From Candidatus Latescibacterota bacterium (GTDB lineage: Bacteria > Latescibacterota > UBA2968 > UBA8231): a stretch of 64,000 nucleotides of DNA. Positions 1 to 64,000 of this stretch are shown here, piece after piece. The first letter of the stretch is position 1; each line of letters opens with the position of its first letter. The DNA is taken from contig OZ241889.1 of NCBI GenBank assembly GCA_965203355.1, positions 1,504,001 through 1,568,000 on the forward strand, read 5' to 3'. Under the pieces are notes generated by a model. That model saw only the letters and a list, made by a program, of their open reading frames with translations, was not told the origin of the DNA and did not search any database. The position numbers were made by a program, and so were the translations under genes.

Positions 1-1133
1 GCCGCGCGCAATACCGGCAGAAATACGGGTGTGCCGAGGTTGTTGGTCTGTTTGTTGGAGGTTACTTCGACCTTGTAGTCGTTGGCCAGCACGAGGCCGA
101 TTTCAATGCGCTCGATCTCGCGGAAATCGTCAATGGCGTCTTCTGTGCTCGGGGCGAAGTCTTCGATGTTGTAGGTCAGCGTGATGACGTCCGTGCCGCT
201 GGCCACAATCGCGCCGCCGCGGCGAATGCCGCCCTCGACCACCGGAACGATGTCGCTGGTGTGCTCGACGCCATGGACGAAGATGCGCCAGCGCGACAGC
301 AGGGCACCGCCCTCGCCGTCTTCGGGCGAATCGTCGGAAATGCGCACGACGATGGAGCGCACAAAGTCTGCGTTCATTGGGCCGCTGAGCAGGCCGCTGA
401 GCGAATTGTCGCCAAACGGCAGGTTGGAGTTGCGATGCGCGGCATTGACAAAGGTCGCGCCGAGGGCGGCAAAATCCCCGACCTGCACCCGCCCTCTGGC
501 CGCCATCAGGGTGGTGAAGGTATTGGCATAGACGCCACCGCCGACTTCACTGGAGGCAATTTCTCCGGTGTTGCTGACCCGCGACGACAACATGGTCAGG
601 GCGTACTTGTCGGTCGTAAGGTCCCACTGAATGCCGTCGAAGCGCGGCTTGGAAAAGGTCAGGGGGGTCAAGGTTGTGCGGATGCCGTCGCCCACCATGA
701 GGGCCGAGTAGAACTGCCCGGAATGGCTCGACGATACGAGCAGGTTGTTGAACCACGAGCGAAAGCGCGGATTTTTGGTGATGATGCTACCGTTGTCCTC
801 TGGGTAGTCTTCGGTCCAGTCGTACACCAGCCAGCCTTGGGTGATGTAATCGCCGTACACGTCGTAAAACGGCGAGCCTTCTAAGAAAACCTCGGTGTAG
901 CGCTCGTAGTGGTTGCGGGCGTAGTTGGAGTATTGCTCTTGCCGCCAGTCGTACAGCGAGTACAGCCGCTGTGGCAGGTACCATTTGCGCACCGAGGGCA
1001 CGAGGGTCGCCGGAGAAACTTCAGTCCCCGTGGTGTAATAGGGGTTGTCGTATGCGGTGGCGCGTTGGGCGCTGGCTGCTGGCGGCGTCCAAGCGAATAG
1101 GCAGATTAATAGGGTGAAGATTCGCTGTCTCAC
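1..1133 (-). CDS. Large secreted/outer-membrane hypothetical protein, 5' part only (runs off the window edge)
   Basis: Not in the ORF track because it is open at the edge. GTG at 1133 with AGAGGGA RBS at 1141-1147. Reads MRQRIFTLLICLFAWTPPAASAQ (signal peptide)...TTLTPLTFSKPRFDGIQWD...RISDDSPEDGEGGA; no stop found in the stretch translated. Confidence 0.8.
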   Translation of the reverse strand, partial: MRQRIFTLLICLFAWTPPAASAQRATAYDNPYYTTGTEVSPATLVPSVRKWYLPQRLYSLYDWRQEQYSNYARNHYERYTEVFLEGSPFYDVYGDYITQGWLVYDWTEDYPEDNGSIITKNPRFRSWFNNLLVSSSHSGQFYSALMVGDGIRTTLTPLTFSKPRFDGIQWDLTTDKYALTMLSSRVSNTGEIASSEVGGGVYANTFTTLMAARGRVQVGDFAALGATFVNAAHRNSNLPFGDNSLSGLLSGPMNADFVRSIVVRISDDSPEDGEGGALLSRWRIFVHGVEHTSDIVPVVEGGIRRGGAIVASGTDVITLTYNIEDFAPSTEDAIDDFREIERIEIGLVLANDYKVEVTSNKQTNNLGTPVFLPVLRA

Positions 1134-1146
1134 GGTGTACTCCCTC

Positions 1147-3504
1147 TTAATAAACGACATGTACAAGCCGGTAAACGCGGTCGGCGCGGGCGTCTGCTTC
1201 TATGGCAATGCGCAGGACATAGACGCCGGGCGGCACGGTGTGGCCTGCACTCCGTCCGTCCCAGACGTAGCGGACGCGCCGCCCTGGCGCGCCTTGGCCA
1301 GTCAGCTCGACGACGGGTCGGCCATCTAAGGTAAATATTTGTACGCGCGGTACTTGCTCGGTCTTGACGACGGTGAACTTCAGTTCGCATAGGTCGTTAG
1401 TGCCATCGCCGTTGGGGGTTATCGAGCGGGTGTACGCAACATGGCGGATCAACGCGCCGCCCGCGACGGCCTCGGGCACGAAGACCAAGTCGGCACCGAA
1501 CTCGGCGGGCACGACGCCTTGAAGGTTGTCTGCGGCGGCCGAGTTGGCGACGAACGCGTTAAATACCGTGGGGCTGTGGGACAGGCGCGTGGAAAAGGCG
1601 ATGGCGACCGAATCGCGCCGGACCAACGGCGGCGGCAGTTCCACCCAGAGCGAATCTCCCCGCAGCAAGCCCGTGGCCGCGACCTCGGTGCCGCCCACGG
1701 ATGCGCTGATGAATGCGGCGTCGCGGCCCCCACCGGGCGGGAGCAGGATGAGCGCGCGATCGAACCCGGTGTCTCGGCTATTGAAGGCCACCGGCGCGAT
1801 GGTGTAGCGGAACATCTGCAAGGTGTCCATGACGGCTTCGCGGGGAAAGACGCGGCCGGTCAGCCCGGCGGTGATGACCGGCGCGTTGGCCACGAAAGTG
1901 AGCGCGCGCAGGGTGGGAAAAACCGCGGGATCGTCGCTGATGAGCCGCACCCGCGCCCGCAGCCACTGTCGCGGCGATGGCGAGAGGAACGCCTGCCCGG
2001 AGAAACGGTGGGGTTGGCTATACGCGCTCCAAGTGTCGTCGCGCACCTGTTCCTCGACGATGTCGCCGCGATTGCGTGATTTGGCCGACTCGTATGCTTG
2101 TTTGGTCACTTCTTTGCCATTGGACAGGAAGTAGCGCGTGATGGTCTGGAAGCCATTGCCGGTCTGAGTTTCTACTTCGATGCGCGTTCCGGGCGGCAGG
2201 TCGGCGTCCCATTCGACGAAGCGCATGCTGCGCGCGCCGCCGAGGAAAATGTCTGCGGACTCCAGCTCGATCTGCACGGGGTAGCCCTCGCTGTGGAAGA
2301 CGAAGAGTTGGACGGCGCGGTGGAACTGCTGCGGCCGCGTCACCCGCCACAACAGCAGCCGCAGTGCGCGTGGCTCGAACTGAAAGTCGAACAAGTAGCG
2401 GCCGGTGTTGTCAACGGACGACAGCAAGTCGTAGTGGAAAGGGCCTTCGACCACTGGATCGGCGCTGTTGCTGGGCGTGCCGTCGGAGGCGAAGAAATCA
2501 AAACTGGGCCAACTGCCCTGCTTGTCGCGCTGAAAGCCGTAGAGGAACGGGCCGCGGCCAGAGACGATCGGCAGCCAAATGACGCGATCGACGCGAAATA
2601 CGTTGCCAAAATCGACGACGGACCAGACGCCCGAATCGCGCCAGTTGCCCTTGTCTGAGGCTTCGATGTCCCACCCGCGAAATCCCACGTTTTGGTCGAT
2701 GAGGGCCTCGGCCCCGCTGCCCTTGCCGCAGCCCGGGCAGTCGCGGTGCTTAGAGGTCCACGTCCGTCCGCCCCAGTGCTCGGGGCGGTCCTCGGTCTGC
2801 ACCATGGAGGCGAGATTGAAGCCAATGCCGTCCACTTCTATTTCGGCGAGCGCGGCTTCGGGCGTGGTGCCGGCTGCTTCAAAGCGCACGAAGCGGACGA
2901 TGTCGAAATCGACGAGCTCGTCGGCGCTCAGGTGCTCGCCCGTGGCCGCGGCGAGGCCGGTTGTCTTGAGGTCGAACTCGACCAGGGCCGCGGTGTTGTT
3001 GTTGATCGGCCGCCCCAGTCGGCGATAGACAATGCGCTTGGCCCGGCCGCCAAAGACCGGAATGCCCGGGCTGACGTACACCGAGAAAAAGTTAAAGGGC
3101 TTGGCCCCGTCGCGGTCGGGAAAGCGGACGCGCACCTTGTCGGCCACCACAGAGCGCCCCAGGTCCAGTTCCAACCACCACGACTGCACCGGGGTGTCCG
3201 GGTCGGGTTTCCACCAAGTGTTTGGGTCTTGGTCGCCGACTAGGGCGGCCTGCTGCTGGTTGGACGGTGTGCGCGCAAAGCGCTGGCCGTATTCGCCGAT
3301 GGACTGGGCGGAAAACTCGCGGGCGTTGGCCACCGCGTTGAACCGCTGACCAAAGCGCTTTACTTCAATGCCCTGCGGCAAGACCTTGACCAGCCCCGGC
3401 GGATGGGCCCAAGAAGCAAAATCGGACCCGGCAAAGTGCAGGTTCTGGCCGCTCGCCGCGGCCGCGAGCAGGAGGGAAGCAATCGCTAGTGGTGGCGTTC
3501 TCAT
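1147..3504 (-). CDS. Secreted protein with discoidin/galactose-binding-like segments and a C-terminal FlgD Ig-like (T9SS-CTD-like) domain
   Basis: Start moved to MRTPPLAIASLLLAAAASG (signal peptide). WLELDLG motif; C-terminus ITPNGDGTND...WDGRSAGHTVPPGVYVLRI...VHVVY. Confidence 0.8.
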   Translation of the reverse strand: MRTPPLAIASLLLAAAASGQNLHFAGSDFASWAHPPGLVKVLPQGIEVKRFGQRFNAVANAREFSAQSIGEYGQRFARTPSNQQQAALVGDQDPNTWWKPDPDTPVQSWWLELDLGRSVVADKVRVRFPDRDGAKPFNFFSVYVSPGIPVFGGRAKRIVYRRLGRPINNNTAALVEFDLKTTGLAAATGEHLSADELVDFDIVRFVRFEAAGTTPEAALAEIEVDGIGFNLASMVQTEDRPEHWGGRTWTSKHRDCPGCGKGSGAEALIDQNVGFRGWDIEASDKGNWRDSGVWSVVDFGNVFRVDRVIWLPIVSGRGPFLYGFQRDKQGSWPSFDFFASDGTPSNSADPVVEGPFHYDLLSSVDNTGRYLFDFQFEPRALRLLLWRVTRPQQFHRAVQLFVFHSEGYPVQIELESADIFLGGARSMRFVEWDADLPPGTRIEVETQTGNGFQTITRYFLSNGKEVTKQAYESAKSRNRGDIVEEQVRDDTWSAYSQPHRFSGQAFLSPSPRQWLRARVRLISDDPAVFPTLRALTFVANAPVITAGLTGRVFPREAVMDTLQMFRYTIAPVAFNSRDTGFDRALILLPPGGGRDAAFISASVGGTEVAATGLLRGDSLWVELPPPLVRRDSVAIAFSTRLSHSPTVFNAFVANSAAADNLQGVVPAEFGADLVFVPEAVAGGALIRHVAYTRSITPNGDGTNDLCELKFTVVKTEQVPRVQIFTLDGRPVVELTGQGAPGRRVRYVWDGRSAGHTVPPGVYVLRIAIEADARADRVYRLVHVVY

Positions 3505-3514
3505 GGCACCCCCA

Positions 3515-5548
3515 TTAGTACGCGACCCCGACCGCTGCCACGCGGGCGAACGTGCCGCGGTCAACCTCGACTGCGACGCGGATTAGGTATAGCCCTGGGG
3601 GCACGAGTTGCCCCCGCTCGTCTCGCGCATCCCACGGCATCGCGTACGGCCCGGCCGCGGCCTGCGCGTCTAAGATCGCGGCGCAACGACGGCCACTTAG
3701 GTCTCGCACCTCCACGCGCAACGCCCCCCCAGCGACGCCGAATAAATCGAATCCTATGGCGACCTGTTCGTTGACCCCATCGCCGTTGGGCGTAACCACG
3801 GGCGCAGATAGCCCAACCGCCCCGAGCATGCCGAGGGTTTCATCGCTGGAGACGACTTGGATGCTGTTGCTGGGCACGTCGGCGTGGGCGTCTCCCGCTT
3901 CAATGGACTGCGGCAAGCTAGCGGCCGAGGTGTTAAAAAGGCGGCTGGCCAAAAAGACCGATGGCTGGAATACCGCGCCGTGGAAGCGCACGCGAAACGC
4001 CTTGTCTTCTTGGAACGCCGTGGGAAAGGTGAAGCGCAACGTATCATCGCTGGCGGCGAGGGAAAAATCCTCGCCCTCGGTCGCTGGCTGATCGTCGATG
4101 GTCAGGTCGATGAAGCGGGAGGCCGGCAGAGCCTCCAACTCGATGCCGTCGAATCCCACGCGATTGCCGGCCTCCGTGCGAATGTGATAGGCAAAACGCT
4201 GGACGGCCCCGAGCGGCACCTCGACAGCCCCGTCCGCGCCGGTCTGCGCGTCGAGGGCGATTTCCGCCAGTGCGCGGTCGGCCAACAGCGGCGAGACCTC
4301 AAAAGCCAAGCTGTCGAGTACGCCAAAGGCCAGCGGGTCTTCGGTCGTGATGGCAAAGCGAAACTGGAGAAACTCGGCTCCGTCTGAAGAGCGGATTTCG
4401 TCGCCCGACGCTTGGTAATTGACGGACCAGCTATTCCAGTTTTCGATGTCGTCGTCGCGCTTGGCGCGGAAGCCGGCGATTCCCTCGGAAAACCGCTCTA
4501 CTATGCGCGGTGAGTCAAAATAGGCGTCCTCGTCTACTTCCAGCAGACGGCCGAGGTCGTCGAAGATGAAGTACGCCTTGGGATTGTCGTCTAAACCGGC
4601 GCGGGTCTGCAAGTTTAGCTGCACTGGTGCGGTGGGGTCGGCGGTGATTGCGCCGGAAGGCAACAGGCGATAGCGAGTGAATTGCCACGTGACTCGCCCC
4701 AAGCTCACGGCTTGGCCAAAAGAATGGGGCGCGGAGACGTAGCGGGCCTCTTGGGGATAGCCCCGACCAAAGACTTCGATTTCGGCCAGCAAGGTGGTGG
4801 TGGATACCTCGCCGAATTTGAAGCGGAGGAAGCGGGTAAAGCGCAGGTCGGTTGCGAGGGAAACAACGCTGGTGTTGTTGGCAAAGGTGCTAGCGATGAT
4901 TTCGTCGAGGGGGTGGTACCCTGACGATCCGGTTGACGTGGCTTCGTCCTCAAAGATCAGCCATTCGACCGGCACGTTGGTCCGGCTGACTTCGTAGGCG
5001 CGGGCGAATAGCTCGCGCTGCCGCTGATGGTCGCTGGTCAGCCCGGTCTGCGGCGGAAAGAACACGATGCTGTCAACGGGTACGGGCACGCCCAAGTCGA
5101 GCGTGATGAACTGTGTGCTGTTGGGGCGGCCATCGGCCCGCGCCTTGTGGGTAAAGCTCGCGGTTAGCTCGTCGCCATCGACCAGTCCGCGCATGACCTC
5201 CGGGGCGAGGGCGTTGGCACCGCCGCCCTGCCACAGGCGCGGGTGCCATCCCACCTCTAAGGTGTCGGCCTCGATCTGGCGCGGCCCTTTGTGCAAGCTC
5301 CAGCGATAGCCAAAGAGGTTGCGCTGAGTCGTGGCAATGCCCGTGCGCACGAGTTGGCGAGTAACGGTGTGGCCTAGGGGAATCGCCCGCGGCTGAATCG
5401 CTCCGGCGCGCACAGAGTCGTCGAGGGCGATCCAGCGCTCCACGGCCGCTGCCCACGGCGCGCCGCTCGCACCCCCGACGACCCAAGCCGAGGGCGTCTG
5501 CGCGGCCACCGGACTGCTGCTGACGAGCAGCAGCACCAGCCACCGCAT
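3515..5548 (-). CDS. Secreted FlgD Ig-like CTD protein (paralog 2)
   Basis: Start moved to MRWLVLLLVSSSPVAAQ. ITLDLG motif; C-terminus VTPNGDGVNE...WDARDERGQLVPPGLY...VGVAY. Confidence 0.8.
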   Translation of the reverse strand: MRWLVLLLVSSSPVAAQTPSAWVVGGASGAPWAAAVERWIALDDSVRAGAIQPRAIPLGHTVTRQLVRTGIATTQRNLFGYRWSLHKGPRQIEADTLEVGWHPRLWQGGGANALAPEVMRGLVDGDELTASFTHKARADGRPNSTQFITLDLGVPVPVDSIVFFPPQTGLTSDHQRQRELFARAYEVSRTNVPVEWLIFEDEATSTGSSGYHPLDEIIASTFANNTSVVSLATDLRFTRFLRFKFGEVSTTTLLAEIEVFGRGYPQEARYVSAPHSFGQAVSLGRVTWQFTRYRLLPSGAITADPTAPVQLNLQTRAGLDDNPKAYFIFDDLGRLLEVDEDAYFDSPRIVERFSEGIAGFRAKRDDDIENWNSWSVNYQASGDEIRSSDGAEFLQFRFAITTEDPLAFGVLDSLAFEVSPLLADRALAEIALDAQTGADGAVEVPLGAVQRFAYHIRTEAGNRVGFDGIELEALPASRFIDLTIDDQPATEGEDFSLAASDDTLRFTFPTAFQEDKAFRVRFHGAVFQPSVFLASRLFNTSAASLPQSIEAGDAHADVPSNSIQVVSSDETLGMLGAVGLSAPVVTPNGDGVNEQVAIGFDLFGVAGGALRVEVRDLSGRRCAAILDAQAAAGPYAMPWDARDERGQLVPPGLYLIRVAVEVDRGTFARVAAVGVAY

Positions 5549-5562
5549 GTTGCTTAGAGCGG

Positions 5563-7551
5563 TCAATAGGCCACCCCTATCGGCTCTACGGCGGCAAACG
5601 CGGCGAAATCGGCCTCCACGCGGCCGCGGCAGAGGTACAGGCCTGGCGGAACTAGCGCGCCGCGATCGTCGCGACCGTCCCAAGTTTCGGAGTAAAAACC
5701 AGCGGGCCGCGGCTGGGAAGCTAGCTGGCGCACCCGGCGTCCGCTGAGATTGAAAATCTCGACCGCCACGGCTGTATCCGCGGCGAACTGGGACAACACG
5801 AGGTCAATGGCGACGGCATCGTTGCGGCCATCCCCGTTGGGCGAGATGATGGCCGTTGAAAGCGCTAGTTGTAACTCGGGCTGTGCCTGCGTTACAAAGG
5901 CGTTGGTCGCGTTTGTGCCCACTAATGCGCTGGCATTGCCCGGGGCGATGGGATGCGGCGGAACGCTCCCCGCGCCGAGGAGATAGGCGTTGATTGGGGT
6001 GTTGTGTACCAGCAGCCGCAGGCGGAAGGTGATCCGCAAGGGCTGGTTGTTGTCGGCGGCGACCGGGGCAAAGAAAAGGTCAAAACCGCGTTCGGTTGCC
6101 GCCCATTCAAAGTCTTCCACCGCTGTGAGGGGATCGCCCATTTGCAGGCGCTCGAATACCGGCGGTGGAAATGCCTCAACGCGGACGCCGCGATATCCGG
6201 GCACCTCGGCGGCGAACTCGGTGCGGATGTCGTAGGTAAAAGTCGTGTCAATGCCCCCGGCGACTTCGAGCAGGCCGCTGGCGGGAAAGGGATCGGTGGC
6301 AAGAGCGACCTCGCCGATGGCCTCGCTGACTAGCCCGGGCGAAAACTCCACCTGAAAGGTGTCGATGCGCACGGCGTTTTCAGCGTCGCCGTCGAAGAAG
6401 ATGCGGAACTGCGTGAATTCCCTTGGGCTGGGTAACGCTATGGGTGCTTCGATTGCGCCGGTGCTGGTGATGGGTGTGCTCGGCGACCACGCGCTCCAGT
6501 TATTCACGTCGTCGCGGATGTCGCCTTTGACGAAATCGCGCACCGGCCCTTGCTCCTCGATCGGCAGATCGAGGTATTCAGCCCGGTCCAGTTCCTCTAA
6601 CAGTTCGCCGGTGGCTGGGTCTTGGCGGAACAGGGCGCGGCGCGGTAGGTCTGTGTTGTATTCGGCGGCCGAGACCTCTTGCTGACGCCCGGTGTCGCGG
6701 TCGCGGCGAAAGTACGCCAGCGGGCTATCATCGGCTCCGGTCCGCATCTGGATGGCCGCAGTCGCGTCGCCGGTCGCGCCGAGTTTGGTCGCGTGTACGC
6801 GCAAGCGGCCGTAGTTGACCGGGCCGCCAAAGGAGTGTAGTGCCGATTCGTAGCTGGCGACCGGCACAAAGCCCTGTCCGTAGATTTCGAACTCGGCGAT
6901 GTTGAACGCTGTTTTCGACAGCACGAGTAGCTGGAGGAAGCGGCCCTGCAACGGGGCAAATTCGATATCGACGGTGGATTCGCGGTTGACTTCTACCCGC
7001 CGCAAAAGCTCGTATTCCGGTCGGTTGATGTCGTTGAAGTTTTCGCCGTCGTTGACCCGCAGCTCAAAGGCTTTGACAAAGGCGTCGTCGTTGGGAGCGG
7101 GAAAGAAGCGGATGCGGTTGACCGGGAAGGGCGCGCCCAAATCCCAAAAGAACGTCGCGCCAGCTTGGCTCTGGGCGGTCTTGAATACGCCCGACGAGGA
7201 AGTTGCGGGATCGCCGTCGATCAGGTCGAGGGGGCCGGAGAGCTGGTTGAAGAAGCCGTCGTTGGACCACGTTTGCGGCTGGCCGCCGAGGGTGAAGTCG
7301 CGGGGTTGGCCGTTGAGAAAGCGCTGGCCCGAAGCGCGGAGCAGCTCGATGAGGTTTTCGCCCGCTTGGAGCTTTAGGGGCTGTAGGCCGCCATCGACGT
7401 CTAGTGCGCCGATCTGCGTCTCGGCCTGCGAGACCCACGTCAGCCCCCCTTTGCCGATGTGCCACACCTCGACTTGTGCGTTGCTTGGTGTTAGCCCGCC
7501 AAGCAACGCTAGGACGATGCCGGCGAGGGATTTGGGCGCGTGAGCGGTCAT
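5563..7551 (-). CDS. Secreted FlgD Ig-like CTD protein (paralog 3)
   Basis: Signal peptide; FFWDLG motif; C-terminus ISPNGDGRND...WDGRDDRGALVPPGLY...IGVAY. Overlaps the upstream gene by 4 nt. Confidence 0.8.
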   Translation of the reverse strand: MTAHAPKSLAGIVLALLGGLTPSNAQVEVWHIGKGGLTWVSQAETQIGALDVDGGLQPLKLQAGENLIELLRASGQRFLNGQPRDFTLGGQPQTWSNDGFFNQLSGPLDLIDGDPATSSSGVFKTAQSQAGATFFWDLGAPFPVNRIRFFPAPNDDAFVKAFELRVNDGENFNDINRPEYELLRRVEVNRESTVDIEFAPLQGRFLQLLVLSKTAFNIAEFEIYGQGFVPVASYESALHSFGGPVNYGRLRVHATKLGATGDATAAIQMRTGADDSPLAYFRRDRDTGRQQEVSAAEYNTDLPRRALFRQDPATGELLEELDRAEYLDLPIEEQGPVRDFVKGDIRDDVNNWSAWSPSTPITSTGAIEAPIALPSPREFTQFRIFFDGDAENAVRIDTFQVEFSPGLVSEAIGEVALATDPFPASGLLEVAGGIDTTFTYDIRTEFAAEVPGYRGVRVEAFPPPVFERLQMGDPLTAVEDFEWAATERGFDLFFAPVAADNNQPLRITFRLRLLVHNTPINAYLLGAGSVPPHPIAPGNASALVGTNATNAFVTQAQPELQLALSTAIISPNGDGRNDAVAIDLVLSQFAADTAVAVEIFNLSGRRVRQLASQPRPAGFYSETWDGRDDRGALVPPGLYLCRGRVEADFAAFAAVEPIGVAY

Positions 7552-8264
7552 TCGTTGATCCGCACCGCGGCCGAGGGGTCGTACCCTTGCAGGGTGTCGC
7601 GCTGGAAAGAGAAGCTCAGGTCAATCGCCTCTATGGGGTCGTCGGCGTAGTTGAAGCGCAAGACGATGTTCTCGAGGTGTACTTGGATTGCTCGCACATC
7701 GTCGGCGAGGACGGGAAAGACCAAATATCCCTGTTCTTCGTTGCCGCTGAATACTGTGGCATCGCTGTACAGCGTCCGCTTGAGCGCGTCTGTGCGGGCT
7801 TGAAAGGTCTTGCGCCCTTGGCCGGTGCGGCCCAGCCAAAACGAGCGAAAATACTGGTATAGCTGGGCGTAGCTCAGCGCCGCGTATTCCCGAGTGTTGG
7901 CGGCGGTAATACGCGCATTGAGTGGGTCGATTTTGACTTTGGGAAATTGATAGTTGTTGACCTTGAGGCGAAAGACGGTAAAGCGCGGCGGCGTCCACTC
8001 GTCGCCCGGGGCCGTCCATTCGCCAAAGGTATAGGGATTGTTAGCTTGGTCTGGCCCGGGGGCGAGGCGGTTTAATTCCGCGTCTGTCATGGGCTTGAGC
8101 TCAATCGACAGGCGGTCGAGGGCGTAGGTGATGGAGCCGTCGTCGTTGACGGTCATGCCCTCAGCTTGGCGGCTGGCGGGCTGGAGCGGCGTGTGAAAGT
8201 AGCGGCCGCAAGCCCCGGCCAGCAGGAGCAGCAGCAAAGGCCAAGCCCATAGCCGTTTGTCCAC
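7548..8264 (-). CDS. Hypothetical lipoprotein
   Basis: 238 aa; lipobox LLLLAGAC at the N-terminus; translationally coupled to the next gene. Confidence 0.75.
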   Translation of the reverse strand: MDKRLWAWPLLLLLLAGACGRYFHTPLQPASRQAEGMTVNDDGSITYALDRLSIELKPMTDAELNRLAPGPDQANNPYTFGEWTAPGDEWTPPRFTVFRLKVNNYQFPKVKIDPLNARITAANTREYAALSYAQLYQYFRSFWLGRTGQGRKTFQARTDALKRTLYSDATVFSGNEEQGYLVFPVLADDVRAIQVHLENIVLRFNYADDPIEAIDLSFSFQRDTLQGYDPSAAVRINE

Positions 8265-8282
8265 GATGCAATCCCCCTTTAA

Positions 8283-8491
8283 GACAGTGGCCAGTGGTCA
8301 GTGTTCAGCCCCCGCAACCCCTCTATGGGGCGGGGCTGATCGGCGACTGGTCACTGACCACTGACCACTGGCCACTAAGTATTGCGACAGTGGCCAGTGA
8401 TTAGTGGTTAGCGGTCAGCCCCCGCAACACCCTCTATGGGGCGGGCTGACCAACCACTGACCACCGGCCACTGACCACTTAAGTACTGCGA
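8283..8491. repeat. Two tandem ~103-bp palindromic units with heptamer-repeat arms (CAGTGGT/C ... CACTGAC) around an inner hairpin
   Basis: Unit 1 ~8283-8387, unit 2 ~8386-8491. Both have the core TCAGCCCCCGCAAC..CCTCTATGGGGCGG(G)GCTGA and end TAAGTAYTGCGA. Confidence 0.85.
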
Positions 8492-8501
8492 TGCCTGTTG
8501 T

Positions 8502-9449
8502 CTAGAACGAGTTTTTGATCTTACCCCAAGTCGAGGACTCGACTGCCGTGGGGCTGTGGTACTCGCTCATGCGCAGCAGCTTGGCAATGGAGTAGTACTG
8601 CCGCGACGAGGCTTCGGGGCCGCGGGTGGTCCAGTCGTTGCGACCGCCCGGGGTGCCGTCTTCGCTGGGCGAGAAGCTAGAATCCGGGCCTTCGCCGTCT
8701 TCGTACCACATGGCGAAAGGCAGGCCCGCGCCGTCTTCACCGGCCACTGTGTCTAGCTGCCACACCTCGCTCGCCGACGGACCAGCGTCTTCTTGGAAGG
8801 CGAGGACCTTGATGCTCCACTCGTAGTACGTGGTGCCACCCTCAGTCCACAGGTCGGCGGCCCAGGCTTCGGGCGGATCGACGCGCACGGCCATTTCGAC
8901 CCACGGCGATTCCCCGTACTCGGCCCACGCCTCTTGCTCGGTGTAGCGGAAAGCGACGTTGGTCGGCGGGCTGAGGTCGCCCGGGGCCATCAGCCACTCC
9001 ATGGTGTAGCCCGAAGCCGGGCTGCGCTCGCGCCCGTGATCTTGTGGATCGAGGCCGACCTGTAGCATGTCGCCGTCCCAGCGGGCGACATCCGTGCCGG
9101 CGTGCGCCAACACGTCGTCAACCGCTTCCAAGAAGCAGTACCAACGGTTGTCGTCGCCGCCTTTCCAACCCATGAAGGTGGTGATGAACAGGTCGTCGCG
9201 GTCTGGAGCCGGTCGGTCGCCTTCGTCGCGCCACTCGTCCATGGTCAGGGTGTACTCCGGGTCAAACCAACCCCAGTCCTCGCCATGGGCGTCGATGGTG
9301 ATGGCGCCGGGATCGGGCACTTCGAGCATGTAAAACCAAAATCCCTGACTGCCGTTGCGGTCCTCTAAGGCCGGGGGATCGAAAAACTGGGCATTCGCCA
9401 CCCCGACGAGGGCGAGGCTGAAAATGCCTGCGATAGTGAATCGCCGCAT
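8502..9449 (-). CDS. Secreted acidic protein, CBM9/DOMON-like sugar-binding fold, with C-terminal TAVESSTWGKIK motif
   Basis: AAGGAG RBS; signal peptide MRRFTIAGIFSLALVGVANA; motifs ITIDAHGEDW, WDGDMLQVGLDP, YYEWSI; TWGxIK tail. Confidence 0.65.
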   Translation of the reverse strand: MRRFTIAGIFSLALVGVANAQFFDPPALEDRNGSQGFWFYMLEVPDPGAITIDAHGEDWGWFDPEYTLTMDEWRDEGDRPAPDRDDLFITTFMGWKGGDDNRWYCFLEAVDDVLAHAGTDVARWDGDMLQVGLDPQDHGRERSPASGYTMEWLMAPGDLSPPTNVAFRYTEQEAWAEYGESPWVEMAVRVDPPEAWAADLWTEGGTTYYEWSIKVLAFQEDAGPSASEVWQLDTVAGEDGAGLPFAMWYEDGEGPDSSFSPSEDGTPGGRNDWTTRGPEASSRQYYSIAKLLRMSEYHSPTAVESSTWGKIKNSF

Positions 9450-9564
9450 AGGTATAACTCCTTGCGTTTGAAGTGGACGCCTAGGGAGAAGCCCCCGGCG
9501 CGTTGGGCGATGTTCAATTATAAACAAACAAAGATGATAAAATCAACACGTCTGTCTCAGGGGG

Positions 9565-10347
9565 CTAGCGGGGCGGATAGATTGTGGATTGATTGTACGG
9601 AATAATTATCGGCTCAACGGCGCCGAGCGCCGCCGCCCAGGCTCGGGGATCGTAGTTGCGGGCGACAAAGCAGGCGTAGTGGGCTGGCACGGCGGCCTTT
9701 AGGCCGAGCGCCGAGGCCATTTTGGCCGAGCCGGCAAAGAAGGGGAATTCTCCTTCGCTGGGGTGATTGGTCAGCAGCCCAATGTCGGGTTTGAGCTGGC
9801 GGATGGGTGCGAGTAATGCTTCGTGCTCGGCAAACGTGTTGACCGGATCGCCCGAGATGTACACGCGCACCCCGCCCGCCTCCACCACGTAGCCGAGATG
9901 GGTTACATCGGGCGGAGCGATGCCGTCGCTGGGCAAGCCCTCCGGGGATTTGGCGTACACCGCGTGGGCCGTCATGGTGCCCAGTTTGGCTGTGTCGCCA
10001 GCGGCAACCGTTGTTGCGGCCGCAATGCCCGCCTCGCGGACGCGCTGGATGCTCTCGGCTGGGCCGACGATCTGCACGGCTGGATAGGCCGCGGCAATGC
10101 GCGCAATGGACTCGGTGCAGGTGTGGTCGCCATGGTCGTGGGTCAGGAGCACGAAATCCGTGTGTAGCGATGCTTCGTGCAGCGGCGGGCGGGCGTGGAT
10201 AAAGCGGTCGGCCGGCCGTTGGTGGGGGTAATAGGGATCGACTTGGACGATGGTGCCCGGCGCGTCCTTGAGGCCAAACGCGCTCTGGCCAAACCAGTGG
10301 ATGCCAACCGCGCCTTCGCGTACTACCAGCGATTCAAATGGGTGCAT
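9565..10347 (-). CDS. MBL-fold metallo-hydrolase (UlaG-like)
   Basis: WFGQSAF, VDPY, THDHGDH, YISGD and PAHY motifs. Confidence 0.85.
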   Translation of the reverse strand: MHPFESLVVREGAVGIHWFGQSAFGLKDAPGTIVQVDPYYPHQRPADRFIHARPPLHEASLHTDFVLLTHDHGDHTCTESIARIAAAYPAVQIVGPAESIQRVREAGIAAATTVAAGDTAKLGTMTAHAVYAKSPEGLPSDGIAPPDVTHLGYVVEAGGVRVYISGDPVNTFAEHEALLAPIRQLKPDIGLLTNHPSEGEFPFFAGSAKMASALGLKAAVPAHYACFVARNYDPRAWAAALGAVEPIIIPYNQSTIYPPR

Positions 10348-10442
10348 GATTTTTCCCCGCAAGCGTGAAGCCGAGTTGCAACCCGGCGTGCGTTCTATAA
10401 GTTTCGATACAAGTTACAAGGTGGCAGAATGGGGAGCAACCG

Positions 10443-11720
10443 ATGAACAATTCCACGCTTTTTGACACTTCGTATCAACGCCGCAAGTGGGCGTTGTTAG
10501 AGCAACTGCTGGAGCGGCTGGTGCCGATCTACACCGCGGAGGAGGTCGCGGCACTGCGCATTGACGCGGTTGACCGGGACATTCTCTCGCAGCGCTCCGG
10601 GCGCGGGTTTGTCAATCGCGATTTGCTGGAAACGGTTTTGGGCAATTTGCTCGAATGCGTGGCCCCGGGTTCGCACAATGCCTTGGGGCTGGGGCACCAA
10701 AAGCCGTCGCTCGACGAGGCCATCGGCGAGATTGCCGACCAACTCTACGCGATGATCGCCCAGTCTTTTTTGGCGGCTGGCGAGAGCGAGGGCGCCGAAG
10801 AGAAGGCCCTGATGAACACCATCTGCTTGCTATGGGAATTGCCGGCCTACAAGGTGCGCGCTCACTGGAACCGCTTTGCTTCGCTTAGGGATCCGGCCGT
10901 TTGGGACGCCTATTTGCTCGACAACTGCGGGCTGACGCAGGAACAGCTACTCAAGATCGACTTCCGGGATGCTTTGGAAGAGACGATTCGCCGCCGCGAC
11001 TTCGACTACTATCGCCGCTTCCTCAGGGCGTTGGAGTGCGACTCCATTTTCGATTATCAGATGCAGCTCGTGATGAGCACCTATCCGGGCTGGCGGGTGC
11101 TTTTTTACCACGACATTGCCCACGCCCTGACGCGCTCCGGCTCGGTGGCCGGCAAATCCGGGCTGATGCGGCGGCCGGTGCCCTTGCTGCCCCGGGCCAT
11201 TTCCGAGTTGGCGGGCCGCTACTATCAGGCGGATCTCCATCCCGAAACGCAGATCGGCGATGCTAACTTTCTCGATCATCCCCATCGCGGAATCACCACC
11301 GGGCAGACGGGTATTGTCGGCAGTGGGTGCCACCTGTACCCGTGTACTTTGGGCGGCCTCAGCGGCAAGGTGCAGCAGCGTCATCCCATCATTGGCGACT
11401 ACGTGTTTATCGGTACGGACGCCGGGATTTTCGGCCCCGTGCAAGTGGGCGACCGCACGGCGATTGGCGCCAACACCGAAATTAACGGCATCGTCGCGAT
11501 TGGTGCGGATTGCCGGATCGGCGTGTCGGTATCTATTGGCACGGTCACTGCGAGGACGGCACGGCCTGGCGCGATTAAATTGGGGGCCGGGGTGCGGGTG
11601 GGGGCTGGCACTGTCATTGAAAATGACTCGCCGCTCGAATTAGTCATCCCCGACCAATCGGTGATTCCAGTGCGTAGCCATGTAGTCAACGATGGCTGTG
11701 GCGGGCCGAAGTTCGTGTAA
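10443..11720 (+). CDS. CysE-like hexapeptide-repeat O-acetyltransferase with long N-terminal extension
   Basis: DLHPETQIG..FLDHPHRG..TLGG...RHPIIGDYVFIG matches serine acetyltransferase left-handed beta-helix motifs. Confidence 0.7.
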   Translation: MNNSTLFDTSYQRRKWALLEQLLERLVPIYTAEEVAALRIDAVDRDILSQRSGRGFVNRDLLETVLGNLLECVAPGSHNALGLGHQKPSLDEAIGEIADQLYAMIAQSFLAAGESEGAEEKALMNTICLLWELPAYKVRAHWNRFASLRDPAVWDAYLLDNCGLTQEQLLKIDFRDALEETIRRRDFDYYRRFLRALECDSIFDYQMQLVMSTYPGWRVLFYHDIAHALTRSGSVAGKSGLMRRPVPLLPRAISELAGRYYQADLHPETQIGDANFLDHPHRGITTGQTGIVGSGCHLYPCTLGGLSGKVQQRHPIIGDYVFIGTDAGIFGPVQVGDRTAIGANTEINGIVAIGADCRIGVSVSIGTVTARTARPGAIKLGAGVRVGAGTVIENDSPLELVIPDQSVIPVRSHVVNDGCGGPKFV

Positions 11721-11790
11721 TCTGTCAAATTTGTCTCGACGGTTCTTTTTGGCGGATACTTTTGTCGCCTAAGAAGCAACTAATAATTGC

Positions 11791-12579
11791 TCATCTCCCC
11801 TTCCACTGCGGTTTGCGTTTTTCGGCGAATGCCCGCGGCCCCTCGGCGTAGTCCTCCGACCGCCGCAGGCGGCGCACGGCCGTCAGGTCCTCCAGTTGGC
11901 TCTGCGCTTGAGCGATGGGGGACTCGATGGTGTGTAGCACTACCTGCTTGGCGGCTTGGACGGCGAGGGGGCCGCACGATAGGATTTCGGTGGCCCAGCG
12001 CTCGGCCGTGGCCATCACAGGTTCGTCGTCGGCGACTTCATTGACCAAGCCCATGGCTAGGGCTTCCCGCGCCGAGAATAGCTTGCCGGTCAGGAGCATG
12101 CCCATAGCTAAGTGGTAGGGGATGCGACGCGGCAGTTTGAGCGCGCCACCGGCATCGGCTAGCAGACCGCGCCGGGCCTCGGGAAAACCAAAGCGGGCCT
12201 TTGCGGTTGCCACGATCAGGTCGCAGTGCAGGGCCAGTTCTAGGCCGCCGCCGATGGCATAACCGTTGACGGCGGCGATGATCGGCTTGTAGCAGCGGTC
12301 GAGGATGTGGACCGGGGAATGGACCGGGTTGCGGAGCGGCTCGTCGTCTGTTTGTTCGACGCGGTATTTCAAGTCCAAGCCAGCCGAGAACGCGCGCTCG
12401 CCAGCACCGGTGAGAATCGCGACCCAAACTTGGTCGTCGGCAATAAAGTCGTCCCAAGCCCTATTCAGTTCGGCGTGGGCCGGGGGATGCAGGGCGTTCA
12501 TCACCTGCGGCCGATTCACCGTCACGTAGGCGATGCGGCCTTTTTTCTCGTAGAGGATGTGCTCGAATGGTGGGGTCAT
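11791..12579 (-). CDS. Enoyl-CoA hydratase/isomerase (crotonase family)
   Basis: AFSAGLDL, KPIIAAVNGYAIGGGLELAL, FGFPE, EGPRAFAEKRKPQWKG motifs; AAGGAG RBS. Confidence 0.9.
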   Translation of the reverse strand: MTPPFEHILYEKKGRIAYVTVNRPQVMNALHPPAHAELNRAWDDFIADDQVWVAILTGAGERAFSAGLDLKYRVEQTDDEPLRNPVHSPVHILDRCYKPIIAAVNGYAIGGGLELALHCDLIVATAKARFGFPEARRGLLADAGGALKLPRRIPYHLAMGMLLTGKLFSAREALAMGLVNEVADDEPVMATAERWATEILSCGPLAVQAAKQVVLHTIESPIAQAQSQLEDLTAVRRLRRSEDYAEGPRAFAEKRKPQWKGR

Positions 12580-13099
12580 GTGTTCTCCTTATTGGATGTT
12601 CTGTTGCGGTCTCCCAAGCGAAAATCTCAGGCGGCGATGGTGTTGACTTTGCATAGTCCAATCACTAAAAACACCAAGAAGATTCCGAGCCTTGCACGGA
12701 CATCAATGAAAAGACATAGGCTAAAGAATGGAGCAAAAAGTGAAAAACCACCGCGTCAGAATGATACGCACACCTGAAAAAACTCCGCAACTCCCGATCC
12801 CCAAAGGTGTGCCATGCGGAATTACCGGCCGGATGAAGGAGCTAGCTGGACGCGGATTCAGCGCGCGGCCGAACCGTGTTTCGGCGTTGACGACCCGCTT
12901 TTTGCGCGAAGAGAATAGCCAACAGGCTTGGGCGGAAGTCGCGTCCGTTTTGCAACATCCGGTCTTAGAAGCCTTTTTAAAATGCTCGTCGGACTACTTC
13001 AACAGGCCGTCGAGCGGTTCCTGGATCGGGCGTTTTCCGCGGGCGAGACTCCAGTACTACTAGGCTTTTTTCGGTTCAAAAAACAAGTGGTTTTTAGCT

Positions 13100-13807
13100 A
13101 TGGATCGACTCATCCTCTTGCTGCTCTGGACCGCGCTGGCGGGTGCTTGCATCCCCATCGGGGCGCTGTTGGCCCACATGGGACGCATCCGTCCGCAGTG
13201 GCTCGAAGAAGAACTGCGCCACTTCACAATCGCGTTTGGCGGCGGCATTCTAGTCGGCGCGGTAGCTCTGGTTCTGGTTCCGAAGGGCATTGAGCGACTG
13301 CCGCATCCGCTCGCCGCGCTCGCCGCGTTGATCGCTGGTGGCCTTGCATTCATGGCGTTTGATCGGTATCAGGCAAAACGACAGCGGTCGGCGCCGCAGT
13401 TTAGTGCCATGGCGGCCGACTTTATTCCAGAATCGCTTGCACTCGGGGGCATGTTTGCTGGCGACGAGGAAGGCACTGTTTTGTTGGCCGTGCTCATCGG
13501 TTTGCAGAATCTGCCCGAGGGGTTCAACGCTTGGCGCGAAGTGGCGGGCCACGGCCGCCACAGACGGGCGCTGGTCTGGATGCTGCTGCTCGGACTGGTC
13601 GGCCCGGTCTGCGGACTCATTGGCTGGTTCTGGCTCGCCGATTACCACGCGATACTTGGTGCTATCATGCTGTTCGCCGCTGGCGGCATCCTCTACCTCA
13701 CATTCGAAGACATCGCACCCCAAGCACGCCTTGAACGCCACTGGGCACCGCCCATTGGTGCCGTATGCGGCTTTGCGCTGGCCTTGCTGGGCGACATGCT
13801 GCTTTGA
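13100..13807 (+). CDS. ZIP-family (ZupT-like) divalent metal transporter
   Basis: Multiple TM helices; FGGGIL, DFIPES, LQNLPEG and FAAGGILYL motifs. Confidence 0.85.
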   Translation: MDRLILLLLWTALAGACIPIGALLAHMGRIRPQWLEEELRHFTIAFGGGILVGAVALVLVPKGIERLPHPLAALAALIAGGLAFMAFDRYQAKRQRSAPQFSAMAADFIPESLALGGMFAGDEEGTVLLAVLIGLQNLPEGFNAWREVAGHGRHRRALVWMLLLGLVGPVCGLIGWFWLADYHAILGAIMLFAAGGILYLTFEDIAPQARLERHWAPPIGAVCGFALALLGDMLL

Positions 13808-13823
13808 AGTGCTGGAAACCGCG

Positions 13824-14657
13824 CTAGCCCCGCGACGGCTCGGGCATCTCGGCCCGCGCCTTTGCCGCTAGGTCTTTGAGATGGCCGTCGTTGGCCAGGC
13901 GCTGCTCGAGATGTACCATACGGCGTTTGCTCGCCGTGGCGATCATGGTCTCGCCGTACGCGTGCTCCGCCCAGAAGCGGGCCAGCCCAGCGATGTCTTG
14001 TTTGACGAGATCGATCTGATCCTCGGGTACGCGCACCATGCAGTTGATGGTGAACATGCGGCGGCGGCCACCACCGCCGAAGGCTGCGTGTTTGAGGTTG
14101 TGCTGAAAGACGACGACGTCTCCGGGGACGACCTCCAAAGCGACAGCCGGGACTTGGTCGCCGGAGAGGCCCCACTGGGCCTGCGAGCACCGTGCGTTCG
14201 CTTCGAGCGTCTCGGCGTACTGATCGCCTCGGCGGTGGCTGCCCGGGATCACGCGCAGGCAGCCGGTGTCGCGGGTCAGGCGGTCGAGGTAGAAGGCGAT
14301 TTTGACATGGCGCACTTCCTTCTGATAACCGTCAGAGTGCCACTCGGTATCACCGGCGTAGTAGTTGCCGTCGGAACCGCTGTAGTTGAAGTCGTCGCCG
14401 AGCAGACTGGCCAGCAAGCCCTCGATGCGCGGGTCGTCGAGCAGCGCGCATAGGCGCTCGTGTTGATCGATGAAAGGCACGATGCAGGAGCGCCGTTGGC
14501 CGTCGTGCGGTTGGCCGTGGTGGCCGCCGCCGCGCTCGGCCCAGACCTGCTCAAAGGCGTCGATGATTTCGTCGATGCAGTCGGCCATCAGCCCCGGCAG
14601 CGCGAGGTAGCCGAAGGCGTCGAAAAAGTTGAGTTGCTGTTGGTTGAGGCGAATCAT
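13824..14657 (-). CDS. Phytanoyl-CoA dioxygenase (PhyH) family Fe(II)/2-OG oxygenase
   Basis: Start MIRLNQQQ with AGGGAG RBS; FDAFGYL, WHSD, GCLRVIPGSH, GDVVVF..H motifs. Confidence 0.88.
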   Translation of the reverse strand: MIRLNQQQLNFFDAFGYLALPGLMADCIDEIIDAFEQVWAERGGGHHGQPHDGQRRSCIVPFIDQHERLCALLDDPRIEGLLASLLGDDFNYSGSDGNYYAGDTEWHSDGYQKEVRHVKIAFYLDRLTRDTGCLRVIPGSHRRGDQYAETLEANARCSQAQWGLSGDQVPAVALEVVPGDVVVFQHNLKHAAFGGGGRRRMFTINCMVRVPEDQIDLVKQDIAGLARFWAEHAYGETMIATASKRRMVHLEQRLANDGHLKDLAAKARAEMPEPSRG

Positions 14658-14788
14658 GGCGGTCTCCCTGAGTGCTTGACGGAGGGTGGGGAAGGCGATA
14701 CATTGGCGGCGTTTTAGACGCCGTGGCGAATCTAATGAAGTGCCTATCTTCATTCAATGTTTGATACCGACAGCCGTAGAAGGCCGCG

Positions 14789-15211
14789 ATGAAAATTGTC
14801 GATGTGGGTGCCGTGCTGCTGCAACCCATGCCGTGGGTGCTGGTGAAGGTGCGCACGGATGAGGGTATTACCGGCCTGGGCGAAGCCTATCACGGGGCCG
14901 GCGTCCACCACATCGCCGTTGATGAACGCCTCACCCAACGCGCCCTCATCGGTCAAGACCCGCGCAACGTCGATAAGCTCTTCCGCGACATGAAAAGTTC
15001 GATGTCGGCGTCGGGGTACTATCAAGGGGCGGTGATGAGCGCGATCAGCGGCCTTGAGATGGCGCTGTGGAACAGCCTCGCGGTGGAGCGCGACCTGATC
15101 GTCAACGGGCGGATCGCCTTGCCGCAGGCTCCCGGGCTCGGCGTTGCACTTGACGAGGAGGTCGCGCGTAGCGCGGTGCGCGAAGACCTCGGCTTCTCCG
15201 CGGCGGAGTAG
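14789..15211 (+). pseudogene. Mandelate racemase/muconate lactonizing enzyme family gene with in-frame internal deletion of the catalytic barrel
   Basis: The N-terminal domain (VKVRTDEGITGLGE...AISGLEMALW) is joined directly to the family C-terminal tail (NGRIALPQAPGLGVALDE). Only 140 aa. Confidence 0.8.
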
Positions 15212-15218
15212 AGCCGAC

Positions 15219-16220
15219 TTGTCGCTTAACTACGCATTTCGCCGCTTGGGCGTGTTCCTGCTGATCGTGTGGGCCGGGGCTACCATTAACTTCTTGATGC
15301 CTCGGCTGGCTCCGGTAAACCCCATCCGCGAGCGTCTGTTGCAGGCGGTTTCCTTTGGCGGTGCCGGCAAGACCGACATGGAGGCCGTGGTGGCCACGTA
15401 CGAGGCTCGCTTCGGGCTTGACCAGCCCCTGTGGAAGCAGTACCTGCGCTATCTCGGGGACGTGGTGCGCCTCGACTTTGGGGTTTCCATCGCCAATTTT
15501 CCGAGCCGCGCTTCCGACATTATCATGCGTGCGCTGCCGTGGACGCTTGGGCTGCTGACGACGGCGACGCTGATTGCCTTTGCTCTTGGCACGGTGCTCG
15601 GTGCGCTGCTGGCTTGGCCGCGAACGCCCGGTGCCCTGCACTACTTTGCCGCGCCTTTCTTGGCGCTGTCGGCGATTCCTTATTACTTGCTTGGACTGGT
15701 GCTCGTCTTTCTCCTAGGTTTCACCTTGCGTGCCTTTCCCCTCGGCGGCGGCTTTACCTTGGGAACGCTGCCTGGGCCGACCTGGGCCTTTGCCCTGGAC
15801 GTAATTTATCACTCCATCGTCCCCGCCCTGTCGATCGTGTTGTCGTCGGTGGGGTTTTGGGCTTTGTCGATGCGCGGTATGATGGTCACTGTCCAAGGCG
15901 AGGACTACGTCAACTACGCCGAAGCCCGGGGATTGAAGAGCCGCGACATCTTCTTCCGCTACGCCTTGCGCAACGCCCTATTGCCGCAGACTACGGCCTT
16001 GGCGCTGGCCATGGGGTACGTGGTGTCTGGGGCTGTGCTGGTGGAGGTGGTATTTGCGTATCCGGGCGTGGGCACGGTGCTGTACCGAGCCGTGCAGACT
16101 TTTGATTACTTCGTCATCTACGGCGTCGTGATCATGGTCATTTTGGCTATCGCCGTAGTGACCTTGATCCTCGATTTGGTTTACCCGCTCCTCGATCCGC
16201 GCATTGCCTACCGCCGATGA
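15219..16220 (+). CDS. Peptide/nickel ABC transporter permease (DppB/OppB-like)
   Basis: TTG start; FGLDQPLWKQY, EDYVNYAEARG (EAA loop), LDPRI terminus. Confidence 0.9.
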   Translation: MSLNYAFRRLGVFLLIVWAGATINFLMPRLAPVNPIRERLLQAVSFGGAGKTDMEAVVATYEARFGLDQPLWKQYLRYLGDVVRLDFGVSIANFPSRASDIIMRALPWTLGLLTTATLIAFALGTVLGALLAWPRTPGALHYFAAPFLALSAIPYYLLGLVLVFLLGFTLRAFPLGGGFTLGTLPGPTWAFALDVIYHSIVPALSIVLSSVGFWALSMRGMMVTVQGEDYVNYAEARGLKSRDIFFRYALRNALLPQTTALALAMGYVVSGAVLVEVVFAYPGVGTVLYRAVQTFDYFVIYGVVIMVILAIAVVTLILDLVYPLLDPRIAYRR

Positions 16221-16225
16221 CGCTC
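16193..16225 (+). repeat. 33-bp direct repeat, left copy (dppB 3' end)
   Basis: CGATCCGCGCATTGCCTACCGCCGATGACGCTC, identical to 17661-17693. Confidence 0.95.
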
Positions 16226-16252
16226 TTGCTCCGATATTGCCGGTAATACTAT

Positions 16253-16281
16253 TTGCCAATTGTGTCTTGAACTGGTAATCT
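16253..16281 (+). promoter_or_regulatory. Putative sigma70 promoter of the inserted ATPase
   Basis: TTGCCA-17 nt-TAATCT with an extended -10 TG, in the AT-rich spacer. Confidence 0.4.
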
Positions 16282-16332
16282 TTTTGTCCGGTTTAATGTA
16301 GAGTCGGGAACAAAACTGACTGACATTGCATT

Positions 16333-17688
16333 ATGACGGCTGCGCTCAAGGAAATCATTCTAGACTTTCAGGAAGAGTCGCTGGAGACCGGTGTCCCGCG
16401 GCGGGTCTCGGTGAGTGCGGTGCCGGGAAAGGCCATGGTCTGCATCGGCCCGCGACGAAGTGGAAAATCCACTTTTCTGTTTCAACTCATCCGCAAGCTA
16501 CTTGACGCTGGAATACCTCGCGACAACATCCTGTACCTGAACTTCTTCGACGACCGCCTGCGTTATCTGCAACGCGATGGGCTGTCCGCCGTGATGGAGG
16601 CATACTATTCGCTTTATCCCAAAAAAAAGAACACCCAGACGGTCCATTGCTTCTTCGACGAGATTCAGGTCGTGCCCGGTTGGGAGTCTTTTGTGGACCG
16701 GATCATGCGCACCGAGCAGTGCGAGGTGTACATGACCGGCTCGTCGGCGCAGATGTTGTCTCAGGAGATCGCGACACAGATGCGCGGACGGCCCCTTTCT
16801 TGGGAATTGTTTCCCTTCTCGTTTCGCGAGTTTCTCGACTTCAAGGGGATCGACAGTAGCGGCCCCTTGTCCGCCCGGCGACGCCTGCTGATCCAGAGCG
16901 CATTCGATCAGTACTGGGAGAGCGGCGGATTTCCCGAGGTCGCGGGTTTTGACCGCCGGCTGCGGATCAAAACTCACCAAGAGTACTGGGGCGCGATGCT
17001 GTTCCGCGACCTTGTTGAACGACACGACATCTCCCACCCCCGAGCAGTCTCTGATCTGGCTCACTGGCTGGTGGACAACATTGCTTCCCTGTACTCTGTC
17101 AACCGGCTCACTGGATACTTGAAGGCACTCGGCTATCGCGCCCCCAAGTCGGCGGTCTCCGCCTACCTGAACTGGTTTGAGGATGCCTTCTTCTTGTTCA
17201 CGGTGCGCATCTGCGACGCATCCTTGGCGCGGGCCAACGCGAACCCCAAGAAGATCTACTGCGTCGATCACGCACTGGTCGAATCGGTCTCCTCCGGCAT
17301 CCTCGTGAACACCGGCCATTTACTCGAAAATCTCGTGTTCACGGCGCTCCGTCGAGTTACGCCTGAGCTTTTCTACTACAAGTCGAAGGCCGGTCGCGAA
17401 GTGGATTTCGTCGCTTACATGGGCGACGGTGTGCGCCTATTGGTCCAAGTCTGCGAGTCCCTTGCAGACCCGCAGACCAAGCAACGGGAAGTGGCCGCAC
17501 TTCGCGATGCCATGGGCGAACTAAATTTGGGAACGAGTGTGCTCGTAACTCGTGGTGGAGCGGGCGGTCCCAGCGACGGGGAACACATTGTCGTTGACAC
17601 CGGCGAGATCGAAGTCACCGCTGCTTGGCGTTTTCTGCTCGATGTGGATTCCGCCTACGGCGATCCGCGCATTGCCTACCGCCGATGA
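16333..17688 (+). CDS. AAA_14/DUF4143 ATP-binding protein (inserted cassette)
   Basis: Walker A GPRRSGKST, Walker B FFDEIQ, TGSS, GGFPE, KIYCVD..LLENLV..EVDFV. The C-terminus DPRIAYRR is copied from dppB. Confidence 0.9.
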   Translation: MTAALKEIILDFQEESLETGVPRRVSVSAVPGKAMVCIGPRRSGKSTFLFQLIRKLLDAGIPRDNILYLNFFDDRLRYLQRDGLSAVMEAYYSLYPKKKNTQTVHCFFDEIQVVPGWESFVDRIMRTEQCEVYMTGSSAQMLSQEIATQMRGRPLSWELFPFSFREFLDFKGIDSSGPLSARRRLLIQSAFDQYWESGGFPEVAGFDRRLRIKTHQEYWGAMLFRDLVERHDISHPRAVSDLAHWLVDNIASLYSVNRLTGYLKALGYRAPKSAVSAYLNWFEDAFFLFTVRICDASLARANANPKKIYCVDHALVESVSSGILVNTGHLLENLVFTALRRVTPELFYYKSKAGREVDFVAYMGDGVRLLVQVCESLADPQTKQREVAALRDAMGELNLGTSVLVTRGGAGGPSDGEHIVVDTGEIEVTAAWRFLLDVDSAYGDPRIAYRR

Positions 17689-17693
17689 CGCTC
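17661..17693 (+). repeat. 33-bp direct repeat, right copy
   Basis: Identical to 16193-16225; contains the ATGA stop/start overlap. Confidence 0.95.
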
Positions 17694-18542
17694 GCTCCGC
17701 TCGTCTCGGCAACACGCCGCCATCCCCAGCTTACGGCCGGCTTAATCGTCGTCTTTGTCGTGCTTGCTTTTGGTCCGGTAGGGGCCCTGTTCGTCGATGC
17801 GGATTTGGCCCGCGTTGGTGCGGCTGAGCCGAATCGGTCGCCGTCGCTGGAGCATTTGCTCGGTACTGACGCGGCCGGCCGGGATTTGCTCGCGGTGATG
17901 GTGGCGGGTACGCCGCTCACGCTCAGAGTTGGCTTCCTCGCTGGTGCCGTTGGTCTCGGCATCGGCATCATCCTCGGCTTTCTCGCTGGGTACTTCGGCG
18001 GCTTGGTGGACACCTTGATTCGGGGAGCTGCCGATGTGCTGCTGACTGTGCCCGGCCTGCTGTTCCTCGTGGTGCTGGCCACTTCGCTGCGCACGGCTGT
18101 TACCGTTGATATGATGGCTCTCGTGGTGGCCTCGCTGGCGTGGATGCTGCCGACGCGCACGATCCGCTCGCAGGTGCTGTCGCTGCGCGAGCGCGCCTAT
18201 GTGCAGGTGGCCCGGCTCTCCGGCATGAAGGACCTCGAAATCATCGCCCGCGAGCTGCTGCCGAATCTGCTACCCTACCTAGCGGCTAGTTTTGTCAGTG
18301 CCGTGGGGGCTGCGGTGCTGGCTTCGATCGGTTTAGAGGCGCTGGGCTTGGGGCCGCAGAACGAGCCTACGCTTGGGATGACCATTTACTGGGCTTTGTA
18401 CTACACTTCGCTGCTGCGGGGAATGTGGTGGTGGTGGGCACCGCCGATTGTGATGATCGTGCTGATTTTTCTCGGCTTGTTCCTCATCTCCATGGGATTG
18501 GACCGCATCGCCAATCCGCGTATATGGAAGGTCTCGTCGTGA
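17685..18542 (+). CDS. Peptide ABC transporter permease (DppC/OppC-like)
   Basis: HLLGTDAAGRD, ERAYVQVARLSG, LEALGLG and WWWWAPP motifs. Confidence 0.9.
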   Translation: MTLAPLVSATRRHPQLTAGLIVVFVVLAFGPVGALFVDADLARVGAAEPNRSPSLEHLLGTDAAGRDLLAVMVAGTPLTLRVGFLAGAVGLGIGIILGFLAGYFGGLVDTLIRGAADVLLTVPGLLFLVVLATSLRTAVTVDMMALVVASLAWMLPTRTIRSQVLSLRERAYVQVARLSGMKDLEIIARELLPNLLPYLAASFVSAVGAAVLASIGLEALGLGPQNEPTLGMTIYWALYYTSLLRGMWWWWAPPIVMIVLIFLGLFLISMGLDRIANPRIWKVSS

Positions 18543-19522
18543 ACGCCGAGCGCAAAGGCCGCGTGGTGCTGCGGGTGCAGGATCTGCGCGTTCACTACCA
18601 CACTCCGAGGGGACCGGTGCGTGCCGTAGAGGGCGTTGGCTTTGCGTTGCGGGCCGGGGAGCGGCTGGGCTTGGTGGGCGAGTCGGGCTCGGGCAAATCG
18701 ACGACGGCCCTGGCCCTGATCCGGCTGATCCGGCCACCTGGGCGGATCGAAGGGGGACAGGTCGAGCTCGACGAGTTGGAGTTGTTGTCGCTGTCTGAGG
18801 AGGAGATGCGGCGCGTGCGTTTTTCGCGCATCTCGCTGATTCCCCAAGGCGTGATGAACTCGCTCAATCCGGTGATGCGGGTGGGGGCGCAGATCGCCGA
18901 TACGATTGAGGCGCACGAGGAGCGGCTCGACCGCGAGACCCTGCAGGAGCGCGTAAAAAGCCTGTTGGCGCTGGTCGAGCTGGACCCGGCGACCGCGCGC
19001 ATGTACCCCCACGAACTCAGCGGCGGCATGAAACAGCGCGTGGGCATGGCCATGGCCGTGGCCTTGCGGCCTCAGGTGATCATCGCCGACGAGCCAACTA
19101 GTGCCCTAGACGTGGTCGTGCAGAAGCGGGTGATGGACACCTTGTTCCGCGTGCAGCAGGAACTCGCCGCTGCGGTGGTTTTGGTGGGCCACGACATGGG
19201 GCTGATGGCGCAGTGTGTGGATCGCATCGGCGTGATGTACGCTGGCCGATTGGCCGAACTGGGGCCGGTGCAGAGTCTGCTTGAAGAGCCGCTGCATCCG
19301 TACACGCGCCTGCTGGTAGAAAGCCTGCCGTCGCTGGAGCGCAAGGGCGTGTTTCGCGGCATCCCCGGGCTGCCGCCTTCATTGCTTGAGCCGCCGCTAG
19401 GATGTCCCTTCCACCCGCGCTGTCCGCAGGTGATGGACCGCTGCTTGGAGCGCGCACCGGAACTGGAGGAAGTGGTTGCCGAGCGCCGGGCGGCTTGTCA
19501 CCTGCACGCCGAGGTCTCGTGA
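18539..19522 (+). CDS. Peptide ABC transporter ATP-binding protein (DppD-like)
   Basis: GESGSGKST, YPHELSGGMKQR, IIADEPT, HPYT and GCPFHPRC motifs. Confidence 0.92.
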   Translation: MNAERKGRVVLRVQDLRVHYHTPRGPVRAVEGVGFALRAGERLGLVGESGSGKSTTALALIRLIRPPGRIEGGQVELDELELLSLSEEEMRRVRFSRISLIPQGVMNSLNPVMRVGAQIADTIEAHEERLDRETLQERVKSLLALVELDPATARMYPHELSGGMKQRVGMAMAVALRPQVIIADEPTSALDVVVQKRVMDTLFRVQQELAAAVVLVGHDMGLMAQCVDRIGVMYAGRLAELGPVQSLLEEPLHPYTRLLVESLPSLERKGVFRGIPGLPPSLLEPPLGCPFHPRCPQVMDRCLERAPELEEVVAERRAACHLHAEVS

Positions 19523-20577
19523 GTACTCCACTGTTAGAAGCGCGGGGCGCGCGCCGAGCCTTTGGCGGCGGCGTGTTCGATCGGCAGCGGGTCGTCGCGG
19601 TCGCCAACGCCTCGCTGGTGATCCCGGCGGACGATCCGGTGGTGGTGGCCATCGCCGGCGAGAGCGGCAGCGGCAAGACCACCTTGGCGCGCTTGCTGCT
19701 GGGGATTCTACCCCCGACTGGCGGATCCGTGCGCTACCGGGGCGCGGAATTGCGCGATCTCGACGCCAAGACGCGCCAGACCTTTCGCCGGCAGGTACAG
19801 GCCGTGTTTCAGGATCCCTTTGAGGTGTTCAACCCGTTCTACCGAGTGGACCATTCCCTGACGGTGCCGATTGCCAAGTTTTTCCCGCAACTGTCGCGCA
19901 CCGAGCGGCGGCGGCGGATCGAGGAGGGGCTGCAAGCGGTCGGCCTGCGCCCAGAGGAGACGCTTGGGCGTTATCCCCATCAGTTAAGCGGCGGTCAGCG
20001 CCAGCGCATCATGGTGGCGCGGGCCTTATTGCTCAACCCGCGCGTGATCGTGGCCGACGAGCCGGTGTCGATGGTAGATGCCTCGTTGCGCGCTACCATC
20101 TTGGAGACCTTGTCTCGCATTCATCGGGAGCGCGGCATTAGTCTGGTGTATATTACGCACGACCTGACTACGGCGTACCAACTGAGTCACACCATTCTCG
20201 TCATGTACCAAGGGGCGGTGGTCGAGGTGGGCGGTGTGGAGCAGGTCATCAAGGCACCCAATCACCCTTACACGCAGCTACTGGTGAGTTCCATCCCGCT
20301 GCCGGATGCAAAGCGCCGCTGGGGCGAAGGCTCGGTTGATGTCGCCCCTAGCAGGGTGGAAGAGTCGCCGATGGCCGAAGAAGGCGCAGAGATTCCGCGC
20401 CCTACTGGCGGTTGCGCCTTTGCTGAACGCTGCTCCCACGTCATGCCGCGCTGTCTCCAGCAGCGTCCACCGTTGGTGCAGACCGATGCTGGCCGTGCTG
20501 CGGCCTGTTATCTCTACGAGGACGCGGCCGTGCTGTCGGAAGAGCAGGTCGCTGGTTTGTCCTACGGAGGAGGGTGA
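19519..20577 (+). CDS. Peptide ABC transporter ATP-binding protein (DppF-like)
   Basis: GESGSGKTT, YPHQLSGGQRQR, VADEPVS, HPYT and GCAFAERC motifs. Confidence 0.92.
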   Translation: MSTPLLEARGARRAFGGGVFDRQRVVAVANASLVIPADDPVVVAIAGESGSGKTTLARLLLGILPPTGGSVRYRGAELRDLDAKTRQTFRRQVQAVFQDPFEVFNPFYRVDHSLTVPIAKFFPQLSRTERRRRIEEGLQAVGLRPEETLGRYPHQLSGGQRQRIMVARALLLNPRVIVADEPVSMVDASLRATILETLSRIHRERGISLVYITHDLTTAYQLSHTILVMYQGAVVEVGGVEQVIKAPNHPYTQLLVSSIPLPDAKRRWGEGSVDVAPSRVEESPMAEEGAEIPRPTGGCAFAERCSHVMPRCLQQRPPLVQTDAGRAAACYLYEDAAVLSEEQVAGLSYGGG

Positions 20578-20956
20578 ACGCGGGGGATGGACAGGGGATG
20601 AACCCAATTTTGTGCCGGGTGGGTCTATGGAAGAGTTTGTGGCAAACGGTACGCTCGATGCGGAATATGCACAGATCTTTCGCATCGAGAACCCAACCGC
20701 TGGTGTTGCCCTTTTCGCGCACCTATACCCGCTAGACCGCGCTGAGCGCATCCTTCCCGGCCCTCAAACGCAACGAGATGCAGGAGTTCAACGCTACGTC
20801 CTCTGCGCCCGGCCGGTCGCCCCTACTCTATCCATCTCTGTACCCTTTCCGTTACACGCTCCGTCCCTCACAGCCCGCGGCCCCTCTGAGCCGCTGTCTT
20901 GGCACGATTTTTGCCTCTTGCCGGTGCCACCGCACCCGCAACCCAAGGCATCGCTC

Positions 20957-21892
20957 ATGGCCGAATTCGATACCATCGCCAAACACCTCATCCACACCTA
21001 TCCCCGAGACTTCGCCCGCTTCGCCCTCCAACAAGACGACCTCGAAGTCCTCGACATCCTCGACACCGAACAACCCACCGTTGAAGCCCACCGCACCGAC
21101 AGCCTCATCCGCGTGCGCGTCCACGACGAGGAGGCCCTCATCCATCACGAATTTCAAACCACCGACAGCAACCCCCCCATGCCGCAGCGCATGGCCGGTT
21201 ACATCGGCCGCAGCATCGAACAGCACGGCCTGCCCATCTATGCCAACGTCATCTATCTGCGGCCCGACGCCGGCCGGCGCGACCCGGGGTATTATCTCCA
21301 AGAGCGGCGCGGCTTCCGCGTGTTGGTGCAATACCAAGTGATTCGGCTGAGTGAGCTAGACGGCCAACAGACGCTCGATGCGGGGGATGCGGGTTTGCTT
21401 CCGTTTGCGCCGTTGATGCAGCGGCCGACGGGTGTGGATGCGGCAGCATGGCTGCGCCGGTGTGTGAATCGGGCGCAACAGATGCCCATGGCCGCGCTCG
21501 CCAAGGCCGATTATCTGGTCCATCTTGCGATTTTGAGCGGATTGGTGTATAAATCAGAAACGATTATGACCATCATCTCGGAGGCGACCATGTACGAATC
21601 GTCGGTAGTGCAGTATTTCACGGAAAAGGCGCTTGAGCAAGGCATCGAGCAAGGCGTTGAGCAAGGCATTGAGCAAGGCATTGAGCAAGGCATTGAGCAA
21701 GGTGGCCGAGAACGCGCGATTGAATACCTGCTCGACGTGCTGGCGCTTCGCTTTGGGCTGGCCGCGTCGGCTCCATTGGCCGTCCGCTTAGGGGCTATTG
21801 ACGATGTGCAGCACCTCAAGCAGTTGCATCGAGCGGCCATACAGGTGCCCAGTCTCGAAGCCTTTAGGCACTTGCTAGACGGCCTCGAGTAA
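20957..21892 (+). CDS. Rpn/YhgA-like (PD-(D/E)XK) putative nuclease
   Basis: MAEFDTIAK...RTDSL...HHEFQT..MPQRM; (EQGI)n repeat; C-terminal LALRFG...LKQLHRAA. The ORF-track start at 20306 is an unlikely extension. Confidence 0.8.
   Translation: MAEFDTIAKHLIHTYPRDFARFALQQDDLEVLDILDTEQPTVEAHRTDSLIRVRVHDEEALIHHEFQTTDSNPPMPQRMAGYIGRSIEQHGLPIYANVIYLRPDAGRRDPGYYLQERRGFRVLVQYQVIRLSELDGQQTLDAGDAGLLPFAPLMQRPTGVDAAAWLRRCVNRAQQMPMAALAKADYLVHLAILSGLVYKSETIMTIISEATMYESSVVQYFTEKALEQGIEQGVEQGIEQGIEQGIEQGGRERAIEYLLDVLALRFGLAASAPLAVRLGAIDDVQHLKQLHRAAIQVPSLEAFRHLLDGLE
21635..21703 (+). repeat. 12-bp tandem repeat GAGCAAGGCATT (~6 copies) encoding EQGI
   Basis: Seen directly in the sequence; typical of Rpn-family C-termini. 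Confidence 0.9.
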
Positions 21893-21894
21893 AG

Positions 21895-23688
21895 GTGCTG
21901 CACAACGTCCAGACGACCGGCCGGTCGCCACTATATGCCATTTTCGCGGCGTGGGCCGTTTTGGTTAGCTGCGGGCCGACCGTGGTGCTGGACGATGTTC
22001 CGCGGGACCGCACCCTGATCTTGATGAACGGCGGGCCGAACCAGTATTCTCTGTTCGACAATCAGAACCCCTACATTCCCGGCTCCGATCAAGGGTTCCA
22101 CATGGGTACGCTGCCGGCGGTGTTCGAGCCGCTGATTATGTACAATGTGCTCACCGGGGAATACGAAAATTGGCTGGCGGAGAGTTGGGCGTACGACGAC
22201 AGCTTTACCGTGCTCACCGTGAAAATTCGCGCGGGCATTGAATGGGCAGACGGCATCCCCTTCACGACACGCGATGTGGCCTTCACATTCGACCTGCTGC
22301 GCGATCACGCCGAGTCCATGGTGCATCTGGCCGACCTGCCCGAGTTTTTTGACTCCACCGAGGTCGTTGATGACCACACCGTGCGGCTGGTGCTAAAAAA
22401 GGCGGGGCCGGTGTTTTGGGCGACTACGCTGAGCAGCAATCACGGCATCTTCGTCTTGCCCGAGCATATCTGGAAAGATCGGGATCCACTAGCGTTCACT
22501 TTCCACGACATGGACGGTGGCTTGCCCTTGGGCACCGGTCCCTACCGCCTCGTGTACGCTTCGCCGCACCAGAAAATCTACGATTTGCGCGAGGACTGGT
22601 GGGCGGCTAAGGCGGGCTTCAAGCGCCTGCCGCGAATCGAGCGAATCATCTACGTGCCGCAGCAGGAGGAGAGTCAGGCCGCGCAGTTGCTGCTGACGGA
22701 TCAGCTCGACATGGCACCCATCATGCAGGTGCTCACCCTCGAAAGCGTGTTAGAGCGCAATGCGCGGGTGGTGACTTTTGCTGATCGGCAGCCACCCTAC
22801 GGCTATTTGGACTGGTGTCCGATTGACCTCAACGTGAACTGCTCGGAGCCGCCTTTTGACGATCCGCAGATTCGCCGGGCGATTAGCATGGCCATCGACC
22901 GGGAAAAGCTCGTCCAGTTGGCTGAGTCGGGTGCGGGCGTGGTCGCGCTGCATCCTTTTACGCCCTACGAATGGTTCGCGCCTTTTGACGAGGCTCTGCA
23001 AGAGATTCTCGCCCGGCACGGGTACGACGCCAAGCCGCACTTGGAAGAAGTCAATCGGATCATGGAGGGGAAAGGCTATGGCAAGGACGAGGAGGGTTTG
23101 TGGGTCAACGCGGAGGGCGCGCGCGTCGAGATCGCCCTGTACGTGCCGCAGTGGCTACGGGCTTACGGTCCACCGCTGACGCAACAGCTACGCGACGCTG
23201 GTTTTGATGCGAACTTCGACACCTCGCCCGGCCTGACTTCTCTCGTGCAGACGGGAGAGCAAAAGGCTTCTCTCGGCTGCAAGGGCCCCAGCGGCGTACG
23301 CGGCATGGACCCCTATCTGATGCTGTCTTACTACACCTCGCAGTACTTCCGCCCCACCGGGCAGCCGGCCCCGCTGTGGTCGACCATCTCGCGCTGGCGC
23401 AACGAGGAGTTCGACCGCCTTGTCGAGCGCATCGCGCCTCTACGGGTCGGCGACGAGGAACTATTGAAGTTGTTTAGCGCGGCCATGGAAATATGGGTGG
23501 GAGAGCTGCCCGACATCTTCTTGGCCCAGCTCATCATTCGCTATCCTTGCAACACCACGCACTGGACCGGCTGGCCGAGTCAGCAAGACCCTTACGGCTT
23601 TCCGCATTCTTGGCAGTGGGAGTTGTTGAAGACCTTCATCCGACTGGAGCCTGTCGCGCCCTTGTCGATCAGCCCGCGAGGAGAGTAA
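21895..23688 (+). CDS. ABC transporter substrate-binding lipoprotein (family 5)
   Basis: Lipobox LVSC; WADGIPFTTRDVAFTF, LGTGPY and PFDDPQIRRAISMAIDR motifs. Confidence 0.9.
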   Translation: MLHNVQTTGRSPLYAIFAAWAVLVSCGPTVVLDDVPRDRTLILMNGGPNQYSLFDNQNPYIPGSDQGFHMGTLPAVFEPLIMYNVLTGEYENWLAESWAYDDSFTVLTVKIRAGIEWADGIPFTTRDVAFTFDLLRDHAESMVHLADLPEFFDSTEVVDDHTVRLVLKKAGPVFWATTLSSNHGIFVLPEHIWKDRDPLAFTFHDMDGGLPLGTGPYRLVYASPHQKIYDLREDWWAAKAGFKRLPRIERIIYVPQQEESQAAQLLLTDQLDMAPIMQVLTLESVLERNARVVTFADRQPPYGYLDWCPIDLNVNCSEPPFDDPQIRRAISMAIDREKLVQLAESGAGVVALHPFTPYEWFAPFDEALQEILARHGYDAKPHLEEVNRIMEGKGYGKDEEGLWVNAEGARVEIALYVPQWLRAYGPPLTQQLRDAGFDANFDTSPGLTSLVQTGEQKASLGCKGPSGVRGMDPYLMLSYYTSQYFRPTGQPAPLWSTISRWRNEEFDRLVERIAPLRVGDEELLKLFSAAMEIWVGELPDIFLAQLIIRYPCNTTHWTGWPSQQDPYGFPHSWQWELLKTFIRLEPVAPLSISPRGE

Positions 23689-23689
23689 A

Positions 23690-25135
23690 ATGTCAGACCA
23701 GCGGCCCAATATCCTGCTCATTATGACCGACCAGCAGCGCGGCGACTGCATGGGCCTCGACCCCCACAGTCCCTCGTGTCTGCAAACGCCCAACTTGGAC
23801 TGGCTTGCCCGAACCGGCACGCACTTTCACCACGGCTATTCCGAATGCCCCAGTTGCATTCCCGCGCGCCGCAGCTTGATGACCGGCACAGCGCCCGCGG
23901 CCAATGGAGCCGTTGGCTTCAAAAGTGCTCGGTGGCAGCCGCCGCACACCTTGGCTGGCGAGCTGTCCAAGGCCGGTTATCAGACGGAGATGATCGGCAA
24001 ACTCCACTTAACCCCCCAGCGCAAGCGCTACGGTTTTGACCACATGCAGCTAGCGGATGCTACGCGGGGTGCTGACAACGACTATGTCGAATGGCTGCGG
24101 CAGTATCACGGCCGCAATGAGGTCGATCCCGGCATGGCCCACGGCATTTCCGCCAACGGCTGGATCGGTCGCCCGCACCATTTGCCGGAAGAACAAATGC
24201 ATACCTTTTGGTGCGTTGATCGGGCGATGGATTTTCTGCGTAAACGCGACCCGTCGGCTCCATTTTTTCTCAACGTTTCCCTGATTGATCCCCACCCTCC
24301 GCTCACGCCACCGGCTCCTTATTACGACCGCTATATCGACCGCAGCCTGCCCGATCCATGGGTCGGCGATTGGGCACCCGCATTCGATGGTGCCGAAAAA
24401 GGTCTCAATCCCAATGCGTGGGAAATTTGCCTCAACGAATGCGATATGCGCTGTTGTCGCGCCGCTTATTACGGCATGATCAACTTCATAGACGACCAGA
24501 TTGGCCGCCTCATTCAGTTTACCGGGGGGCTCGACAACTGCTTAGTCATCTTCACTTCCGATCACGGCGAAATGCTGGGCGACCACAACCTCTTCCGCAA
24601 AACGTGGCCCTATGAAGCGTCGGCGCGCGTTCCGTTTTTCATGCGTGCGCCAAGAAACTGGGACTATCCCGAAGAGGTCGTGTGCCAAAGTCCCGTCGGC
24701 ATCCAAGACATCATGCCCACCATTCTCGCGGCGGCTGGCATCGACATTCCCGCTAGTTGCACGGGCAAAAGCCTCCTACCTGTCATGCAGGGCGAGGCCG
24801 ACGGCGTGCGGGAATTGCTCCATGGCGAACACGCTGGGTGTTACGCGCGCGACCACGGCAATCACTATCTCACCGATGGGCACGGCAAATACATCTGGTA
24901 TTCGCAGACGGGCCAAGAGCATCTTTTCGACTTAGACCAAGATCCCCAGGAAATGCGCGATCTGTCGCGTGGGTCCGACGCTGAAGTTAAGATGCAGCCG
25001 TGGCGCGAGCATCTCAGCGAAATCCTCAAAGATCGACCGGAAGGTTTTGTCGATGGGACGCGCTTAATTCCCGGCCAACCCCATGACGCGCTGCTGCCAG
25101 ACTACGATCCAGCAGCGACGTATCCGTATCTATGA
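23690..25135 (+). CDS. Formylglycine-dependent (aryl)sulfatase
   Basis: RPNILLIMTDQ, CIPAR (CxPxR), GKLH, PHPP and SDHG motifs. Confidence 0.92.
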   Translation: MSDQRPNILLIMTDQQRGDCMGLDPHSPSCLQTPNLDWLARTGTHFHHGYSECPSCIPARRSLMTGTAPAANGAVGFKSARWQPPHTLAGELSKAGYQTEMIGKLHLTPQRKRYGFDHMQLADATRGADNDYVEWLRQYHGRNEVDPGMAHGISANGWIGRPHHLPEEQMHTFWCVDRAMDFLRKRDPSAPFFLNVSLIDPHPPLTPPAPYYDRYIDRSLPDPWVGDWAPAFDGAEKGLNPNAWEICLNECDMRCCRAAYYGMINFIDDQIGRLIQFTGGLDNCLVIFTSDHGEMLGDHNLFRKTWPYEASARVPFFMRAPRNWDYPEEVVCQSPVGIQDIMPTILAAAGIDIPASCTGKSLLPVMQGEADGVRELLHGEHAGCYARDHGNHYLTDGHGKYIWYSQTGQEHLFDLDQDPQEMRDLSRGSDAEVKMQPWREHLSEILKDRPEGFVDGTRLIPGQPHDALLPDYDPAATYPYL

Positions 25136-25270
25136 GCTCAGTACGCAGCACTTGTTGTTGGGCGGAACCGCACCGCGTCTAGTGCCGCCAGCACGCCATT
25201 GCACATCGGGATAGGCGAGGACAAAGGGCTGCGAAAAGCGCACTGCGTCTTTGCATTTTTTAAGTAATCG

Positions 25271-25786
25271 TCAGGGGCGTTCCCAGCGATAGCGCAAGGC
25301 TACATTGGGAATGGGGCGGATGGCAAAGCCGTCGTCGGACGCGAGGAAGATGGCGATTGGGATGTCCATGGAAACGGCGATGTTTTTAGCGTGCATCTCC
25401 AGGCCCACGCCCGGCCCCACTACCACATCCAGCTTCTCGTCGCTGTTTTTGTCGCGGATGTGGTCGTGTTCTTCGAAAGAATCCCGGTATTCGCTCCACC
25501 GGTAAAACGCGGCCACGCCCCCAGAGAAAAACGCCCGCGCCCACTCGCCTTGGTGCAAGGTCTTGAACGAGGTCAACCCCCCAAAGAGATAGCGTTCCTC
25601 TTGGGACCAATACGGAACCCCCGCGATCTGCCAGCCGTTGCCGGTAGTGGGATTTTGGCGACCGTAACTGATGCCTAGCCCATAGGTTGGCCCGGCCACG
25701 AACCCAATGCTGTGGCCCACACCGTCTGCGGCCAGTGTGGCCGGCGCTAGCAAAGCCGCCAGCGCGATGCTGCGTACCGTGATCAT
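25271..25786 (-). CDS. Hypothetical secreted small beta-barrel-like protein
   Basis: AAGGAG RBS; signal peptide; alternating beta-strand pattern; ends LRYRW. Confidence 0.6.
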   Translation of the reverse strand: MITVRSIALAALLAPATLAADGVGHSIGFVAGPTYGLGISYGRQNPTTGNGWQIAGVPYWSQEERYLFGGLTSFKTLHQGEWARAFFSGGVAAFYRWSEYRDSFEEHDHIRDKNSDEKLDVVVGPGVGLEMHAKNIAVSMDIPIAIFLASDDGFAIRPIPNVALRYRWERP

Positions 25787-26037
25787 AATATCTCCTTGTG
25801 GTGTAGCGGTTGTAAGGGTCGATGCTCGTGAAAATCGGTCGCGGTACGGTTGAGGTCGGGCTTGGGGTGCCGGAGTTCAGGCGGGGCGGGGCGACCCGTT
25901 CAACGGGAGTAAAGCTAAATTGCAAAACGTACCACGACCTGAAAATCAGGCTGACGAGGATTGTTATTTTCTGATCCCTGCTCAGCCTCATTGTATCGGA
26001 CGCTCGTCGGCTGGTTGAGTTTCTTTCTTGGCGTTTC

Positions 26038-26796
26038 CTACATGTCGCGCAATAGCACTATAAACAACTCGACGTCATCTTGTTCTTCGCCCTGCAAGTC
26101 CACGCTGACTCCTGCGTTTAGCACCGTGCCATCGCCGAGGCCGATGTCGAGGTTCGGCGCTAAGCGGACGCTGAGGTCGTCTGCCAAGTCGGCGGTGTTG
26201 GACGTAAGAAGCAGGTCGAGGTACGCGCTTAGTTTTTCGCTGAATACTTGGGCTGGTTCGAGCAAGAGATCGACGACGATCCCCTCTTCGGCGTAGCCTT
26301 TGAGTGCGGCGACCTGCAATCGAGTGTTGAAGCGGAAGGTGGGCCCCATGCGGATGGTCTGCATGAGACCAACGGCTAGCCCTGGTTCGGAAATGTCGCC
26401 GGCCGGTAGGGCGAGGCCGACGGTCGCCGCGCGGTTGGGGCCGAGTTGGTACTTGCTGCCGACCACGATCGACGAAAGGTTGGAACGCCCGTCCTTGAAG
26501 AAGCCAAAGGTGAGCTGTGTGCCCACTTCAAAGCGCGCGTGGGGATTGAATTTGGCCATGGCCACGATGTCGCTCGCGTCCTTGAGTTCTTTGAACGTGG
26601 AGGAAGTGGTGCGGACGCCAATATCGACGCTAGTGTAGCCTAGGCCGCCCGGCAGGACGTAGTAGGGGTCGTAGCTGAGGGGAGCGTGGACGACCGGGGC
26701 TTCGGTCTCAGACGCGACCGCTTCTTCTGCGGGTTGAGCATGGATGGCGGTGCCCACGAATGCGACCACGCCGATCAGGGCGCAAAACAGGTGCAT
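26038..26796 (-). CDS. Hypothetical outer-membrane beta-barrel-like protein
   Basis: GGAG RBS; signal peptide; amphipathic strands. Confidence 0.6.
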   Translation of the reverse strand: MHLFCALIGVVAFVGTAIHAQPAEEAVASETEAPVVHAPLSYDPYYVLPGGLGYTSVDIGVRTTSSTFKELKDASDIVAMAKFNPHARFEVGTQLTFGFFKDGRSNLSSIVVGSKYQLGPNRAATVGLALPAGDISEPGLAVGLMQTIRMGPTFRFNTRLQVAALKGYAEEGIVVDLLLEPAQVFSEKLSAYLDLLLTSNTADLADDLSVRLAPNLDIGLGDGTVLNAGVSVDLQGEEQDDVELFIVLLRDM

Positions 26797-26824
26797 AAGG
26801 TCTCCTAAAATTGTGAGGGAATGT

Positions 26825-27775
26825 TCAAAAGCCGCAGCGCTTACAGGCGCGGAAGAAAGGCTCGGCCATGGCGTAGGCCCCGCGAAAAACCATGTCGCTG
26901 GTGAGGGGATGGACGCAGATCAGGCGGGCGCCGTTGTCGATGGCTTCGACCATATTGTCTTCGATGTCTTGGGGATCTTCCATGGCGCCGTGCCCGACGA
27001 CGCGGCCCGTGTGGATGCCGCGCTCGGCCGCGGCGCGGAAGAGCGCGTTGACCGCGTCGTTGACGGCCGGGAGATCGCCCTCGCGCAGCATGGCGTCAAA
27101 CGGGCCGACAAAGCCACAGGCCTTGTTGCGCCCTTGGGTGGCCATCAGGTCGAGGACGCGGTCGCGGGTTTCAATGTCGATGATGTATTCCTTGGTCTCG
27201 AACTGGATCCAGCCTTGGGTCTCGGTCTCGGTGCGGCGCAATGCGTCGGGCGTGAACATCATGGCCCGCTCGCCGTCGCGCACTGGATAGCCGCCGCGAT
27301 CGTCTGGGGTGGCTTGGCCGGGAATGGGGAAACTGATGGCGCGGAAGTAGCGCTCGGCCTCCTCGTACGTGGTGCCATAGGGGCGCATTGTCGCGCGCGC
27401 TCCGAGCTGAAAGGCGTCGCCGTGTTCGGAGCGGGCCTCGCGGGCCAGGCGCTGAACCGGCAAGATGCCGTGGCGGGAGAGGACGGCGTTTTGCTCGCGG
27501 CCGTACCAGCCTTCCCATTGGCTGTGCTCGGCGTCGTTGACGATCCACGACCAGCCGGCCTTGGCCCAAGCGTGGACTTCGGCGTCGCGCAGTTTGTGCC
27601 ACGGCACGTCGTTGAAGCCGCCCAACAGGGGCGGCGTTGTGGCCACGGATTCGCACTGGTCGAGGGTTTCCTTGAGCGGGTTGCGGACGGGATTGCGGGC
27701 GTAATTGTAAGCGCGGCGGGCGAATTCCTCGGCGTTGAGGGGCCGGTTGCCGCCGATGGCTGCGATGGCGTCCAC
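26825..27775 (-). CDS. HpcH/HpaI aldolase/citrate lyase family protein
   Basis: WIVNDAEHS, IQFET and FVGPFD motifs; AAGGAG RBS. Confidence 0.75.
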   Translation of the reverse strand: MDAIAAIGGNRPLNAEEFARRAYNYARNPVRNPLKETLDQCESVATTPPLLGGFNDVPWHKLRDAEVHAWAKAGWSWIVNDAEHSQWEGWYGREQNAVLSRHGILPVQRLAREARSEHGDAFQLGARATMRPYGTTYEEAERYFRAISFPIPGQATPDDRGGYPVRDGERAMMFTPDALRRTETETQGWIQFETKEYIIDIETRDRVLDLMATQGRNKACGFVGPFDAMLREGDLPAVNDAVNALFRAAAERGIHTGRVVGHGAMEDPQDIEDNMVEAIDNGARLICVHPLTSDMVFRGAYAMAEPFFRACKRCGF

Positions 27776-27833
27776 TTAGGTGTCTCCTTGTTTTTGTTTC
27801 GCGTTTATAACGAGTCGCCCGATCAAAGAGCGG

Positions 27834-29147
27834 CTAGCCGGGCGGGAGCATACTGGACAACAGCGTCGCTAGGCCCAAAAACGAAAGGAAGCCCACGATG
27901 TCGGTCGCGGTCGTGAGAATGATCGAGGACGCTGTCGCCGGGTCGTGGCCGAGCTTGGCCAGCACGACCGGGATGGCTGCGCCCGCTATGGATGCGAGCA
28001 CCATGGACACTAACATGGCGCACAACATGACGAGAGCCAGCCCCATGCTCTGGCTCCAGATGAAGACGCCGATCGCGGTCACCGCGGCAATGGCCAGCCC
28101 GTTGCAAAAGCCGATTGCCAGCTCTTTGCCGAGGACGCGGCCCGCGTGTGAAGTGCGGATTTCGCGCAGCGCGAGTCCTCGCATGGTCACGGCGAGGGCC
28201 TGTGCGCCCGTGTTGCCCGACTGACCCGCGACTACGGGCAACAGGACCGCGAGCGCGGTAAACTTGGCAATGGTGTCCTCGAAGAGGCCGACGACCGCGG
28301 CCGCGAGAAAGGCGGTTGCGAGGTTGATGTTGAGCCAGGGCAGCCGGCTGCGAATGCCCACCCACGGCTTGGACAGGGCGCGCTCTTCCGCGGATACACC
28401 GACCATTTCTTGGACATCGCTCGCCAAGTCTTGCTGTGCCGCGCTCACGAGACCGTCGTGGCGAATGACGCCTACTACTTGTCCGGCAAAATCGACCACT
28501 GGCAAGCTGGTGAGGTGATAGGTGTTGAGGAGTTTGACGACTTCCTCTCGCGGCGTCATGGGCTGCACTTGCACGACGGTGCCGTCGCCGAGATCGCCGA
28601 GCCGCCGCTCGGGATCAGCGGCGACTAGGTCCGGCAGCCGCACCAAGCCCGCGTAGCGATCGTTTTCGTCGCGCAGCACGAGTGCCATGGCGCGGCGATT
28701 GCCGAGCTGGCGGATTCGCGCTAGCGCGGTGGCTACCGTGCAATCCACGGCGAAAGTGCTGACTTGGGCGTCCATGAGTGCGCCGGCCGTGCCCGGGGGA
28801 TAGGCGAGGATCGCTTGGATTTCCCGCCCGCGCTCGGCGCCCGCTGATGCGACGATCCGCGCCTGCGCTGATTCGTCGAGATGCGCCACGAGCCTGGCGG
28901 TCATGGCCGGGTCGAGTTGGGTGAGAAGGCGACTCAAGTGAGCGTCGTCCAAGTGCGTTAAAACGCGTGCGCCGCGCTCCAGCTCCATCCGCTGCAAAAC
29001 GGTTGCCGCGACCGCGTCGTCCACGCCCTGCAACACGCCGACGGCTTCTGCCGCCTCGGCGTCGTCTAACTGACGCGCCACTTGCTCGGGATGGAGTTCG
29101 ACGAATCGCTGGATGAGCACTTGGTGCGGAGTGGGCTGTTCCATCAC
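27834..29147 (-). CDS. mgtE: Magnesium transporter MgtE
   Basis: N-domain, YPPGTAGALM, CBS pair, RLPWL, GNTGAQ, DPATAS..ILTTATD. Confidence 0.92.
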   Translation of the reverse strand: MMEQPTPHQVLIQRFVELHPEQVARQLDDAEAAEAVGVLQGVDDAVAATVLQRMELERGARVLTHLDDAHLSRLLTQLDPAMTARLVAHLDESAQARIVASAGAERGREIQAILAYPPGTAGALMDAQVSTFAVDCTVATALARIRQLGNRRAMALVLRDENDRYAGLVRLPDLVAADPERRLGDLGDGTVVQVQPMTPREEVVKLLNTYHLTSLPVVDFAGQVVGVIRHDGLVSAAQQDLASDVQEMVGVSAEERALSKPWVGIRSRLPWLNINLATAFLAAAVVGLFEDTIAKFTALAVLLPVVAGQSGNTGAQALAVTMRGLALREIRTSHAGRVLGKELAIGFCNGLAIAAVTAIGVFIWSQSMGLALVMLCAMLVSMVLASIAGAAIPVVLAKLGHDPATASSIILTTATDIVGFLSFLGLATLLSSMLPPG

Positions 29148-29974
29148 GACTCTCGCTTGCCCGAGCTAGAGGCCGACCCTTGGAATACGCTGCGCAAGCC
29201 GAGGCCAAATAGTTCGCCGAGGGCCGCGGCCGTTTGCAAGCCGCTATCTGTCTGTGCCGCGCTGGCTTGCCGTCGCTCCAAAGCCCGCGCGGTTTCGTAG
29301 CGGAGGACTCCGACGAACTGGCCCGCTGTGTCCACCACGGGCAGCGCGAAGAAGCTGCGCCACGCTGGGTGTTCCACCGCAGTTTGCCAAGTGGCACTGG
29401 CGGCAATGGATTCGACGTGGCGCGTGCAGACCGACGCGAGCGAGGCATCGGGTCGGGCGCCCATTAGTTCCCGCATATTGACCACGCCGACGAGTCGCTG
29501 ATCGTCGGCCACCACGTAGAGATAGTAGAGCGTGTACGCCGGATTGCGCTGGAGCCGGGCGAGCACTTGGCGCACTGGTTCCTGCTCGAATGCGGTGATC
29601 ACCTGCGGATCCATGAGTGCGCCGGCCGTATCCTCGGCGTAGATGAGCAGGTTCGCAATCGCGGCTTGCCGACGCGAGGGAAAGCAAGCGAGGATGGCGG
29701 CTTGGCGCTGGCTCGGCGTCGCCCGCAAGATGGCTGCAGCTAGGTCCGGGCGCACGGTGCTTAGTATGGCGGCCGCCGCTTCCGTAGATAGCTGCTCTAG
29801 GGCGAGGGCGGCAGAAAGCGACGGCAGGTAGTGCAAAAGGCCGGCGGCAACGGCTGGCGCGAGGTCGCCGAGCACCAGTGCCGCTTCTTGGTGCGACATG
29901 CCCGCGAGGACGCCTGTGACTTCCGCCGGATGATCGGTGGCAAATTGCGCGAGGAGTTGTTGGTCAAGATTCAC
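29144..29974 (-). CDS. MgtE N-terminal plus CBS domain protein lacking the TM domain
   Basis: YAEDTAGALM, YLYVV..LVGVV and ALPVVD motifs; no TM region. Confidence 0.8.
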   Translation of the reverse strand: MNLDQQLLAQFATDHPAEVTGVLAGMSHQEAALVLGDLAPAVAAGLLHYLPSLSAALALEQLSTEAAAAILSTVRPDLAAAILRATPSQRQAAILACFPSRRQAAIANLLIYAEDTAGALMDPQVITAFEQEPVRQVLARLQRNPAYTLYYLYVVADDQRLVGVVNMRELMGARPDASLASVCTRHVESIAASATWQTAVEHPAWRSFFALPVVDTAGQFVGVLRYETARALERRQASAAQTDSGLQTAAALGELFGLGLRSVFQGSASSSGKRES

Positions 29975-30788
29975 TGGGTACCTCCTTGCCTAGGCGGAGG
30001 CAGCGCTTTTCAAAGAACTGCTGGCCGGGGATGCCCAACTCGCCCTCGTCGTGCTCGACGAAAACGGTGGTGGCGGTCGTCCGCACGATGCGTCCGTTGT
30101 CGCTGCCGAGGCGAATGCGCTGCCCCACGCCGTAGGATTTGTTGACGTAGTGCATGGCGAGGATGTTGGCGATAATGCTGCGAGCCCCTAGCCCAAACGC
30201 AAAGGCCGCACCGGCGAGGAATGCGGCGAGCGCGATCGAGAAGATGTTCGTCAGCAGCGATACATCTACGCCGAGTTGCCTGATCGCCACGAGAATGGCC
30301 GTGCCGACGATGCCGCCCCGCACGAGGCGGGCCAGTTGCCGCCCCTGACGCGGCAGCAAGCGAAAGGCTGTAGCCGTGGCCGCATCGCTGATGAGGCGCC
30401 CGCCGACGAGGCCAGCAAACAGGACCGCGAGTGCTGCGATGACTTTGGGCAAGTATTGTGCTAAAGCGGCCAGATACGTGGTCAAAATCGGGAGCCCGAC
30501 CGCCTCACTGGCGACCATGACCGCGATCAACAAGACGAGCCAATAGACACTGCTTGAGAAAACGCGCCCAGCCTCTTGGTCGGCGAGGGCTTGTTGCCAA
30601 GCAACTGGGGCTAGCCGCTTGGAAAAACGCGCTACTAGGCGGCGCACGAGCGCACGGAGCGACCACGCCACGAGCCATCCGACGAACAGCACGACTAGGG
30701 CGACGACCAATTTGGGCAGCAGGTGGATGAAGCTCTCTTTTATGGAACCAAGGACGGCGATTACCTCAGCAGATGGGCTAGGCTCCAT
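29964..30788 (-). CDS. Small-conductance mechanosensitive-channel-like protein (CmpX-like TM repeats)
   Basis: LPKLVVALVVLFVGW and YLPKVIAAL repeats; AFAFGLG..IIANILA motif. Confidence 0.8.
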   Translation of the reverse strand: MEPSPSAEVIAVLGSIKESFIHLLPKLVVALVVLFVGWLVAWSLRALVRRLVARFSKRLAPVAWQQALADQEAGRVFSSSVYWLVLLIAVMVASEAVGLPILTTYLAALAQYLPKVIAALAVLFAGLVGGRLISDAATATAFRLLPRQGRQLARLVRGGIVGTAILVAIRQLGVDVSLLTNIFSIALAAFLAGAAFAFGLGARSIIANILAMHYVNKSYGVGQRIRLGSDNGRIVRTTATTVFVEHDEGELGIPGQQFFEKRCLRLGKEVPSES

Positions 30789-31127
30789 GAGACCCTCCGG
30801 TTACTTTTTGGTCTAATTACATTAAAGGCGATGGCCAGCCAATGAGAGGCTCTGTACGATGGCGAGATAATAGACGATCCCCATGATATGGTCAAACACC
30901 GCGCCCCCGGTGAAAACCATCAAATAGATGTCGCTGCCGCTGCGGAGATAGTGTGCAATTTAAGCGGCGGGACGCGCACGATGCTGACCAAGCGATCCAT
31001 CAGGCCGAGGCTAGGCCGTAAGGCTTGGTGGAGTTGAGGGAAGGGCGGGCCAACAGGCGGCGGTTGAATAGGGCTTCGGGTAGCCCCATGACCGCGGGTT
31101 TGCTGGCCTTGAAGTCCGCAGCTATTC

Positions 31128-31499
31128 CTAAATAGGACCTAACTCTTTGGCCCAAGCAGTCGTCCATCCGCAGCCGTCCGGCCTGTACTGATACTGGTAG
31201 CCGGTAATCGGCGCACCTCCATCGGACGCGGGTTTTTGCCAAGTAAGCGTCACCTGCCCGTCGCCGGAGGTGGCCGCGAGATTAGAAACCCTGCCCGGCG
31301 TACCCACCGGCGTGGTCGCCGCCGTGTTTGCTGGGCCTGGTCCCACCCTGTTGACGGCGCGGACCTTAAAGGTGTATTCCGTGCCGTTGGTCAAGCCGGC
31401 AATCGTTGCTCTCGCGTGTGCCACGTCCGTCCAGCCGCTGCTGTCCGGCCGATACTGATACTCGTAGCCGGTGAGCGCCGATCCGCCATTATCCGAGGG
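31128..31499 (-). pseudogene. Fibronectin type III repeat fragment
   Basis: PSDNGGSALTGYEYQY...GLTNGTEYTFKVRAVN..G...GDGQVTLTWQKPASDGGAPITGYQYQY; an upstream stop, no start or signal peptide, truncated mid-repeat. Confidence 0.8.
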
Positions 31500-31766
31500 T
31501 CAAGAGCATTGTACGCTTTAGGTCGAAGAAGCCTGCTGCAAGCCCACCTTGCGGCGTAGTGCATCCGCGTAGCAAGCAGATGGCGATTCTGCTCCGTGTG
31601 AATGGGTTGGGTTTCCGGCGCATTGGTGGTCAGTCATGGTAGCGTCGGCACACGGCGGCGTTCCAAATCCTCCGTCCGGCAGCGGGCGAACTGACGGTAG
31701 GGCTAGCGTGCGACAATGGGATGTGGCGCGGTTGCCGCTGTTGGGGCCAGCGGCTATTTTCCGGCT

Positions 31767-33710
31767 ATGCAAACGGAGCGAATTGGCTTGGAGGTGACTC
31801 GGCGGGCACTCGTATTGGGCGCGGGTGCAGCGCTATTCTTGAATCTGGCTTGTCCCTACTCAGTGCTCGTCCTGCAAAACGCGGGCCTGACCTCGGATTA
31901 CATTGCGGCTGGCGCGATGATGGTCTTTTTGGTGCTCGTCGGGCTGGTCAACCCCCTGCTGAAAGCCACAGTCAAGTCTTGGGCACTGCGCACGAGCGAA
32001 CTGGTGGTCGTGTACGCGATGATGGTCGTGGCGTCGGCGATTCCCACGTGGGGATTGGTGACGAACCTGTGCCACATCCTCACCCGCCCGTTCTACTACG
32101 CCACGCCAGAAAATCGCTGGACCGAGCTGATTCAACCGCTGATTCCCGCTTGGCTCGCGCCGGACGAACCTGAAGCCGCGCGTTTCTTCTACGAAGGACT
32201 GCCCGCGGGGATGGGCATTCCGTGGGGGGCTTGGCTGGTGCCGCTTATGGCGTGGGGCAGCGCGATGCTGGCGGTCTATCTGCTGATGATCGCCACGATG
32301 GTCGTCTTCCGGCGGCCTTGGGTCGAACAGGAGCGGCTGGTCTTTCCGCTGGCGCAGGTGCCCTTGGAAATGCTGCGCGGCAACGACGAGGGCATTTTCC
32401 CACAGTTGTTTCGCAATCCGCTGATGTGGGTCGGGTTTGCGCTGCCCTTTGCCATCCAAATGTTGGACGGGCTGAACCACTACTTCTTTTACGTGCCCGA
32501 GGTGCGGCTGGTGTTCGATCCGCTGATGCTGTTCCGCGATAGCGTACGGCTGCACATCTTCGTCAACTTCGCCATTATTGGCGTGGCGTACTTCCTCAAC
32601 CTCAACGTGGCCTTCTCGGTGTGGTTTTTCCACTTGTTGAGCCGCTGCCAGACCGGGGTTTTCAACGTCATCGGCTTTGAGGTCAAAGGGCACAATGAGG
32701 CACTGACGGGTTCTTCGGTGGCCCTGTCGCACCAAGGGATGGGGGCGATGCTGGTGCTAGTGGGGGCGATTTTGTGGACGGCGCGAGGTCACTTGCGCCA
32801 AGTGTTCAGCGCGGCGTTTAAGCGCGGGGTCCAAGCCGACGATGGCGACGAGATTCTCTCGTACCGGGTGGCCGTGTGGCTGTGGATTGTCTGCGCGGCT
32901 TACTTCCTCGGTTGGCTGATGCTGAGCGGGGTGCCGGTGGTGGCTGCGGTGGTATTTTTCGGCGGGGCGTTTGTCATTTTCTTGGCCATTGCGCGGGTCA
33001 TTGCCCAAGGTGGCGTGGGCTTCACCTCTTCGACGATGCTGCCGCAGCCCTTTGCGGTCTATACCTTGGGCACGGATGTCATCGGCTGGAAGGGGCTGGC
33101 GTCGATTAGCCTGAGTTATTCGTGGGCCGCTGAAATGCGTACCACGGTCATGGCTTCCACGGCCAACGCGCTCAAGCTGGCGCACGGGCATGGGGCCAAT
33201 CACCGCCGCCTGTTCTGGGGGCTGGTTATTGCGGTCGTCATCGGCATGATGGGGGCTTTCTGGATCACGCTCTATTTGAACTACACGCACGGCGGGATCA
33301 ATCTGCGCCAGTTCGGGGTGCCGACGCTGGCCTATCGCTTTTTGGAGGACAAGATTCACAATCCCGTCGGCTGGGATCACGTCCGTCCTCGGCTGCTGTT
33401 TACGGGTGTGGGCGCGGCCTTAATGGGCGGGCTGATTTACATGCAGCATCACTTTCCGTGGTGGCCGTTGCACTACATCGGGCTGCCGGTGAGCGACAGT
33501 TGGGTCATGGGGGTGGCGTGGTTTTCGGTGTTTTTGGGCTGGTTGGGCAAGGCCGTGGTCTTCAAGTTCACAGGTACGCGCGGCTACCGCGCCTACAAGC
33601 CTTTCTTCGCCGGGCTGATCGCCGGGCAGCTTTTAGGGGCGGCACTGTGGATGGTGATCGACTTTTGCCTGGGCGAGGTGGGGAATGTGGTGTACGTGGG
33701 GGTGCGATGA
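31767..33710 (+). CDS. Polytopic membrane protein, DUF6785/DUF6784-like (OPT-related)
   Basis: Many TM helices; WVEQERLVFPLAQVP, WWPLHYIG and PFFAGLIAG motifs shared with 48525-50429. Family name recalled, not verified. Confidence 0.7.
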   Translation: MQTERIGLEVTRRALVLGAGAALFLNLACPYSVLVLQNAGLTSDYIAAGAMMVFLVLVGLVNPLLKATVKSWALRTSELVVVYAMMVVASAIPTWGLVTNLCHILTRPFYYATPENRWTELIQPLIPAWLAPDEPEAARFFYEGLPAGMGIPWGAWLVPLMAWGSAMLAVYLLMIATMVVFRRPWVEQERLVFPLAQVPLEMLRGNDEGIFPQLFRNPLMWVGFALPFAIQMLDGLNHYFFYVPEVRLVFDPLMLFRDSVRLHIFVNFAIIGVAYFLNLNVAFSVWFFHLLSRCQTGVFNVIGFEVKGHNEALTGSSVALSHQGMGAMLVLVGAILWTARGHLRQVFSAAFKRGVQADDGDEILSYRVAVWLWIVCAAYFLGWLMLSGVPVVAAVVFFGGAFVIFLAIARVIAQGGVGFTSSTMLPQPFAVYTLGTDVIGWKGLASISLSYSWAAEMRTTVMASTANALKLAHGHGANHRRLFWGLVIAVVIGMMGAFWITLYLNYTHGGINLRQFGVPTLAYRFLEDKIHNPVGWDHVRPRLLFTGVGAALMGGLIYMQHHFPWWPLHYIGLPVSDSWVMGVAWFSVFLGWLGKAVVFKFTGTRGYRAYKPFFAGLIAGQLLGAALWMVIDFCLGEVGNVVYVGVR

Positions 33711-33783
33711 ACGGCCGCGGCTCAGAGAAGTTAGATGCCCGCGTTACAGGGCAACCACCCAGAGGGCGATGAACGACCGCGAC

Positions 33784-34512
33784 TCAGAGGATTTGGATGC
33801 CCCATTCAGCACACCGCGCTTTCACACGCGCAGCCGGTTCTAAGCTGATGAGGGCCCCTTCGACCGCTTTGTCGGGCTGCTGCCGCCGCACCAGTTCGAC
33901 CTTGTCGGCAAATCGATCCACCTCTTCGACCTTGCAGGCGGCCGACTTCACCTCAAAGACCAGCAGCGAACCGTTATCGATCAGAATATCGACTTCGTAG
34001 GTTCGTCCGGCCGGCCCGACTACCCCCTCCTCATCCGCTAGCTTCTGCCGCAGCCGTATGTTGTCGGCGGATAGGTCTTGCCGCTTCAGCCCAAAGCGCA
34101 ACGCCCCGGCCACCACGTCCTCCAACTTCCTACCGGCCCGCCGTTGGAATCCCCCGACCGTCAGATCGAGTTTATCGGTTCTATCTTTTATTTCGGCCGT
34201 CTGCTGTTTCATCTGCTCAAGCTGCTCATCGACTTTTTCAAATCGCTCATCAACTTTTTCAAATCGCTCATCGACTTTTTCAAACCGCTCATCGACTTTA
34301 TCAAACCGCTCGTTGACCTCCGAGCGGAATTGACCCAATTCGCCGCGGAGGGCATGTAACTCAGCGAGCACGGTGGCCACTTCCTTTTTGGTGGCAAACG
34401 CTTCAATGAACGCCGTATAGGCGCGCTGCTCCAACGCCGGGTGCCGTTTGAGCAGGGCCGGCAATTGCTTTTCGAGCGTCTCCAATAATTCTTCATCCGT
34501 TAAAAGAGCCAT
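33784..34512 (-). CDS. Coiled-coil protein with C-terminal PD-(D/E)XK-like domain
   Basis: AGGAGG RBS; (DERFEKV)n heptads; YEVDILI...VFEVKS motif. Confidence 0.75.
   Translation of the reverse strand: MALLTDEELLETLEKQLPALLKRHPALEQRAYTAFIEAFATKKEVATVLAELHALRGELGQFRSEVNERFDKVDERFEKVDERFEKVDERFEKVDEQLEQMKQQTAEIKDRTDKLDLTVGGFQRRAGRKLEDVVAGALRFGLKRQDLSADNIRLRQKLADEEGVVGPAGRTYEVDILIDNGSLLVFEVKSAACKVEEVDRFADKVELVRRQQPDKAVEGALISLEPAARVKARCAEWGIQIL
34228..34311 (-). repeat. 21-bp tandem repeat x4 encoding the ERFEKVD heptad
   Basis: Units of ATCGACTTTTTCAAATCGCTC with 1-2 mismatches. Confidence 0.9.
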
Positions 34513-34670
34513 ATTCTTCCTCCTCAATCTCAATATAGTATTTACGAATAGCATATAACCCGTGCAAGGGGTTGACGCCCATTGTGTATCCACGATTGAC
34601 GCATCCCGCGGATAGTTTCTATATATCTCAACATCCCACAGCAAAACCAATGCAAAGGAGTACAATTCTT

Positions 34671-35759
34671 ATGAGCGACAAAATGTACCGAGCAGCGGCC
34701 ATCGGCCGGACCGGACGAGGCGACTGGGGACACGGGTTGCACTTAGGTTTGAAGAACCATCCGCGCATTGAGGTGGTGGCGGTCGCCGATGAGGACGCGC
34801 AAGAAAGGCAGGCTAAACAGGAGGAATTGGCCTCTCCCCGCGCTTATGCCGACTGGCGCGAGATGCTAGCGGTTGAGCAGCCGGAGGTGGTGACGGTTGG
34901 CCCGCGCTGGACCGACTGTCACTTAGAGATGGTACTGGCCTGTTTGGAGGTGGGAGCGCACGTATACTGCGAAAAACCCATGACGTGGAACCTGGCCGAT
35001 GGCGACCAAATTGTGGCTAAGGCCGAGGCGACCAAGCGCAAGGTAGCGGTGGCGCATCAGGGAGCGTATCTACCGCGCATCCGGCACGTCAAGGAGGTAC
35101 TGACGCAGGGGCGGATCGGCGCGGTGCAGGCCATTCGCGCCCACGGCAAACAAGATTGGCGCGGCGGTGGCGAGGACATGATCGTGTTGGGGACGCACCT
35201 GTTCAATATGATGCGCTTGTTTGTCGGCGACGTGGCGTGGATGACGGCGCACGTCGCGCACGAAGGGCGTGCGCTAAAAATCGAAGATGTGCGCGAGGCG
35301 ACCGAGCCGGTGGGACCGGTCGCCGGCGATTGCATCAACAGCTATTTCGCCTTTGAGAGCGGCGTGGCCGGCTTTTTTGATTCGCGGAAATACGCCGAGG
35401 ATGGGGGGGCGCGGATGGGCCTGGCGATCGAGGGTAGCGAAGGCGTGATCGCGCTGCGCGGCGGCGGCAATGGTCCGGCCATGCTCTATCCGCATCCGGT
35501 GTTTGACCCGACCGATGCGCGTCAGCAGTGGGTCTCCTTAGACGCGGGGGCGGACGAATCCCTGAGCACGGGCAACGACTTGGCGGTCGCCGATTTGCTC
35601 GACGCGGCCGAAACAGACCGCGAGCCGTTGTCCAGTGCGCGCGACGCGGTGGCGGCTTTGGAGATGATCTTGGGGGCCTACGAGGCGGAGATTACCGGGG
35701 GGCGGGTGGCCTTCCCCATGCAGCGGCGAGAGCATCCGTTGATCGCTTGGCGGGCTTAG
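34671..35759 (+). CDS. Gfo/Idh/MocA family oxidoreductase
   Basis: AAGGAG RBS; AAIGRTGRG..GHG, HVYCEKP and LGTH motifs. Confidence 0.9.
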   Translation: MSDKMYRAAAIGRTGRGDWGHGLHLGLKNHPRIEVVAVADEDAQERQAKQEELASPRAYADWREMLAVEQPEVVTVGPRWTDCHLEMVLACLEVGAHVYCEKPMTWNLADGDQIVAKAEATKRKVAVAHQGAYLPRIRHVKEVLTQGRIGAVQAIRAHGKQDWRGGGEDMIVLGTHLFNMMRLFVGDVAWMTAHVAHEGRALKIEDVREATEPVGPVAGDCINSYFAFESGVAGFFDSRKYAEDGGARMGLAIEGSEGVIALRGGGNGPAMLYPHPVFDPTDARQQWVSLDAGADESLSTGNDLAVADLLDAAETDREPLSSARDAVAALEMILGAYEAEITGGRVAFPMQRREHPLIAWRA

Positions 35760-35777
35760 GTCGTCGTCTTCGTCAAA

Positions 35778-36116
35778 TTAGTGCGTTGCTTCGCTGATTT
35801 CAACGAGTGCCTCCTGTATTATCTTTAATGCGGCTGAGAGGGTCGTTAAAAGGATCATTTTCAAATGCGCGTTTGAACTATTGCCACAGGTAAGCCAAAT
35901 CACTTTTGGCGGCGGACCAAAACGCTCTAGCAAATCAATAAAATCCCGATCCTTGGTCATCACAATTGCGTTCGCCTCTCGCGCTCGATGAAAAACATCA
36001 GGATCCTTCGTCTTCCCAAGTTCCATATCGCGCAGATGGAGTACCTCAATGCCAAATGTATCTTGAATCCAAGGGGAGAGTTTAGGGGAGATATGAACAT
36101 CCAGCCAAAGTATCAC
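35778..36116 (-). CDS. DUF5615 PIN-like toxin (VapC45-like)
   Basis: LWLDVHISP, D.DVF..A, IVMTKDRDF and PPKVIWL.CGN motifs. Confidence 0.85.
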   Translation of the reverse strand: MILWLDVHISPKLSPWIQDTFGIEVLHLRDMELGKTKDPDVFHRAREANAIVMTKDRDFIDLLERFGPPPKVIWLTCGNSSNAHLKMILLTTLSAALKIIQEALVEISEATH

Positions 36117-36337
36117 GCAGCAAGAACCGGATGGTTGAGCCGTTGACTGGCAAACCGCAGACAGGCGCGAATGTCTTCCAGTTCAAGGTCGGGATGCTCG
36201 TCCAAGATCTGTTCGCTACTTAGGCCATGGGCGAGCAAGTCCAGCACATCGGTGACGCGAATGCGCATCCCTCGAATACAGGGCCGTCCCCCGCATTGCT
36301 CGGGATCTACCGTGATGCGATCTTGCAGAATGGTCAC
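36113..36337 (-). CDS. DUF433 antitoxin
   Basis: RITVDPEQCGGRPCIRGMRIRV...HPDLELEDIRACL; AGGAGG RBS; 4-nt overlap with the toxin gene. Confidence 0.9.
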   Translation of the reverse strand: MTILQDRITVDPEQCGGRPCIRGMRIRVTDVLDLLAHGLSSEQILDEHPDLELEDIRACLRFASQRLNHPVLAA

Positions 36338-36443
36338 AGCGCACCTCCTTGGGCAAATTACGCGAGGATGATGTCGAGAATTTGCGTTACATCAACGATC
36401 CCGACAAGGACCACAACGGTTGGGGACGCCCGTGGGTCCCTAC

Positions 36444-36561
36444 CGGTCGCCGATTTGCGCGACGCGGTAGCGGCCTTGGGGGCCTACGAGGCGGAGATTA
36501 CCGGGGGGCGGGTGGCCTTCCCCATGCAGCGGCGAGAGCATCCGTTGATCGCTTGGCGGGC
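36444..36561 (+). repeat. Duplicate of the Gfo/Idh/MocA gene 3' end
   Basis: 36475-36561 is identical to 35669-35755 (87 bp). 36444-36474 matches two further upstream segments with internal deletions. Confidence 0.95.
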
Positions 36562-36719
36562 GGGGTGCTAGGCCGGAACCGACCCGAGTAGTTGATTTTT
36601 GTGCCTTGACGGGCTGGCCTGAATTTACTCTATTAACCATTTCTATGGCACACTTGTGCAAAACTTGCGGCAAGTGCGCTAGATTTTACTTCACCTCTAG
36701 CACGTTACAGGAGGCACTC

Positions 36720-39713
36720 ATGCACACTGAGAGGAGGGAGTGGCCGGTGGCCCTAGGCGCGGTGCTTTTTTGCGCCCTGCTGGCCTTGCCGGCGTTTGCT
36801 GGCAACGGCAAAATTGCTGGCGTAGTACAAGACGATTCCGGGCAAGCCTTGCCCGGAGCCAATGTGGTCGCCGAAGTGGGCGGCGAGCGAGTCGGCACCA
36901 CCGCCGATGAGATGGGGCGTTATTTCCTGCTCAACATTCCACCCGGCGCGTACTCGGTCGAAGCTAGTTACATAGGGCACCAAACGGTGCGCCAGACCTT
37001 GATCGAGGTCCGCTTGGACCTGACGACGACGGTCGATTTTGAGCTGAAGCCCGAGGCGATTGAAGGCGAGGCCATAACGGTGGTGGCCGAGGCACCGCTG
37101 GTCGAGCGCTCGCTGACGACGAGCCGGGCGACGATCGGCCGCGCCGAGCTCAACAACACCATGCCAGTGGCCGACTTGCAGGACTTGATCAACACGACGC
37201 CGAGCGTGTTTCGCGGCTATATCCGCGGCGGGCGCAAGGCCGAGGCCAAGGTGCTCGTCGATGGGATTGACGTGTCGGATACGTATTTCCGCGCCGGCGA
37301 AGGCTTGGTGACTTGGAATCCCTATGTCGATGTCAATCGCACCTCGGATGGCGAGTTCACCGCGGTCGGCGTCAACGCCAGCAACGTGCAGTCGCTGGAT
37401 ATTATCGCCGGGACCTTCAACGCCGAGTACGACGCGGCCAGCGCGGGCATCGTCAACGTGGTAACGCGCGAAGGCGGCGATGAGTTAGAGGGGCGGCTGT
37501 TTGTCCGCCGCGGCGTGGGCGGCTACAAAAATGCCGGGCCGGATGTCTATGAGGCGCAGGTCAAGCACCCAGATGGGTCTCTTTCCGATACGACCTATTT
37601 CGACCGCTACCTACAGTCGCGCGAAGCCTTGCTGGCCTCCGAGGACGAGGCCGACAAGGCCAAGGCCGAGAATTACTACATTTTCGACCCCAAGCAAATC
37701 ACCTATGGCGACAATCCCTCTACCGAGATGGAGTTTTCGCTGGGCGGCAAACTGTTGCCGCGCACCAATTTCTACTTGACCACGCGCTATCTCAACGACG
37801 AGGGACTCTTCCCCAACATGCTCAACCGCTCGCAGCGCTATTCGCTCAAGCTGACGCATCGGCTCAGCCAAAATGTCAAGCTGACCGGCAAAGCGATGAT
37901 CGACGATGGCGGTGAGTTGGGAGGTTGGGTCAATCGCAACTTCAGCGGCCGCTACGCCTATTTCCCCGAGGGAGCCTTGGGCAACAAGAAGTTGGGGACG
38001 ATGGCCTATGTGGGGATGAACCACTCGCTTTCCAACAACACCTTCTACGAGATCAAGCTCTCGCAAGTCTCGCGCATGAGCACATTCGGCTACTCGGACG
38101 ACAACGGCGACGGCATCGTCGAGCCCGACGAGAATGGCGATTTCATCTTCATCGATAGCGCCGAAGAGTCGGAAAAGTACCTAGGCGTTGACGGCTCTGG
38201 GGCCGACGCCGACGGCAACTTTACCTTTTTTACCACCAACCCCGGCAATTCGCGCAACTTCGACCTGCCCTTTGGCGACAATCAGTACCGCTTGGCGCAG
38301 GCCGGCTTCTACTTTGAAGAGCTCAAGCGCGACGTGATGCAGCTCAAGGCCGACATCACCCATCAGTACAACTATCACCACCAGATCAAGGCCGGTCTGC
38401 TGTTCCGCAGCCACGCGGTCTCGAAGCTCATGCAGCGGACGCAGATTACGGTGGGCTATTCCAACCTGCCGTACGAGATTTCCGACTACGAGCGCAATCC
38501 GAGCGAACTGGCCTTTTACGTGCAGGACAAAATTGAGTACGAAGGCATCATCATCAATGCCGGCTTGCGGCTCGACAGCTTCGACGCGGACGCCGAGCAA
38601 CTCGCCGACTTTTTCCGTCCGTCCGAAGAAGCCGAATACACCTATGAAAGCGGCGAGAACCACACTTACCGCCGCCCGATTCGCAGTGGGGCGGTTGAAA
38701 CGCGCTGGTACTTACAGCCGCGGCTGGGGATCTCGCATCCGATCAGCGAGCAGGCTGCCATGCACTATTCGTGGGGCAAGTTCTACTCGCCGCCGTCGTT
38801 TTCGTATCTCTATGAAGACTACGACAGTTTCACCAACCCAGCGTGGCCGAATGTGCCCGATGTCGAGGCCGATCCGACGACGGCCACGGCGTACGAGATG
38901 GGCTTGCAGTACAGCTTCGCGCCCGAATACTTGTTCGACGTTACGGCCTATTACCGCGACATCGAGAACTACGGGCGGCTCGGCTTTACCATCAGCCCGG
39001 CCGACGCTGGTTTTGCCAACTACAGTCTCAACACCAGCGGCGGATATGCCGACAGCCGCGGCATTGAGTTTGGGATAGAGCGCCGGTCGCAGAGCAGGAT
39101 CAACGGGCGCGTCAACTACGCATACAGCTATATCAAGGCATCGCGCAACGGCAACAACTCGACGCCTTTCCCAGACAAGAATTCGTTTTCGGTCCAAGCC
39201 GCAACCGATGTCCAAGCCTTGGATACGGCACTGGACAACAAGGAGCGGTTCAATACCTACGAGGCCAATGTCAACGGCGGCGGCAATCCGCTGGTCACCG
39301 GCTACGACCGAGCCCACCGCATCGCCTTCACCCTGCTGGCCGAATTGCCAGCAGAGATCGGTTTGACCTTGATCTCGACGGCGGAGAGCGGCTTCAACTA
39401 CAATGTAACGGCCACCACGGACGATCCGCGCGAGCGCGAGACCTCGCAGGCTCCGTGGAACATGCGCACGGACCTGCGCCTCCATCGCAGCCTTGCGTTG
39501 GGTGGCTGGTCGCTAGGGGCTTTCTTTGAGGTGCGCAATGTTTTCGACCGCGAGAATATCCTGACGTGGGACAATCGCAACATCCGTTCCACTTCCCAGT
39601 GGGAGGAACAGGGAGACCCGACGGGCGATCTCAATCGGGCCTTTACCAGCCAGAGTCAGGCGATTTACGATACCCCGCGCATGGCCAATTTCGGCGTCAC
39701 CGTGGATTTCTAG
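36720..39713 (+). CDS. TonB-dependent receptor with N-terminal carboxypeptidase-regulatory-like domain
   Basis: AGGAGG RBS; GKIAGVV..LPGANV, plug IRGGR..VDGID..GTFNAEY, LQPRLGISHPI; C-terminal F. Confidence 0.9.
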   Translation: MHTERREWPVALGAVLFCALLALPAFAGNGKIAGVVQDDSGQALPGANVVAEVGGERVGTTADEMGRYFLLNIPPGAYSVEASYIGHQTVRQTLIEVRLDLTTTVDFELKPEAIEGEAITVVAEAPLVERSLTTSRATIGRAELNNTMPVADLQDLINTTPSVFRGYIRGGRKAEAKVLVDGIDVSDTYFRAGEGLVTWNPYVDVNRTSDGEFTAVGVNASNVQSLDIIAGTFNAEYDAASAGIVNVVTREGGDELEGRLFVRRGVGGYKNAGPDVYEAQVKHPDGSLSDTTYFDRYLQSREALLASEDEADKAKAENYYIFDPKQITYGDNPSTEMEFSLGGKLLPRTNFYLTTRYLNDEGLFPNMLNRSQRYSLKLTHRLSQNVKLTGKAMIDDGGELGGWVNRNFSGRYAYFPEGALGNKKLGTMAYVGMNHSLSNNTFYEIKLSQVSRMSTFGYSDDNGDGIVEPDENGDFIFIDSAEESEKYLGVDGSGADADGNFTFFTTNPGNSRNFDLPFGDNQYRLAQAGFYFEELKRDVMQLKADITHQYNYHHQIKAGLLFRSHAVSKLMQRTQITVGYSNLPYEISDYERNPSELAFYVQDKIEYEGIIINAGLRLDSFDADAEQLADFFRPSEEAEYTYESGENHTYRRPIRSGAVETRWYLQPRLGISHPISEQAAMHYSWGKFYSPPSFSYLYEDYDSFTNPAWPNVPDVEADPTTATAYEMGLQYSFAPEYLFDVTAYYRDIENYGRLGFTISPADAGFANYSLNTSGGYADSRGIEFGIERRSQSRINGRVNYAYSYIKASRNGNNSTPFPDKNSFSVQAATDVQALDTALDNKERFNTYEANVNGGGNPLVTGYDRAHRIAFTLLAELPAEIGLTLISTAESGFNYNVTATTDDPRERETSQAPWNMRTDLRLHRSLALGGWSLGAFFEVRNVFDRENILTWDNRNIRSTSQWEEQGDPTGDLNRAFTSQSQAIYDTPRMANFGVTVDF

Positions 39714-39726
39714 GAGGAATAGCAAG

Positions 39727-42243
39727 ATGATTAAACGCATGAAAATTGCGTCCCGGCTGGCGACCGTGTTGGTGGTCGCCACGGCCGGGACGATCACCGC
39801 GCAAGAGGGCGGCGTGTTCACGGCTGGCGATCTGTGGGATTCCTTCTTTCCCAGCAACGCCGGTTCTTGGTATCGCGAAACCGATGACGATCCGACCGCC
39901 CGCTTTAATCTCTTCCGCGTCGGCAATTGGGATCGCCAGTGGACGACGCCGACCCAGACCTATCCGGGCGGCGAGAATCTGCACCTGCCTTGGGGCCAGG
40001 ATTTGCAGATGGCGGAATACAGCCCCGAAGAGATCAATATCACCACCGACAGCAATGCGCCCCGGGCCAAGCACTATTTGCACGGCTTCTACACCAGTAA
40101 CTTGGATGGTGCTGGCGATGCGGCGCGCAACTTTACCAGCCCGGGTGCCGAATGGGTTGATGCCGACCGCAACGAAATGCGCTACGAGGGCGCGATGCCG
40201 ACCAACCTCGGCGTTGATGTGCGCTGGCGGATGCGGCAATTTGCCGCCAATCACGGCAACCTCAACGACTTCATCGTCATTGAGTTGGAGCTTACCAACA
40301 CCGGCGTACTCGACGCCGATGGCGATGGTACGCCCGAAAAGACCGACAACCGCATCCACGCGCTCACCCTGCATCTGCAAAACGAGCCGATCAATTCTAT
40401 GACGAACCGCAATAATGGCCGTCGCGGTGCTTCGGGGTGGTTTACCGGCCCGACCTCTGGGTACGATGCCACGCCCGACGCCAGCGGGGCGCCGTGGGAT
40501 GTGCCGGTGGTGTTTACCGGCCCGTCGCCGAGTACGCTCGGCGAGCCGCATCCGGTCTTTGGTTCGTCGACCGGCTGGTCGGCCGATGGTGCGCGCCTGT
40601 TGGGCGTTACCATGCGCAGTCGGGGATATTACTACGACATCTACAATGGAATGCAGTGGATCGCCGCCAAACAGGGCGCGTTGCCAGCAAGCGGCAGCAG
40701 CGCCAGCGCAGCCGACAAGCACACCATCTACGACAGCCACCCCGTCGGCGTAGGTGCCGAGCGCGGTTGGTTCACTTCCGTGCTCAAGGACGACGGCGGC
40801 TACCGCAATCCACGCGAGAATCACATCTACGCGATGGCCGCGTTTTTCGACGGCGAACAGATCGGCAGCCGCGCTTGGGACAAGGGGGCCGCTATCCAGA
40901 ACGAGAGCAGCTTGGTGCCCGACCCCAACTGGTTCGATCCCGATCATCCAGACATCGTCCCCGGCGACCCGCTGTCGTTCGTCAACGCCGTGCGGCCCGC
41001 TGGCGAGCGCGGCCAGCCCTTGGGCGACATGAAGTACAACAACACCTTCATCCAAAACTGGGAGGTCGATCCGAGCCGTTCGCTGGACGACCAACCCGAT
41101 TGGGCGTGGACGCAGGGCTACGCGATTGACCACAACTTCGACGGTATGTTGCAGGTGGGCATCGGCCCATTCTCCTTGGAGGTGGGCGAGACCATCAACT
41201 TGGTGCTCGTGGAGTACGCGGGGTTCCGGTTGCAAGGGGCCCGCGCCGCCCGCAGCACGGCGCAGTGGGCGTATGAAAACAATTTCGACGCTCCCGCGCC
41301 CCCGCCGACGCCCCACATCGAAGTAGCGCCCAACACGGACGTCAAAGTCGATGTCAAGTGGGACGACCGGGCCGAAGCGGCCCCTGACTTTGCTGGCTAC
41401 AAGGTCTATCGCTCGACCCTGTTCCCGCGCGTCAATTCGCTCGATGTCGGCCTGCGCATCATCGACCGCTACCACGAACAGACCGAGGAAAATCCCACGG
41501 ACGCACAACTGGCCGCCTTTGGTGCTGACAACAACCCCAACATCAGTTCTGGATCCTACAAGCCGCAGGAGCCAGCGGCGTGGGGGCCTTATCGGCTCAT
41601 TGCCCACGTGCCTAGCAGCGAGTTGGGCAACTACCTCAACGACGGGCCGGACAGCGACGAGTTCAAATACAAGTTTGCCGATACCAGCGACTTGGTGACC
41701 TTTGGGTTCACCTATTATTACTATGTCGCGGCGTACGATAACGAGTCGGGCGAGATCAATGGCCAGCCCTTTAGTTCGCTGGAGACGCATCGGCACAACT
41801 TTAATGGCCGCGATGGATTGTGGAAGGACACGTACCACTACGCGACCGCCAGTTCGTTTTTCCCCGGTACCTTGGCGGGGCAAAAGGCCATTGGCGCGCC
41901 CTTTATTCTCAAAGCACCGCTGGCCGATGCCGGCGCACTCGTAAGCGGCGAGCTCGCCGTCCGCGTGGTGCCCAATCCCTACAAGAAGGGTGCGCTACAC
42001 GATACCGGCACCGAGCACAAGATGCTCTTCATCAACCTGCCGACCGGCACCAAGATCACCATCTTTGACGTGGCTGGGCAGGTCATCGACGTGCTCCACT
42101 TCGACAGTACCAACCCGTTCGACGGCACGCTGTTTTGGGACATGTTTTCCAAGGACGGCATTGAGGTAGCCAGCGGACTGTACATCTACGTGGCCGAGTA
42201 CCCGGGCGGAACGCAGACCGGGCACTTCGCCATTCTGCGCTGA
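39727..42243 (+). CDS. Secreted protein with FN3-like segment and T9SS-type C-terminal domain
   Basis: Signal peptide; PPPTP..VKWDD..FAGYKVYRS; VRVVPNPY..FINLP..IFDVAG..WDM..ASGLYIY. Confidence 0.8.
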   Translation: MIKRMKIASRLATVLVVATAGTITAQEGGVFTAGDLWDSFFPSNAGSWYRETDDDPTARFNLFRVGNWDRQWTTPTQTYPGGENLHLPWGQDLQMAEYSPEEINITTDSNAPRAKHYLHGFYTSNLDGAGDAARNFTSPGAEWVDADRNEMRYEGAMPTNLGVDVRWRMRQFAANHGNLNDFIVIELELTNTGVLDADGDGTPEKTDNRIHALTLHLQNEPINSMTNRNNGRRGASGWFTGPTSGYDATPDASGAPWDVPVVFTGPSPSTLGEPHPVFGSSTGWSADGARLLGVTMRSRGYYYDIYNGMQWIAAKQGALPASGSSASAADKHTIYDSHPVGVGAERGWFTSVLKDDGGYRNPRENHIYAMAAFFDGEQIGSRAWDKGAAIQNESSLVPDPNWFDPDHPDIVPGDPLSFVNAVRPAGERGQPLGDMKYNNTFIQNWEVDPSRSLDDQPDWAWTQGYAIDHNFDGMLQVGIGPFSLEVGETINLVLVEYAGFRLQGARAARSTAQWAYENNFDAPAPPPTPHIEVAPNTDVKVDVKWDDRAEAAPDFAGYKVYRSTLFPRVNSLDVGLRIIDRYHEQTEENPTDAQLAAFGADNNPNISSGSYKPQEPAAWGPYRLIAHVPSSELGNYLNDGPDSDEFKYKFADTSDLVTFGFTYYYYVAAYDNESGEINGQPFSSLETHRHNFNGRDGLWKDTYHYATASSFFPGTLAGQKAIGAPFILKAPLADAGALVSGELAVRVVPNPYKKGALHDTGTEHKMLFINLPTGTKITIFDVAGQVIDVLHFDSTNPFDGTLFWDMFSKDGIEVASGLYIYVAEYPGGTQTGHFAILR

Positions 42244-42265
42244 ACCGAACAGGGGAGACTTGAAA

Positions 42266-43288
42266 ATGAAAGTGTTAAAACTCATTGCAGTGCTGGGGTT
42301 GGCCCTCTCGTTGGCGCAACCCGTTGGCGCCGATGTGCGCAAGTCTGGCCTGACTGGTGCCGCGTTTCTCAAGGTTGGCGTGGGTGCCAGACCGGTCGCG
42401 CTCGGTTCGGCCTATACGACCGTGGCTGGCGACGTCCACCAGCTATTTTGGAACCCAGCCGGTGCGTCTTTGAGCGGCGGCGAAAGCCAAGTACTGCTGT
42501 CGCACAACTCGTGGATCGCGGATTTGTCGCACGACGCCTTTGGGTTCGCACGCGACATGGGCGACATGGGCACCTTGGGCATTGGCGTGGTGACGCTCGG
42601 GTTGAGCGACATTGACGCCGACCGCGACGTGGTGCCGCAGTTCGTCCTCGACGCGGGAACGTTCGATCCCAACGACACCGAGACCGCGGACACCTACAGC
42701 TACCGAGATTTGGCTGTGGGCGCGACGTGGGCGCGCAGCATCACCGACCGACTCAGCCTAGGGGCGACCGGCAAAATCGTGAGCCAGACCATCGACGGTG
42801 TCAACGCCACCGCGTATGCGGCTGATTTCGGTGCGCTCTACCGCGTCAATTCCACGTACACCATCGGTGCGCGGATCAACAATCTGGGCAGCGATCTGAA
42901 GTTCTACGACATCGGTGCGCCGCTGCCGCTGATATTCAGCATTGGCGCGGCCGCCGCCGTCTTTGACGACCCAGACAGCGGTATGAAGGTGACCCTGCTC
43001 GCCGATGCCACTAAGCCGCAAGACGCCGAGCAACTCGTGTACGCGGCGGCTGAGGTGGAGCTTTTCGACATGCTCAGCCTTCGCTCCGGCTACAAGTACA
43101 ACTATCAGGGCGTAGAGGATGAGAAAGTCGATGAGGTCAGCGGCGCGGTCGTCCCGGCTGGCCGCAGTGAGGAGGGGCTGACGGCTGGGCTAGGTCTCGA
43201 GTTGAGCATGGCCACAGTCGATTACGCCTTTACCTCGTTTGGCATCCTCGACAGCGTGCATCAGTTTTCCTTGCAGTTCCGCTTCTGA
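42266..43288 (+). CDS. PorV/PorQ family outer-membrane barrel
   Basis: AAFLKVGVGARPVALG, LFWNPAG; C-terminal VDYAF..LDSVHQFSLQFRF. Confidence 0.85.
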   Translation: MKVLKLIAVLGLALSLAQPVGADVRKSGLTGAAFLKVGVGARPVALGSAYTTVAGDVHQLFWNPAGASLSGGESQVLLSHNSWIADLSHDAFGFARDMGDMGTLGIGVVTLGLSDIDADRDVVPQFVLDAGTFDPNDTETADTYSYRDLAVGATWARSITDRLSLGATGKIVSQTIDGVNATAYAADFGALYRVNSTYTIGARINNLGSDLKFYDIGAPLPLIFSIGAAAAVFDDPDSGMKVTLLADATKPQDAEQLVYAAAEVELFDMLSLRSGYKYNYQGVEDEKVDEVSGAVVPAGRSEEGLTAGLGLELSMATVDYAFTSFGILDSVHQFSLQFRF

Positions 43289-43315
43289 GGCTGCGCTGCG
43301 ATTTGCTGAGAAAAT

Positions 43316-43354
43316 AAGCCTCCGGGGCCTTTGGGCTTTGGAGGCTTTTTTCTT
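43316..43354 (+). terminator. Rho-independent terminator
   Basis: AAGCCTCCGGGGCC-TTT-GGGCTTTGGAGGCTT followed by a T-tract. Confidence 0.85.
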
Positions 43355-43656
43355 GCTATGGCCGCATGACAACTAAGCCCGTGCCGCTTCTCAAGGGGCA
43401 GCTTATACCTATGCAATTGCTGGAGAAGTATTCGGTGCATCTTGGCACTGAATGGAATGCCAAGCATGAGTCCGTTGGGCAGCGTCCCGGGTATCTGGGG
43501 ATTTGCTGAAATGACGGTGTGGGACAAGGCGCGGAACGAGTTGCTGGCGGACCTTACCGAGATCGTCCGTTTTGAGGCAGAACGCACCCAATCCATTCAA
43601 CAGCCAAACCGTCATCTCGTACTTCCCGTTACAAACCGGGTGCAGCGCGCCTAGCG

Positions 43657-43825
43657 GTGTTCGCGTTGACCGGGCAGCGAGTGGCGGTCTTGAACGAGGG
43701 GCCGCAGCCGGCTGGCCACTATAGCCTCGGCTGGGATGGTCGCGACCGCGAAGGGCGTCCGTTGGCCAGCGGCGTTGGTGACCGCCGAGAGTGTTCTGAC
43801 GCGCAAGCTCATTCTGCTGCGATGA
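43657..43825 (+). pseudogene. Orphan frameshifted FlgD-Ig/T9SS CTD fragment
   Basis: FALTGQRVAVL..AGHYSLGWDGRDREGRPLASGV, then in another frame LVTAESVLTRKLILLR*. Confidence 0.75.
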
Positions 43826-44100
43826 GCGGACTGTCTAGTTAGGTTTATAGAGGAAATCCGCGCACGAAAACCGGCCCTGCCGGGTTGAGGTTTTGGCTGC
43901 TGGTCGAGCGTTCTCGGCAGTTGGCGATTGATGCCGATGAATCGAAGCCCCCAATCTCAGGTACATGGCGAAAATTTTTAGAATGACAAAGGCAATACGG
44001 GAAAAATGGCAGATGGCGTAGGCAAATGTGGGCGCGTAGGCGATTTGTAAAATCATTGGCGAGCGCGATGCGACCTTGCGAAGCGATCCGTCAGAAGGCG

Positions 44101-47100
44101 ATGGTTGCCCTCCGCGTAAGTACGGGGGTTCTAGCCTTGCTGCTCACGAGCTCGGCCCTCGCCGCCGAAACAGAAGCGCGGCTGCGGCGCACAGTGGAGA
44201 CGCTCTCGGCCCCGGCCTCGCGGATGACGGGCTATCCGGGGGCTGCGGTAGCCCGCGAGTGGCTGGTCGCCGAGCTAGAGGGTTTGGGAGTAGCCGAATT
44301 CTACCGACACGAGTTCCCGGTGTTGGTGCCGATCGACGAGGGATTCTGGCTCGAATGCGCCGGGGAGCGGATCGAATTGTTTGGTGTCTGGCCCAACTTG
44401 GTGCGGACGCCGACTCTGCCAGCCGAAGGACTTGAGGGGTCGTTGGTGTACGGCGGGGATGGCAGCCTGCTCGAGCGGCAGCAGGTGGCTGGGCGGATCA
44501 TCCTCCTCGACTATGGCTCGGGCGCAGCTTGGGTGGATGCTTTTCACTTGGGGGCTGAGGCCGTGGTGTTTTTGGAATCGGCTGGGGCACATCGCAAGGA
44601 AGCCGAGCAAAAGTTTCTCGACGTGCCGGCCGACTTGCCGCGTCTCTATGCGCGCAAAGACGCGGCCGAGCGGTTGCGGGTGTTGGCCATGTCGCGGCCG
44701 CAGGTGCGATTGCGGGGGCGGATGGCGTGGCAGGAGGTGATCGCGCAGAATTTGGTCGCCGTGATTCCCGGGCAAGATGCGGCACTGAAGGAGGAGGTCG
44801 TCTTTCTCGCCGCGCATTACGACGCAGTGTCGCCGGTGCCGGCGTTAGCACCGGGAGCCGAGCAAGCGGCGAGTGCGGCCGCGCTGTTGGAATTGGCCCG
44901 GGGATTTGCCGAGCGGCCGCCCCAGCGCACGGTCGCGTTGCTGTGGCTGGCTGGCCACTTTCAGAACATGGCGGGGATGCGCCATTTCGCGCCGTTGTTG
45001 CTGGCGGCCGCTCGGCAGCGAGAGGGCGGGGTGGAAGAGACGGCGCTTTTGCGGCGACTCAGCGGGCTAGAAACGCGCTTTTTGGTGGGTTTGGATCTGT
45101 CGTCGCACAGCCCGCGGCTCGGGGCGTTCAGGCCGCGCGATCCGTATCGCGTCTCCTTGCTCGCGCCGCCGATCACCGAGCGGTTGCTAAAGCTGGTAAC
45201 GGCGTACGAAGACGCTGCGTTGGGCGGCAAGCAGGTGCTGGTCAATGGCCTGAAGCAGGACTTTGCCCGCCAGGGGCTTGGGGGGATGGCGCTGACGGTG
45301 CCGTTGGATGCGGCGGTAGCGGCCCTCACCGGATGCCCGGCGTTGGCCTTTTGCACGGTCAACGACAGCCGCGCCCGTTTTGACTCGCCCGTTGATGATT
45401 CTGGAGCGGTGCGCTTTGACTGGTTGGCTGGTCAAGTCGCGCTGCTACAGGGTGTGCTGCCCGCGCTTATTGACGACCCGGAGTTAGAGCCGTGGGCTTG
45501 GGGCAACGATGCGTTTGGCACCATTCGCGGGGAAGTGGTCCACTACGGGCCGCGCAGCTATCTGCCGGATCAGCCTACGGCTGGGGCCTTGGTGCGGGTG
45601 CGGCTGCGCCATCCGACGTTGGCTGGGGTGCGGCCGGATTTTTGGGCGGCAGCGGATGATTCGGGGCGGTTTGCCATCCCCGGCGTTGAATCGGGCATCA
45701 TCTACACGAAGCCGGTGCGGTTGGAGGCGTATCGACTTGATGCGGAGACCGGGCGGGTGACGGACGCGCCGGACTGGGGGATCAATGGGGAACGCAAGTT
45801 GCCGGGACGTGCGTTGACGGTGACGATGGATAGTCCCGAGGACGAGGTGCAGATCGTCACCGCGCCGCTGCGGGGAACGGCGCTATTTGGGATTTTTGAT
45901 CCGCGCAATTTATCAACCCTAGAACGGATCCAAGCCATTGACGCGACGCTGGAAGCCGAGCCGGTGATGTACGGGGCCTGCCTGCCGCTGACCGCTCCAG
46001 AAATGGAGCTATTCAGCTATGTGAATCGGGTGGGGTCGTGGACGGAGCCGGTCGGCGTGATTTTTACGCAGCCTAATGAGCGGTTTAAGGCCGTGATGGC
46101 GACGGGCCGCTATGGGTTGGGACGACGGCTGCTGTTGCTCAATGGGACGGAGGACGTTCCGAGTGGGGTGGGCTATGCGGTTGATGGGAAGGGGCGCATC
46201 GTGGAGACGGTGTATCGGGTGGCTGCCGACCTACACGTGCTCAATGGCGAGCGGATTGATCGGCTGGAGCGACACGGTGTGCGCAATGGGCGGCTGGCGG
46301 CCTTTAACGAGCGGTCGGCCGGGTTGCTCGCAGAAGCAGAAGTAGCACGCGCTGAGCACCGGCACCGGGACTTTTTCGATCGGGCGCGGCGCGCTTGGGC
46401 ACTGGCGGCGGCGGCCTATCGGGACGTGGAGCGGACGCAAGCCGGGGTGGTGCAGGGCGCGCTTTTTTTGTTGGCCGTGCTGATTCCGTTTGCCCACTTT
46501 GCCGAGCGGTTGGCGTTTGGGTTTGCCGATTTGCGGCGGCAGGTATTTGCCTATTTCGCGCTCTTTCTCGTGGGCTTTGTCGCCCTGCGCTATGTGCATC
46601 CGGCCTTTGAATTGTCGATCTCGCCGGCGATTATCTTGCTCGGCTTCGTCATATTGGCGTTGGGGATCTTGGTCACGTTTCTGGGGATGTCGCGGTTGAA
46701 CCGGGAGTTGCAGGAATTGGGCAGTCGGCGCGGACAGATCGCGGTGCAGCGGTCGGGTGCGGTGCTGACGTCGGTCGCCGTGGGGTTGGCGCATTTGCGG
46801 CGGCGACCGTGGCGCACGGGGCTGACCTGCGCGACGCTGGTGCTGTTGACCTTTTCGGTGCTGTCCTTTACCTCGGTCCGCGCTGCGCTGCACACCAATT
46901 GGATTGCGATCGGCGAGGACGCGGCGTACGAAGGCGCGTTGGTGCGGATGCCGGGCTGGCAGGCCATGGAACTGGCAGGCTACGACCTATTGCGCGATTG
47001 GTTTGGCGACGAGCAGGTCGCGCCGCGGGCGTGGCTGTCGGTGGGATCGCTGGCGTCTTCCTATCGAGTTGAGCGGGATGACGCAGCGGAACGCGCGGTC

Positions 47101-48465
47101 GGGGTTTGGGGGTTTGTCGGGCTGGCGGCGCAGGAAGCGAGGGTCCTCGGCCCAGCGCTGGTGGCCGGGCGGTGGCTGCGGCCCGGGGAAGAGGACGCCT
47201 GTCTGTTGCCGGTGGGCTTGGCGGATTCTTTGGGGGTCCGCGCCGAGGGCTTGGAACGGGTGCGGATTTTTGGCGAGGTGTTTCGGGTGGTTGGGTTGCT
47301 CGCCGATGACGCGCTGGATCGGCTCGATCTGAATGGCGAGCCCCTGACCCCGTTGGATCCAGAAGCGCAACAGCCATCGGAAGCGGAAGTGGGACGCGGG
47401 CAGGGCGGAAAGTTGCGGCCGTTTGCCCATTTGCCCGCGTCGGCGACACCGGTCTTGCCGTTTGCCGCGCTGATGCGGTGGGAAGGGGTGCGGCTGGCGT
47501 CGGTGGGAATCCGGCTGGATGGGAACGCGGAGGCAACGCGGAGTGCGCTGGTAGAGCTGGCCGAGACCTTGGATTTGAACCTGTTCGCTGGCTTTGGCGG
47601 GCAGTGCTTGCTGGTCAATTCGGTTGGGGTGGCGTCGGTGTCGGGATGGGGGTCGCTGATCGTGCCGCTGCTGATCGCCGGATTGATCGTGTTTAACACC
47701 ATGCTCGGGGCTGTGTACGAGCGGACGCAGGAAATCGGCACCTTTAACGCCGTTGGCTTAGCCCCCGGGCACGTCAGCGGGCTGTTCATAGCGGAAGCCG
47801 TGGCGTTGGGCGTGGTCGGCACGGTCGCGGGATACCTGTTAGGGCAAGGCGCGGCGCAGCTTTTGGCCCAAGGGGGTTTTTTGCCCGGCTTGGAGCTGAA
47901 TTACTCGTCGCTAGGGGCCGTGCTCACCGTTGGCGCGATCGCGCTGTTGGTGGTGGCGTCGGCGCTCTATCCGGCGCGCATGGCCGGGCGGATCTGCACG
48001 CCGGGCATTGAACGGCGTTGGCGGTTGCCGGTCGTCGAGGGCGAGCATTTGCGCGTGCAACTGCCTTTCTCGTTGGCGCGGCGCGAAGCGCTCGGCATGG
48101 CGGCGTTTCAAGCGGAAGCGTGGTCGGCCAATCAAGAGCAGTCGATCGGGGCGGGATTTTACGTCGAAGCCTTGCAGGTGGAGCAGGTGGGGGAAAAGGT
48201 GCAGGTGGCGGCGCGGGTGTGGTTGGCGCCGTTTGACCAAGGCGTGGTGCAAGATACCGCGATGGAGATAGAGCCGGGGCCGGACCCGAATTATTGCGAC
48301 ATTCACGTTGACTTGGCGTTGGCGGCTGGCGATCTGGCGACGTGGCAGCGCGTGGTGCGCACCTTTTTGGACGATGTGCGCAAGCAATTTTTGATCTGGC
48401 GCACCTTGGACGCGGATAGTCGCCGCTACTACGCCGAGCAGTTGCCGCAGTGGGAGCGGGGCTGA
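44101..48465 (+). CDS. M28-peptidase-like domain fused to a FtsX-like ABC permease
   Basis: Signal peptide; SRMTGYPG, PA-like region, AAHYD; C-terminal VYERTQEIGTFNAVGL..LFIAEA FtsX motif. Confidence 0.82.
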   Translation: MVALRVSTGVLALLLTSSALAAETEARLRRTVETLSAPASRMTGYPGAAVAREWLVAELEGLGVAEFYRHEFPVLVPIDEGFWLECAGERIELFGVWPNLVRTPTLPAEGLEGSLVYGGDGSLLERQQVAGRIILLDYGSGAAWVDAFHLGAEAVVFLESAGAHRKEAEQKFLDVPADLPRLYARKDAAERLRVLAMSRPQVRLRGRMAWQEVIAQNLVAVIPGQDAALKEEVVFLAAHYDAVSPVPALAPGAEQAASAAALLELARGFAERPPQRTVALLWLAGHFQNMAGMRHFAPLLLAAARQREGGVEETALLRRLSGLETRFLVGLDLSSHSPRLGAFRPRDPYRVSLLAPPITERLLKLVTAYEDAALGGKQVLVNGLKQDFARQGLGGMALTVPLDAAVAALTGCPALAFCTVNDSRARFDSPVDDSGAVRFDWLAGQVALLQGVLPALIDDPELEPWAWGNDAFGTIRGEVVHYGPRSYLPDQPTAGALVRVRLRHPTLAGVRPDFWAAADDSGRFAIPGVESGIIYTKPVRLEAYRLDAETGRVTDAPDWGINGERKLPGRALTVTMDSPEDEVQIVTAPLRGTALFGIFDPRNLSTLERIQAIDATLEAEPVMYGACLPLTAPEMELFSYVNRVGSWTEPVGVIFTQPNERFKAVMATGRYGLGRRLLLLNGTEDVPSGVGYAVDGKGRIVETVYRVAADLHVLNGERIDRLERHGVRNGRLAAFNERSAGLLAEAEVARAEHRHRDFFDRARRAWALAAAAYRDVERTQAGVVQGALFLLAVLIPFAHFAERLAFGFADLRRQVFAYFALFLVGFVALRYVHPAFELSISPAIILLGFVILALGILVTFLGMSRLNRELQELGSRRGQIAVQRSGAVLTSVAVGLAHLRRRPWRTGLTCATLVLLTFSVLSFTSVRAALHTNWIAIGEDAAYEGALVRMPGWQAMELAGYDLLRDWFGDEQVAPRAWLSVGSLASSYRVERDDAAERAVGVWGFVGLAAQEARVLGPALVAGRWLRPGEEDACLLPVGLADSLGVRAEGLERVRIFGEVFRVVGLLADDALDRLDLNGEPLTPLDPEAQQPSEAEVGRGQGGKLRPFAHLPASATPVLPFAALMRWEGVRLASVGIRLDGNAEATRSALVELAETLDLNLFAGFGGQCLLVNSVGVASVSGWGSLIVPLLIAGLIVFNTMLGAVYERTQEIGTFNAVGLAPGHVSGLFIAEAVALGVVGTVAGYLLGQGAAQLLAQGGFLPGLELNYSSLGAVLTVGAIALLVVASALYPARMAGRICTPGIERRWRLPVVEGEHLRVQLPFSLARREALGMAAFQAEAWSANQEQSIGAGFYVEALQVEQVGEKVQVAARVWLAPFDQGVVQDTAMEIEPGPDPNYCDIHVDLALAAGDLATWQRVVRTFLDDVRKQFLIWRTLDADSRRYYAEQLPQWERG

Positions 48466-48524
48466 ATGTTGCGCGGGAGCTGGAAAATTAGGACAACGCA
48501 AGGAATGGTCGAAAGATTGACAAA

Positions 48525-50429
48525 ATGGCCGCGCTGCGCTTAGCCGCCCTCATCATCGGCATCACGGTCGCAAGCGGGTGGTTGCTCCAGCGCGTCGAGT
48601 TGCTGTACAACGGTCCGCATTTGGCCGGGGCCGGGAGTGCGCCCGGGGCCCAGGTTTTTCTCGCCGTGCCCATAGGGGTTTTGGCCGCCGTTGCGCTAAT
48701 GCGTCGCTTGCTCGGGCCGGGGGATCGGGCGGTGCTTTACGCCGCACTGGTCATCGGGGTGTCGGCGACCGCTTCCGGCCTGATGCACCGGTTTTTGCCG
48801 GGCTTGGTGACGGGTTTTTACGGAGGTTTTGCCCAGCCAACGGCCCCCTATTATCGCTTTTTGCAAGTCGTCCCGGCTTGGCTGGTGCCCGGCGGTCCGA
48901 ATGAAGCGCCGGCCATCGGAGCATTTGAAGGCGGCGCGGCCGTGCCGTGGGGGGCCTGGCTGTGGCCGTTGGCGATGTGGAGTGTGTTTTTCGGTGCGTT
49001 TTTTCTGACCTGCTTCTGCTTGGTGTGGCTATTGCGGCAACGCTGGTTGGAGACCGAGCGGCTGGGATTTCCGCTGCTGGAGGTTCCTCGCGCCCTCATT
49101 GCCGGAGACCTGTTTGGCCAGCGGCTGTTTTGGTGGGGCGCGTTGGTGCCGGGGGTGTTGTTGGGGATCAATGGCTGGCACCACTACGCGCCGTCCGTGC
49201 CCGCGATTCCCACAATTTTGTACATGGAGCATTTTCTGCTCGACGATCCGTGGAAAGCCATGGCTCCTTTTGAGTCGCCGTTCCACTTTGAGTTTGTCCC
49301 CCTGTTGGTGGGGGCGGCGTTTCTCGCTCCCGTGGAGGTGTCGTTCAGCACGTGGTTTTTTTATTTGCTCACCCGCGTGCAGTTGCTGGTGGCCCATTTC
49401 CTCGGACGCTCGGAATATCGCGGCGATTTCATTCCCGGGCACGGATCGCCGTGGCTAGATTGGCCGAGTCACTTTCCCTTTTTTATGACGCAGGCGCGTG
49501 GCGGCTTGCTGTTTTTGGGGCTGTTCAGTCTGTGGTCGGCGCGGCGGGCCCTGGCCGCGGCCATCTCTTGGCGCAGTCCGGCGACGTGGGGGCTGGTGAT
49601 TGGGCTGCTGGTGCTGTGGGCGTGGACTACGGCTTTGGGGGTGCCGCCGCTGATGGGCATTGCGGCCCTGGTGCTGGTGTTGCTGTTGGCGTTGACGTTT
49701 GCGCGGCTGCGGATCGACGGAGGCTTGCCCATTGTGGGGATGCCGCAGATCGTGGGCTATCTGTTCTTCGTGGTCTTGGGAACCGGCGCTGGGCATTTTG
49801 CCGACGAGACCTACATGGGATTTGGCTTCTTGGCGGTGTTTGGCTTTACGATGATTGGCCTCTGGCCCGCCTTGCAATTTGAGGGGCTGAAATTGGCCGA
49901 GATTCACGGCGTGTCGCCGCGCCGCTTGATTTGGGGGATGGCTTTGGGATTGGCCGTTGGGTTGGGGGCCGGCTATGTGTTTTCGCTGGAAGCGATCTAT
50001 GAGCACGGGCTGTTCGCCTTGCAGGAACAGGGCGGGGCGCGGGCCGAAGCACGCATTGGCCGCTACTACAACTATTTGTTCAAAGACGCGGGCACCGTGG
50101 ATGGGGGCACGGACTGGGTGCGCTTGGGATTTCACGCGGGCGGGGCGGGCTTTACCTATTTTTTGGCGTTGATGCGCCAACACTTTCTCCGCTGGCCCTT
50201 GCATCCAATGGGCTTTGTGTTTGGCACGGGTTTTGGCTGGCTGGTGTGGGGGTCGGTGTTGTGCGGCTGGCTGTGTAAGTGGTTGGCGGTGCGCTACGGC
50301 GGAGCGCAAACCTACCGGCGGGTCATGCCGTTTTTCTTGGGGATGATTTGCGGCGAGGTCGCCATGCGGCTGGTGTGGGCTGCGGTCGCGCTGTTGCAAG
50401 GCGAAATGGGAGGCGGATACCGACCGTGA
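48525..50429 (+). CDS. Polytopic membrane protein, DUF6785/DUF6784-like
   Basis: WLETERLGFPLLEVP, WPLHPMG and PFFLGMICG motifs; paralog of 31767-33710. Confidence 0.7.
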   Translation: MAALRLAALIIGITVASGWLLQRVELLYNGPHLAGAGSAPGAQVFLAVPIGVLAAVALMRRLLGPGDRAVLYAALVIGVSATASGLMHRFLPGLVTGFYGGFAQPTAPYYRFLQVVPAWLVPGGPNEAPAIGAFEGGAAVPWGAWLWPLAMWSVFFGAFFLTCFCLVWLLRQRWLETERLGFPLLEVPRALIAGDLFGQRLFWWGALVPGVLLGINGWHHYAPSVPAIPTILYMEHFLLDDPWKAMAPFESPFHFEFVPLLVGAAFLAPVEVSFSTWFFYLLTRVQLLVAHFLGRSEYRGDFIPGHGSPWLDWPSHFPFFMTQARGGLLFLGLFSLWSARRALAAAISWRSPATWGLVIGLLVLWAWTTALGVPPLMGIAALVLVLLLALTFARLRIDGGLPIVGMPQIVGYLFFVVLGTGAGHFADETYMGFGFLAVFGFTMIGLWPALQFEGLKLAEIHGVSPRRLIWGMALGLAVGLGAGYVFSLEAIYEHGLFALQEQGGARAEARIGRYYNYLFKDAGTVDGGTDWVRLGFHAGGAGFTYFLALMRQHFLRWPLHPMGFVFGTGFGWLVWGSVLCGWLCKWLAVRYGGAQTYRRVMPFFLGMICGEVAMRLVWAAVALLQGEMGGGYRP

Positions 50430-52396
50430 CGGCTAGCGAACTGACCAGTTACCGCGACCTGATGAAGCCCCCGACGCGCTTCCGCGAGGGCTTTACCATC
50501 CGCACTGTGGCCGGGGCGTTCTTCGTCGGCTTTATCATGATGCCCGGTGCTATTTACATGGGCCTGATTGCGGGTGCATCGCTCGGCGCGGCTGCCGAGT
50601 GGGTGACCATCATCCTGTTTTCCGAACTGGCGCGGCGTTCCTTTTCCGCGCTGACGCGCCAAGAAATTTACCTGATCTACTACATTGCCGGCGGCTTGGC
50701 CGGCGTCATTGGCGGCACCATGCTGGCCGGGGGGCCGTTTGGACAACTCGTGTGGAACCAGTACCTCGTGCAGTCGCAGGCCGCGGCTGGTTTTGGCATT
50801 GCCGAGCACATCCCGGAGTGGGTCGCGCCGCCGATAGATTCCGATGCGCTGATGGGGCGCAGCTTTTTGCACCGGGCGTGGATCCCGCCCATGGTCGTGC
50901 TCGTTGCGTCGCAGTTTTTGTCGCGGGTCGAGTGGTTCACGCTCGGCTACATCCTCTTTCGCATCACGTCCGATGTGGAGCGTTTGCCCTTTCCGTTGGC
51001 GCCCGTCGCCGCGCAAGGGGCGACCGCGCTGGCCGAGAGCGATGAGGAGCGGGATAGTTGGCGCTGGCGGGTTTTCTCGGTGGGCATGGGAATCGGGTTG
51101 CTGTTCGGCGCGGTATACGTGGGTTTGCCGGCACTGACCGGATTGATCGCCAGCGATCCCATCGTCCTGCTGCCCATCCCGTGGATCGACCTGACGCGCA
51201 CGACAGAGACCATTCTGCCGGCTGCGCCCTTGGGTATTGGCACGGACTTGGGCCTAGTGTTGTTGGGCATGGTGCTGCCGTTTTGGATCGTCGTTGGCAC
51301 GTTTGCCGCGGCCATGGTCCACGCCTTGGGCAGTCCGATTCTCTACCACGCTGGCATGTTGACGCACTGGCGGCCGGGCATGGACGCGATCCTGACGAAC
51401 TTCGCCAACGACATTGACGTGTGGATGAGCGTGTACATTGGCGCGGGTGCGGCTGTGGGCGCGATTGGCTTGGTCCACGCCGTGCTGTCGGTGCGGGCCT
51501 CGCGCCGTCAGGGCGGACATCGCCCGTTGCAGGATACGCCGGTCGGCCGGGGCGACTTCCCGCTGTGGATGGCGATTGGCGGATACGTTCTATCGACGCT
51601 GGCGATGATCTGGCTCTGCGTGTTGTTGCTCGAAGACGACGAGTTTCCGCTGATCTTTTTGCTGCTTTTTGGCTTTGTGGTGACGCCGGTGATTTCGTAT
51701 GTCAATGCGCGCATGGCCGGGTTGACCGGACAGTTGGTCAGTTTTCCGTTGCTGCGCGAAGGTGCTTTTATTTTGAGCGGGTACAAAGGCATTGATATAT
51801 GGTTCGCGCCCATTCCGTACTCCGATCACGGCCGGCGCGCCCAGCTCTTCCGCGAAGTGGAGCTGACCGGGACGCGCTTCTCGTCGATTCTCAAGGCCGA
51901 GCTGTTGCTGTTGCCGCTGAGCTTGGTCTGCGGTTTTGTGTTTTGGTCGCTGGTCTGGCAGATGGAACCCATTCCCTCGCCGACCTTCCAATACGCGCAG
52001 ACGTATTGGCACCTGATCGCGCTGCGCCAGTGCTTGTGGTACTCGGCGACGTTGGGCGGGGAAACGCTGTTTGATCAGGCGATTAAGGGCTGGTGGATCT
52101 TGGGGAGTTTTGTGATGGCCGGGGGGCTGTTTGGGGTTATGTCGTGGTTGGGGTGGCCGATTTCGCTGGTGTACGGGTTTGTGCGCGGCCTTGGGGGCTT
52201 GCCGCATTTGCTGATCCCGGAGATGGCCGGGGCCCTGTTGGCCCGCTATTGGCTGGAGCCGCGCTTTGGCGTGCAGCAATGGCGGCAATACGCACCGGTG
52301 TTGTTGGCTGGATACGCTTGCGGCATGGGCTTGATCGGCATGTCGGCGGTGGCCATTGCGTTGATATCTAAATCGGTGACGCAGTTGCATTATTGA
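50426..52396 (+). CDS. OPT-superfamily-like membrane transporter
   Basis: GTG overlaps the upstream stop; FREGFTIRTV, DVERLPFPLAPV motifs; many TM helices. Confidence 0.7.
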   Translation: MTASELTSYRDLMKPPTRFREGFTIRTVAGAFFVGFIMMPGAIYMGLIAGASLGAAAEWVTIILFSELARRSFSALTRQEIYLIYYIAGGLAGVIGGTMLAGGPFGQLVWNQYLVQSQAAAGFGIAEHIPEWVAPPIDSDALMGRSFLHRAWIPPMVVLVASQFLSRVEWFTLGYILFRITSDVERLPFPLAPVAAQGATALAESDEERDSWRWRVFSVGMGIGLLFGAVYVGLPALTGLIASDPIVLLPIPWIDLTRTTETILPAAPLGIGTDLGLVLLGMVLPFWIVVGTFAAAMVHALGSPILYHAGMLTHWRPGMDAILTNFANDIDVWMSVYIGAGAAVGAIGLVHAVLSVRASRRQGGHRPLQDTPVGRGDFPLWMAIGGYVLSTLAMIWLCVLLLEDDEFPLIFLLLFGFVVTPVISYVNARMAGLTGQLVSFPLLREGAFILSGYKGIDIWFAPIPYSDHGRRAQLFREVELTGTRFSSILKAELLLLPLSLVCGFVFWSLVWQMEPIPSPTFQYAQTYWHLIALRQCLWYSATLGGETLFDQAIKGWWILGSFVMAGGLFGVMSWLGWPISLVYGFVRGLGGLPHLLIPEMAGALLARYWLEPRFGVQQWRQYAPVLLAGYACGMGLIGMSAVAIALISKSVTQLHY

Positions 52397-52401
52397 GGGC
52401 G

Positions 52402-52540
52402 GTCAGCCGCGCCAGGCTCGGCCGAGATCAAATGCGCGTTTGACCCCGCGACTTTTGTGGCCGACGACCGCGTAGTACGGCACGAGATCGCAGCCAAAGC
52501 CGCGCTTGAAAAAGGCGATGCTCGGCCTGTTAGTGCCGAC
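52402..52540 (-). repeat. Degenerate duplicate of the GNAT gene 3' end
   Basis: 139 bp matching 53777-53915 with 7 mismatches (manual count). Confidence 0.95.
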
Positions 52541-52733
52541 GGAACCAGCCTACAAAACGTTACCCAAAGGCACCATCCCTGTATCCTCCAACCCCCGGCG
52601 ACCTTCCTTTTGCTGTCGATGTAAAAAGGCCGAACTCCCTGCGGGGCAAGCCAAAATACAATCCATACGCGGCCTTGGCACAGGCTTTGCCTACGCAACG
52701 TAAGCCGATGACACCCCAACCCGCCGAGGTGCC

Positions 52734-53711
52734 ATGCCCCCCATCGACGCTCTCACCAAACACTTCGTCCAGACCTACCCCCACCACTTCCTCCAATTCA
52801 CCTTTCAACGCGACGACATCCAACTCGTCAAAATCCTCCCCACCGAACAAACCACCGTCGAAACCCGCCACCTTGACACCCTTCTCAAAGTCCAAATTGA
52901 TGGCCAACCCTCCCTCGTTCACTACGAATTCCAAACCACCGACAGCACCCCCTCCATGCCCCGCCGCATGGCCAGCTACATCGGACGCCTCATCGGCCAA
53001 TCCGGCCTTCCGGTCTATGCCCACGTCATCTATCTCCGTCCCGACGCTGGTAAAAATGATCCGGGCAGTTACATCCAAGAGCATCCCTTGTATCCCATAC
53101 GCATTCACTACGCCGTTCTCCGCCTCGCCGACCTCCCCGGCGAAATCGTCCGCGATGGCCGCTTATTCGGCCTGCTGCCCGTAGCCACGCTGATGCAGCC
53201 GCCGCTGGGCACGCACCGCGACCAATGGCTGACCGAGTGCATGGCCATGACGCGCGCGCTTCCGCTAGACTCGTCAGCCAAGGCCAACATGGCGTTGGGA
53301 TTGGCTTTTTACAGCAGCTTAACGTATGATAAGCAGCACCTTTTCACCCTTTTGGCTAAGGAGCGTCTCATGGACATTCTCAAAGAATCCGAGTTTGCGC
53401 GCGACTTTTTAGATATGCTGCGGGAGGAGTTCGGGGACGAACTTAGGAGACAAGCTGAGGACGAAATCAGAGGACAAGGCATTGAGCAGGGCCGAGAGCA
53501 AGGCATTGAGCAAGGCATTGAGCAGGGCCGAGAGCAAGGCATCCGCCACAGCATCCAAGCCGTGCTGGAGCTGCGTTTCGGTGCCGGTGCTGCCCAAGCC
53601 TTCGCCGCCCGCTTGGCGTCCATTGACGACGTACAGCGTCTCGAGCACTTGCATCGCGTTGCCGTGCAGGCGTCGAAACCCGAAGAAGTAAGCCGCCTGC
53701 TAGACGACTAG
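52734..53711 (+). CDS. Rpn/YhgA-like putative nuclease (paralog of 20957-21892)
   Basis: HLDTLL..VHYEFQTTDSTPSMPRRM..VIYLRPDAG..DPG; (EQGI/EQGR)n repeat. Confidence 0.8.
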   Translation: MPPIDALTKHFVQTYPHHFLQFTFQRDDIQLVKILPTEQTTVETRHLDTLLKVQIDGQPSLVHYEFQTTDSTPSMPRRMASYIGRLIGQSGLPVYAHVIYLRPDAGKNDPGSYIQEHPLYPIRIHYAVLRLADLPGEIVRDGRLFGLLPVATLMQPPLGTHRDQWLTECMAMTRALPLDSSAKANMALGLAFYSSLTYDKQHLFTLLAKERLMDILKESEFARDFLDMLREEFGDELRRQAEDEIRGQGIEQGREQGIEQGIEQGREQGIRHSIQAVLELRFGAGAAQAFAARLASIDDVQRLEHLHRVAVQASKPEEVSRLLDD

Positions 53712-53777
53712 TCCAATCGCTGCCCACCTCACGACAGCCCAGTCCCACCGCAGAGCTGGGGCCTTCGTCTCTCCTCG

Positions 53778-54761
53778 TCAGCCGCGCAAGGCTCGGCGGA
53801 GATCAAATGCGCGCTTGACCCAGCGACTTTTGTGGCCGACGACCGCGTAGTACGGCACGAGGTCGCAGCCAAAGCCGCGCTTGAAAAAGGCGATGCTCGG
53901 CATGTTAGCGCCGACAAAATCGAAGTGCTGGTGGACGGCTGTGTTGCAGTACTGCCAGTACAACAGCGAGATCGCTCCCGTGTGGTTGTAAGCGGGGTCG
54001 GCTCCGGCGGCCCAGGCATAGGTGGTGTCGAATCCCCGGACAAAGGCGACGATCGCGGCTGGCCCATCTGAGGAGGCGATTTCGTACGCTTGGGCTAAAC
54101 CAGCCGCTAAAGCGGCGGCGACAAAGCGCTCAGCCAAGGCCGCGGCGATAGGGGGGCTGTCGGCTTGGTTGGCGTAGATGGCTTCGTACTGCCGCCGAAA
54201 CAGCGCGACATCGCTGGTGGGCCGCAGTTGATAGCCAAGTTTTTCAGCCTTGCGAATGGCGGTGCGCGTGCGGCGCTCAATGCGCTCCCAGCGTGCGTTG
54301 TCGTCGCCGAGCGGCAGCCGATAGGTATAGCGCAGGTGGGCGTCCCAGCCCTGCCAAGTGAAAGGGCGCACATCGGCGATAGCCGGCGCGTGGACTAGGA
54401 AGACGCGGTCGTAGTGCTTGGCGAGATGGGCGAGCAGATGCGAGCAAGCGCGGTGTTGGGCTGCTTCGGCTTTGGCCGGTCCTTTGCTAGCGACCGGGGC
54501 GAGGAGTAGGCCGGTGTAGGGCGTCAGCGCTGGGGTTTCGAGGCGGTAGAGACCGAGGCGACGGCGAACCAAGCCGCTGATACCGGCGACGAGGCGGCCG
54601 TTGCGGTAGCAGCCGAGGCGGTGGACTTGACCGCCGGTGGCGGCCGCCGCACAGCGCAGCCACGCGCTGGTGGAAAATACCGTACCGCCGATGGCTTGGC
54701 GGACGAAGCCGTCCCAAGCGGTGTCGTCGGCGACGAGGCGGATTTCAAAGGTGTCGGCCAC
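53778..54761 (-). CDS. GNAT family (FemAB-like) acetyltransferase
   Basis: WDGFV..GTVF...W, RTAIRKA, FDFVGANMPSIAFFKRGFG motifs. Confidence 0.82.
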   Translation of the reverse strand: MADTFEIRLVADDTAWDGFVRQAIGGTVFSTSAWLRCAAAATGGQVHRLGCYRNGRLVAGISGLVRRRLGLYRLETPALTPYTGLLLAPVASKGPAKAEAAQHRACSHLLAHLAKHYDRVFLVHAPAIADVRPFTWQGWDAHLRYTYRLPLGDDNARWERIERRTRTAIRKAEKLGYQLRPTSDVALFRRQYEAIYANQADSPPIAAALAERFVAAALAAGLAQAYEIASSDGPAAIVAFVRGFDTTYAWAAGADPAYNHTGAISLLYWQYCNTAVHQHFDFVGANMPSIAFFKRGFGCDLVPYYAVVGHKSRWVKRAFDLRRALRG

Positions 54762-54831
54762 AGGAGATTTCGCGGTTGGGATTCAACGTGCAAGGTAAAT
54801 TGGGGCAGGATGGGCGATTGCGCCACATAGC

Positions 54832-54860
54832 TTGACATTCCCTCTGGTACGCCATATATT
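54832..54860 (+). promoter_or_regulatory. Sigma70 promoter of the ilvC-leu operon
   Basis: TTGACA-17 nt-TATATT. Confidence 0.75.
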
Positions 54861-54908
54861 GAGCCCTTTATCGCATTAGAAGCTAACTTCTTGGATTACC
54901 TACGTTTA

Positions 54909-55022
54909 ATGCCAATGAGCGCGCCGTTCCAGTCTCTGCGTATTTTCCGCCCGACGCCAGTGTGGGCGCGCCTCCGACTGCTCCTCCTCGACCTACTTAT
55001 TATTGGCCGACCGGTCAAGTAG
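54909..55022 (+). CDS. Leu/Ile-rich leader (attenuator) peptide
   Basis: MPMSAPFQSLRIFRPTPVWARLRLLLLDLLIIGRPVK*, between the promoter and ilvC. Confidence 0.7.
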   Translation: MPMSAPFQSLRIFRPTPVWARLRLLLLDLLIIGRPVK

Positions 55023-55142
55023 GCTTCGCTCCTCGTTCCACGTTTAACAGCCCAATTAACGGACGAAGCCGCTGAACGCGCAGGCTGTCAGCTAACTATG
55101 TCTATAAAACAATCTCAACGCCCTCAGTGAAGGAGAATTTTT

Positions 55143-56135
55143 ATGCAGATGTACTACGACAACGACGCCAATCTCGACCTGCTCTCGGACAAGACCGTGG
55201 CCGTTATTGGCTACGGCAGTCAAGGCCACGCCCATTCGCTCAACTTGGCAGAGAGCGGCGTCAAGGTGGTGGTGGGCCTGCGCGCGGGTAGCCAGCGGCG
55301 TGCTGAAGCCGAGGCCGCCGGGCTAGAAGTAGCCGACGTTGCCGAGGCCAGCAAGCGGGGGGACATCGCGGTGGTTCTGATCAACGACGAGGTCCAGAAG
55401 GCCGTGTACGAAGCCGACATCCGCCCCAATCTCGAAGCGGGCAATGCGCTCGCTTTTGCCCATGGGTTTAACATCCACTTTGGGCAGGTGGTACCGCCGC
55501 CAGATGTGGATGTGTTCATGGTCGCGCCCAAAGGGCCGGGGCACTTGGTGCGCCGCGTGTACCAGCAGGGAGGGGGTGTGCCGGGCCTGTTGGCCGTGTA
55601 CCAAGACGCCACTGGCCGCACGCACGAAGTCGGCTTGGCCTATGCCAAGGGGATTGGCTGCGGCCGGGCTGGAGTTATTGAGACGACCTTCCGCGAGGAG
55701 ACCGAGACCGACTTGTTCGGCGAGCAGGTGGTGCTGTGCGGTGGGTTGACCGAGTTGATCCGCGCGGGGTTCGACACGCTCGTCGAGGCCGGCTACCAGC
55801 CCGAGGTCGCTTATTTCGAGTGTCTGCACGAGGTCAAGCTGATCGTCGATCTGATCTACGAGGGCGGCATTGCCAACATGCGCTCGTCGATTTCGGATAC
55901 GGCGGAGTTTGGCGACTTGACGCGCGGCCGCCGGGTGATAACCGAGCAGACGCGCGCGGCGATGAAGCAGATTCTCGCCGATGTGCAAAACGGCCACTTT
56001 GCGCGGGAATGGCTGGCGGAAAACCAAGTGGGTCGCCCGGTGTACAATGCGATCAAGCGCCGCGATTCCGAGCACCTGATCGAGACGGTCGGCACTCGGC
56101 TGCGTGCGATGATGAGTTGGCTAGACGATAAGTAG
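55143..56135 (+). CDS. ilvC: Ketol-acid reductoisomerase
   Basis: [33 protein letters not shown] and AYFECLHE motifs. Confidence 0.97.
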
Positions 56136-56136
56136 T

Positions 56137-56241
56137 AGTGGCCGGTGGCCAGTGACCAGTGACCAGTCCCAACCTCCGCCGCTCCAGCGAGGCGGGGACT
56201 GGTCACTGACCACTAACCACTGACCACTGACCACTGACCAC
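56137..56241. repeat. Palindromic element with heptamer arms (CCAGTGA / CACTGAC)n
   Basis: Arms pair around CCAGTCCC..GGGACTGG; same heptamer family as 8283-8491. Confidence 0.85.
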
Positions 56242-56259
56242 CGAAAGGAGATGAACGCG

Positions 56260-56394
56260 ATGGAACCCCTGCTTAGCGAGTTGAGTTCCGACCCCGACCT
56301 TTGGTCGGTAGGCGGTCTCTACACGGCTGGAGGGGACCGTCTGCCGCTTGTACCACTTCATCCGGCTAGCTTAGGAAAAACACATCATGGCTGA
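56260..56394 (+). CDS. Possible Leu-rich uORF overlapping the leuA start
   Basis: AAAGGAG RBS; 44 aa with 9 Leu; stop lies inside the first codons of leuA. Confidence 0.35.
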   Translation: MEPLLSELSSDPDLWSVGGLYTAGGDRLPLVPLHPASLGKTHHG

Positions 56395-58006
56395 TGCAAA
56401 TCGCGTATATATTTTCGACACCACGCTGCGGGATGCCGAGCAGACGCCCGGTGCCTCGCTGACGGCTAGAGAGAAGCTGGAAATCGCCCACCAGTTGGCG
56501 CGGCTGAAGGTCGATATTATCGAGGCCGGCTTTCCGGTGTCCTCCAACGAGGACTTTGAGGCCGTGCGCCGCATTGGGCAGGAAGTTGCCGGGCCGGTAA
56601 TCTGTGGGCTGGCTCGCGCCGTGCCCAAGGACGTTGAGCGAGCGGGTGCGGCCCTCCAGGGCGCATCCCGGCCGCGGATCCACACCTTTATCGGCACATC
56701 GGATATTCAACTTGCGGGTCAGTTGCGCAAGGGCCGGGAAGAGGTGCTGAAAATGGCGGTGGAGTCGGTAGAGCAGGCCAAGTCGTACTGTGACGATGTC
56801 GAGTTTTCGCCCTTGGACGCCACGCGCACGGAGCCTAGCTACCTCAACGAGATTATCGCGGCGACCATCGCGGCCGGGGCGACGACTATCAATATCCCGG
56901 ACACAGTCGGCTATGCTGTACCCGAAGAATTTGGGGCGATGATCGCGCGGATTATCGCCGAGGTGCCCAACAGTGGAGACGCCATCATCAGCGTCCACTG
57001 CCACGACGATCTGGGCATGGCGGTACCCAATACCCTCTCGGCGATCAAAAAAGGCGCGCGCCAAGCCGAATGCACGATCAACGGCTTGGGCGAGCGGGCC
57101 GGCAATACCTCGCTGGAGGAAATCGTCATGGCGCTGAAGACGCGCCAGGACTACTTCGGCTTTGATACTGAAGTGGTCACCAAGGAGATCGTATCCACCA
57201 GTCGGCTGGTCAGCCGCTTGATGGGCATTGCGGTTCAGCCCAACAAGGCGATTGTCGGGGCCAATGCTTTTGCCCACAGCTCGGGCATCCACCAGGATGG
57301 GGTGCTCAAGCAGCGCGACACCTTTGAGATCATGGATCCGAAAGATGTAGGGCTGGAGGCTACCGAACTCGTGCTGACGGCGCGCTCGGGCCGTGCGGCA
57401 CTGCGGCACCGGCTGGAGGTCTTGGGCTACGAGTTGGATCAGGCGAAGCTGGACAAAGTCTACGAGAAGTTCTTGGAACTGGCCGACAAGAAGAAGGAGA
57501 TCTTCGACGAGGATCTGATCGAGATTTTCCTCGGCGACCCCGGCGAGGGGATAGACCGTTACGAGTTGAAGTATCTGCGCACGATTAGCTGCACCGGAAC
57601 CGTGCCCTCGGCGACGGTGCGTTTGATCATCGCTGGTGGCGAGCCAGTGGAGGGATCGGCTCAGGGCGACGGCCCGGTGGACGCTATTTATGAAGCGATT
57701 AACCGAGCGCTCGCTCGCCATCCGCTAGAAGACAACGACATCCAACTGGACAATTACGCCATTCGAGCGATCACTTCCGGTAGCCAAGCGCTGGGCGAGG
57801 TGACGGTGCACCTGTCGAGAAGTGGAGAACAGGCGCGGGGCCGGGGTGTTTCGACCGACGTTATCGAAGCCAGTGCCAAAGCCTATATCGACGCGCTGAA
57901 TCGCTTGCAACAGAAGGCCGTTGTGAACCAGTACGGTTTTCGACCGAACTTGACCGATGATGTCGACGAGTTGAACCGTCAGGCCCAAAAGAAACCCAAA
58001 GAATGA
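56387..58006 (+). CDS. leuA: 2-isopropylmalate synthase
   Basis: FDTTLRDAEQ, HCHDDLG, GERAGN, HSSGIHQDG motifs; regulatory domain GDGPVDA. Confidence 0.96.
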   Translation: MADANRVYIFDTTLRDAEQTPGASLTAREKLEIAHQLARLKVDIIEAGFPVSSNEDFEAVRRIGQEVAGPVICGLARAVPKDVERAGAALQGASRPRIHTFIGTSDIQLAGQLRKGREEVLKMAVESVEQAKSYCDDVEFSPLDATRTEPSYLNEIIAATIAAGATTINIPDTVGYAVPEEFGAMIARIIAEVPNSGDAIISVHCHDDLGMAVPNTLSAIKKGARQAECTINGLGERAGNTSLEEIVMALKTRQDYFGFDTEVVTKEIVSTSRLVSRLMGIAVQPNKAIVGANAFAHSSGIHQDGVLKQRDTFEIMDPKDVGLEATELVLTARSGRAALRHRLEVLGYELDQAKLDKVYEKFLELADKKKEIFDEDLIEIFLGDPGEGIDRYELKYLRTISCTGTVPSATVRLIIAGGEPVEGSAQGDGPVDAIYEAINRALARHPLEDNDIQLDNYAIRAITSGSQALGEVTVHLSRSGEQARGRGVSTDVIEASAKAYIDALNRLQQKAVVNQYGFRPNLTDDVDELNRQAQKKPKE

Positions 58007-58026
58007 CCGCGTAGAGGAGATTGGAG

Positions 58027-59424
58027 ATGGGTAAGACCCTGTTGCACAAGGTTTGGGACGCGCACACCGTGCGCGCGTTGCCCTCGGGACAGACTCAGTT
58101 GTTCGTTGGCCTGCATTTGGTCCACGAAGTGACTAGCCCTCAGGCCTTTGAGATGCTGCGGGAGCGCGGCCTTGCGGTCCGCTTCCCCGAGCGCACGTTT
58201 GCCACCGTGGATCACATCGTGCCCACGGACTTGGTGCAGCGGCCTTTTGTCGATGACTTGGCCGAGGAGATGATGGACGCGCTCGAGCAGAATACGGCCG
58301 AGTTCGAGATTCCGCTTTTTAACATCGACGACCAGCGTCAGGGAGTGGTCCACGTCATCGGCCCGGAGCTAGGGCTGACCCAGCCGGGCATGACCATTGC
58401 CTGCGGCGACAGTCACACTTCGACGCACGGAGCCTTTGGCGCGGTGGCCTTTGGCATTGGCACCAGCCAAGTCCGCGACGTGCTCGCCACGCAGTGCTTG
58501 GCCATGGACCCGCTCAAGGTGCGGCGGATCGAGGTTCGCGGGGCGCTGAGCGAGGGGGTGTACGCCAAGGACGTCATCTTGCACATCATCGGCCAACTCG
58601 GAGTCAAGGGCGGGGTTGGGTACGGCTATGAGTACGGCGGCTCAGTCATCGAGGCCATGTCCATTGAAGAGCGGATGACGGTGTGCAACATGTCGATTGA
58701 GGGCGGCGCTCGGGTCGGGTACGTCAATCCCGACCAGACGACGTACGACTATCTCAATGGGCGTCCTTATGCGCCGCGCAACTTTGAGACGGCGGTCGAG
58801 TGGTGGGAGTCCATGGCCTCAGACGCCGACGCCGAGTACGACGACCTAGTCCACATTGACGGACGCGCGATCGGCCCGACCGTGACGTGGGGCATTACGC
58901 CGGGCCAATCGGTTGGCATCGACCAAGCCCTGCCCGCACTAGACACCTTTGCCGCGGCCGACCGCTCCACCGTCCAAGAGGCCCTCGGTTACATGGATTT
59001 TGAGCCGGGGCAGAAGGTCGCCGGCACCAAGATAGATGTGGCGTTTATCGGCTCTTGCACCAATGGGCGGCTCTCGGATCTGCGCGAGGCCGCTCGGGTC
59101 GCTCGCGGGCGCAAGGTGGCCCCCGGCGTCCGCGCCCTCGTGGTGCCGGGGTCGCAACAGGTGCGGGCCGCGGCCGAGGCCGAGGGCCTGCACGAGATTT
59201 TCGCGGAAGCCGGGTTCCAGTGGCGGGGGGCGGGTTGCTCCATGTGCTTGGCGATGAATCCCGACAAACTGCAAGGCCGCGAACTGTGTGCCTCGTCGTC
59301 CAACCGCAACTTCAAAGGCCGGCAAGGCAGTCCCACTGGCCGCACCTTGCTGATGAGTCCGGCCATGGTCGCGGCGGCCGCGGTGGCCGGTGAGGTCGCG
59401 GATGTGCGGGAGTTGGTGAGATAG
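58027..59424 (+). CDS. leuC: 3-isopropylmalate dehydratase large subunit
   Basis: [36 protein letters not shown] and NRNFKGRQG motifs. Confidence 0.97.
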
Positions 59425-59437
59425 ACAAGGAGACATC

Positions 59438-60040
59438 GTGGAAAATTCGAGTGTGATTAAGACGATAACTGGCCGCGGCATAGTGGTGCGCGGGGCTGAC
59501 ATTGATACCGACCGCATCATTCCGGCTCGTTTTTTGCGGACGGTGACCTTTGAGCATCTGGGGGGCCATGCTTTTGCAGATGAGCGCGCCGGTGGCGACC
59601 ATCCCTTTGACCAAGCTCGCTTTCAAGGCGCGTCAATCCTGCTGGCCAACGCCAATTTCGGCTGCGGGTCCTCGCGCGAACACGCGCCGCAGGCTCTGAT
59701 GCGCTGGGGGATCAAGGGCTTTGTCGCCGAGTCTTTTGCCGAGATTTTCTTTGGCAACTGCATCGCCATGGGGCTGCCCTGTGTGCGGGTGAAGGCCGAG
59801 GACATGCAGACTTTGATGGACGCGGTCGAGCGCGATCCAGCGCAGGCGGTGGCCCTTGATCTCGAAGCGCGGCAAGTGCGCTGGGCCGGCGGTGAAATGG
59901 CCGCCGATATGGCCGATGGCCCGCGCGAGCAATTTCTCAAGGGGAGCTGGGATTCGCTGGGCCAGCTTTTGGCCGCTGGCGATCAGATCGGCCAGACCGC
60001 CGCTCGCTTGCCCTACACGCGTGCCTTTGCCGCTGATTAG
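59438..60040 (+). CDS. leuD: 3-isopropylmalate dehydratase small subunit
   Basis: DIDTDRIIPARFL, NFGCGSSREHA and SFAEIFFGN motifs. Confidence 0.97.
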   Translation: MENSSVIKTITGRGIVVRGADIDTDRIIPARFLRTVTFEHLGGHAFADERAGGDHPFDQARFQGASILLANANFGCGSSREHAPQALMRWGIKGFVAESFAEIFFGNCIAMGLPCVRVKAEDMQTLMDAVERDPAQAVALDLEARQVRWAGGEMAADMADGPREQFLKGSWDSLGQLLAAGDQIGQTAARLPYTRAFAAD

Positions 60041-60081
60041 ACGATGTACAACCGACAAACCTCAACATAGGAGACACATAA

Positions 60082-61140
60082 TTGCACAAGATCGCCGTAA
60101 TACCCGGAGACGGAACAGGGCCTGAAGTGGTGGTTGAGGGGCTGAAAGCGCTCGACGCTGTAGCGGCTAAGCAGGGATTCAAATACGAGACGGTGGAGTT
60201 CGATTTTGGCGGCGACCGCTACTTGCGCACCGGCGAGGTTTTGCCCGATTCGGCGGCCGACGACTTCAGGCAGTTTGACGCCATTTACCTAGGGGCCATC
60301 GGCCACCCCGACGTGAAGCCGGGTATTCTCGAAAAGGGCATTCTGCTGAGGCTGCGCTTTGAACTGGACCAGTACATCAATCTGCGCCCGGTCAAGCTCT
60401 ACCCCAACGTGCCGACGCCGATTAAGGACAAGGGGCCGGAGGATATTGACTTCGCGGTGGTGCGCGAAAATACCGAAGGGCTGTACGCGGGTTCCGGCGG
60501 CTTCCTCAAAAAGGGTACGCCCGACGAGATCGCGGTGCAGGAATCCATCAACACGCGCAAAGGCGTCGAGCGCTGTCTGCGCTATGCCTTTGAGTACGCG
60601 CAGCGGCGCAACAAGGACAACACCTTGACCTTGTGCGGCAAGACCAACGTGCTGACGTATGCCTTCGACCTGTGGGAGCGGGCGTTTGAGGAAATCGGCG
60701 CGGCCGACTATCCGGCCATTAAGCGCGACTACGCCCACGTCGATGCCATCTGCATGTGGATGGTCAAAAATCCCGAATGGTTCGACGTGATAGTTACCGA
60801 CAACATGTTTGGCGACATCATCACGGATTTGGGCGCGATGATCCAAGGCGGAATGGGCATTGCCGCCGGTGGCAATATAAACCCCGAAGGCGTGTCGATG
60901 TTTGAGCCGATCGGCGGCTCGGCACCCAAGTACACCGGCCAGAATATCATCAATCCGCTGGCCGCCATCGGCGCTTGTCAGCTCATGCTTGACACGCTCG
61001 GAGAGTACGAGGGTGCCAACGTGTTGGAAGGTGCTATCGTCTCGACGCTGGGCAAGCTCGACGATATGGGCGCGGGAAGAATGGGGTATTCCACTGCTGA
61101 AGTAGGCGATCTAGTAGCCCAAGCTGTGGCCGACGCCTAG
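60082..61140 (+). CDS. leuB: 3-isopropylmalate dehydrogenase
   Basis: [29 protein letters not shown] and FEPIGGSAP motifs; TTG start with AGGAG RBS. Confidence 0.93.
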
Positions 61141-61162
61141 CGCAACCGAGGGAAGCGACATC

Positions 61163-62758
61163 ATGCGCATCGAAGTCTATGACTCCACGCTGCGAGACGG
61201 TGCCCAAGCCGAGGGCATTTCCTATTCGCTAGAGGACAAGCTGCTGATCGCGCAGCGGCTCGACGCGCTGGGGGTCGATTACATCGAAGGGGGCTGGCCC
61301 AATCCGACCAATCCCAAGGATCTGGCTTTTTTTCAAGAAGTGAAGCAGCTAGGGCTGAAGGCGCAGGTGACGGCCTTTGGCAGTACGCGCCGGGCTGGTG
61401 TGGCTCCGGCCCAAGACGCGACCTTGAACACGCTGCTGCGAGCCGAGACCGACAGCGTTTGCATCTTTGGCAAGAGCTGGACCTTGCACGTCGTCGAGGC
61501 GCTCAAGACGACGCTAGCAGAAAATCTACAGCTAATCGGGGACTCGGTCGCCTATCTGGTCGCGCATGGCCGCGAGGTGATTTACGACGCCGAGCATTTT
61601 TTCGATGGCTATAAGGCCGATGCCGATTACGCGGTCGAGACGCTGTTGGCTGCCGAGCGCGGTGGAGCGCGGATTTTGGTACTCTGCGACACGAATGGCG
61701 GCACCCTGACCAGCGAGATGGGCCAGATCGTCGAGGCGATCAAAGCGCAGATTGGCATTCCTTTTGGCATCCACGCGCACAACGATGCTGGCGTCGGCGT
61801 GGCCAATGCGCTCGTTGCCGTAGAACGGGGCGCGGTGCAAGTGCAAGGGACCTTCAACGGCTATGGCGAGCGCTGCGGCAACGCCAACTTGTGCGCGATC
61901 TTGCCCAACTTGGAACTGAAGATGGGCTACCAGACGGTGGGCCGCGACAATCTCGCGGGCCTGATGGGCTTTTCGCGCTTCCTCAGCGAGATCGCCAACG
62001 TCTATCACGATCACCGGCAGCCGTATGTCGGCGAAAGCGCATTCGCTCACAAGGGCGGCGTCCACATCGACGCCATGACCAAGAACCCGCGCTGCTACGA
62101 ACACATCGATCCCATAGCCACCGGCAACGAGCGGCGGTTCTTGGTCTCCGACCAAGCGGGTGGCGCGACGATTGTCAGTAAGCTGCGGCGATTTTTGCCC
62201 GACATAGAGAAGCGGGATCCGCTGGTGGGGCGGGTTTTGGAGCGGGTCAAGCAGTTGGAGCACGAGGGCTATCAGTTCGAGGCAGCCGAGGGGTCGTTTG
62301 AGCTGCTGGCGCGGCGAGTCCAAGGTACGTACGAGGATGTATTCACGCTGATTAACTTCCGCACGATCAATCGCCGGATCCGGGAACACGCCGAAGAAGC
62401 CGAGGCCATTGTCAAGGTCGCTGTTGGCGCGGCCGAGTACCATACGGTTGCGGCCGGCGATGGCCCGGTCAACGCGCTCGACCAAGCACTGCGCAAGGCC
62501 CTGGAACAGGAGTTTCCCGCGCTCGAGCAGGTGCATCTGGCGGATTACAAGGTGCGGGTGTTGTCGAGCGGCGACGGGACCGCCGCCAAGGTGCGGGTGT
62601 TGATCGAGTCGTCGGACGGCAAAGACGTGTGGGGTACGGTGGGGGTTTCGGAGAACGTGATCGAGGCGAGTTGGATCGCACTGGCCGATAGCTTGCACTA
62701 CAAATTGATGAAAGACGCGCTGGCTGCGCGGGCGGTCGGCGCGACCGGAACGGATTGA
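61163..62758 (+). CDS. cimA: Citramalate synthase
   Basis: YDSTLRDGAQAEG, IEGGWP, FGKSW, DAEHFFDG, HKGGVH and WGTVGVSENVIEASW motifs. Confidence 0.92.
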   Translation: MRIEVYDSTLRDGAQAEGISYSLEDKLLIAQRLDALGVDYIEGGWPNPTNPKDLAFFQEVKQLGLKAQVTAFGSTRRAGVAPAQDATLNTLLRAETDSVCIFGKSWTLHVVEALKTTLAENLQLIGDSVAYLVAHGREVIYDAEHFFDGYKADADYAVETLLAAERGGARILVLCDTNGGTLTSEMGQIVEAIKAQIGIPFGIHAHNDAGVGVANALVAVERGAVQVQGTFNGYGERCGNANLCAILPNLELKMGYQTVGRDNLAGLMGFSRFLSEIANVYHDHRQPYVGESAFAHKGGVHIDAMTKNPRCYEHIDPIATGNERRFLVSDQAGGATIVSKLRRFLPDIEKRDPLVGRVLERVKQLEHEGYQFEAAEGSFELLARRVQGTYEDVFTLINFRTINRRIREHAEEAEAIVKVAVGAAEYHTVAAGDGPVNALDQALRKALEQEFPALEQVHLADYKVRVLSSGDGTAAKVRVLIESSDGKDVWGTVGVSENVIEASWIALADSLHYKLMKDALAARAVGATGTD

Positions 62759-62763
62759 GTGCT
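62728..62763 (+). repeat. 36-bp direct repeat, left copy (cimA 3' end)
   Basis: GCGGGCGGTCGGCGCGACCGGAACGGATTGAGTGCT, identical to 63962-63997. Confidence 0.95.
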
Positions 62764-63096
62764 CAAAGCAAGGAGCAAGACGTAGAATGTAAGATCGGCG
62801 ACCTCACGGTGTGTCTCACAGGTGATTACGATACTAAAGTTGCCGACTAATTCCATCGAATAGCATTTAGCCGAGATAGAAGCCGTTTCTCGCTTCGTCT
62901 GTGCTTCGGACGTCTAGACATATTGTCCTTGCGAGTCTGTTCAAGAGGTCGGATACTCTATCATCGTCCGTTGTAGCCGATCTTACAGCCACGGGCAACC
63001 AGCGAGTGGGATGATGGTGCTCAGCAAGCTGTGGCGATTTTTGCAAAATGATGGTAGGAAAGAGCTAAAAAAGAAGTAAACAGGAGCATCAAACTT

Positions 63097-63390
63097 ATGG
63101 CATCTCTTACTCTCAGAAAGGCCGTCGAGGCCGCCTTGGGGCACTTTGCAGCCAACGCCGATTTATTGGGGGCAACCGATCCTCAAGATGTTACATTTGA
63201 AGAAGCCGAATTATCGGAAGACGAGGCGTATTGGTATATAACTTTGGGCTATCCTACCAAAAAGAGAGTGCAAGGCTTTGTGGAACCTTTCCTCTATGAG
63301 CAAAAATACACTATTTTTGTAATTGACGGCGAGGCGGGAACTCTGCGGTCCTTAAAGATGAGATCAGATGTCGAATCCACTCTGCTCTGA
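63097..63390 (+). CDS. Small hypothetical protein, probable antitoxin partner
   Basis: AGGAG RBS; 97 aa; low GC; overlaps the PIN gene. Confidence 0.65.
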   Translation: MASLTLRKAVEAALGHFAANADLLGATDPQDVTFEEAELSEDEAYWYITLGYPTKKRVQGFVEPFLYEQKYTIFVIDGEAGTLRSLKMRSDVESTLL

Positions 63391-63877
63391 ACTAGCACAT
63401 CGCTACCGCACAGCAGGAGTCCTTGTAGATACGAATATTCTTCTTCTTCTTTTTGTCGGCTCGGTTCAGCGTCGCTTGATAGAACGATTCAAGAGGACTA
63501 GTGCTAGAGGTTTTGCGGCGAGAGACTACGATCTTTTGACGAGCTTTTTGAAACTTTTTGACAATCGAGTCGTCACTACGCCTCATATTCTCACTGAAGT
63601 AAGCAATCTCGCCGGACAACTGGGTTCCCAAAAACAGCGATTCTTTTCGTATTTTGCCAAAGGTATTTCCCAGTTAATAGAACATTGTGAGTCTAGCGAA
63701 AACTTGGCACAAATAGAATCTTTTGTAAAATTCGGCTTGACAGATGCCGCTATCATCAACTTGGTGAAGGGCCAATATCTAGTACTCACGGATGACTTTC
63801 GTCTATCCAATTACTTGGGCAAGCAGGGCGTTGACGTAATCAATTTCAATCACCTTAGATTTGCCAGTTGGCGTTGA
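63368..63877 (+). CDS. PIN domain protein (VapC-like)
   Basis: VLVDTNIL, TTPHILTEV, GLTDAAI and LVLTDDF motifs. Confidence 0.85.
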   Translation: MSNPLCSELAHRYRTAGVLVDTNILLLLFVGSVQRRLIERFKRTSARGFAARDYDLLTSFLKLFDNRVVTTPHILTEVSNLAGQLGSQKQRFFSYFAKGISQLIEHCESSENLAQIESFVKFGLTDAAIINLVKGQYLVLTDDFRLSNYLGKQGVDVINFNHLRFASWR

Positions 63878-63961
63878 TACTATATCTCGAAAAAGGAATG
63901 TGGCAATGAACATACTAAACGACGGCAACATTTGCTCGGCGAAAAGGTTGCAAGCCACCGT

Positions 63962-63997
63962 GCGGGCGGTCGGCGCGACCGGAACGGATTGAGTGCT
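63962..63997 (+). repeat. 36-bp direct repeat, right copy
   Basis: Identical to 62728-62763. Confidence 0.95.
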
Positions 63998-64000
63998 ATG

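Follow-up and report, generated by a model that had tools for sequence, protein, structure and literature searches.

Transposons typically duplicate less than 10 bp of target DNA, and integration by an integrase at the 3' end of a tRNA or protein gene leaves a second copy of the gene end. Homology-facilitated illegitimate recombination and the 'minimal mobile elements' are known from naturally transformable bacteria. Insertion of restriction-modification (R-M) genes with long target duplication was reportedly described by Nobusato et al. in 2000. Furuta, Abe and Kobayashi (2010; PMC2853133) described the same pattern for R-M systems; in the sections of that paper used here the mechanism is left open, integrase targeting of gene 3' ends is discussed and an IS1630 target duplication of 19-26 bp is quoted.

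In the 64-kb window (the whole stretch of DNA analysed here) we found four direct repeats, each bracketing a cassette of 0.7-1.4 kb (Table 1). By sequence comparison the pattern fits "insertion with long target duplication", an already described class. All four repeat pairs named in the original prediction were present. One copy of every pair is the 3' end of an intact host gene, and the predicted arrangement (a cassette behind an intact host gene, with the gene tail copied on the far side) was borne out at 4 of 4 sites. The G+C content of the cassettes is 0.455-0.587, compared with 0.60-0.69 in the flanks. Direct repeats of 25-mers within 6 kb formed six runs in the window and were found in 0 of 30 first-order Markov simulations of it, so chance is excluded. 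As predicted, the four repeats are mutually unrelated in sequence. No terminal inverted repeats were found at the ends of the four cassettes and no recombinase domain was detected in them by Pfam search; since ORFs occupy nearly the whole of each cassette, an integrase remnant has no room. The view of all four sites as real insertions lacking a recombinase gene and terminal inverted repeats is supported by these data. A flanking repeat of more than 14 bp was missing at 10 of 14 window/G001 indels examined (G001 is one of the relatives compared), and a two-gene insert between leuC and leuD in L001 has no flanking repeat of 22 nt or more. This mode of insertion is therefore one of several, or the repeats are often lost.

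Table 1. Host genes, repeat copies and cassettes at the four sites (window positions).
Feature	Position	Strand	Remarks
Host gene 1, Dpp/Opp-type ABC-transporter permease	15144..16220	+	intact; Pfam BPD_transp_1, 7.5e-32
Repeat 1, host-end copy	16193..16225	+	last 8 codons, stop, 5 nt; 33 bp exact
Cassette 1	16226..17660	+	G+C 0.567; contains ORF 16333-17688
Repeat 1, far copy (pseudo-tail)	17661..17693	+	contains ATGA overlap
Host gene 2, Gfo/Idh/MocA oxidoreductase	34572..35759	+	Pfam GFO_IDH_MocA
Repeat 2, host copy	35585..35755	+	~170 bp; last 87 bp identical to far copy
Repeat 2, exact part	35669-35755 / 36475-36561		87 bp exact
Cassette 2	35756..36444	-	G+C 0.513; DUF5615 + DUF433, plus ~110 bp upstream
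DUF5615 PIN-like toxin (predicted)	35778-36116	-	Pfam 4.2e-25
DUF433 antitoxin (predicted)	36113-36337	-	Pfam 8.4e-27
Repeat 2, far copy (pseudo-tail)	36445..36561 (start approximate)	+	then native last two codons + stop
Repeat 3, far copy (pseudo-tail)	52402..52540	-	139 nt, 7 mismatches
Cassette 3	52541..53776	+	G+C 0.587; ORF 52734-53711
Repeat 3, host 3'-end copy	53777..53915	-	139 nt
Host gene 3, Acetyltransf_6 gene	53778-54761	-	intact; Pfam
Host gene 4, citramalate/isopropylmalate synthase family	61163..62758	+	intact; Pfam HMGL-like, HCS_D2, LeuA_dimer
Repeat 4, host-end copy	62728..62763	+	last 10 codons, stop, 5 nt; 36 bp exact
Cassette 4	62764..63961	+	G+C 0.455; remnant + two ORFs
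Cassette 4 ORFs	63097-63390, 63368-63877	+	97 aa; 169 aa, PIN-like
Repeat 4, far copy (pseudo-tail)	63962..63997	+	then directly ATG of argJ (63998-64000)

Repeat 1 includes the ATGA stop/start overlap of two permease genes, and in G001 and G004 the orthologue of host gene 1 adjoins the next permease gene. Pfam confirmed the AAA/DUF4143 label given to the cargo: the ORF encodes an AAA_14 + DUF4143 ATPase, which also matches the PADLOC candidate system PDC-S01 (3.6e-98). The original stop of this ORF is lost, and the reading frame continues into the second repeat copy, where it stops within the ATGA (17686-17688) and the downstream permease starts at 17685. Most of the 17 homologues retrieved end in ...WRFLL plus 2-5 residues; a C-terminal extension of 12-15 aa is common to the window ATPase and its closest homologues in this set. 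G041 and G048 carry cassette 1 at the same site, the latter with an in-frame 15-bp deletion and an ORF that still ends at the same ATGA.

The DUF433/DUF5615 label at site 2 was likewise confirmed by Pfam. The true extent of repeat 2 is about 170 bp, beyond the 87-bp exact part, and its host copy stops two codons short of the native stop. Comparison with the C-termini in G001, G041 and G040 indicated that the final two native codons of host gene 2 are gone and that a new TAG is supplied by the cassette edge. Within the far copy, stretches of ~40 bp and ~12 bp have been deleted and one base is changed; these three events cluster at its inner end (in ~37 of ~122 bp), a pattern that a tail of outside origin could also produce. 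G040 carries the same cassette 2, with the same left junction. The site is empty in G041, G048, G001 and the metagenome contig L251. Neither an empty allele nor a circle was present for cassette 2 in the contigs of run X20, which cannot show rare forms.

The far copy of repeat 3 abuts the end of a convergent gene for a 705-aa membrane protein (50279-52396). Five amino acids differ from the functional tail. Six of the seven differences are derived in the pseudo-copy, and by this polarity repeat 3 is a duplication made in place. The cassette 3 ORF encodes a 325-aa protein with (I/R)EQG repeats. Its Rpn-like label stood only as a weak match: TIGR01784 scored 17-26 bits (cut-off 52) and covered the C-terminal EQG-repeat part only. 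One source labels homologues with ~50% identity 'predicted transposase YdaD'. At the same site, G050, G052, G042 and G043 carry the whole cassette with both repeats and G028 carries part of it; the site is empty in G001, G004 and G048. G041 carries different cargo here with its own 38-bp exact repeat (139 bp in the window), which spans two convergent gene ends and a host-specific spacer. In the flank tree, filled (+) and empty (-) states for cassette 3 alternate between sister lineages: (window+, G041-) 91/95, (G043+, G001-) 82/90 and (G048-, (G050+, G042+)) 100/100. The alternation indicates at least three scar-free losses of cassette 3, which in single-locus trees cannot be told apart from lateral allele exchange by homologous recombination.

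The protein of host gene 4 is 88% identical to that of L001, and the gene after repeat 4 is argJ by homology with L001. The cargo had been called a PIN pair. It has no match in Pfam, NCBIfam, PADLOC or PDB, whereas homologues of the 169-aa protein (52-58% identical) are named 'PIN domain-containing protein' by their sources. The first 81 bp of the cassette (62764-62844) are a remnant of older cargo that G041 and G048 retain, so the present cargo is not always what arrived with the duplication. The cassette 4 junctions are common to G041 and G048. The right junction in G048 consists of the 3' part of the PIN gene and a decayed pseudo-tail, followed by argJ; this pseudo-tail was later split by further insertions.

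Empty-site orthologues in relatives, the comparison proposed with the original prediction, were found for all four sites. The target is single copy in G001 at sites 1-3 (at site 1, the repeat 1 sequence) and in L001 at site 4, and G004 is empty at sites 1 and 3; all these empty sites are scar-free single copies. The insertions did not arise recently in this genome, since each cassette is found at the same site and junction in one to five other species. Judged by these shared junctions, all four cassettes are old and shared between species. Identical junctions occur even in non-sister species (window and G040 for cassette 2). The repeat 3 copies differ at 7-15 positions within a genome vs 12-27 between genomes (orthologous copies). 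The 87-, 36- and 33-bp copies of the window show 0 internal differences and differ from their orthologues at 7-12, 5-7 and 1-4 positions, respectively. The exact identity is therefore due to copies evolving in concert and not to youth.

Recurrence of the insertions was upheld by independent events of the same type in relatives. A 121-bp repeat with one mismatch surrounds a PD40/TolB-like secreted-protein gene in G001. In a 900-kb sample of G041, which defines the scope of the repeat census, five more short repeat pairs bracket cargo (AAA_21 + DUF3226; Rpn-like; HIRAN-like with HipA_C; DUF6338; DNA methylase). The cases number at least nine in five genomes, all 0.7-5 kb. The cargo, predicted to consist of toxin/nuclease modules, is mostly but not only of the defence or toxin-antitoxin kind; the PD40/TolB-like secreted protein of G001 and the DUF6338 membrane protein of G041 are neither toxin nor nuclease and have the same scars. 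Ku was not found in 4 of 4 relatives. ComEC was found in all four, and also in 10 of 14 control genomes.

We consider it reasonably probable that the cassettes entered by host-made joining with target duplication, passed a gene-boundary filter and later underwent concerted evolution and loss. At entry, a foreign fragment of lower G+C with a promoter and one or two genes would be joined at a gene junction by host illegitimate recombination or replication-repair and not by an element-encoded recombinase. One example of such joining would be a template switch with re-entry 30-170 bp behind the exit point, another the fill-in of a widely staggered break; as a result the target stretch would lie on both sides of the cargo. 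The absence of Ku in the four relatives removes the simplest fill-in-and-ligate route. The lost ATPase stop, the two lost Gfo codons and the 139- vs 38-bp duplications mark the junctions as ragged ends rather than element ends. Only duplications spanning a gene boundary would leave both neighbours whole; with spacers of 5-40 bp, the surviving repeats would necessarily contain gene tails. Selection for insertions that spare the genes on either side is the best explanation of the link to gene tails, and the proposed targeting to stop codons becomes unnecessary. The original prediction is partly supported, in that the insertion pattern stands.

Comparison among the genomes shows that the cassettes outlast speciation and that homogenisation of the repeat copies goes along with decay of the pseudo-copy via small deletions and non-synonymous changes. 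By the same comparison, cargo is replaceable in place, emptied junctions are reused, and repeated cassette loss leaves a single scar-free tail. This loss would be accounted for by recombination between the repeat copies. Toxin-antitoxin and defence genes may be over-represented among the survivors because such cargo punishes its own loss or is useful; other cargo between long repeats would be quickly deleted.

The original prediction also offered Campbell-type integration, in which small tail-bearing circles integrate by RecA-dependent single crossover and the repeats are the homology used. Repeats of 33-170 bp are compatible with homologous exchange, inter-repeat excision would yield exactly such circles, pseudo-copy 2 departs from the host copy at its inner end but matches it over the outer 87 bp, and the window and G040 share cassette 2 junctions as non-sisters. 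However, the G+C of the cargo is below that of the host, and a foreign fragment would need the two convergent gene ends and host-specific spacer of G041 beforehand. A single crossover leaves donor/recipient differences visible, yet three pairs differ at 0 positions; of the 7 differences in repeat 3, 5 alter an amino acid and 6 are derived on the pseudo-copy side, as for in-place decay. First arrival at a site is left unexplained by this route, which we regard as unlikely for the first entry of lower-G+C foreign DNA and possible for re-entry. Tandem duplications are frequent in bacteria. A junction segment may have been doubled, with foreign DNA inserted into the dispensable inner copy and deletions trimming the rest to short repeats, an alternative discussed for a similar rRNA-operon pattern in the part of PMC3457768 used here. 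Pseudo-copies do shrink by deletion and the site 4 pseudo-tail of G048 was split by later insertions, but the scheme takes several steps per site and the insertion is still unexplained. Five cases in which the neighbours are co-directional or convergent were inspected (window sites 1-4 and G001); in all five the near copy ends a few bases from the gene boundary and no remnant of the head of the downstream gene was found. The repeats are short even in the two youngest cases (38 bp exact; 121 bp with one mismatch). We rate this scheme slightly below Campbell-type entry.

The repeats would be attL/attR if the cassettes were decayed integrase-borne islands at gene 3' ends whose addictive cargo survived, or cis-mobilisable elements that relied on an integrase supplied in trans. 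Such an origin agrees with the gene-end duplication made by 3'-end-targeting integrases and with the resistance to deletion expected of toxin-antitoxin cargo. Against it, no integrase gene or fragment was found in any cassette and ORFs fill the cassettes; the repeats have no common sequence; two different repeat boundaries (139 and 38 bp) are seen at a single junction; the junctions cut into cargo ORFs and host genes; and the cases, at least nine in five genomes, all measure 0.7-5 kb. Both variants together appear improbable, and to the same degree as a process driven by the Rpn-like PD-(D/E)XK genes, which would make breaks or promote RecA-independent joins for themselves and other cargo. In E. 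coli, Rpn proteins reportedly promote recombination that does not depend on RecA. The family is multi-copy (about ten or more places in G041; many in G001 at contig ends), an Rpn-like gene is the sole cargo twice (window cassette 3 and a 51-bp pair of G041) and Ku is absent. Yet the family membership is not established (HMM score below cut-off, repeat region only), the copies are only ~70% similar and their ends are not conserved outside the ORF, and the other copy in the window (20957-21892) has no flanking repeat >7 bp. The same scars are described from very different groups in the sections of PMC2853133 used here, which may also speak against this process. An assembly artefact, with repeats produced by overlaps or strain-merging errors, might be suspected since 33 bp is a common assembler word length and the source is probably an assembled environmental genome; the repeat lengths differ, though, one pair is imperfect and the protein of the window is found on a 4,171,184-bp contig. 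The 87-bp unitig in X20 has twice the depth of its flanks (144.8 vs 73.3 and 72.2; cassette 74.4), the identical sequence is present in runs X22 and X23 from another sample and another study, and orthologous filled structures exist in G048, G041, G040, G050 and G052. By these observations an artefact is refuted.

The four sites compare with known systems as follows. As in transposon target-site duplication, target DNA is directly duplicated on both sides of the insert; unlike transposons, the repeats are 33-170 bp and variable, with no inverted repeats and no transposase. Minimal mobile elements, too, are small cassettes that lack mobility genes and lie between conserved genes; they depend on host recombination, with exchange of alleles via flanking homology, but long target duplication is not predicted by them or by the homology-facilitated models. 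The duplicated target 3' end at the far side and the intact gene are shared with integrase 3'-end integration and cis-mobilisable elements; the window cassettes differ in having no integrase gene and no fixed core (two boundaries at one junction), tiny inserts, ragged junctions and mutually unrelated repeat sequences. The R-M cases, as set out in the cited sections of PMC2853133, agree in inserts without a mobility gene, variable direct repeats of >30 bp that both align to one copy in a relative, frequent overlap of the repeats with a gene 3' end, and selfish or defence cargo. The cargo here consists not of R-M pairs but of toxin-antitoxin pairs, a single-gene PDC-S01 defence candidate, Rpn-like genes and some ordinary genes, and one cargo ORF is fused to the pseudo-tail at a stop/start overlap. 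Also unlike the R-M cases, four insertions lie within 48 kb, and genome comparison shows them to be old, cross-species and repeatedly lost scar-free, with repeats evolving in concert.

A repeat finder recovered in the window the four repeat pairs of the original prediction, at the same positions, and their ends were set by position-by-position comparison. In every pair (4/4) one copy is the 3' end of an intact gene: a permease gene (site 1, 33 bp), a Gfo/Idh/MocA gene (site 2, 87 bp), an acetyltransferase gene (site 3, 139 bp) and a citramalate/isopropylmalate-synthase-family gene (site 4, 36 bp). Each repeat occurs twice in the window and no more. Direct repeats of 25-mers within 6 kb formed six runs in the window and none in 30 Markov simulations. 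The inserts between the copies (cassettes 1 to 4) are 0.7 to 1.4 kb long and have a G+C content of 0.455 to 0.587, as against 0.60 to 0.69 in the flanks and 61.3% for the whole window. All targets are ends of protein genes; none is a tRNA. An assembly artefact is not upheld. In sequencing run X20 the 87-bp repeat forms its own unitig at a depth of 144.8, twice that of its flanks (73.3 and 72.2) and of cassette 2 (74.4), and runs X22 and X23 carry identical sequence; the doubled depth and the agreement between runs indicate that the structures are not assembly errors. Circles and empty alleles were sought in the Logan contigs of X20, where the depth of cassette 2 shows neither excess nor deficit. 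Joints and loose ends seen in X20 and X1 are included in the table below. The X20 joint is probably a short repeated word and not a circle, and the joint in X1, a population from another study about 98% identical to the window, may represent an alternative allele at site 3.

The synthase-family protein of the window is 88% identical to that of locus L001 (Gemmatimonadetes bacterium) and, among the best 80 matches kept, 76 to 80% identical to other Gemmatimonadota/Gemmatimonadaceae copies; a relative is encoded in 593 of the 594 matched stretches. The genomes used for comparison were G041 (one contig, 4.52 Mb, about 93% nucleotide identity), G001 (the genome of L001, about 89%), G048 (about 87%) and G004 (about 75%), and further G040, G050, G052, G042, G043 and G028. 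The empty sites expected of true insertions were found in relatives for all four cassettes. Alignments of G001 to the two flanks overlap by 37, 116 and 141 bp at sites 1, 2 and 3, which is a single copy of each tail, and at site 4 of L001 the synthase stop is followed directly by argJ. Sites 1 and 3 are empty in G004, sites 2 and 3 in G048, and site 2 also in G041 and in metagenome contig L251. A scan with the Gfo protein gave 79 metagenome loci, of which 52 have at least 600 bp of downstream sequence; in these no tail repeat of at least 16 bp was present at site 2, so site 2 does not act as a general hotspot among relatives further away. Around homologous DUF433 cassettes at eight other family loci no repeat of at least 18 nt was found. 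A direct repeat lies beside such a cassette in L141 (see table) and could be a further scar of this type.

Furuta, Abe and Kobayashi (2010; PMC2853133) define long target duplication, in the passages cited here, as an indel relative to a related genome, with repeats longer than 30 bp, an insert below 20 kb and no other mobile element. The cassettes of the window are absent from a related genome to which both flanks align, their repeats exceed 30 bp and are single copy there, and the inserts are shorter than 20 kb, lack an integrase or transposase and do not target a tRNA. They do not contain the pair of R and M genes that was search criterion i of that study, and we therefore place them in the general long-target-duplication mode and not in its R-M subset. 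In G041, one scar (the 55-bp pair) does have a DNA methylase as cargo.

The cargo was compared with family models. Cassette 1 encodes an ATPase with AAA_14 and DUF4143 domains that is also the PADLOC candidate system PDC-S01 (3.6e-98). Cassette 2 is a predicted type II toxin-antitoxin pair; DUF433 (93.2 bits) and DUF5615 (88.2 bits) both score over their cut-offs, with a 4-nt overlap between the two genes. The label Rpn-like for the 325-aa protein of cassette 3 stands only as a weak, sub-threshold link. TIGR01784 gave 16.9 bits for its ORF and 26.3 bits for a second Rpn-like ORF of the window, against a cut-off of 52.1 and over model positions 197-251 only, and Pfam matched neither ORF. One source calls homologues of the protein "predicted transposase YdaD". 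By eye it has a D...EFQ motif, which we take to fit the Rpn family. Copies of Rpn-like genes share no conserved ends, and their similarity stops at the ORF. For cassette 4 the description as a PIN pair has to be softened: the 97-aa and 169-aa ORFs lack a family match (the latter in Pfam, NCBIfam, PADLOC and PDB), and it is the homologues that bear PIN-domain names, those of the 169-aa protein (52 to 58% identical) being called "PIN domain-containing protein" or "FCF1" by their sources.

The junctions are ragged, with both cargo and host ORFs cut. Repeat 1 spans an ATGA overlap formed by the stop of the first permease gene and the start of the second. The AAA ORF of cassette 1 has no stop of its own and terminates at the duplicated ATGA; most of the 17 homologues retrieved end in ...WRFLL plus two to five residues, and an extension of 12 to 15 residues from the pseudo-tail (the far copy of the host gene's end) is found in the window ORF and its closest relatives. 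An in-frame deletion of 15 bp in G048 leaves this ending at ATGA intact. It is thus probably the cassette gene to which translation of the downstream permease gene is now coupled. The gene that precedes the first permease gene has lost about 700 bp in the window and is probably broken by this deletion. Repeat 2 extends over about 170 bp. Its far copy carries one base change and has been shortened by two internal deletions; the last two native codons and the stop are retained there, while the Gfo host gene ends in a TAG from the cassette edge. The far copy of repeat 4 ends exactly at the argJ ATG, as does the empty junction of L001.

All four cassettes are old as judged from sequence comparison, being found at the same junctions in other species. 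Cassette 1 lies at the same junction in G048, within 4.1 kb of collinear sequence at 87%, where the repeats are worn by 11- and 15-bp deletions; it is also present in G041, in a decayed transporter operon. G040 shares the left junction of cassette 2, with a broken toxin gene and no pseudo-tail. Cassette 3 was found in 5 of 75 family genomes at E <= 1e-60; it occupies the same site with both repeat copies in G050, G052, G042 and G043 and is partial in G028. At site 4 the first bases past the host gene are common to the window, G041 and G048. The cargo in the latter two is 1.7 to 1.8 kb long and encodes a Fic/DOC protein and a weakly HEPN-like protein, of which the window retains 81 bp, followed by the PIN-like pair. 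In G048 a 58-bp piece of the synthase tail stands behind the Fic/DOC cargo and, about 22 kb further, the PIN-like gene is represented by its final 180 bp, followed by a decayed tail fragment of 40 bp and then by argJ. Most simply, a single ancient event that duplicated about 95 bp would have been followed by further insertions into the pseudo-tail and by deletions particular to each lineage.

In a tree built from 1.35 kb of the site 3 flank, genomes with and without cassette 3 are intermingled. The window (filled) groups with G041, which lacks cassette 3 (support 91/95), G043 (filled) with G001 (empty; 82/90), and G048 (empty) with the filled pair G050 and G042 (100/100). In the Gfo tree the window and G041 (100/99) are joined by G001 (88/94), G040 and G048 lie outside, and of these genomes only the window and G040 have cassette 2. 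Either there were at least three clean cassette losses, or alleles were exchanged between lineages through flanking homology; single-locus trees cannot separate the two, and both rely on host homologous recombination. At the site 3 junction, which is convergent, G041 carries a different insert of 1.4 kb, AT-rich by eye, that encodes a DUF6338 protein. It has its own exact 38-bp duplication, composed of 8 nt of one gene end, the spacer and 24 nt of the other gene's end. Its boundaries differ from those of the window's repeat, which marks the insertion as an independent event.

The repeat copies owe their identity to evolution in concert. The two copies of repeat 3 differ at 7 to 15 positions within a genome and orthologous copies at 12 to 27 between genomes, and the pseudo-copy of the window is closest to the window's own functional copy. 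The 87-, 36- and 33-bp pairs have no internal differences and differ from orthologous tails at 7 to 12, 5 to 7 and 1 to 4 positions; window-specific bases are present in both copies.

Several routes of entry were weighed. A site-specific integrative element acting at an att site was rejected: Pfam found no recombinase domain in the inserts, and the site 3 duplications are 139 bp in the window versus 38 bp in G041, with different ends. A DNA transposon or IS was rejected as well; no inverted repeat pair is found at both ends of any of the four cassettes, and the repeats, at 33 to 170 bp, are not short and of fixed length. Campbell integration of a circle bearing a gene tail would be a natural route for re-entry after excision and is unlikely as the first entry. 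Had the tail been acquired from a functional gene at another place, one would expect a pattern other than that of repeat 3, where six of the seven differences arose in the pseudo-copy since the last homogenization and five amino acids differ from the functional tail; this is as would be predicted for decay of a duplicate made in place. End joining of the NHEJ type was set aside since Ku was not found in any of four relatives (0/4), and a replicative template switch or another Ku-independent join is likelier than classical end-joining. ComEC is present in all four relatives and also in 10 of 14 control genomes, which makes it weak support for DNA uptake.

The reading we prefer is that the cassettes would have entered by host illegitimate recombination that kept a target stretch of 30 to 170 bp on both sides, and that selection would retain only events in which the duplicated stretch lies across a gene boundary. 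Duplication length varies, even at a single junction. Selection of this kind would explain, with no stop-codon targeting, why the repeats coincide with gene tails, and the novel stop-codon-directed route of the original prediction is not needed. The Rpn-like family is multi-copy and was twice the sole cargo between tail repeats; its membership of the Rpn family is putative, and any role that it may have is hypothetical. It is conceivable, if rather improbable, that long target duplications serve as portable attachment sites without a recombinase. A single illegitimate duplicative entry, perhaps by multi-copy Rpn-like nucleases, would be followed by host homologous recombination between the tails, leading to gene conversion, scar-free excision of a circle and Campbell re-entry into related genomes with the same tail. 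If this were true, defence and toxin-antitoxin cassettes would be a reversible presence/absence polymorphism across species, and addiction modules would be enriched because their excision is penalized.

Among 14 indels examined between the window and G001, four have long flanking repeats and ten have none above 14 bp. One of the four is in G001, where a 121-bp repeat with one mismatch surrounds the gene of a 675-aa PD40/TolB-like protein. Self-comparison of a 900-kb sample of G041 gave 29 repeat pairs, mostly paralogous or intragenic, and five short pairs that bracket cargo (see table). Scar density is roughly 1 per 200 kb in this sample versus 4 in 48 kb in the window. The cargo is mostly, and not solely, of the defence or toxin-antitoxin type.

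Coordinates of ORFs, repeat pairs and other local differences in the window, its relatives and sequencing runs
Sequence	Coordinates	Feature	Repeats and comparison
Window	8285-8479	Two copies of an 85-nt palindromic element, CAGTG/CACTG-rich	73% alike, 110 bp apart; region about 160 bp shorter in G041
Window	15052-15074	Deletion in gene upstream of first permease gene; sequence present in G001 and G041	Short direct repeats (...CTGTGG / ...TTGTGG)
Window	20587-21892	Second Rpn-like gene (20957-21892) between transporter ATPase and solute-binding-protein genes	(I/V)EQG repeats from 12-bp tandem units; no flanking repeat >7 bp; 301 bp only in G001; three tandem copies in G041, permease and ATPase genes mostly lost
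Window	25797-26035	About 240 bp missing from G001 and G041	No flanking repeat >8 bp
Window	33707-34670	293-aa coiled-coil protein gene (33784-34665, minus strand), G+C 0.543	21-bp tandem repeats; in window and G048, 26 bp instead in G001 and G041; no flanking repeat
Window	52734-53711	Rpn-like ORF of cassette 3	
Window	63368-63877	169-aa PIN-like ORF of cassette 4	
L001	2990-3732	Two-gene insert of G001 between leuC and leuD (106 and 131 aa; nucleotidyltransferase/HEPN-like by eye)	No flanking repeat of at least 22 nt
L001	4327-4572	75-aa membrane-peptide gene between leuD and leuB	No flanking repeat of at least 22 nt
L141 (G016)	2299-2396, 3115-3212	98-nt direct repeat beside, not around, a DUF433-type cassette	85% alike, 816 bp apart
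X20	55184 to 50594	Joint in one contig ("goes back 4591")	32 letters on one side
X1	50594, 50626	Loose ends	
X1	52416 to 53768	Joint in a contig, skipping 1351	Out of register with the repeats; separate contig across cassette 3 interior
G041	C1:3922563-3924255 (L133)	CDP-alcohol-transferase-like gene and 214-aa methyltransferase gene	70 bp, gene head and not tail; same junction as the 121-bp tail duplication of G001
G041		About 5 kb: AAA_21 + DUF3226, Rpn-like gene, HIRAN-like protein with HipA_C	45 bp, tail of N6_Mtase/Methylase_S gene
G041		Rpn-like gene alone	51 bp, tail of HIRAN-like gene
G041		DUF6338 insert	38 bp, site 3
G041		DNA methylase	55 bp

How small defence and toxin-antitoxin modules enter chromosomes without mobility genes is the wider question, and long target duplication has lacked a mechanism since 2000. 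The present lineage is a dense natural source of data: 48 kb hold four scars, several relatives of 83 to 94% identity seem complete, and the same junctions are filled, empty or refilled. Such scars can outlive speciation, keep their repeats alike and permit clean loss, and empty sites and repeat identity would mislead here if taken as signs of recent insertion. A cassette gene may even assume the translational coupling of the operon that it has split.

The scars of the window are genuine and exemplify well a kind that is already known. According to the passages of PMC2853133 cited here, long target duplication is found with all R-M types and in several phyla, at times overlapping the 3' end of a gene, and the mechanism offered there is the involvement of double-strand breakage and nothing more. 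The mode is recognized, in the cited part of PMC3457768, for R-M systems "and other DNAs". In the literature searched, such a scar is not described for toxin-antitoxin cassettes, nor is any mechanism put forward after 2010. What the window and its relatives add is the old age of the scars, concerted evolution of the repeats, apparently repeated scar-free loss, re-use of a junction, replacement of cargo in place and a cargo ORF fused to a pseudo-tail.

Follow-up and report, generated by a model that had tools for sequence, protein, structure and literature searches.

In the window, the whole 64,000-nucleotide stretch of DNA analysed here, two ABC transporter permease genes are separated by an insert of ~1.47 kb that lies between the copies of a direct repeat and encodes an AAA_14/DUF4143 ATPase (Table 1). 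Both permeases are of the PepT type (Opp/Dpp/Nik), and dppB and dppC serve as labels only. The NCBIfam equivalog cut-offs for DppB (123 bits vs 590) and DppC (94 bits vs 483) were not reached, and the best NCBIfam permease matches were also under their cut-offs (Opp2B, 174 vs 350; Opp4C, 175 vs 350). The dppB-like protein shares 97% aa identity with its relatives over the full length (dN/dS 0.03-0.04); the dppC-like protein shares 91-95% (dN/dS 0.07-0.14).

Table 1. Features at the interrupted permease junction (positions within the window).
Feature	Position	Strand	Description	Evidence
dppB-like ABC permease (PepT/Opp-Dpp-Nik type)	15219(TTG)..16220	+	333 aa, ends DPRIAYRR	BPD_transp_1, E 7.5e-32
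Left repeat copy	16193..16225	+	last 8 dppB codons, ATGA overlap, first dppC codons	exact repeat
Decayed continuation of left copy	16226..16239	+	vestigial dppC 5' end	comparison with empty-site junctions and left junctions of G001, G019 and G007
Cassette leader	16240..16332	+	conserved across phyla; three phased 18-nt palindromic sites and a -35/-10-like pair	alignment of 63 leaders
Site S1	16241..16258	+	0 mismatches to motif; right half is -35-like TTGCCA (16253-16258)	leader alignment, motif scan
Site S2	16273..16290	+	1 mismatch; holds -10-like TAATCT (16276-16281)	leader alignment, motif scan
Site S3	16305..16322	+	2 mismatches, right half degenerate	motif scan
AAA_14/DUF4143 ATPase (PADLOC PDC-S01)	16333..17688	+	451 aa	Pfam, PADLOC
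Right repeat copy	17661..17693	+		exact repeat
dppC-like ABC permease	17685(ATG)..18542	+	285 aa	BPD_transp_1, E 3.7e-24

The repeat is exact over 33 nt, which is the longest string common to both flanks of the insert; the longest exact direct repeat in 200 shuffles of positions 15000-19000 averaged 11.8 nt and never exceeded 15. It sits within an ungapped 56-nt pair recovered by repeat search (16170-16225 and 17638-17693, 84% identical), all nine mismatches of which are confined to the first 23 nt. The left copy matches the uninterrupted dppB-dppC junction of 14 relatives, and its vestigial dppC ATG at 16217 opens a 9-codon ORF that ends with TAA at 16244-16246. Identity of the left junction to the empty site extends to ATG+13 in G001, the sister genome of the window, and in empty-site genomes, with one of 13 positions differing in G019, so the original duplication measured at least about 36-37 bp. 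The dppB and ATPase genes share the ending DPRIAYRR and a TGA within ATGA; the overlap of the ATPase stop with the dppC start has an exact counterpart in that of the dppB stop with the vestigial copy of this start. An earlier note on this DNA had described an exact 33-bp duplication around an insertion at the dppB/dppC ATGA overlap, and an ATPase ORF that runs into the second copy, ends like DppB, and places its stop on the dppC ATG. The repeat search, the ORFs, and the contiguous dppB-dppC genes that the note proposed to look for, which we found in those 14 relatives, agree with this description.

The ATPase comprises an AAA_14 domain (PF13173, E 4.5e-34, residues 33-168) and, C-terminal to it, a DUF4143 domain (PF13635, E 5.4e-15, residues 225-374), and it matches the PADLOC PDC-S01 profile PDLC04787 over its full length (E 3.6e-98; protein 34-437 on profile 29-408 of 412). 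It has a Walker A motif, GPRRSGKST, and a Walker B-like motif, HCFFDEIQ, whose G, K, S, T, D, and E are invariant among 40 aligned homologues. In the C-terminal domain, E-V-D-F and L-L-V-Q-V-C-E-S are kept in all 13 homologues inspected; the canonical PD-(D/E)XK nuclease motif has a lysine where these proteins read C in Q-V-C. The ATPase is evidently under purifying selection (dN/dS 0.15-0.17). Its AF2 model is of low confidence (mean pLDDT 63; <50 for residues 201-328) and retrieved only generic AAA+ folds in Foldseek (ORC, DnaA, and archaeal SSO1545; TM 0.2-0.3), and a sequence search of the PDB gave P-loop-level matches only (E >= 0.017).

The family-conserved core of the ATPase stops at WRFLLD (to 17643) and is followed by a lineage tail, VDSAYG (17644-17661), the DppB-derived DPRIAYRR (17662-17685), and the TGA that overlaps the dppC ATG. 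The AF2 model places the final helix at residues 431-437 and shows only coil beyond it (block-mean pLDDT 52 over residues 441-450, 46 at residue 451). Among 120 listed homologues, 106 end 3-22 residues past the conserved WRFLL, and a DppB-like tail occurs only in the 14 closest, two of which are shown to lie at the same dppB/dppC locus. The comparison of C-termini suggested in the earlier note thus yielded no homologue at an unrelated locus that natively ends in DPRIAYRR, and it supports a tail borrowed from dppB.

Upstream of the ATPase start, positions 16226-16332 are AT-rich (GC 0.47-0.48 in 200-nt windows across 16100-16399 vs 0.58-0.70 in the dpp genes). The starts of the three palindromic sites are spaced exactly 32 nt apart, and TTGCC plus two further palindromic sites are conserved in the 63 aligned leaders. 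The motif, YGGNAANNNNNNTTNCCR, has 105 matches in 6,283 leader positions vs 71 in 464,246 other positions, a ~109-fold enrichment that is in part circular, since these leaders had also served to define the motif; at least one site occurs in 56 of 61 loci and two or three in 38. The earlier note had placed a candidate promoter in this leader. The conserved leader does hold TTGCCA and TAATCT, 17 nt apart (16253-16281), near the transcription start proposed there, but a scan of 15000-19000 for sigma-70 consensus promoters returned 0 sites, and the -10-like hexamer agrees with TATAAT in just 3 of its 6 positions. A terminator scan gave 7 terminator-like sites vs 4.8 +/- 2.5 expected, none of them between the ATPase gene and dppC, and an Rfam search of 14000-23000 returned no family. 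The portion of the literature on DUF4143, PDC-S01, and COG1373 that was surveyed contained no description of a three-site leader.

The ATPase family has 264 relatives in species-representative genomes. The 80 loci kept are 56-94% identical, 60 of them at 68-75%, and their records span Gammaproteobacteria, Vicinamibacterales, Desulfobulbus, Levilinea, Prolixibacteraceae, Chlorobiaceae, Planctomycetota, Spirochaetes, Clostridia, and Syntrophoarchaeum. In 35 of the 40 best blastn matches between loci, homology is limited to the ~100-nt leader and the ORF; four loci from records of different phyla have 2.2-2.75 kb in common at ~98% nucleotide identity. Judged from these alignments, what travels is a unit with sharp boundaries that comprises the ORF and a ~100-nt leader carrying three phased palindromic sites. 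Its neighbours elsewhere are often restriction-modification, toxin-antitoxin, Abi, CRISPR-associated, or other conflict genes, and one of 85 neighbouring ORFs encodes a transposase-type (rve) protein. The subfamily is single-copy in each of the six genomes searched, the genome of the sister locus L001 standing in for that of the window in genome-wide searches. We rejected flanking duplication as a family-wide hallmark: identity between left and right flank exceeds 9 nt in only two of 55 loci, the window (33 nt) and L001 (10 nt), and the other 53 loci (at most 9 nt) fall within the range of mismatched flank pairs (at most 11 nt in 432 comparisons). A search for an empty site of the L005 cassette via its flanks gave no interpretable one in 31 related genomes. 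In these genomes, the L005 flanks match a conserved 1.6-kb gene, a multi-copy element, and ATPase copies elsewhere.

Twenty loci were fetched around relatives of DppC. In 14 of them, dppB and dppC are contiguous with the same ATGA overlap, and the 33-bp core is nearly invariant among these empty sites. One locus (L097, genome G007) carries the full ATPase, one (L096, G019) a frame-broken ATPase with residues 1-139 and 400-440 only, and one (L094, G005) a 58-nt scar composed of the left copy and a decayed right copy; of the remaining three, two are remoter orthologues with a short spacer and the third is a paralogue. G001 (sister to the window with support 100/99) retains the ATPase with its tail, but only about 150 nt of dppB and nothing of dppC-F. 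Between the window and G001, dS is 0.179 for the ATPase vs 0.175 for phyH, and between the window and G007 it is 0.427 for the ATPase vs 0.443 for dppB, 0.455 for dppC, and 0.455 for phyH. Because the ATPase is as diverged as the flanking genes, the insertion is old rather than recent; by this measure it is as old as the radiation of the species group, although the exact repeat had suggested a fresh event. The insert is thus old and vertically inherited, and it later met different fates: the ATPase was kept and dpp lost, the ATPase was broken, or the ATPase was deleted to a 58-bp scar. The right copy is decayed or shortened in G005, G007, and G019, and the copies in the window unexpectedly show zero differences over a comparable time, which neutral drift does not predict and which calls for an extra process.

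In a tree of dppB and dppC-F, G005, G007, and G019 branch first, and the window lies inside a 15-row clade (100/99) of otherwise empty-site genomes, beside the empty-site genome G008 (97/98). Forcing the four insert-bearing genomes together, a group named after the tree was seen, costs 61 lnL (p-AU 0.00036). Since the insert-bearing genomes are not one clade, a single old insertion must be combined with lineage sorting, with recombination, or with three or more exact losses. A metagenome scan with the ATPase found nothing above 73% identity and hence added no further member to the insert-bearing clade.

We favour, with a probability of roughly 0.7, a single old insertion of a horizontally acquired PDC-S01-type cassette at the presumably coupled dppB/dppC junction, with duplication of the junction and a borrowed tail. 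A 1.4-kb single-gene cassette, made up of an autoregulatory-looking leader and an ATPase of this candidate-defence family, would have entered the junction once, in an ancestor of the species group. The junction segment duplicated in the event would measure 33 bp or more, probably 36-47 bp, the left copy preserving the final eight codons and stop of dppB and the right copy the sequence before the dppC start. The cassette presumably came without a usable stop and in frame with the right copy, and its product would therefore end in DPRIAYRR on the TGA that overlaps the dppC ATG. The flanking repeats would permit exact loss that restores the original junction; the patchy distribution could stem from such loss, or from sorting or recombination of an old presence/absence polymorphism, and the perfect identity of the copies in the window may reflect gene conversion or constraint.

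Transcription from the operon promoter and from the candidate TTGCCA/TAATCT promoter of the cassette would continue into dppCDF, because no stop-plus-terminator lies between. The three phased palindromes over the -35 and -10 are predicted operators, possibly for the ATPase itself. Ribosomes that terminate at the ATPase stop may start again on dppC, just as those leaving dppB once did; the insertion would then be non-polar, and its long tolerance would be explained. Non-polarity and translational coupling are plausible, and the fact that three lineages have long retained an intact dppC-F behind the insert is compatible with the former. In G005 (58-nt spacer) and G019 (frame-broken ATPase), dppC is still open at 93-94% identity, and its survival behind the spacer in G005 shows that coupling is not indispensable for it.

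A different course of events would make the cassette plus one junction copy a recombinase-free integrative unit, in which recombination between the repeats excises a circle, the circle or a linear fragment re-enters empty junctions by host homologous recombination, and the window/G001 lineage regained the insert after losing it. This would account for a window nested among empty-site genomes when the earliest-branching lineages carry the insert or its remains, and for a perfect 33-bp identity that drops abruptly on both outer sides, as expected from a crossover in the core; the near-invariant core of the 14 empty-site relatives could be the landing site. We nevertheless hold it to be unlikely. 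Seven of eight diagnostic sites in the dppB and dppC-F genes of the window are of the crown type, that of the empty-site clade, among them ones that lie ~200 nt before and ~300 nt after the insert, and no donor tract is visible. The agreement of ATPase and flank dS to G007 is what plain vertical descent predicts, and in-situ gene conversion accounts equally for the abrupt identity. No circle or excision junction was observed in the sequencing-run contigs, k=31 unitigs that end at the 33-bp repeat and therefore neither span the whole junction nor reveal excision products.

Alternatively, the duplicated stretch could have covered at least 56 bp from 16170/17638 and have been produced by illegitimate recombination at a CTCGAT microhomology between the ATPase 3' end (LLD) and dppB (ILD), in which case the VDSAYG stretch would be diverged dppB codons for LVYPLL. 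The 56-nt pair is indeed ungapped and in register, 14 of 23 positions upstream of the exact part match, and the CTCGAT-GATCCG spacing is 18 nt in both copies. Drift in a single duplicate would, however, hardly yield nine mismatches in 17 nt beside none in 33, and CTCGAT is part of the family-wide WRFLLD codons. Some distant homologues end in DLDRSG or DLDRRG, which resemble D-V-D-x-x-x-G and suggest that VDSAYG belongs to the cassette itself, as its tail or 3' flank. We rate the longer duplication as rather improbable.

It is more doubtful still that the PDC-S01-type cassette is a minimal self-mobile gene, whose ATPase/nuclease-fold protein would bind the three phased palindromes of its own leader and promote its own movement or capture, the junction duplication at this locus adding reversible, recombinase-free and exact gain and loss among relatives. 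If true, this would explain a cross-phylum unit bounded by the first palindrome and the stop codon, the absence of a travelling recombinase, and the landing inside an operon. Very improbable is a recent insertion by an active mobile element, by transposition with target-site duplication or by site-specific integration, with the repeat as a fresh duplication. Perfect repeats around a compact foreign gene of lower GC, in a family that moves between phyla (the four loci with ~98% identity), would suit it. The same insert with its tail is nevertheless present in G001 and G007 at dS 0.18 and 0.43, matching the flanks; the 1.47 kb hold no transposase or integrase, and the repeat search shows no inverted-repeat pair at the cassette ends. 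The 53 other loci without a flanking repeat above chance, the single subfamily copy per genome, and the lone rve-type neighbour also argue against it. An assembly artefact (a chimeric join or collapsed repeat) has next to no probability: the short-read k=31 unitigs do break at both repeat copies, but the same architecture and gene order recur in the independent assemblies G001, G007, and G019, where non-identical repeats cannot mislead an assembler, and in contigs of other studies' runs X4 and X6, and a 1,495-nt unitig of runs X1 and X4 starts within the left copy and ends within the right one (in X6 with an internal deletion).

The locus offers a clean natural example of an acquired gene tolerated inside an operon. 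Duplication of the presumably coupled junction spares the end of the upstream gene and the start context of the downstream gene, and it gives the newcomer a stop codon and a putative coupling site. The series among relatives (empty site, intact insert, lost host genes, broken insert, and scar) documents long-term outcomes. A very common, unvalidated defence candidate moves as a 1.4-kb unit with sharp boundaries and a conserved leader of three sites, whose putative operator sites and candidate promoter are concrete handles on the regulation and mobility of the PDC-S01 cassette.

The window ATPase resembles PDC-S01 (AAA_14 + DUF4143, COG1373) in its full-length profile match, the same Pfam domains, and its nature as a widely transferred single gene, but it sits in a transporter operon rather than a defence island and carries a C-terminal extension from a membrane permease. 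In the accessible text of one study, PDC-S01 is an ATPase fused to a PD-(D/E)XK domain and the fourth most common defence candidate, still without experimental validation (PMC12988326); according to the available part of another, one representative was tested against T7, T5, and T4 and was not among the four protective candidates (bioRxiv 10.1101/2024.09.26.614923). A role of PDC-S01 in defence is thus unproven, and the family is a candidate only.

As in transposon target-site duplications, direct repeats of the target flank a discrete foreign segment. Such duplications usually measure a few to about 15 bp in bacteria, and the 33-nt repeat of the window is far longer. In contrast to transposons and IS elements, the insert has no transposase and no terminal inverted repeats, its only family-matching ORF being the ATPase, the 53 other cassette insertions of the family lack a flanking duplication, and the subfamily is single-copy per genome. 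Integrative islands that enter tRNA or tmRNA genes restore the target's 3' end through attL/attR core repeats. The insertion is like them in that a duplicated core keeps the 3' end of the target gene, leaves direct repeats, and would permit exact excision. It differs in that the target is a protein-coding junction and the duplicated piece is translated as the newcomer's tail and stop; between the repeats no integrase or recombinase was found, and dpp genes adjoin on both sides. Overlapping stop and start codons (ATGA) in operons give translational coupling. The ATPase-dppC junction of the window and the dppB-dppC junctions of the 14 relatives have the identical overlap and the identical 23 nt upstream of it, and the coupling predicted here is unlike the usual case in that the upstream partner has been replaced by an unrelated, horizontally acquired gene. 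The locus is a neat case of these known arrangements rather than a new kind of system.

An exact 33-nt direct repeat (16193-16225 and 17661-17693) brackets a gene for a 451-aa ATPase between dppB and dppC, two PepT-type (Opp/Dpp/Nik) ABC permease genes; in 200 shuffles of 15000-19000, no exact direct repeat was longer than 15 nt. The repeat is composed of the final eight codons of dppB, the ATGA stop/start overlap, and the opening codons of dppC, and its two copies enclose an AT-rich leader (GC 0.47-0.48) and a single ORF, which together we refer to as the cassette. The ORF has no stop of its own. It reads through the right copy, acquires the C-terminus DPRIAYRR of DppB, and stops at a TGA that overlaps the dppC ATG. 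The earlier note had described this duplication, the leader, and the stop codon overlapping dppC, and it was right in all particulars of the locus. A vestigial ORF of nine codons (16217-16246) begins at the duplicated dppC ATG overlapping the dppB stop and ends with a TAA within S1, the first palindromic leader site; it is probably a by-product, because its ATG is CTG in G001, the closest species-representative genome (Candidatus Latescibacterota).

Genes at the interrupted permease junction (window coordinates)
Feature	Position
dppB-like permease gene	15219-16220
ATPase ORF, AAA_14 and DUF4143 domains	16333-17688
dppC-like permease gene	17685-18542

G001, found by the ATPase search (as locus L001), served as the starting point for relatives, and a DppC search of 40 of these yielded 20 loci. 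Fourteen have contiguous dppB and dppC with the same ATGA overlap and an almost identical 33 nt (empty sites), which bears out an insertion at this overlap, as first proposed. The other loci are a complete ATPase gene immediately before dppC (G007), dppB followed by ATPase remnants (residues 1-139 and 400-440, in different frames) and dppC (G019), a 58-nt scar from dppB stop to dppC start that comprises the left copy and a decayed right copy (G005), two more distant orthologues with a short spacer, and one paralogue. In G007 (L097/L103), the left copy lacks 12 nt including the dppB stop, DppB ends in DPRIAYRAHPYR, and the ATPase ATG is deleted, with a TTG three codons upstream of aligned residue 2 keeping the frame (444 aa). 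Unitigs from other studies' sequencing runs reproduced the cassette and its junction overlaps, a low-depth contig from a diverged relative joins 16226 to 17695 as an empty site, and a strain of about 97% identity (run X6) has a net 423-nt in-frame deletion within the ATPase. There, 16627-17056 is replaced by 5 letters and the Walker B region is lost, with both junction repeats retained.

The tail is likewise taken from dppB. Among the best 120 of 4,993 ATPase homologues with E ≤ 0.001 (8,000 candidates scored), 106 end 3-22 residues past a conserved WRFLL motif. A DppB-like tail is restricted to the 14 nearest, among them the protein of the window, and it varies (for example DPPMDYRR, DPPMAYCR, or CPTAYRR, which is shortened). 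With the tail confined to these 14, the best 120 supply no case of a homologue at an unrelated locus that natively ends in DPRIAYRR, the finding that the earlier note had named as refuting. The AlphaFold2 model of the ATPase is mediocre (mean pLDDT 63), with moderate to high confidence in the C-terminal domain (block means 70-94, residues 331-400), followed by a final helix at 431-437 and then coil (block-mean pLDDT 52 for 441-450, 46 for residue 451), and the borrowed tail is therefore predicted to be an unstructured appendage. A Foldseek search with this model returned generic AAA+ matches only.

Divergence from the relatives indicates that the insertion is ancient, not fresh. Between the window and G001, dS is 0.179 for the ATPase versus 0.175 for phyH, and between the window and G007 it is 0.427 for the ATPase versus 0.443 for dppB, 0.455 for dppC, and 0.455 for phyH. 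Because the ATPase matches its neighbours, the cassette has diverged in step with the locus since the ancestor shared by the three genomes, which contradicts a recent transposition-like event, and its dN/dS of 0.15-0.17 indicates continued purifying selection. G001 retains the ATPase, tail, and leader; of its dppB about 150 nt remain, dppC-dppF have been deleted, and the enolase-superfamily gene upstream is intact. The window's own enolase-superfamily (MR_MLE) gene (14789-15211), which precedes dppB, carries an internal deletion of about 705 bp relative to 12/12 relatives; the deletion junction lies at 15064-15070, and an open 140-aa remnant holds N- and C-terminal domain pieces.

The distribution of the insert is patchy. 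On a tree of dppB and dppC-F (20 rows, 3,836 columns), the internal branches are short, G005, G007, and G019 branch first, and the window is nested in a 15-row clade (the crown; 100/99) of otherwise empty-site genomes, adjoining the empty G008 (97/98). Grouping the four insert-bearing rows was rejected (p-AU 0.00036, for a group named after the tree had been seen). Shorter flank trees, though poorly resolved, group the window with G001 (100/99) and in no case with G005, G007, or G019. Given this nesting, a single old insertion needs one of three added processes: at least three exact losses, for which recombination between the repeats would leave no scar; an old presence/absence polymorphism, sorted or allelically recombined; or regain of the insert through the repeat. 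Of eight diagnostic sites in the window's flanks, seven are of crown type, which leaves no visible donor tract across them.

The original duplication was longer than the present repeat. To the right of the left copy, likeness to the dppC start continues beyond 33 nt: the left junction of G001 equals the empty-site junction through ATG+13, that of G019 does so with one mismatch, and the window's left copy matches its own dppC for six further nucleotides after a 2-nt indel. These matches put the duplication at a minimum of about 36-37 bp, with about 47 bp possible. The left edge is likelier to lie at 16193/17661. A longer duplication through CTCGAT microhomology would fit a repeat pair that stays in register over 56 nt, yet 9 of the 17 nucleotides adjacent to the exact 33 are mismatched, CTCGAT is part of the family-wide WRFLLD codons, and some ATPase homologues end in DLDRSG. 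The right copy is decayed or shortened in G005, G007, and G019; perfect identity of the two copies, over 33 nt in the window and 23 nt in G001, is thus unexpected under drift and suggests gene conversion, a constraint on the dppC initiation region, or re-integration by way of the core.

An alignment of 63 leaders shows conservation between phyla, and a palindromic motif of 18 nt is present two or three times in the leader, with at least one copy in 56 of 61 loci. Matches number 105 in 6,283 leader positions versus 71 in 464,246 others, a partly circular comparison as the motif derives from the same leaders. In the window, successive sites (S1-S3) begin at a spacing of exactly 32 nt (16241, 16273, 16305); S1 terminates in TTGCCA and S2 includes TAATCT, 17 nt after TTGCCA. 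These two hexamers form a weak -35/-10 pair near the start site suggested in the earlier note, whose leader promoter is thus partly supported; a consensus promoter scan did not call the pair. The arrangement suggests a cassette promoter under operator control, with the ATPase itself perhaps the operator-binding regulator.

The operon carries a second insert (20580-21944), from the dppF stop (20577) to the signal-peptide region of a solute-binding-protein gene (21895-23688). Its ORF (20957-21892, 311 aa) has a weak, below-cut-off match to Rpn-family recombination-promoting nuclease/putative transposase (E 5.7e-6), and short tandem GAGCAAGGC-type units occur at about 21640-21700. In G001, three or four diverged copies lie in tandem. 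At the same junction, G007 and G022 have other inserts (1,956 and 891 bp, respectively), and G002 and G011 have a REP-like palindrome.

The ATPase is a full-length match to PDC-S01 (E 3.6e-98), a candidate defence family in PADLOC, and lacks a model in NCBIfam. PDC-S01 is described as a fusion of an ATPase with a PD-(D/E)XK domain, the fourth most common defence candidate and awaiting validation (PMC12988326), and one representative, challenged with T7, T5, and T4, is not among the four systems reported as protective (bioRxiv 10.1101/2024.09.26.614923). DUF4143/COG1373 is listed among PD-(D/E)XK families of unknown function (PMC3424549). The titles of records with relatives span many bacterial phyla and one archaeon; the 80 loci kept are at 56-94% identity (60 at 68-75%), and a single copy of the subfamily is present in each of the six genomes searched. 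The shared unit is sharply bounded: in 35 of the 40 best blastn rows between loci, homology starts 0-112 nt upstream of the start codon and ends no later than the stop codon. Flanking duplication is ruled out as a family trait: at 53 other loci none exceeded the null, the longest left/right identity being 9 nt. The only other long flanking repeat in 75 loci is a 126-nt exact direct repeat in L055 (titled Pelodictyon luteolum), with its copies about 477 nt upstream and 261 nt downstream of the ATPase; L043 and L061 have repeats of 19 and 17 nt, respectively. Among the 85 ORFs scanned (of 108 chosen) that neighbour the ATPase in other genomes are type I methylases, AbiEii, TacA, PIN, ParE, Mrr, ResIII helicases, a CRISPR-associated protein, a second AAA_14-DUF4143 gene, and housekeeping genes; only one is a transposase-type protein. 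Four loci titled Desulfobulbus, Desulfovibrionales, Levilinea, and Prolixibacteraceae (L006, L007, L008, L010) have 2.2-2.75 kb in common at about 98% nucleotide identity (about 3747-6501 in L007), a stretch that includes a terminase-like ORF as well as the ATPase, whose leader is preceded by a hairpin; such identity across phyla implies a very recent transfer on a larger unit.

A one-off insertion duplicated the coupled dppB-dppC junction and left the ATPase with a chimeric C-terminus and a stop/start shared with dppC; the insert is old, descended vertically, and met divergent later fates. The earlier interpretation is thus partly supported: its insertion and borrowed tail stand, on the empty sites and homologue C-termini, but the event is an ancient one. 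Read-through into dppCDF would follow from transcription at both the operon promoter and the cassette promoter, termination-reinitiation would couple the ATPase to dppC, the cassette may be autoregulated through S1-S3, and it could be lost exactly by way of the repeats. No recombinase, inverted repeats, or family-wide duplication points to enzyme-driven integration; the simplest account would be illegitimate recombination or repair that made a staggered duplication and survived as non-disruptive. The locus joins a PDC-S01 gene to an insertion with target duplication, both of known kinds, for which the dpp operon provides an unusually instructive setting.

Follow-up and report, generated by a model that had tools for sequence, protein, structure and literature searches.

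The window, by which we mean the whole 64-kb stretch of DNA that was analysed, carries the three co-oriented genes that had already been recognized from the sequence alone, here called A, B, and C (Table 1). The open reading frame of gene A begins at 44026, and a database cluster uses Met15 (44068) as an alternative start; translation from 44101 gives a product that opens with MVALRV and continues into a hydrophobic, signal-like stretch. From the N- to the C-terminus, the protein consists of this segment, a head with a PA domain and an M28 fold (PA-M28), two beta-sandwiches, a helical stalk, three extra transmembrane helices, a MacB/FtsX module, and a C-terminal domain. The likely start of gene C lies 32 nt past the stop of gene B, and a hairpin separates gene A and its followers from a receptor unit upstream.

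Table 1. Features of the locus and of related genes in the window
Feature	Position	Strand	Basis or remark
Genes A, B, and C, co-oriented	44101-52396	+	earlier observation confirmed
Gene A, giant permease subunit, ~1454 aa	44101..48465	+	ORF 44026-48465
N-terminal signal-like hydrophobic segment (MVALRVSTGVLALLLTSSALAA)	44101..44166	+	hydropathy/sequence, predicted
PA-domain + M28 aminopeptidase-like head, residues 44-483, pseudo-peptidase	44155..45474	+	AF2 model, Foldseek, profile alignment
Altered active-site motifs H264-Y265-D266, P276-GAEQAAS-283, A309-G310-H311-F312	44815..44961	+	alignment
Two beta-sandwich domains, residues ~497-704	45514..46137	+	secondary structure of predicted model
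Stalk, three long helices entering the membrane, residues 728-811	46207..46458	+	predicted model
Three extra TM helices (808-826, 840-858, 868-886)	46447..46683	+	hydropathy topology
MacB/FtsX-type module: TM1 (933-951), periplasmic domain, TM2-TM4 (1212-1314)	46822..47967	+	Pfam + topology
Cytoplasmic C-terminal domain, residues 1322-1479, family-specific	47989..48462	+	homologue alignment + searches
Gene B, DUF6785+DUF6784 polytopic protein, 634 aa	48525..50429	+	Pfam 277 and 90.1 bits
Gene C, OPT-fold polytopic protein without Pfam family, 644 aa	50462..52396	+	ORF 50279-52396; likely start 50462
Stand-alone DUF6785+DUF6784 paralogue	31716..33710	+	Pfam 438 and 84.6 bits; Met at 31767 = residue 18
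Upstream unit: TonB-dependent-receptor-like OMP, 838-aa protein with weak T9SS sorting-tail match, PorV/PorQ-family protein	36606..43288	+
Terminator-like hairpin, 14-bp stem + T-run, after PorV-family gene, closing the upstream unit	43316..43347	+

The sequence-only reading had described gene A as an exported protein of about 1450 residues with an M28-like domain, and this domain turned out to be a genuine PA-M28 fold. Pfam detects Peptidase_M28 over residues 242-322 only (36.2 bits, cutoff 21.3), and the AF2 model of the head (pLDDT 91.1) together with Foldseek reveals the entire M28 alpha/beta fold with its PA-domain insert. The fold is shared with PA-domain M28 aminopeptidases (BSAP/YwaD, PaAP, the Aneurinibacillus aminopeptidase), and with the pseudo-M28 proteins Nicalin and transferrin receptor (TfR), at Foldseek E-values from 2e-22 to 1e-16; 2ek8, 8acg, and 6hc6 gave values near 1e-21, and TfR and GCPII values near 1e-16. 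Among PDB chains, profile alignment likewise picked out 2ek8 (E 3.6e-21) and Nicalin (E 4.4e-8). From active M28 enzymes, however, the head differs at the positions that matter for catalysis. That HYD is kept, while GADDNASG has become GAEQAAS and the EE position reads AGH, had been noted before and holds in the alignments. In the profile alignment to 2ek8, the catalytic Glu is replaced by H311, which is invariant in 15 gene A homologues, and the Glu zinc ligand by F312. The remaining zinc ligands (HxD His, bridging Asp, later Asp, and SDH His), whose identities we assumed to be those of the Aeromonas enzyme, are not preserved as a set. The HxD His (the His97-equivalent) is present as H264, a position that varies between Y, H, and C in the family and is Tyr in most homologues; the Asp-rich loop (GAxDDxSG region) lacks one residue and has E279-Q280; and the SDH region aligns with L-D-A, with Ala at the position of the His. 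D357 may retain the later ligand Asp, and E279 and D357 would both occupy zinc-ligand positions, judging from an alignment with a one-residue gap and from motif spacing. Alignments with homologues and with PDB profiles thus agree with the earlier suggestion of a catalytically altered peptidase domain, and the head is best read as non-catalytic, like Nicalin and TfR.

The membrane part of gene A contains, as proposed, an FtsX permease domain of the type VII class (PF02687, residues 1212-1322, 55 bits against a cutoff of 25.5). The periplasmic core domain of MacB (MacB_PCD) scores 15.5 bits over residues 932-1094, which is under the cutoff of 27, and reaches 34.5 bits, above the cutoff, in a relative (L033); PF12704 is annotated in many gene A homologues. 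Hydropathy gives a loop of 260 residues between TM1 and TM2-4, and, in keeping with this, the ectodomain is predicted to face outward and the C-terminal domain to face the cytoplasm. Fifteen diverse homologues share the TM2-TM3 loop, ERTQEIG...GLAPGH, without change; it corresponds to what we take to be the ATPase-docking helix in MacB. In the block of extra transmembrane helices, which includes an ERLAFGF motif at residue 827, the homologue alignment shows P821, E827, R828, H858, and P859 to be invariant. The C-terminal domain is specific to this family and has no Pfam or Atlas match; it matched 1594 representative proteins at E <= 1e-3, and in almost every one of the 150 matches listed it lies at the C-terminal end or close to it.

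The two downstream proteins had been called OPT-like and mutually related, with a common ERLxFPL motif and a third paralogue at 31767, and all of this could be substantiated. The motif is found at residue 178 of gene B, 173 of gene C, and 206 of the paralogue; gene B and the paralogue pass the gathering scores of both DUF6785 and DUF6784 (PF20581, PF20580) and are 28% identical (E 6e-39). Gene C is related to them at the profile level only: BLASTP against gene B and the paralogue gave E-values of about 0.3, and hhalign of gene C with DUF6785 a probability of 93% (E 3e-7). No Pfam family, including PF03169 (OPT), matched gene C of the window, and sub-threshold PF03169 matches occurred in 4 of 30 members of the gene C family; the best score of any relative was 23.5 bits, under the cutoff of 25.8. 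The gene C model (pLDDT 80.4) nevertheless has the OPT fold, as the sole Foldseek matches were 7wsr and 7wst, the barley Yellow Stripe 1 transporter (TM 0.61-0.70 over about 670-685 columns, E about 1e-12, 14-15% sequence identity), and the next matches fell to TM values of about 0.1.

Across 72 related gene A loci, no gene accompanies gene A more constantly than a gene C-type gene (54/72), and the check for conserved co-occurrence proposed with the first reading had a positive outcome across phyla. The absence of an adjacent ABC ATPase is likewise true for the window, in which the sole ABC ATPase found is of the Opp/Dpp type (18425-19522); no MacB-type ATPase lies in the window or in the 10-kb flanks of window-type or Latescibacterota-type loci. 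In 15 of the 72 loci, however, a LolD/MacB-type ATPase orthologue lies within the flanks of gene A. These orthologues are 70-91% identical across phyla, are nearest to LolD, MacB, and FtsE among NCBIfam models (best LolD, 228-234 bits, under the cutoff of 307.75), and have intact-looking GPSGSGKST, LSGGQ, and DEPT motifs, presumably Walker A, signature, and Walker B. In 8 of the 15 loci, the ATPase gene adjoins a gene for an FtsX-only protein of 214-238 aa, which by hydropathy has four transmembrane helices, with a loop of some 50 aa in place of a periplasmic domain, and which shares the TM2-TM3 loop motif of gene A. The complete genomes of two close relatives encode one ATPase orthologue each, 73% identical (next best 55%) and far from gene A; in one of them (G001), the ATPase gene again adjoins the small FtsX gene, 2.2 Mb from gene A. 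As the proteins of these relatives are 89-97% identical, the clade of the window presumably also has a distant locus for the ATPase and the small FtsX protein. An orthologue of the latter was present in all five further genomes from other clades, and among 150 genomes of the phylum of G001, both genes occurred in 130, gene A only in 7 (two of them assemblies of just 0.8 and 1.6 Mb), small FtsX only in none, and neither in 13 (Fisher p = 4e-14, uncorrected for relatedness), an association within one phylum that is confounded by shared ancestry.

The composition of the system is therefore well supported. Gene A very probably encodes the large permease subunit that engages the substrate in an asymmetric ABC machine of type VII (MacB/LolCDE-like). 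The single FtsX module of this subunit very probably pairs with the minimal four-helix FtsX protein and a LolD/MacB-type ATPase, both at a distant locus in this clade, with the constant OPT-fold gene C and the variable gene B (DUF6785) as functional partners. The pairing of the two FtsX proteins itself we infer from the synteny at eight loci and from the co-occurrence. To our knowledge, there is no counterpart for an OPT-type protein that is genomically coupled to an ABC permease, and we found no literature on the A/B/C system, a membrane machine that is widespread in bacteria but apparently unstudied. The closest parallel is LolCDE, in which two different FtsX-type permease subunits share a LolD-type ATPase, as we propose here, and which also works on the periplasmic side. 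In contrast to LolCDE, the ATPase stays under the LolD cutoff, the heterodimer is putative, one subunit is a bare four-helix protein, the other has some 1450 residues with a pseudo-peptidase head, three extra transmembrane helices, and the C-terminal domain, and OPT-fold partners are present. With MacB, the system shares the FtsX C-terminal domain, a probable MacB-like periplasmic core domain, and a related ATPase class, whereas its ATPase is unfused and its ectodomain far larger; the neighbourhoods examined contain neither a MacA- nor a TolC-type partner.

What such a machine might do is a more tentative matter, as the substrate and the direction of transport are inferred. The explanation that we consider best, albeit with reservation, takes the system for a LolCDE-like mechanotransducer, an asymmetric type VII ABC machine whose receptor head is a pseudo-peptidase and which acts with OPT-fold permeases on a peptide-like substrate. 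ATP binding and hydrolysis in the cytoplasm would be relayed via the transmembrane helices and then the stalk to the head in the periplasm, whose retained PA-M28 fold would offer a conserved polar pocket (Y/H264, D266, E279, Q280, H311, and D357). The head may bind a peptide-like ligand, perhaps via its free N-terminus, and would not cleave it, having lost the catalytic Glu along with two to three of the zinc ligands. The captured ligand would then be handed to the OPT-fold permeases and cross the cytoplasmic membrane. This sequence of capture, hand-over, and import is a plausible but tentative reading, and within it import is favoured over export: characterized OPT members are importers, and hints of peptide import come from a Peptidase_M55 D-aminopeptidase gene between A and B in six close relatives and from the upstream TonB-type receptor unit in this clade. 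That receptor might feed the machine, as the sequence-only reading suggested; the terminator-like hairpin lies between the two units, and outside the clade in which gene A identity is 57% or higher the receptor trio does not accompany gene A.

The type VII ABC systems characterized so far either work outward or act at the periplasmic face of the membrane, and some neighbours point the same way. The OPT-fold protein or the ABC part itself could carry a peptide-like or envelope precursor from the cytoplasm to the outer face, from which the type VII ABC unit would extract it and pass it outward, as LolCDE does with lipoproteins, while the pseudo-M28 head holds the cargo. Operons of the deep clade include a gene for a PqqD-like peptide chaperone (19/72 loci) and one for a conserved protein of about 311 aa and unknown function (20 loci), PilZ and GGDEF genes neighbour the deep-clade loci L056 and L031, and GT2 glycosyltransferase and RmlD genes stand beside the small FtsX-ATPase pair in G001; with these neighbours, export or envelope work fits better than import. 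L026 has two M16 peptidase genes upstream, and the near-universal occurrence of gene A in the phylum of G001 (137/150 genomes) would suit a housekeeping role in the envelope. However, neither a precursor peptide nor a modifying enzyme was recognized in the examined operons, the PqqD-like and 311-aa genes are absent from the flanks of window-type systems, and the importing OPT relatives and the D-aminopeptidase gene argue against an outward direction, so that we regard export as rather unlikely.

Less probable again is a regulator that does not transport by its ABC part, in the manner of FtsEX-EnvC, in which EnvC, bound to FtsX, combines a coiled coil with a degenerate LytM domain. Movement of the stalk, powered by ATP, would expose the head, which would bind and activate, or sequester, a separate periplasmic enzyme, and the OPT-fold permease would recover the products. 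In both systems, long helices connect an FtsX-type module with a peptidase domain whose catalytic site is degenerate; in gene A this domain is of the M28 type and fused, whereas in EnvC it is an M23/LytM domain and bound. Pseudo-M28 proteins such as Nicalin act as scaffolds. Against this stands that the neighbourhoods examined contain no conserved periplasmic hydrolase gene, and that the small FtsX protein matches cell-division FtsX models only weakly (29-38 bits against cutoffs of 225-255). Nor did we see any link to cell division.

We return to our preferred reading of an ABC machine with its ATPase, and to the claim from which the analysis started. The proposal of a new, ATPase-independent transporter with the FtsX module as a mere scaffold agreed with the ATPase-free window and flanks, but it fails because the same operon in distant phyla carries a LolD/MacB-type ATPase and the minimal FtsX protein, and because the genomes of close relatives encode the ATPase elsewhere; the co-occurring small FtsX protein and the invariant TM2-TM3 loop speak against it as well, and we consider it very improbable. 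The sequence-only reading is thus partly supported. Its own counter-scenario of an ordinary ABC exporter, with an intact M28 active site and a cognate ATPase elsewhere, proved correct for the ATPase, as seen in relatives, and wrong for the active site. That A, B, and C are functionally unrelated chance neighbours is scarcely credible: the position of the DUF6785 gene does vary (A-B-C, A-C-B, and B-A-C), and some relatives have insertions between A and B, but of the 48 loci that have 2.5 kb or more to either side, all except L027 and L058 have a gene C-type or DUF6785-type gene with gene A (46/48), and these come from records named as at least eight phyla, with identities of gene A as low as about 31%.

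The sequence-only reading of this locus had described a membrane system without an ATPase, and it is this part of the description that has to be abandoned. It had noted that no ABC ATPase adjoins gene A, the gene for a giant (~1454 aa) MacB/FtsX permease with a PA-M28-like head; this stood for the window, where the sole ABC ATPase is of the Opp type and lies 25 kb off, whereas in other phyla an ATPase gene is found beside gene A. When 96 neighbouring ORFs from 14 diverse related loci were searched with Pfam, an ABC_tran ATPase was identified in L026, L031, L033, L039, L054, and L056, and a protein of 214–238 aa that comprises little beyond an FtsX domain (the small FtsX) in L026, L031, L039, and L056. 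By tblastn, the same ATPase, 70–91% identical across phyla, was recovered in 15 of the 72 related loci, and the small FtsX adjoins it in eight of the 15. Its nucleotide-binding motifs look intact, and the nearest NCBIfam families are LolD, MacB, DarD, YbbA, and FtsE, all under their cutoffs. Furthermore, two complete genomes were searched of relatives that share 92–97% identity with the window in the proteins of genes A, B, and C, and each encodes one orthologue of the ATPase at 73% identity, with the next best match at 55%. In G001, a close relative's genome, the ATPase gene is located at 1.73 Mb and gene A at 3.94 Mb, and the gene for a small FtsX of 233 aa, which is 52–56% identical to those of other phyla, lies directly beside that of the ATPase. 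The small FtsX has four transmembrane helices with only ~50 residues between TM1 and TM2, and thus no periplasmic domain. An orthologue was present in all five further genomes from other clades. In the Poribacteria genome G153, the small FtsX is encoded ~4 Mb from gene A, with the ATPase gene beside gene A, and the Poribacteria loci L049, L052, L054, L061, L063, L066, and L070 have the ATPase within the operon. The ATPase finding changed our interpretation: we place the system within the known type VII ABC machinery, in which its architecture and its set of partners are both unusual.

The ATPase and the small FtsX are a syntenic, co-occurring pair. In 150 genomes of the phylum of G001, searched alike with gene A and small FtsX queries, the small FtsX was found in 130 at E ≤ 1e-20, with a single match each, and gene A in 137 at E ≤ 1e-30, often with several matches, those listed for one genome falling at as many as three clearly distinct places. 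Both were present in 130 genomes, gene A only in seven, the small FtsX only in none, and neither in 13 (Fisher's exact p 4e-14, a value that ignores relatedness; the 13 genomes with neither may all belong to one clade). Of the seven genomes with gene A only, two are assemblies of 0.8 and 1.6 Mb. The gene A family has many members and is near-universal in this phylum, and for "orphan" FtsX permeases, the data mean that the ATPase can lie megabases away. The G001 pair of small FtsX and ATPase genes has as neighbours two genes for GT2 glycosyltransferases, one for an RmlD-type reductase, and one of the TauE family. In L056, the genes immediately 3' of the ATPase gene encode a PilZ-domain protein and GGDEF/GAF proteins, and in L031, the ATPase gene is followed by a GGDEF/GAF gene, which hints at control by c-di-GMP.

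For gene A, Pfam gave a Peptidase_M28 match restricted to residues 242–322, an FtsX match, and a sub-threshold MacB periplasmic core domain. Hydropathy indicates a signal-like segment, three transmembrane helices at 808–886, TM1 at 933–951, a 260-aa loop, and TM2–4 at 1212–1314, a layout that would put the N-terminal 770 aa on the outside and the final 158 residues within the cell. The short motif ERLAFGF at the end of the first extra transmembrane helix is similar to the ERLxFPL of gene B, gene C, and the gene B paralogue, and its E827 and R828 do not vary among 15 homologues. The ectodomain (residues 44–812) was modeled by AlphaFold2 on a 30-sequence alignment with relatives from other loci (mean pLDDT 91.1, pTM 0.91), and the modeled secondary structure comprises an alpha/beta head of ~440 residues, followed by a pair of beta-rich domains and by three long helices. 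In Foldseek searches of the PDB, the best matches to this model were PA-domain M28 aminopeptidases (2ek8, PaAP 8acg/8ac7, and BSAP 6hc6, E 2e-22 to 1e-20), followed by the transferrin receptor and glutamate carboxypeptidase II at ~1e-16.

The altered peptidase domain that had been recognized from the sequence holds as a pseudo-peptidase. The ectodomain profile was aligned to PDB sequences to obtain the active-site equivalences, and the roles of the aligned residues as zinc ligands or base are presumably those known from the Aeromonas aminopeptidase. The H-x-D of M28 enzymes corresponds to Y-Y-D in the gene A family (H264-Y-D266 in the window protein), APGA-(N/D)DDA to APGA-EQA with a one-residue deletion, A-E-E to G-H311-F312, and S-D-H to L-D-A (427–429). 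The alignment thus shows a degenerate active site, in which an invariant His appears to replace the general-base Glu, Phe probably takes the place of one Glu ligand and Ala that of one His ligand, and Tyr is the apparent counterpart of another His ligand in most homologues. Y265, D266, P276-G-A, Q280, A281, H311, and D357 are invariant or nearly so in diverse sets of 15 and 30 sequences. As the replacement residues are conserved, the comparison argues for a putative conserved binding site rather than decay. The ectodomain profile also matched Nicalin (E 4.4e-8), an M28-like protein that functions as a non-catalytic scaffold.

The label "OPT-like", which the earlier reading had given to the two partner proteins, turned out to be right, as indicated by a fold match for gene C and a profile match between gene C and DUF6785. 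Gene B and its paralogue are clear DUF6785+DUF6784 proteins by Pfam. Gene C fell into no family in Pfam or NCBIfam, and BLASTP related it to gene B and the paralogue at E ~0.3 only, so that profiles had to be compared. With hhalign, a 30-member profile of gene C relatives matched a 16-member DUF6785 profile with a probability of 93% and E 3e-7 over 442 aligned columns, and this comparison shows a profile-level link between gene C and DUF6785. Pfam OPT matched four of the 30 gene C relatives weakly (best E 2.4e-5), one relative reaching 23.5 bits against a cutoff of 25.8. Profile searches of PDB sequences gave a single chance-level match for gene C (E 1.4) and none for DUF6785. The AlphaFold2 model of gene C (pLDDT 80.4, pTM 0.82) matched only two PDB entries, both of barley Yellow Stripe 1 (E 2e-12 and 1e-11, TM 0.61–0.70), with all remaining structural matches at TM near 0.1. 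Yellow Stripe 1 is a member of the OPT family, and the model shows a predicted OPT fold for gene C.

The three genes that had been noted at 44101–52396 were confirmed by an ORF scan of the window and by their domains (see table). The gene A start gives a Met that is followed by a signal-like hydrophobic stretch, and gene C most likely starts 32 nt past gene B rather than at an overlapping GTG at 50279. An intergenic gap of ~0.7 kb separates a terminator-like hairpin from gene A. In this 5' region, Rfam gave a ctRNA match below threshold on the hairpin and a chance match to a snoRNA; in the whole window, no riboswitch or other Rfam family reached the gathering score, and a promoter scan of 43000–53000 returned no sigma-70-like site. 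Downstream, the nearest start of a plus-strand ORF of at least 100 aa that is clear of gene C lies 337 nt beyond it. A 325-aa ORF downstream of gene C belongs to no Pfam family and has only weak FliH-like NCBIfam matches; elsewhere, it was found at full length in one very close relative only (L005), the L002 copy being cut at the locus end.

Features of the window and of related loci
Feature	Sequence	Position	Strand	Remarks
Gene B paralogue	window	31716–33710		DUF6785+DUF6784
Trio upstream of gene A	window	36606–43288		TonB-dependent-receptor-like OMP with CarboxypepD_reg; 838-aa protein; PorV/PorQ-family protein
Terminator-like hairpin	window	43316–43347		14-bp stem; after the PorV-family gene
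ORFs of genes A, B, and C	window	44026–52396		three ORFs in one orientation
Gene A	window	44101–48465	+	MacB/FtsX permease
ERLAFGF of gene A	window	46504–46524		residues 827–833
Gene B	window	48525–50429		DUF6785/DUF6784 protein
Gene C	window	50462 (most likely start)		OPT-fold protein (predicted)
325-aa ORF	window	52734–53711		
Small FtsX–ATPase pair	L081 (G001)	10990–14333		with neighbouring genes
PilZ and GGDEF/GAF genes	L056	9909–11125		
GGDEF/GAF gene	L031	19859–21064		
Peptidase_M55 gene	L003	14330–15163	−	
UPF0182 gene	L058	14741–17560		959 bits

The neighbourhood of gene A is conserved. A pattern scan with one genome per species yielded 612 candidate stretches, 473 of which contained a relative, and 72 loci were kept. 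The co-occurrence of the partners was borne out: a gene C-type gene or DUF6785 is present in 46 of the 48 loci whose flanks extend for 2.5 kb or more on each side, L027 and L058 having neither. A 623-aa ORF downstream in L027 was ruled out as a DUF6785 relative (probability 0.1%), and in L058, a UPF0182 polytopic membrane protein is encoded directly 3' of gene A, the usual place of gene C. Gene C-type genes occur in 54 of the 72 loci, usually immediately 3' of gene A. The place of DUF6785 varies, with the order A-B-C in the window clade, A-C-B in the clade with 41–45% identity, and B-A-C in another clade, and seven loci have DUF6785 without gene C (L022, L028, L040, L044, L045, L047, and L064). 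In deep clades, genes for a PqqD-like protein (19 loci) and a ~311-aa protein (20 loci) follow gene C; the latter has no relative in Pfam or NCBIfam and no named one in the ESM Atlas, where it matched unnamed clusters only. A second paralogous system of Latescibacterota (L059, L062, L067, L050, L042, L055, L065, and others) has the order DUF6785–A'–C'–~311 aa–PqqD-like, with a C' that is ~140 aa longer, and no ATPase within the 10-kb flanks. G002, another close relative's genome, contains both the window-type system (L005) and the second system (L059). In Poribacteria (L049, L052, L054, L061, L063, L066, and L070), gene A encodes 2386–2509 aa, with ~800 extra ectodomain residues. A fusion of a short FtsX with gene A in L033 was dropped, as the gene A match begins at 2103 and the start is thus probably over-extended. 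The trio upstream of gene A, in which the PorV/PorQ-family protein scores 170 bits against a cutoff of 90 and the 838-aa protein has no Pfam family and a weak match to a T9SS sorting tail, accompanies gene A at loci of at least 57% identity with a spacing of ~0.1 to 6.5 kb, and was not found in deeper loci. A gene for a Peptidase_M55 (DppA-like D-aminopeptidase) lies on the opposite strand between A and B in L001, L002, L003, L005, L009, and L011, where gene A is 91–93% identical, and is absent from the 59-nt A–B gap of the window.

With regard to mechanism, gene A, the small FtsX, and two ATPase copies may assemble into an asymmetric LolCDE-like complex, in which the gene A head would bind a peptide-like ligand without cleaving it, and the OPT-fold proteins would carry this ligand across the membrane. 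We favour import as the direction of transport, since characterised OPT proteins are importers, since the probable ancestor of the head is an enzyme that holds on to free N-termini, and since the clade of the window has, close by, a gene for a cytoplasmic D-aminopeptidase and a receptor unit of the outer membrane. Export or a hand-off within the envelope is a serious rival to import: the PqqD-like chaperone gene points to it, as do the neighbouring PilZ/GGDEF and glycosyltransferase genes and the tendency of known type VII ABC systems to work outward. A regulatory role resembling that of FtsEX-EnvC comes third. Beyond the favoured import, we consider it a speculative and rather doubtful possibility that the system is a hybrid primary/secondary transport machine, in which an OPT-fold permease would be physically coupled to a type VII ABC mechanotransducer that has a pseudo-aminopeptidase receptor head, and several paralogous giant permeases of a cell would draw their energy from one common minimal FtsX–ATPase pair. 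Such sharing is suggested by the single small FtsX match per genome as opposed to the up to three places of gene A, and group II ECF transporters, with their shared module, would be a parallel.

The gene A/B/C system would add to type VII ABC machines a fused pseudo-enzyme receptor, a bare four-TM partner subunit, and a genetic link to OPT-fold permeases. It also gives a first lead to the function of DUF6785/DUF6784 and of the gene C family, which has no Pfam model. The system matters for its breadth and for being wholly uncharacterised: our literature search, which covered sources other than subscription journals, found no paper on the gene A/B/C system or on DUF6785. Of 8000 scored candidates from the database, 187 are relatives of gene A at E ≤ 0.001, full-length down to ~35% identity, and the records with gene A have titles that name Latescibacterota, Gemmatimonadota, Armatimonadota, Poribacteria, WS1, Zipacnadia, Omnitrophota, and Nitrospirota. 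The ESM Atlas gave no usable match for the C-terminal cytoplasmic domain of gene A. In a search of 1.84 billion proteins, this domain matched 1594 representatives (50% identity clusters) at E ≤ 1e-3, 1436 of them at E ≤ 1e-10, and in nearly all of the 150 matches listed, it is located at or near the C-terminus, the shorter ones being fragment-like.
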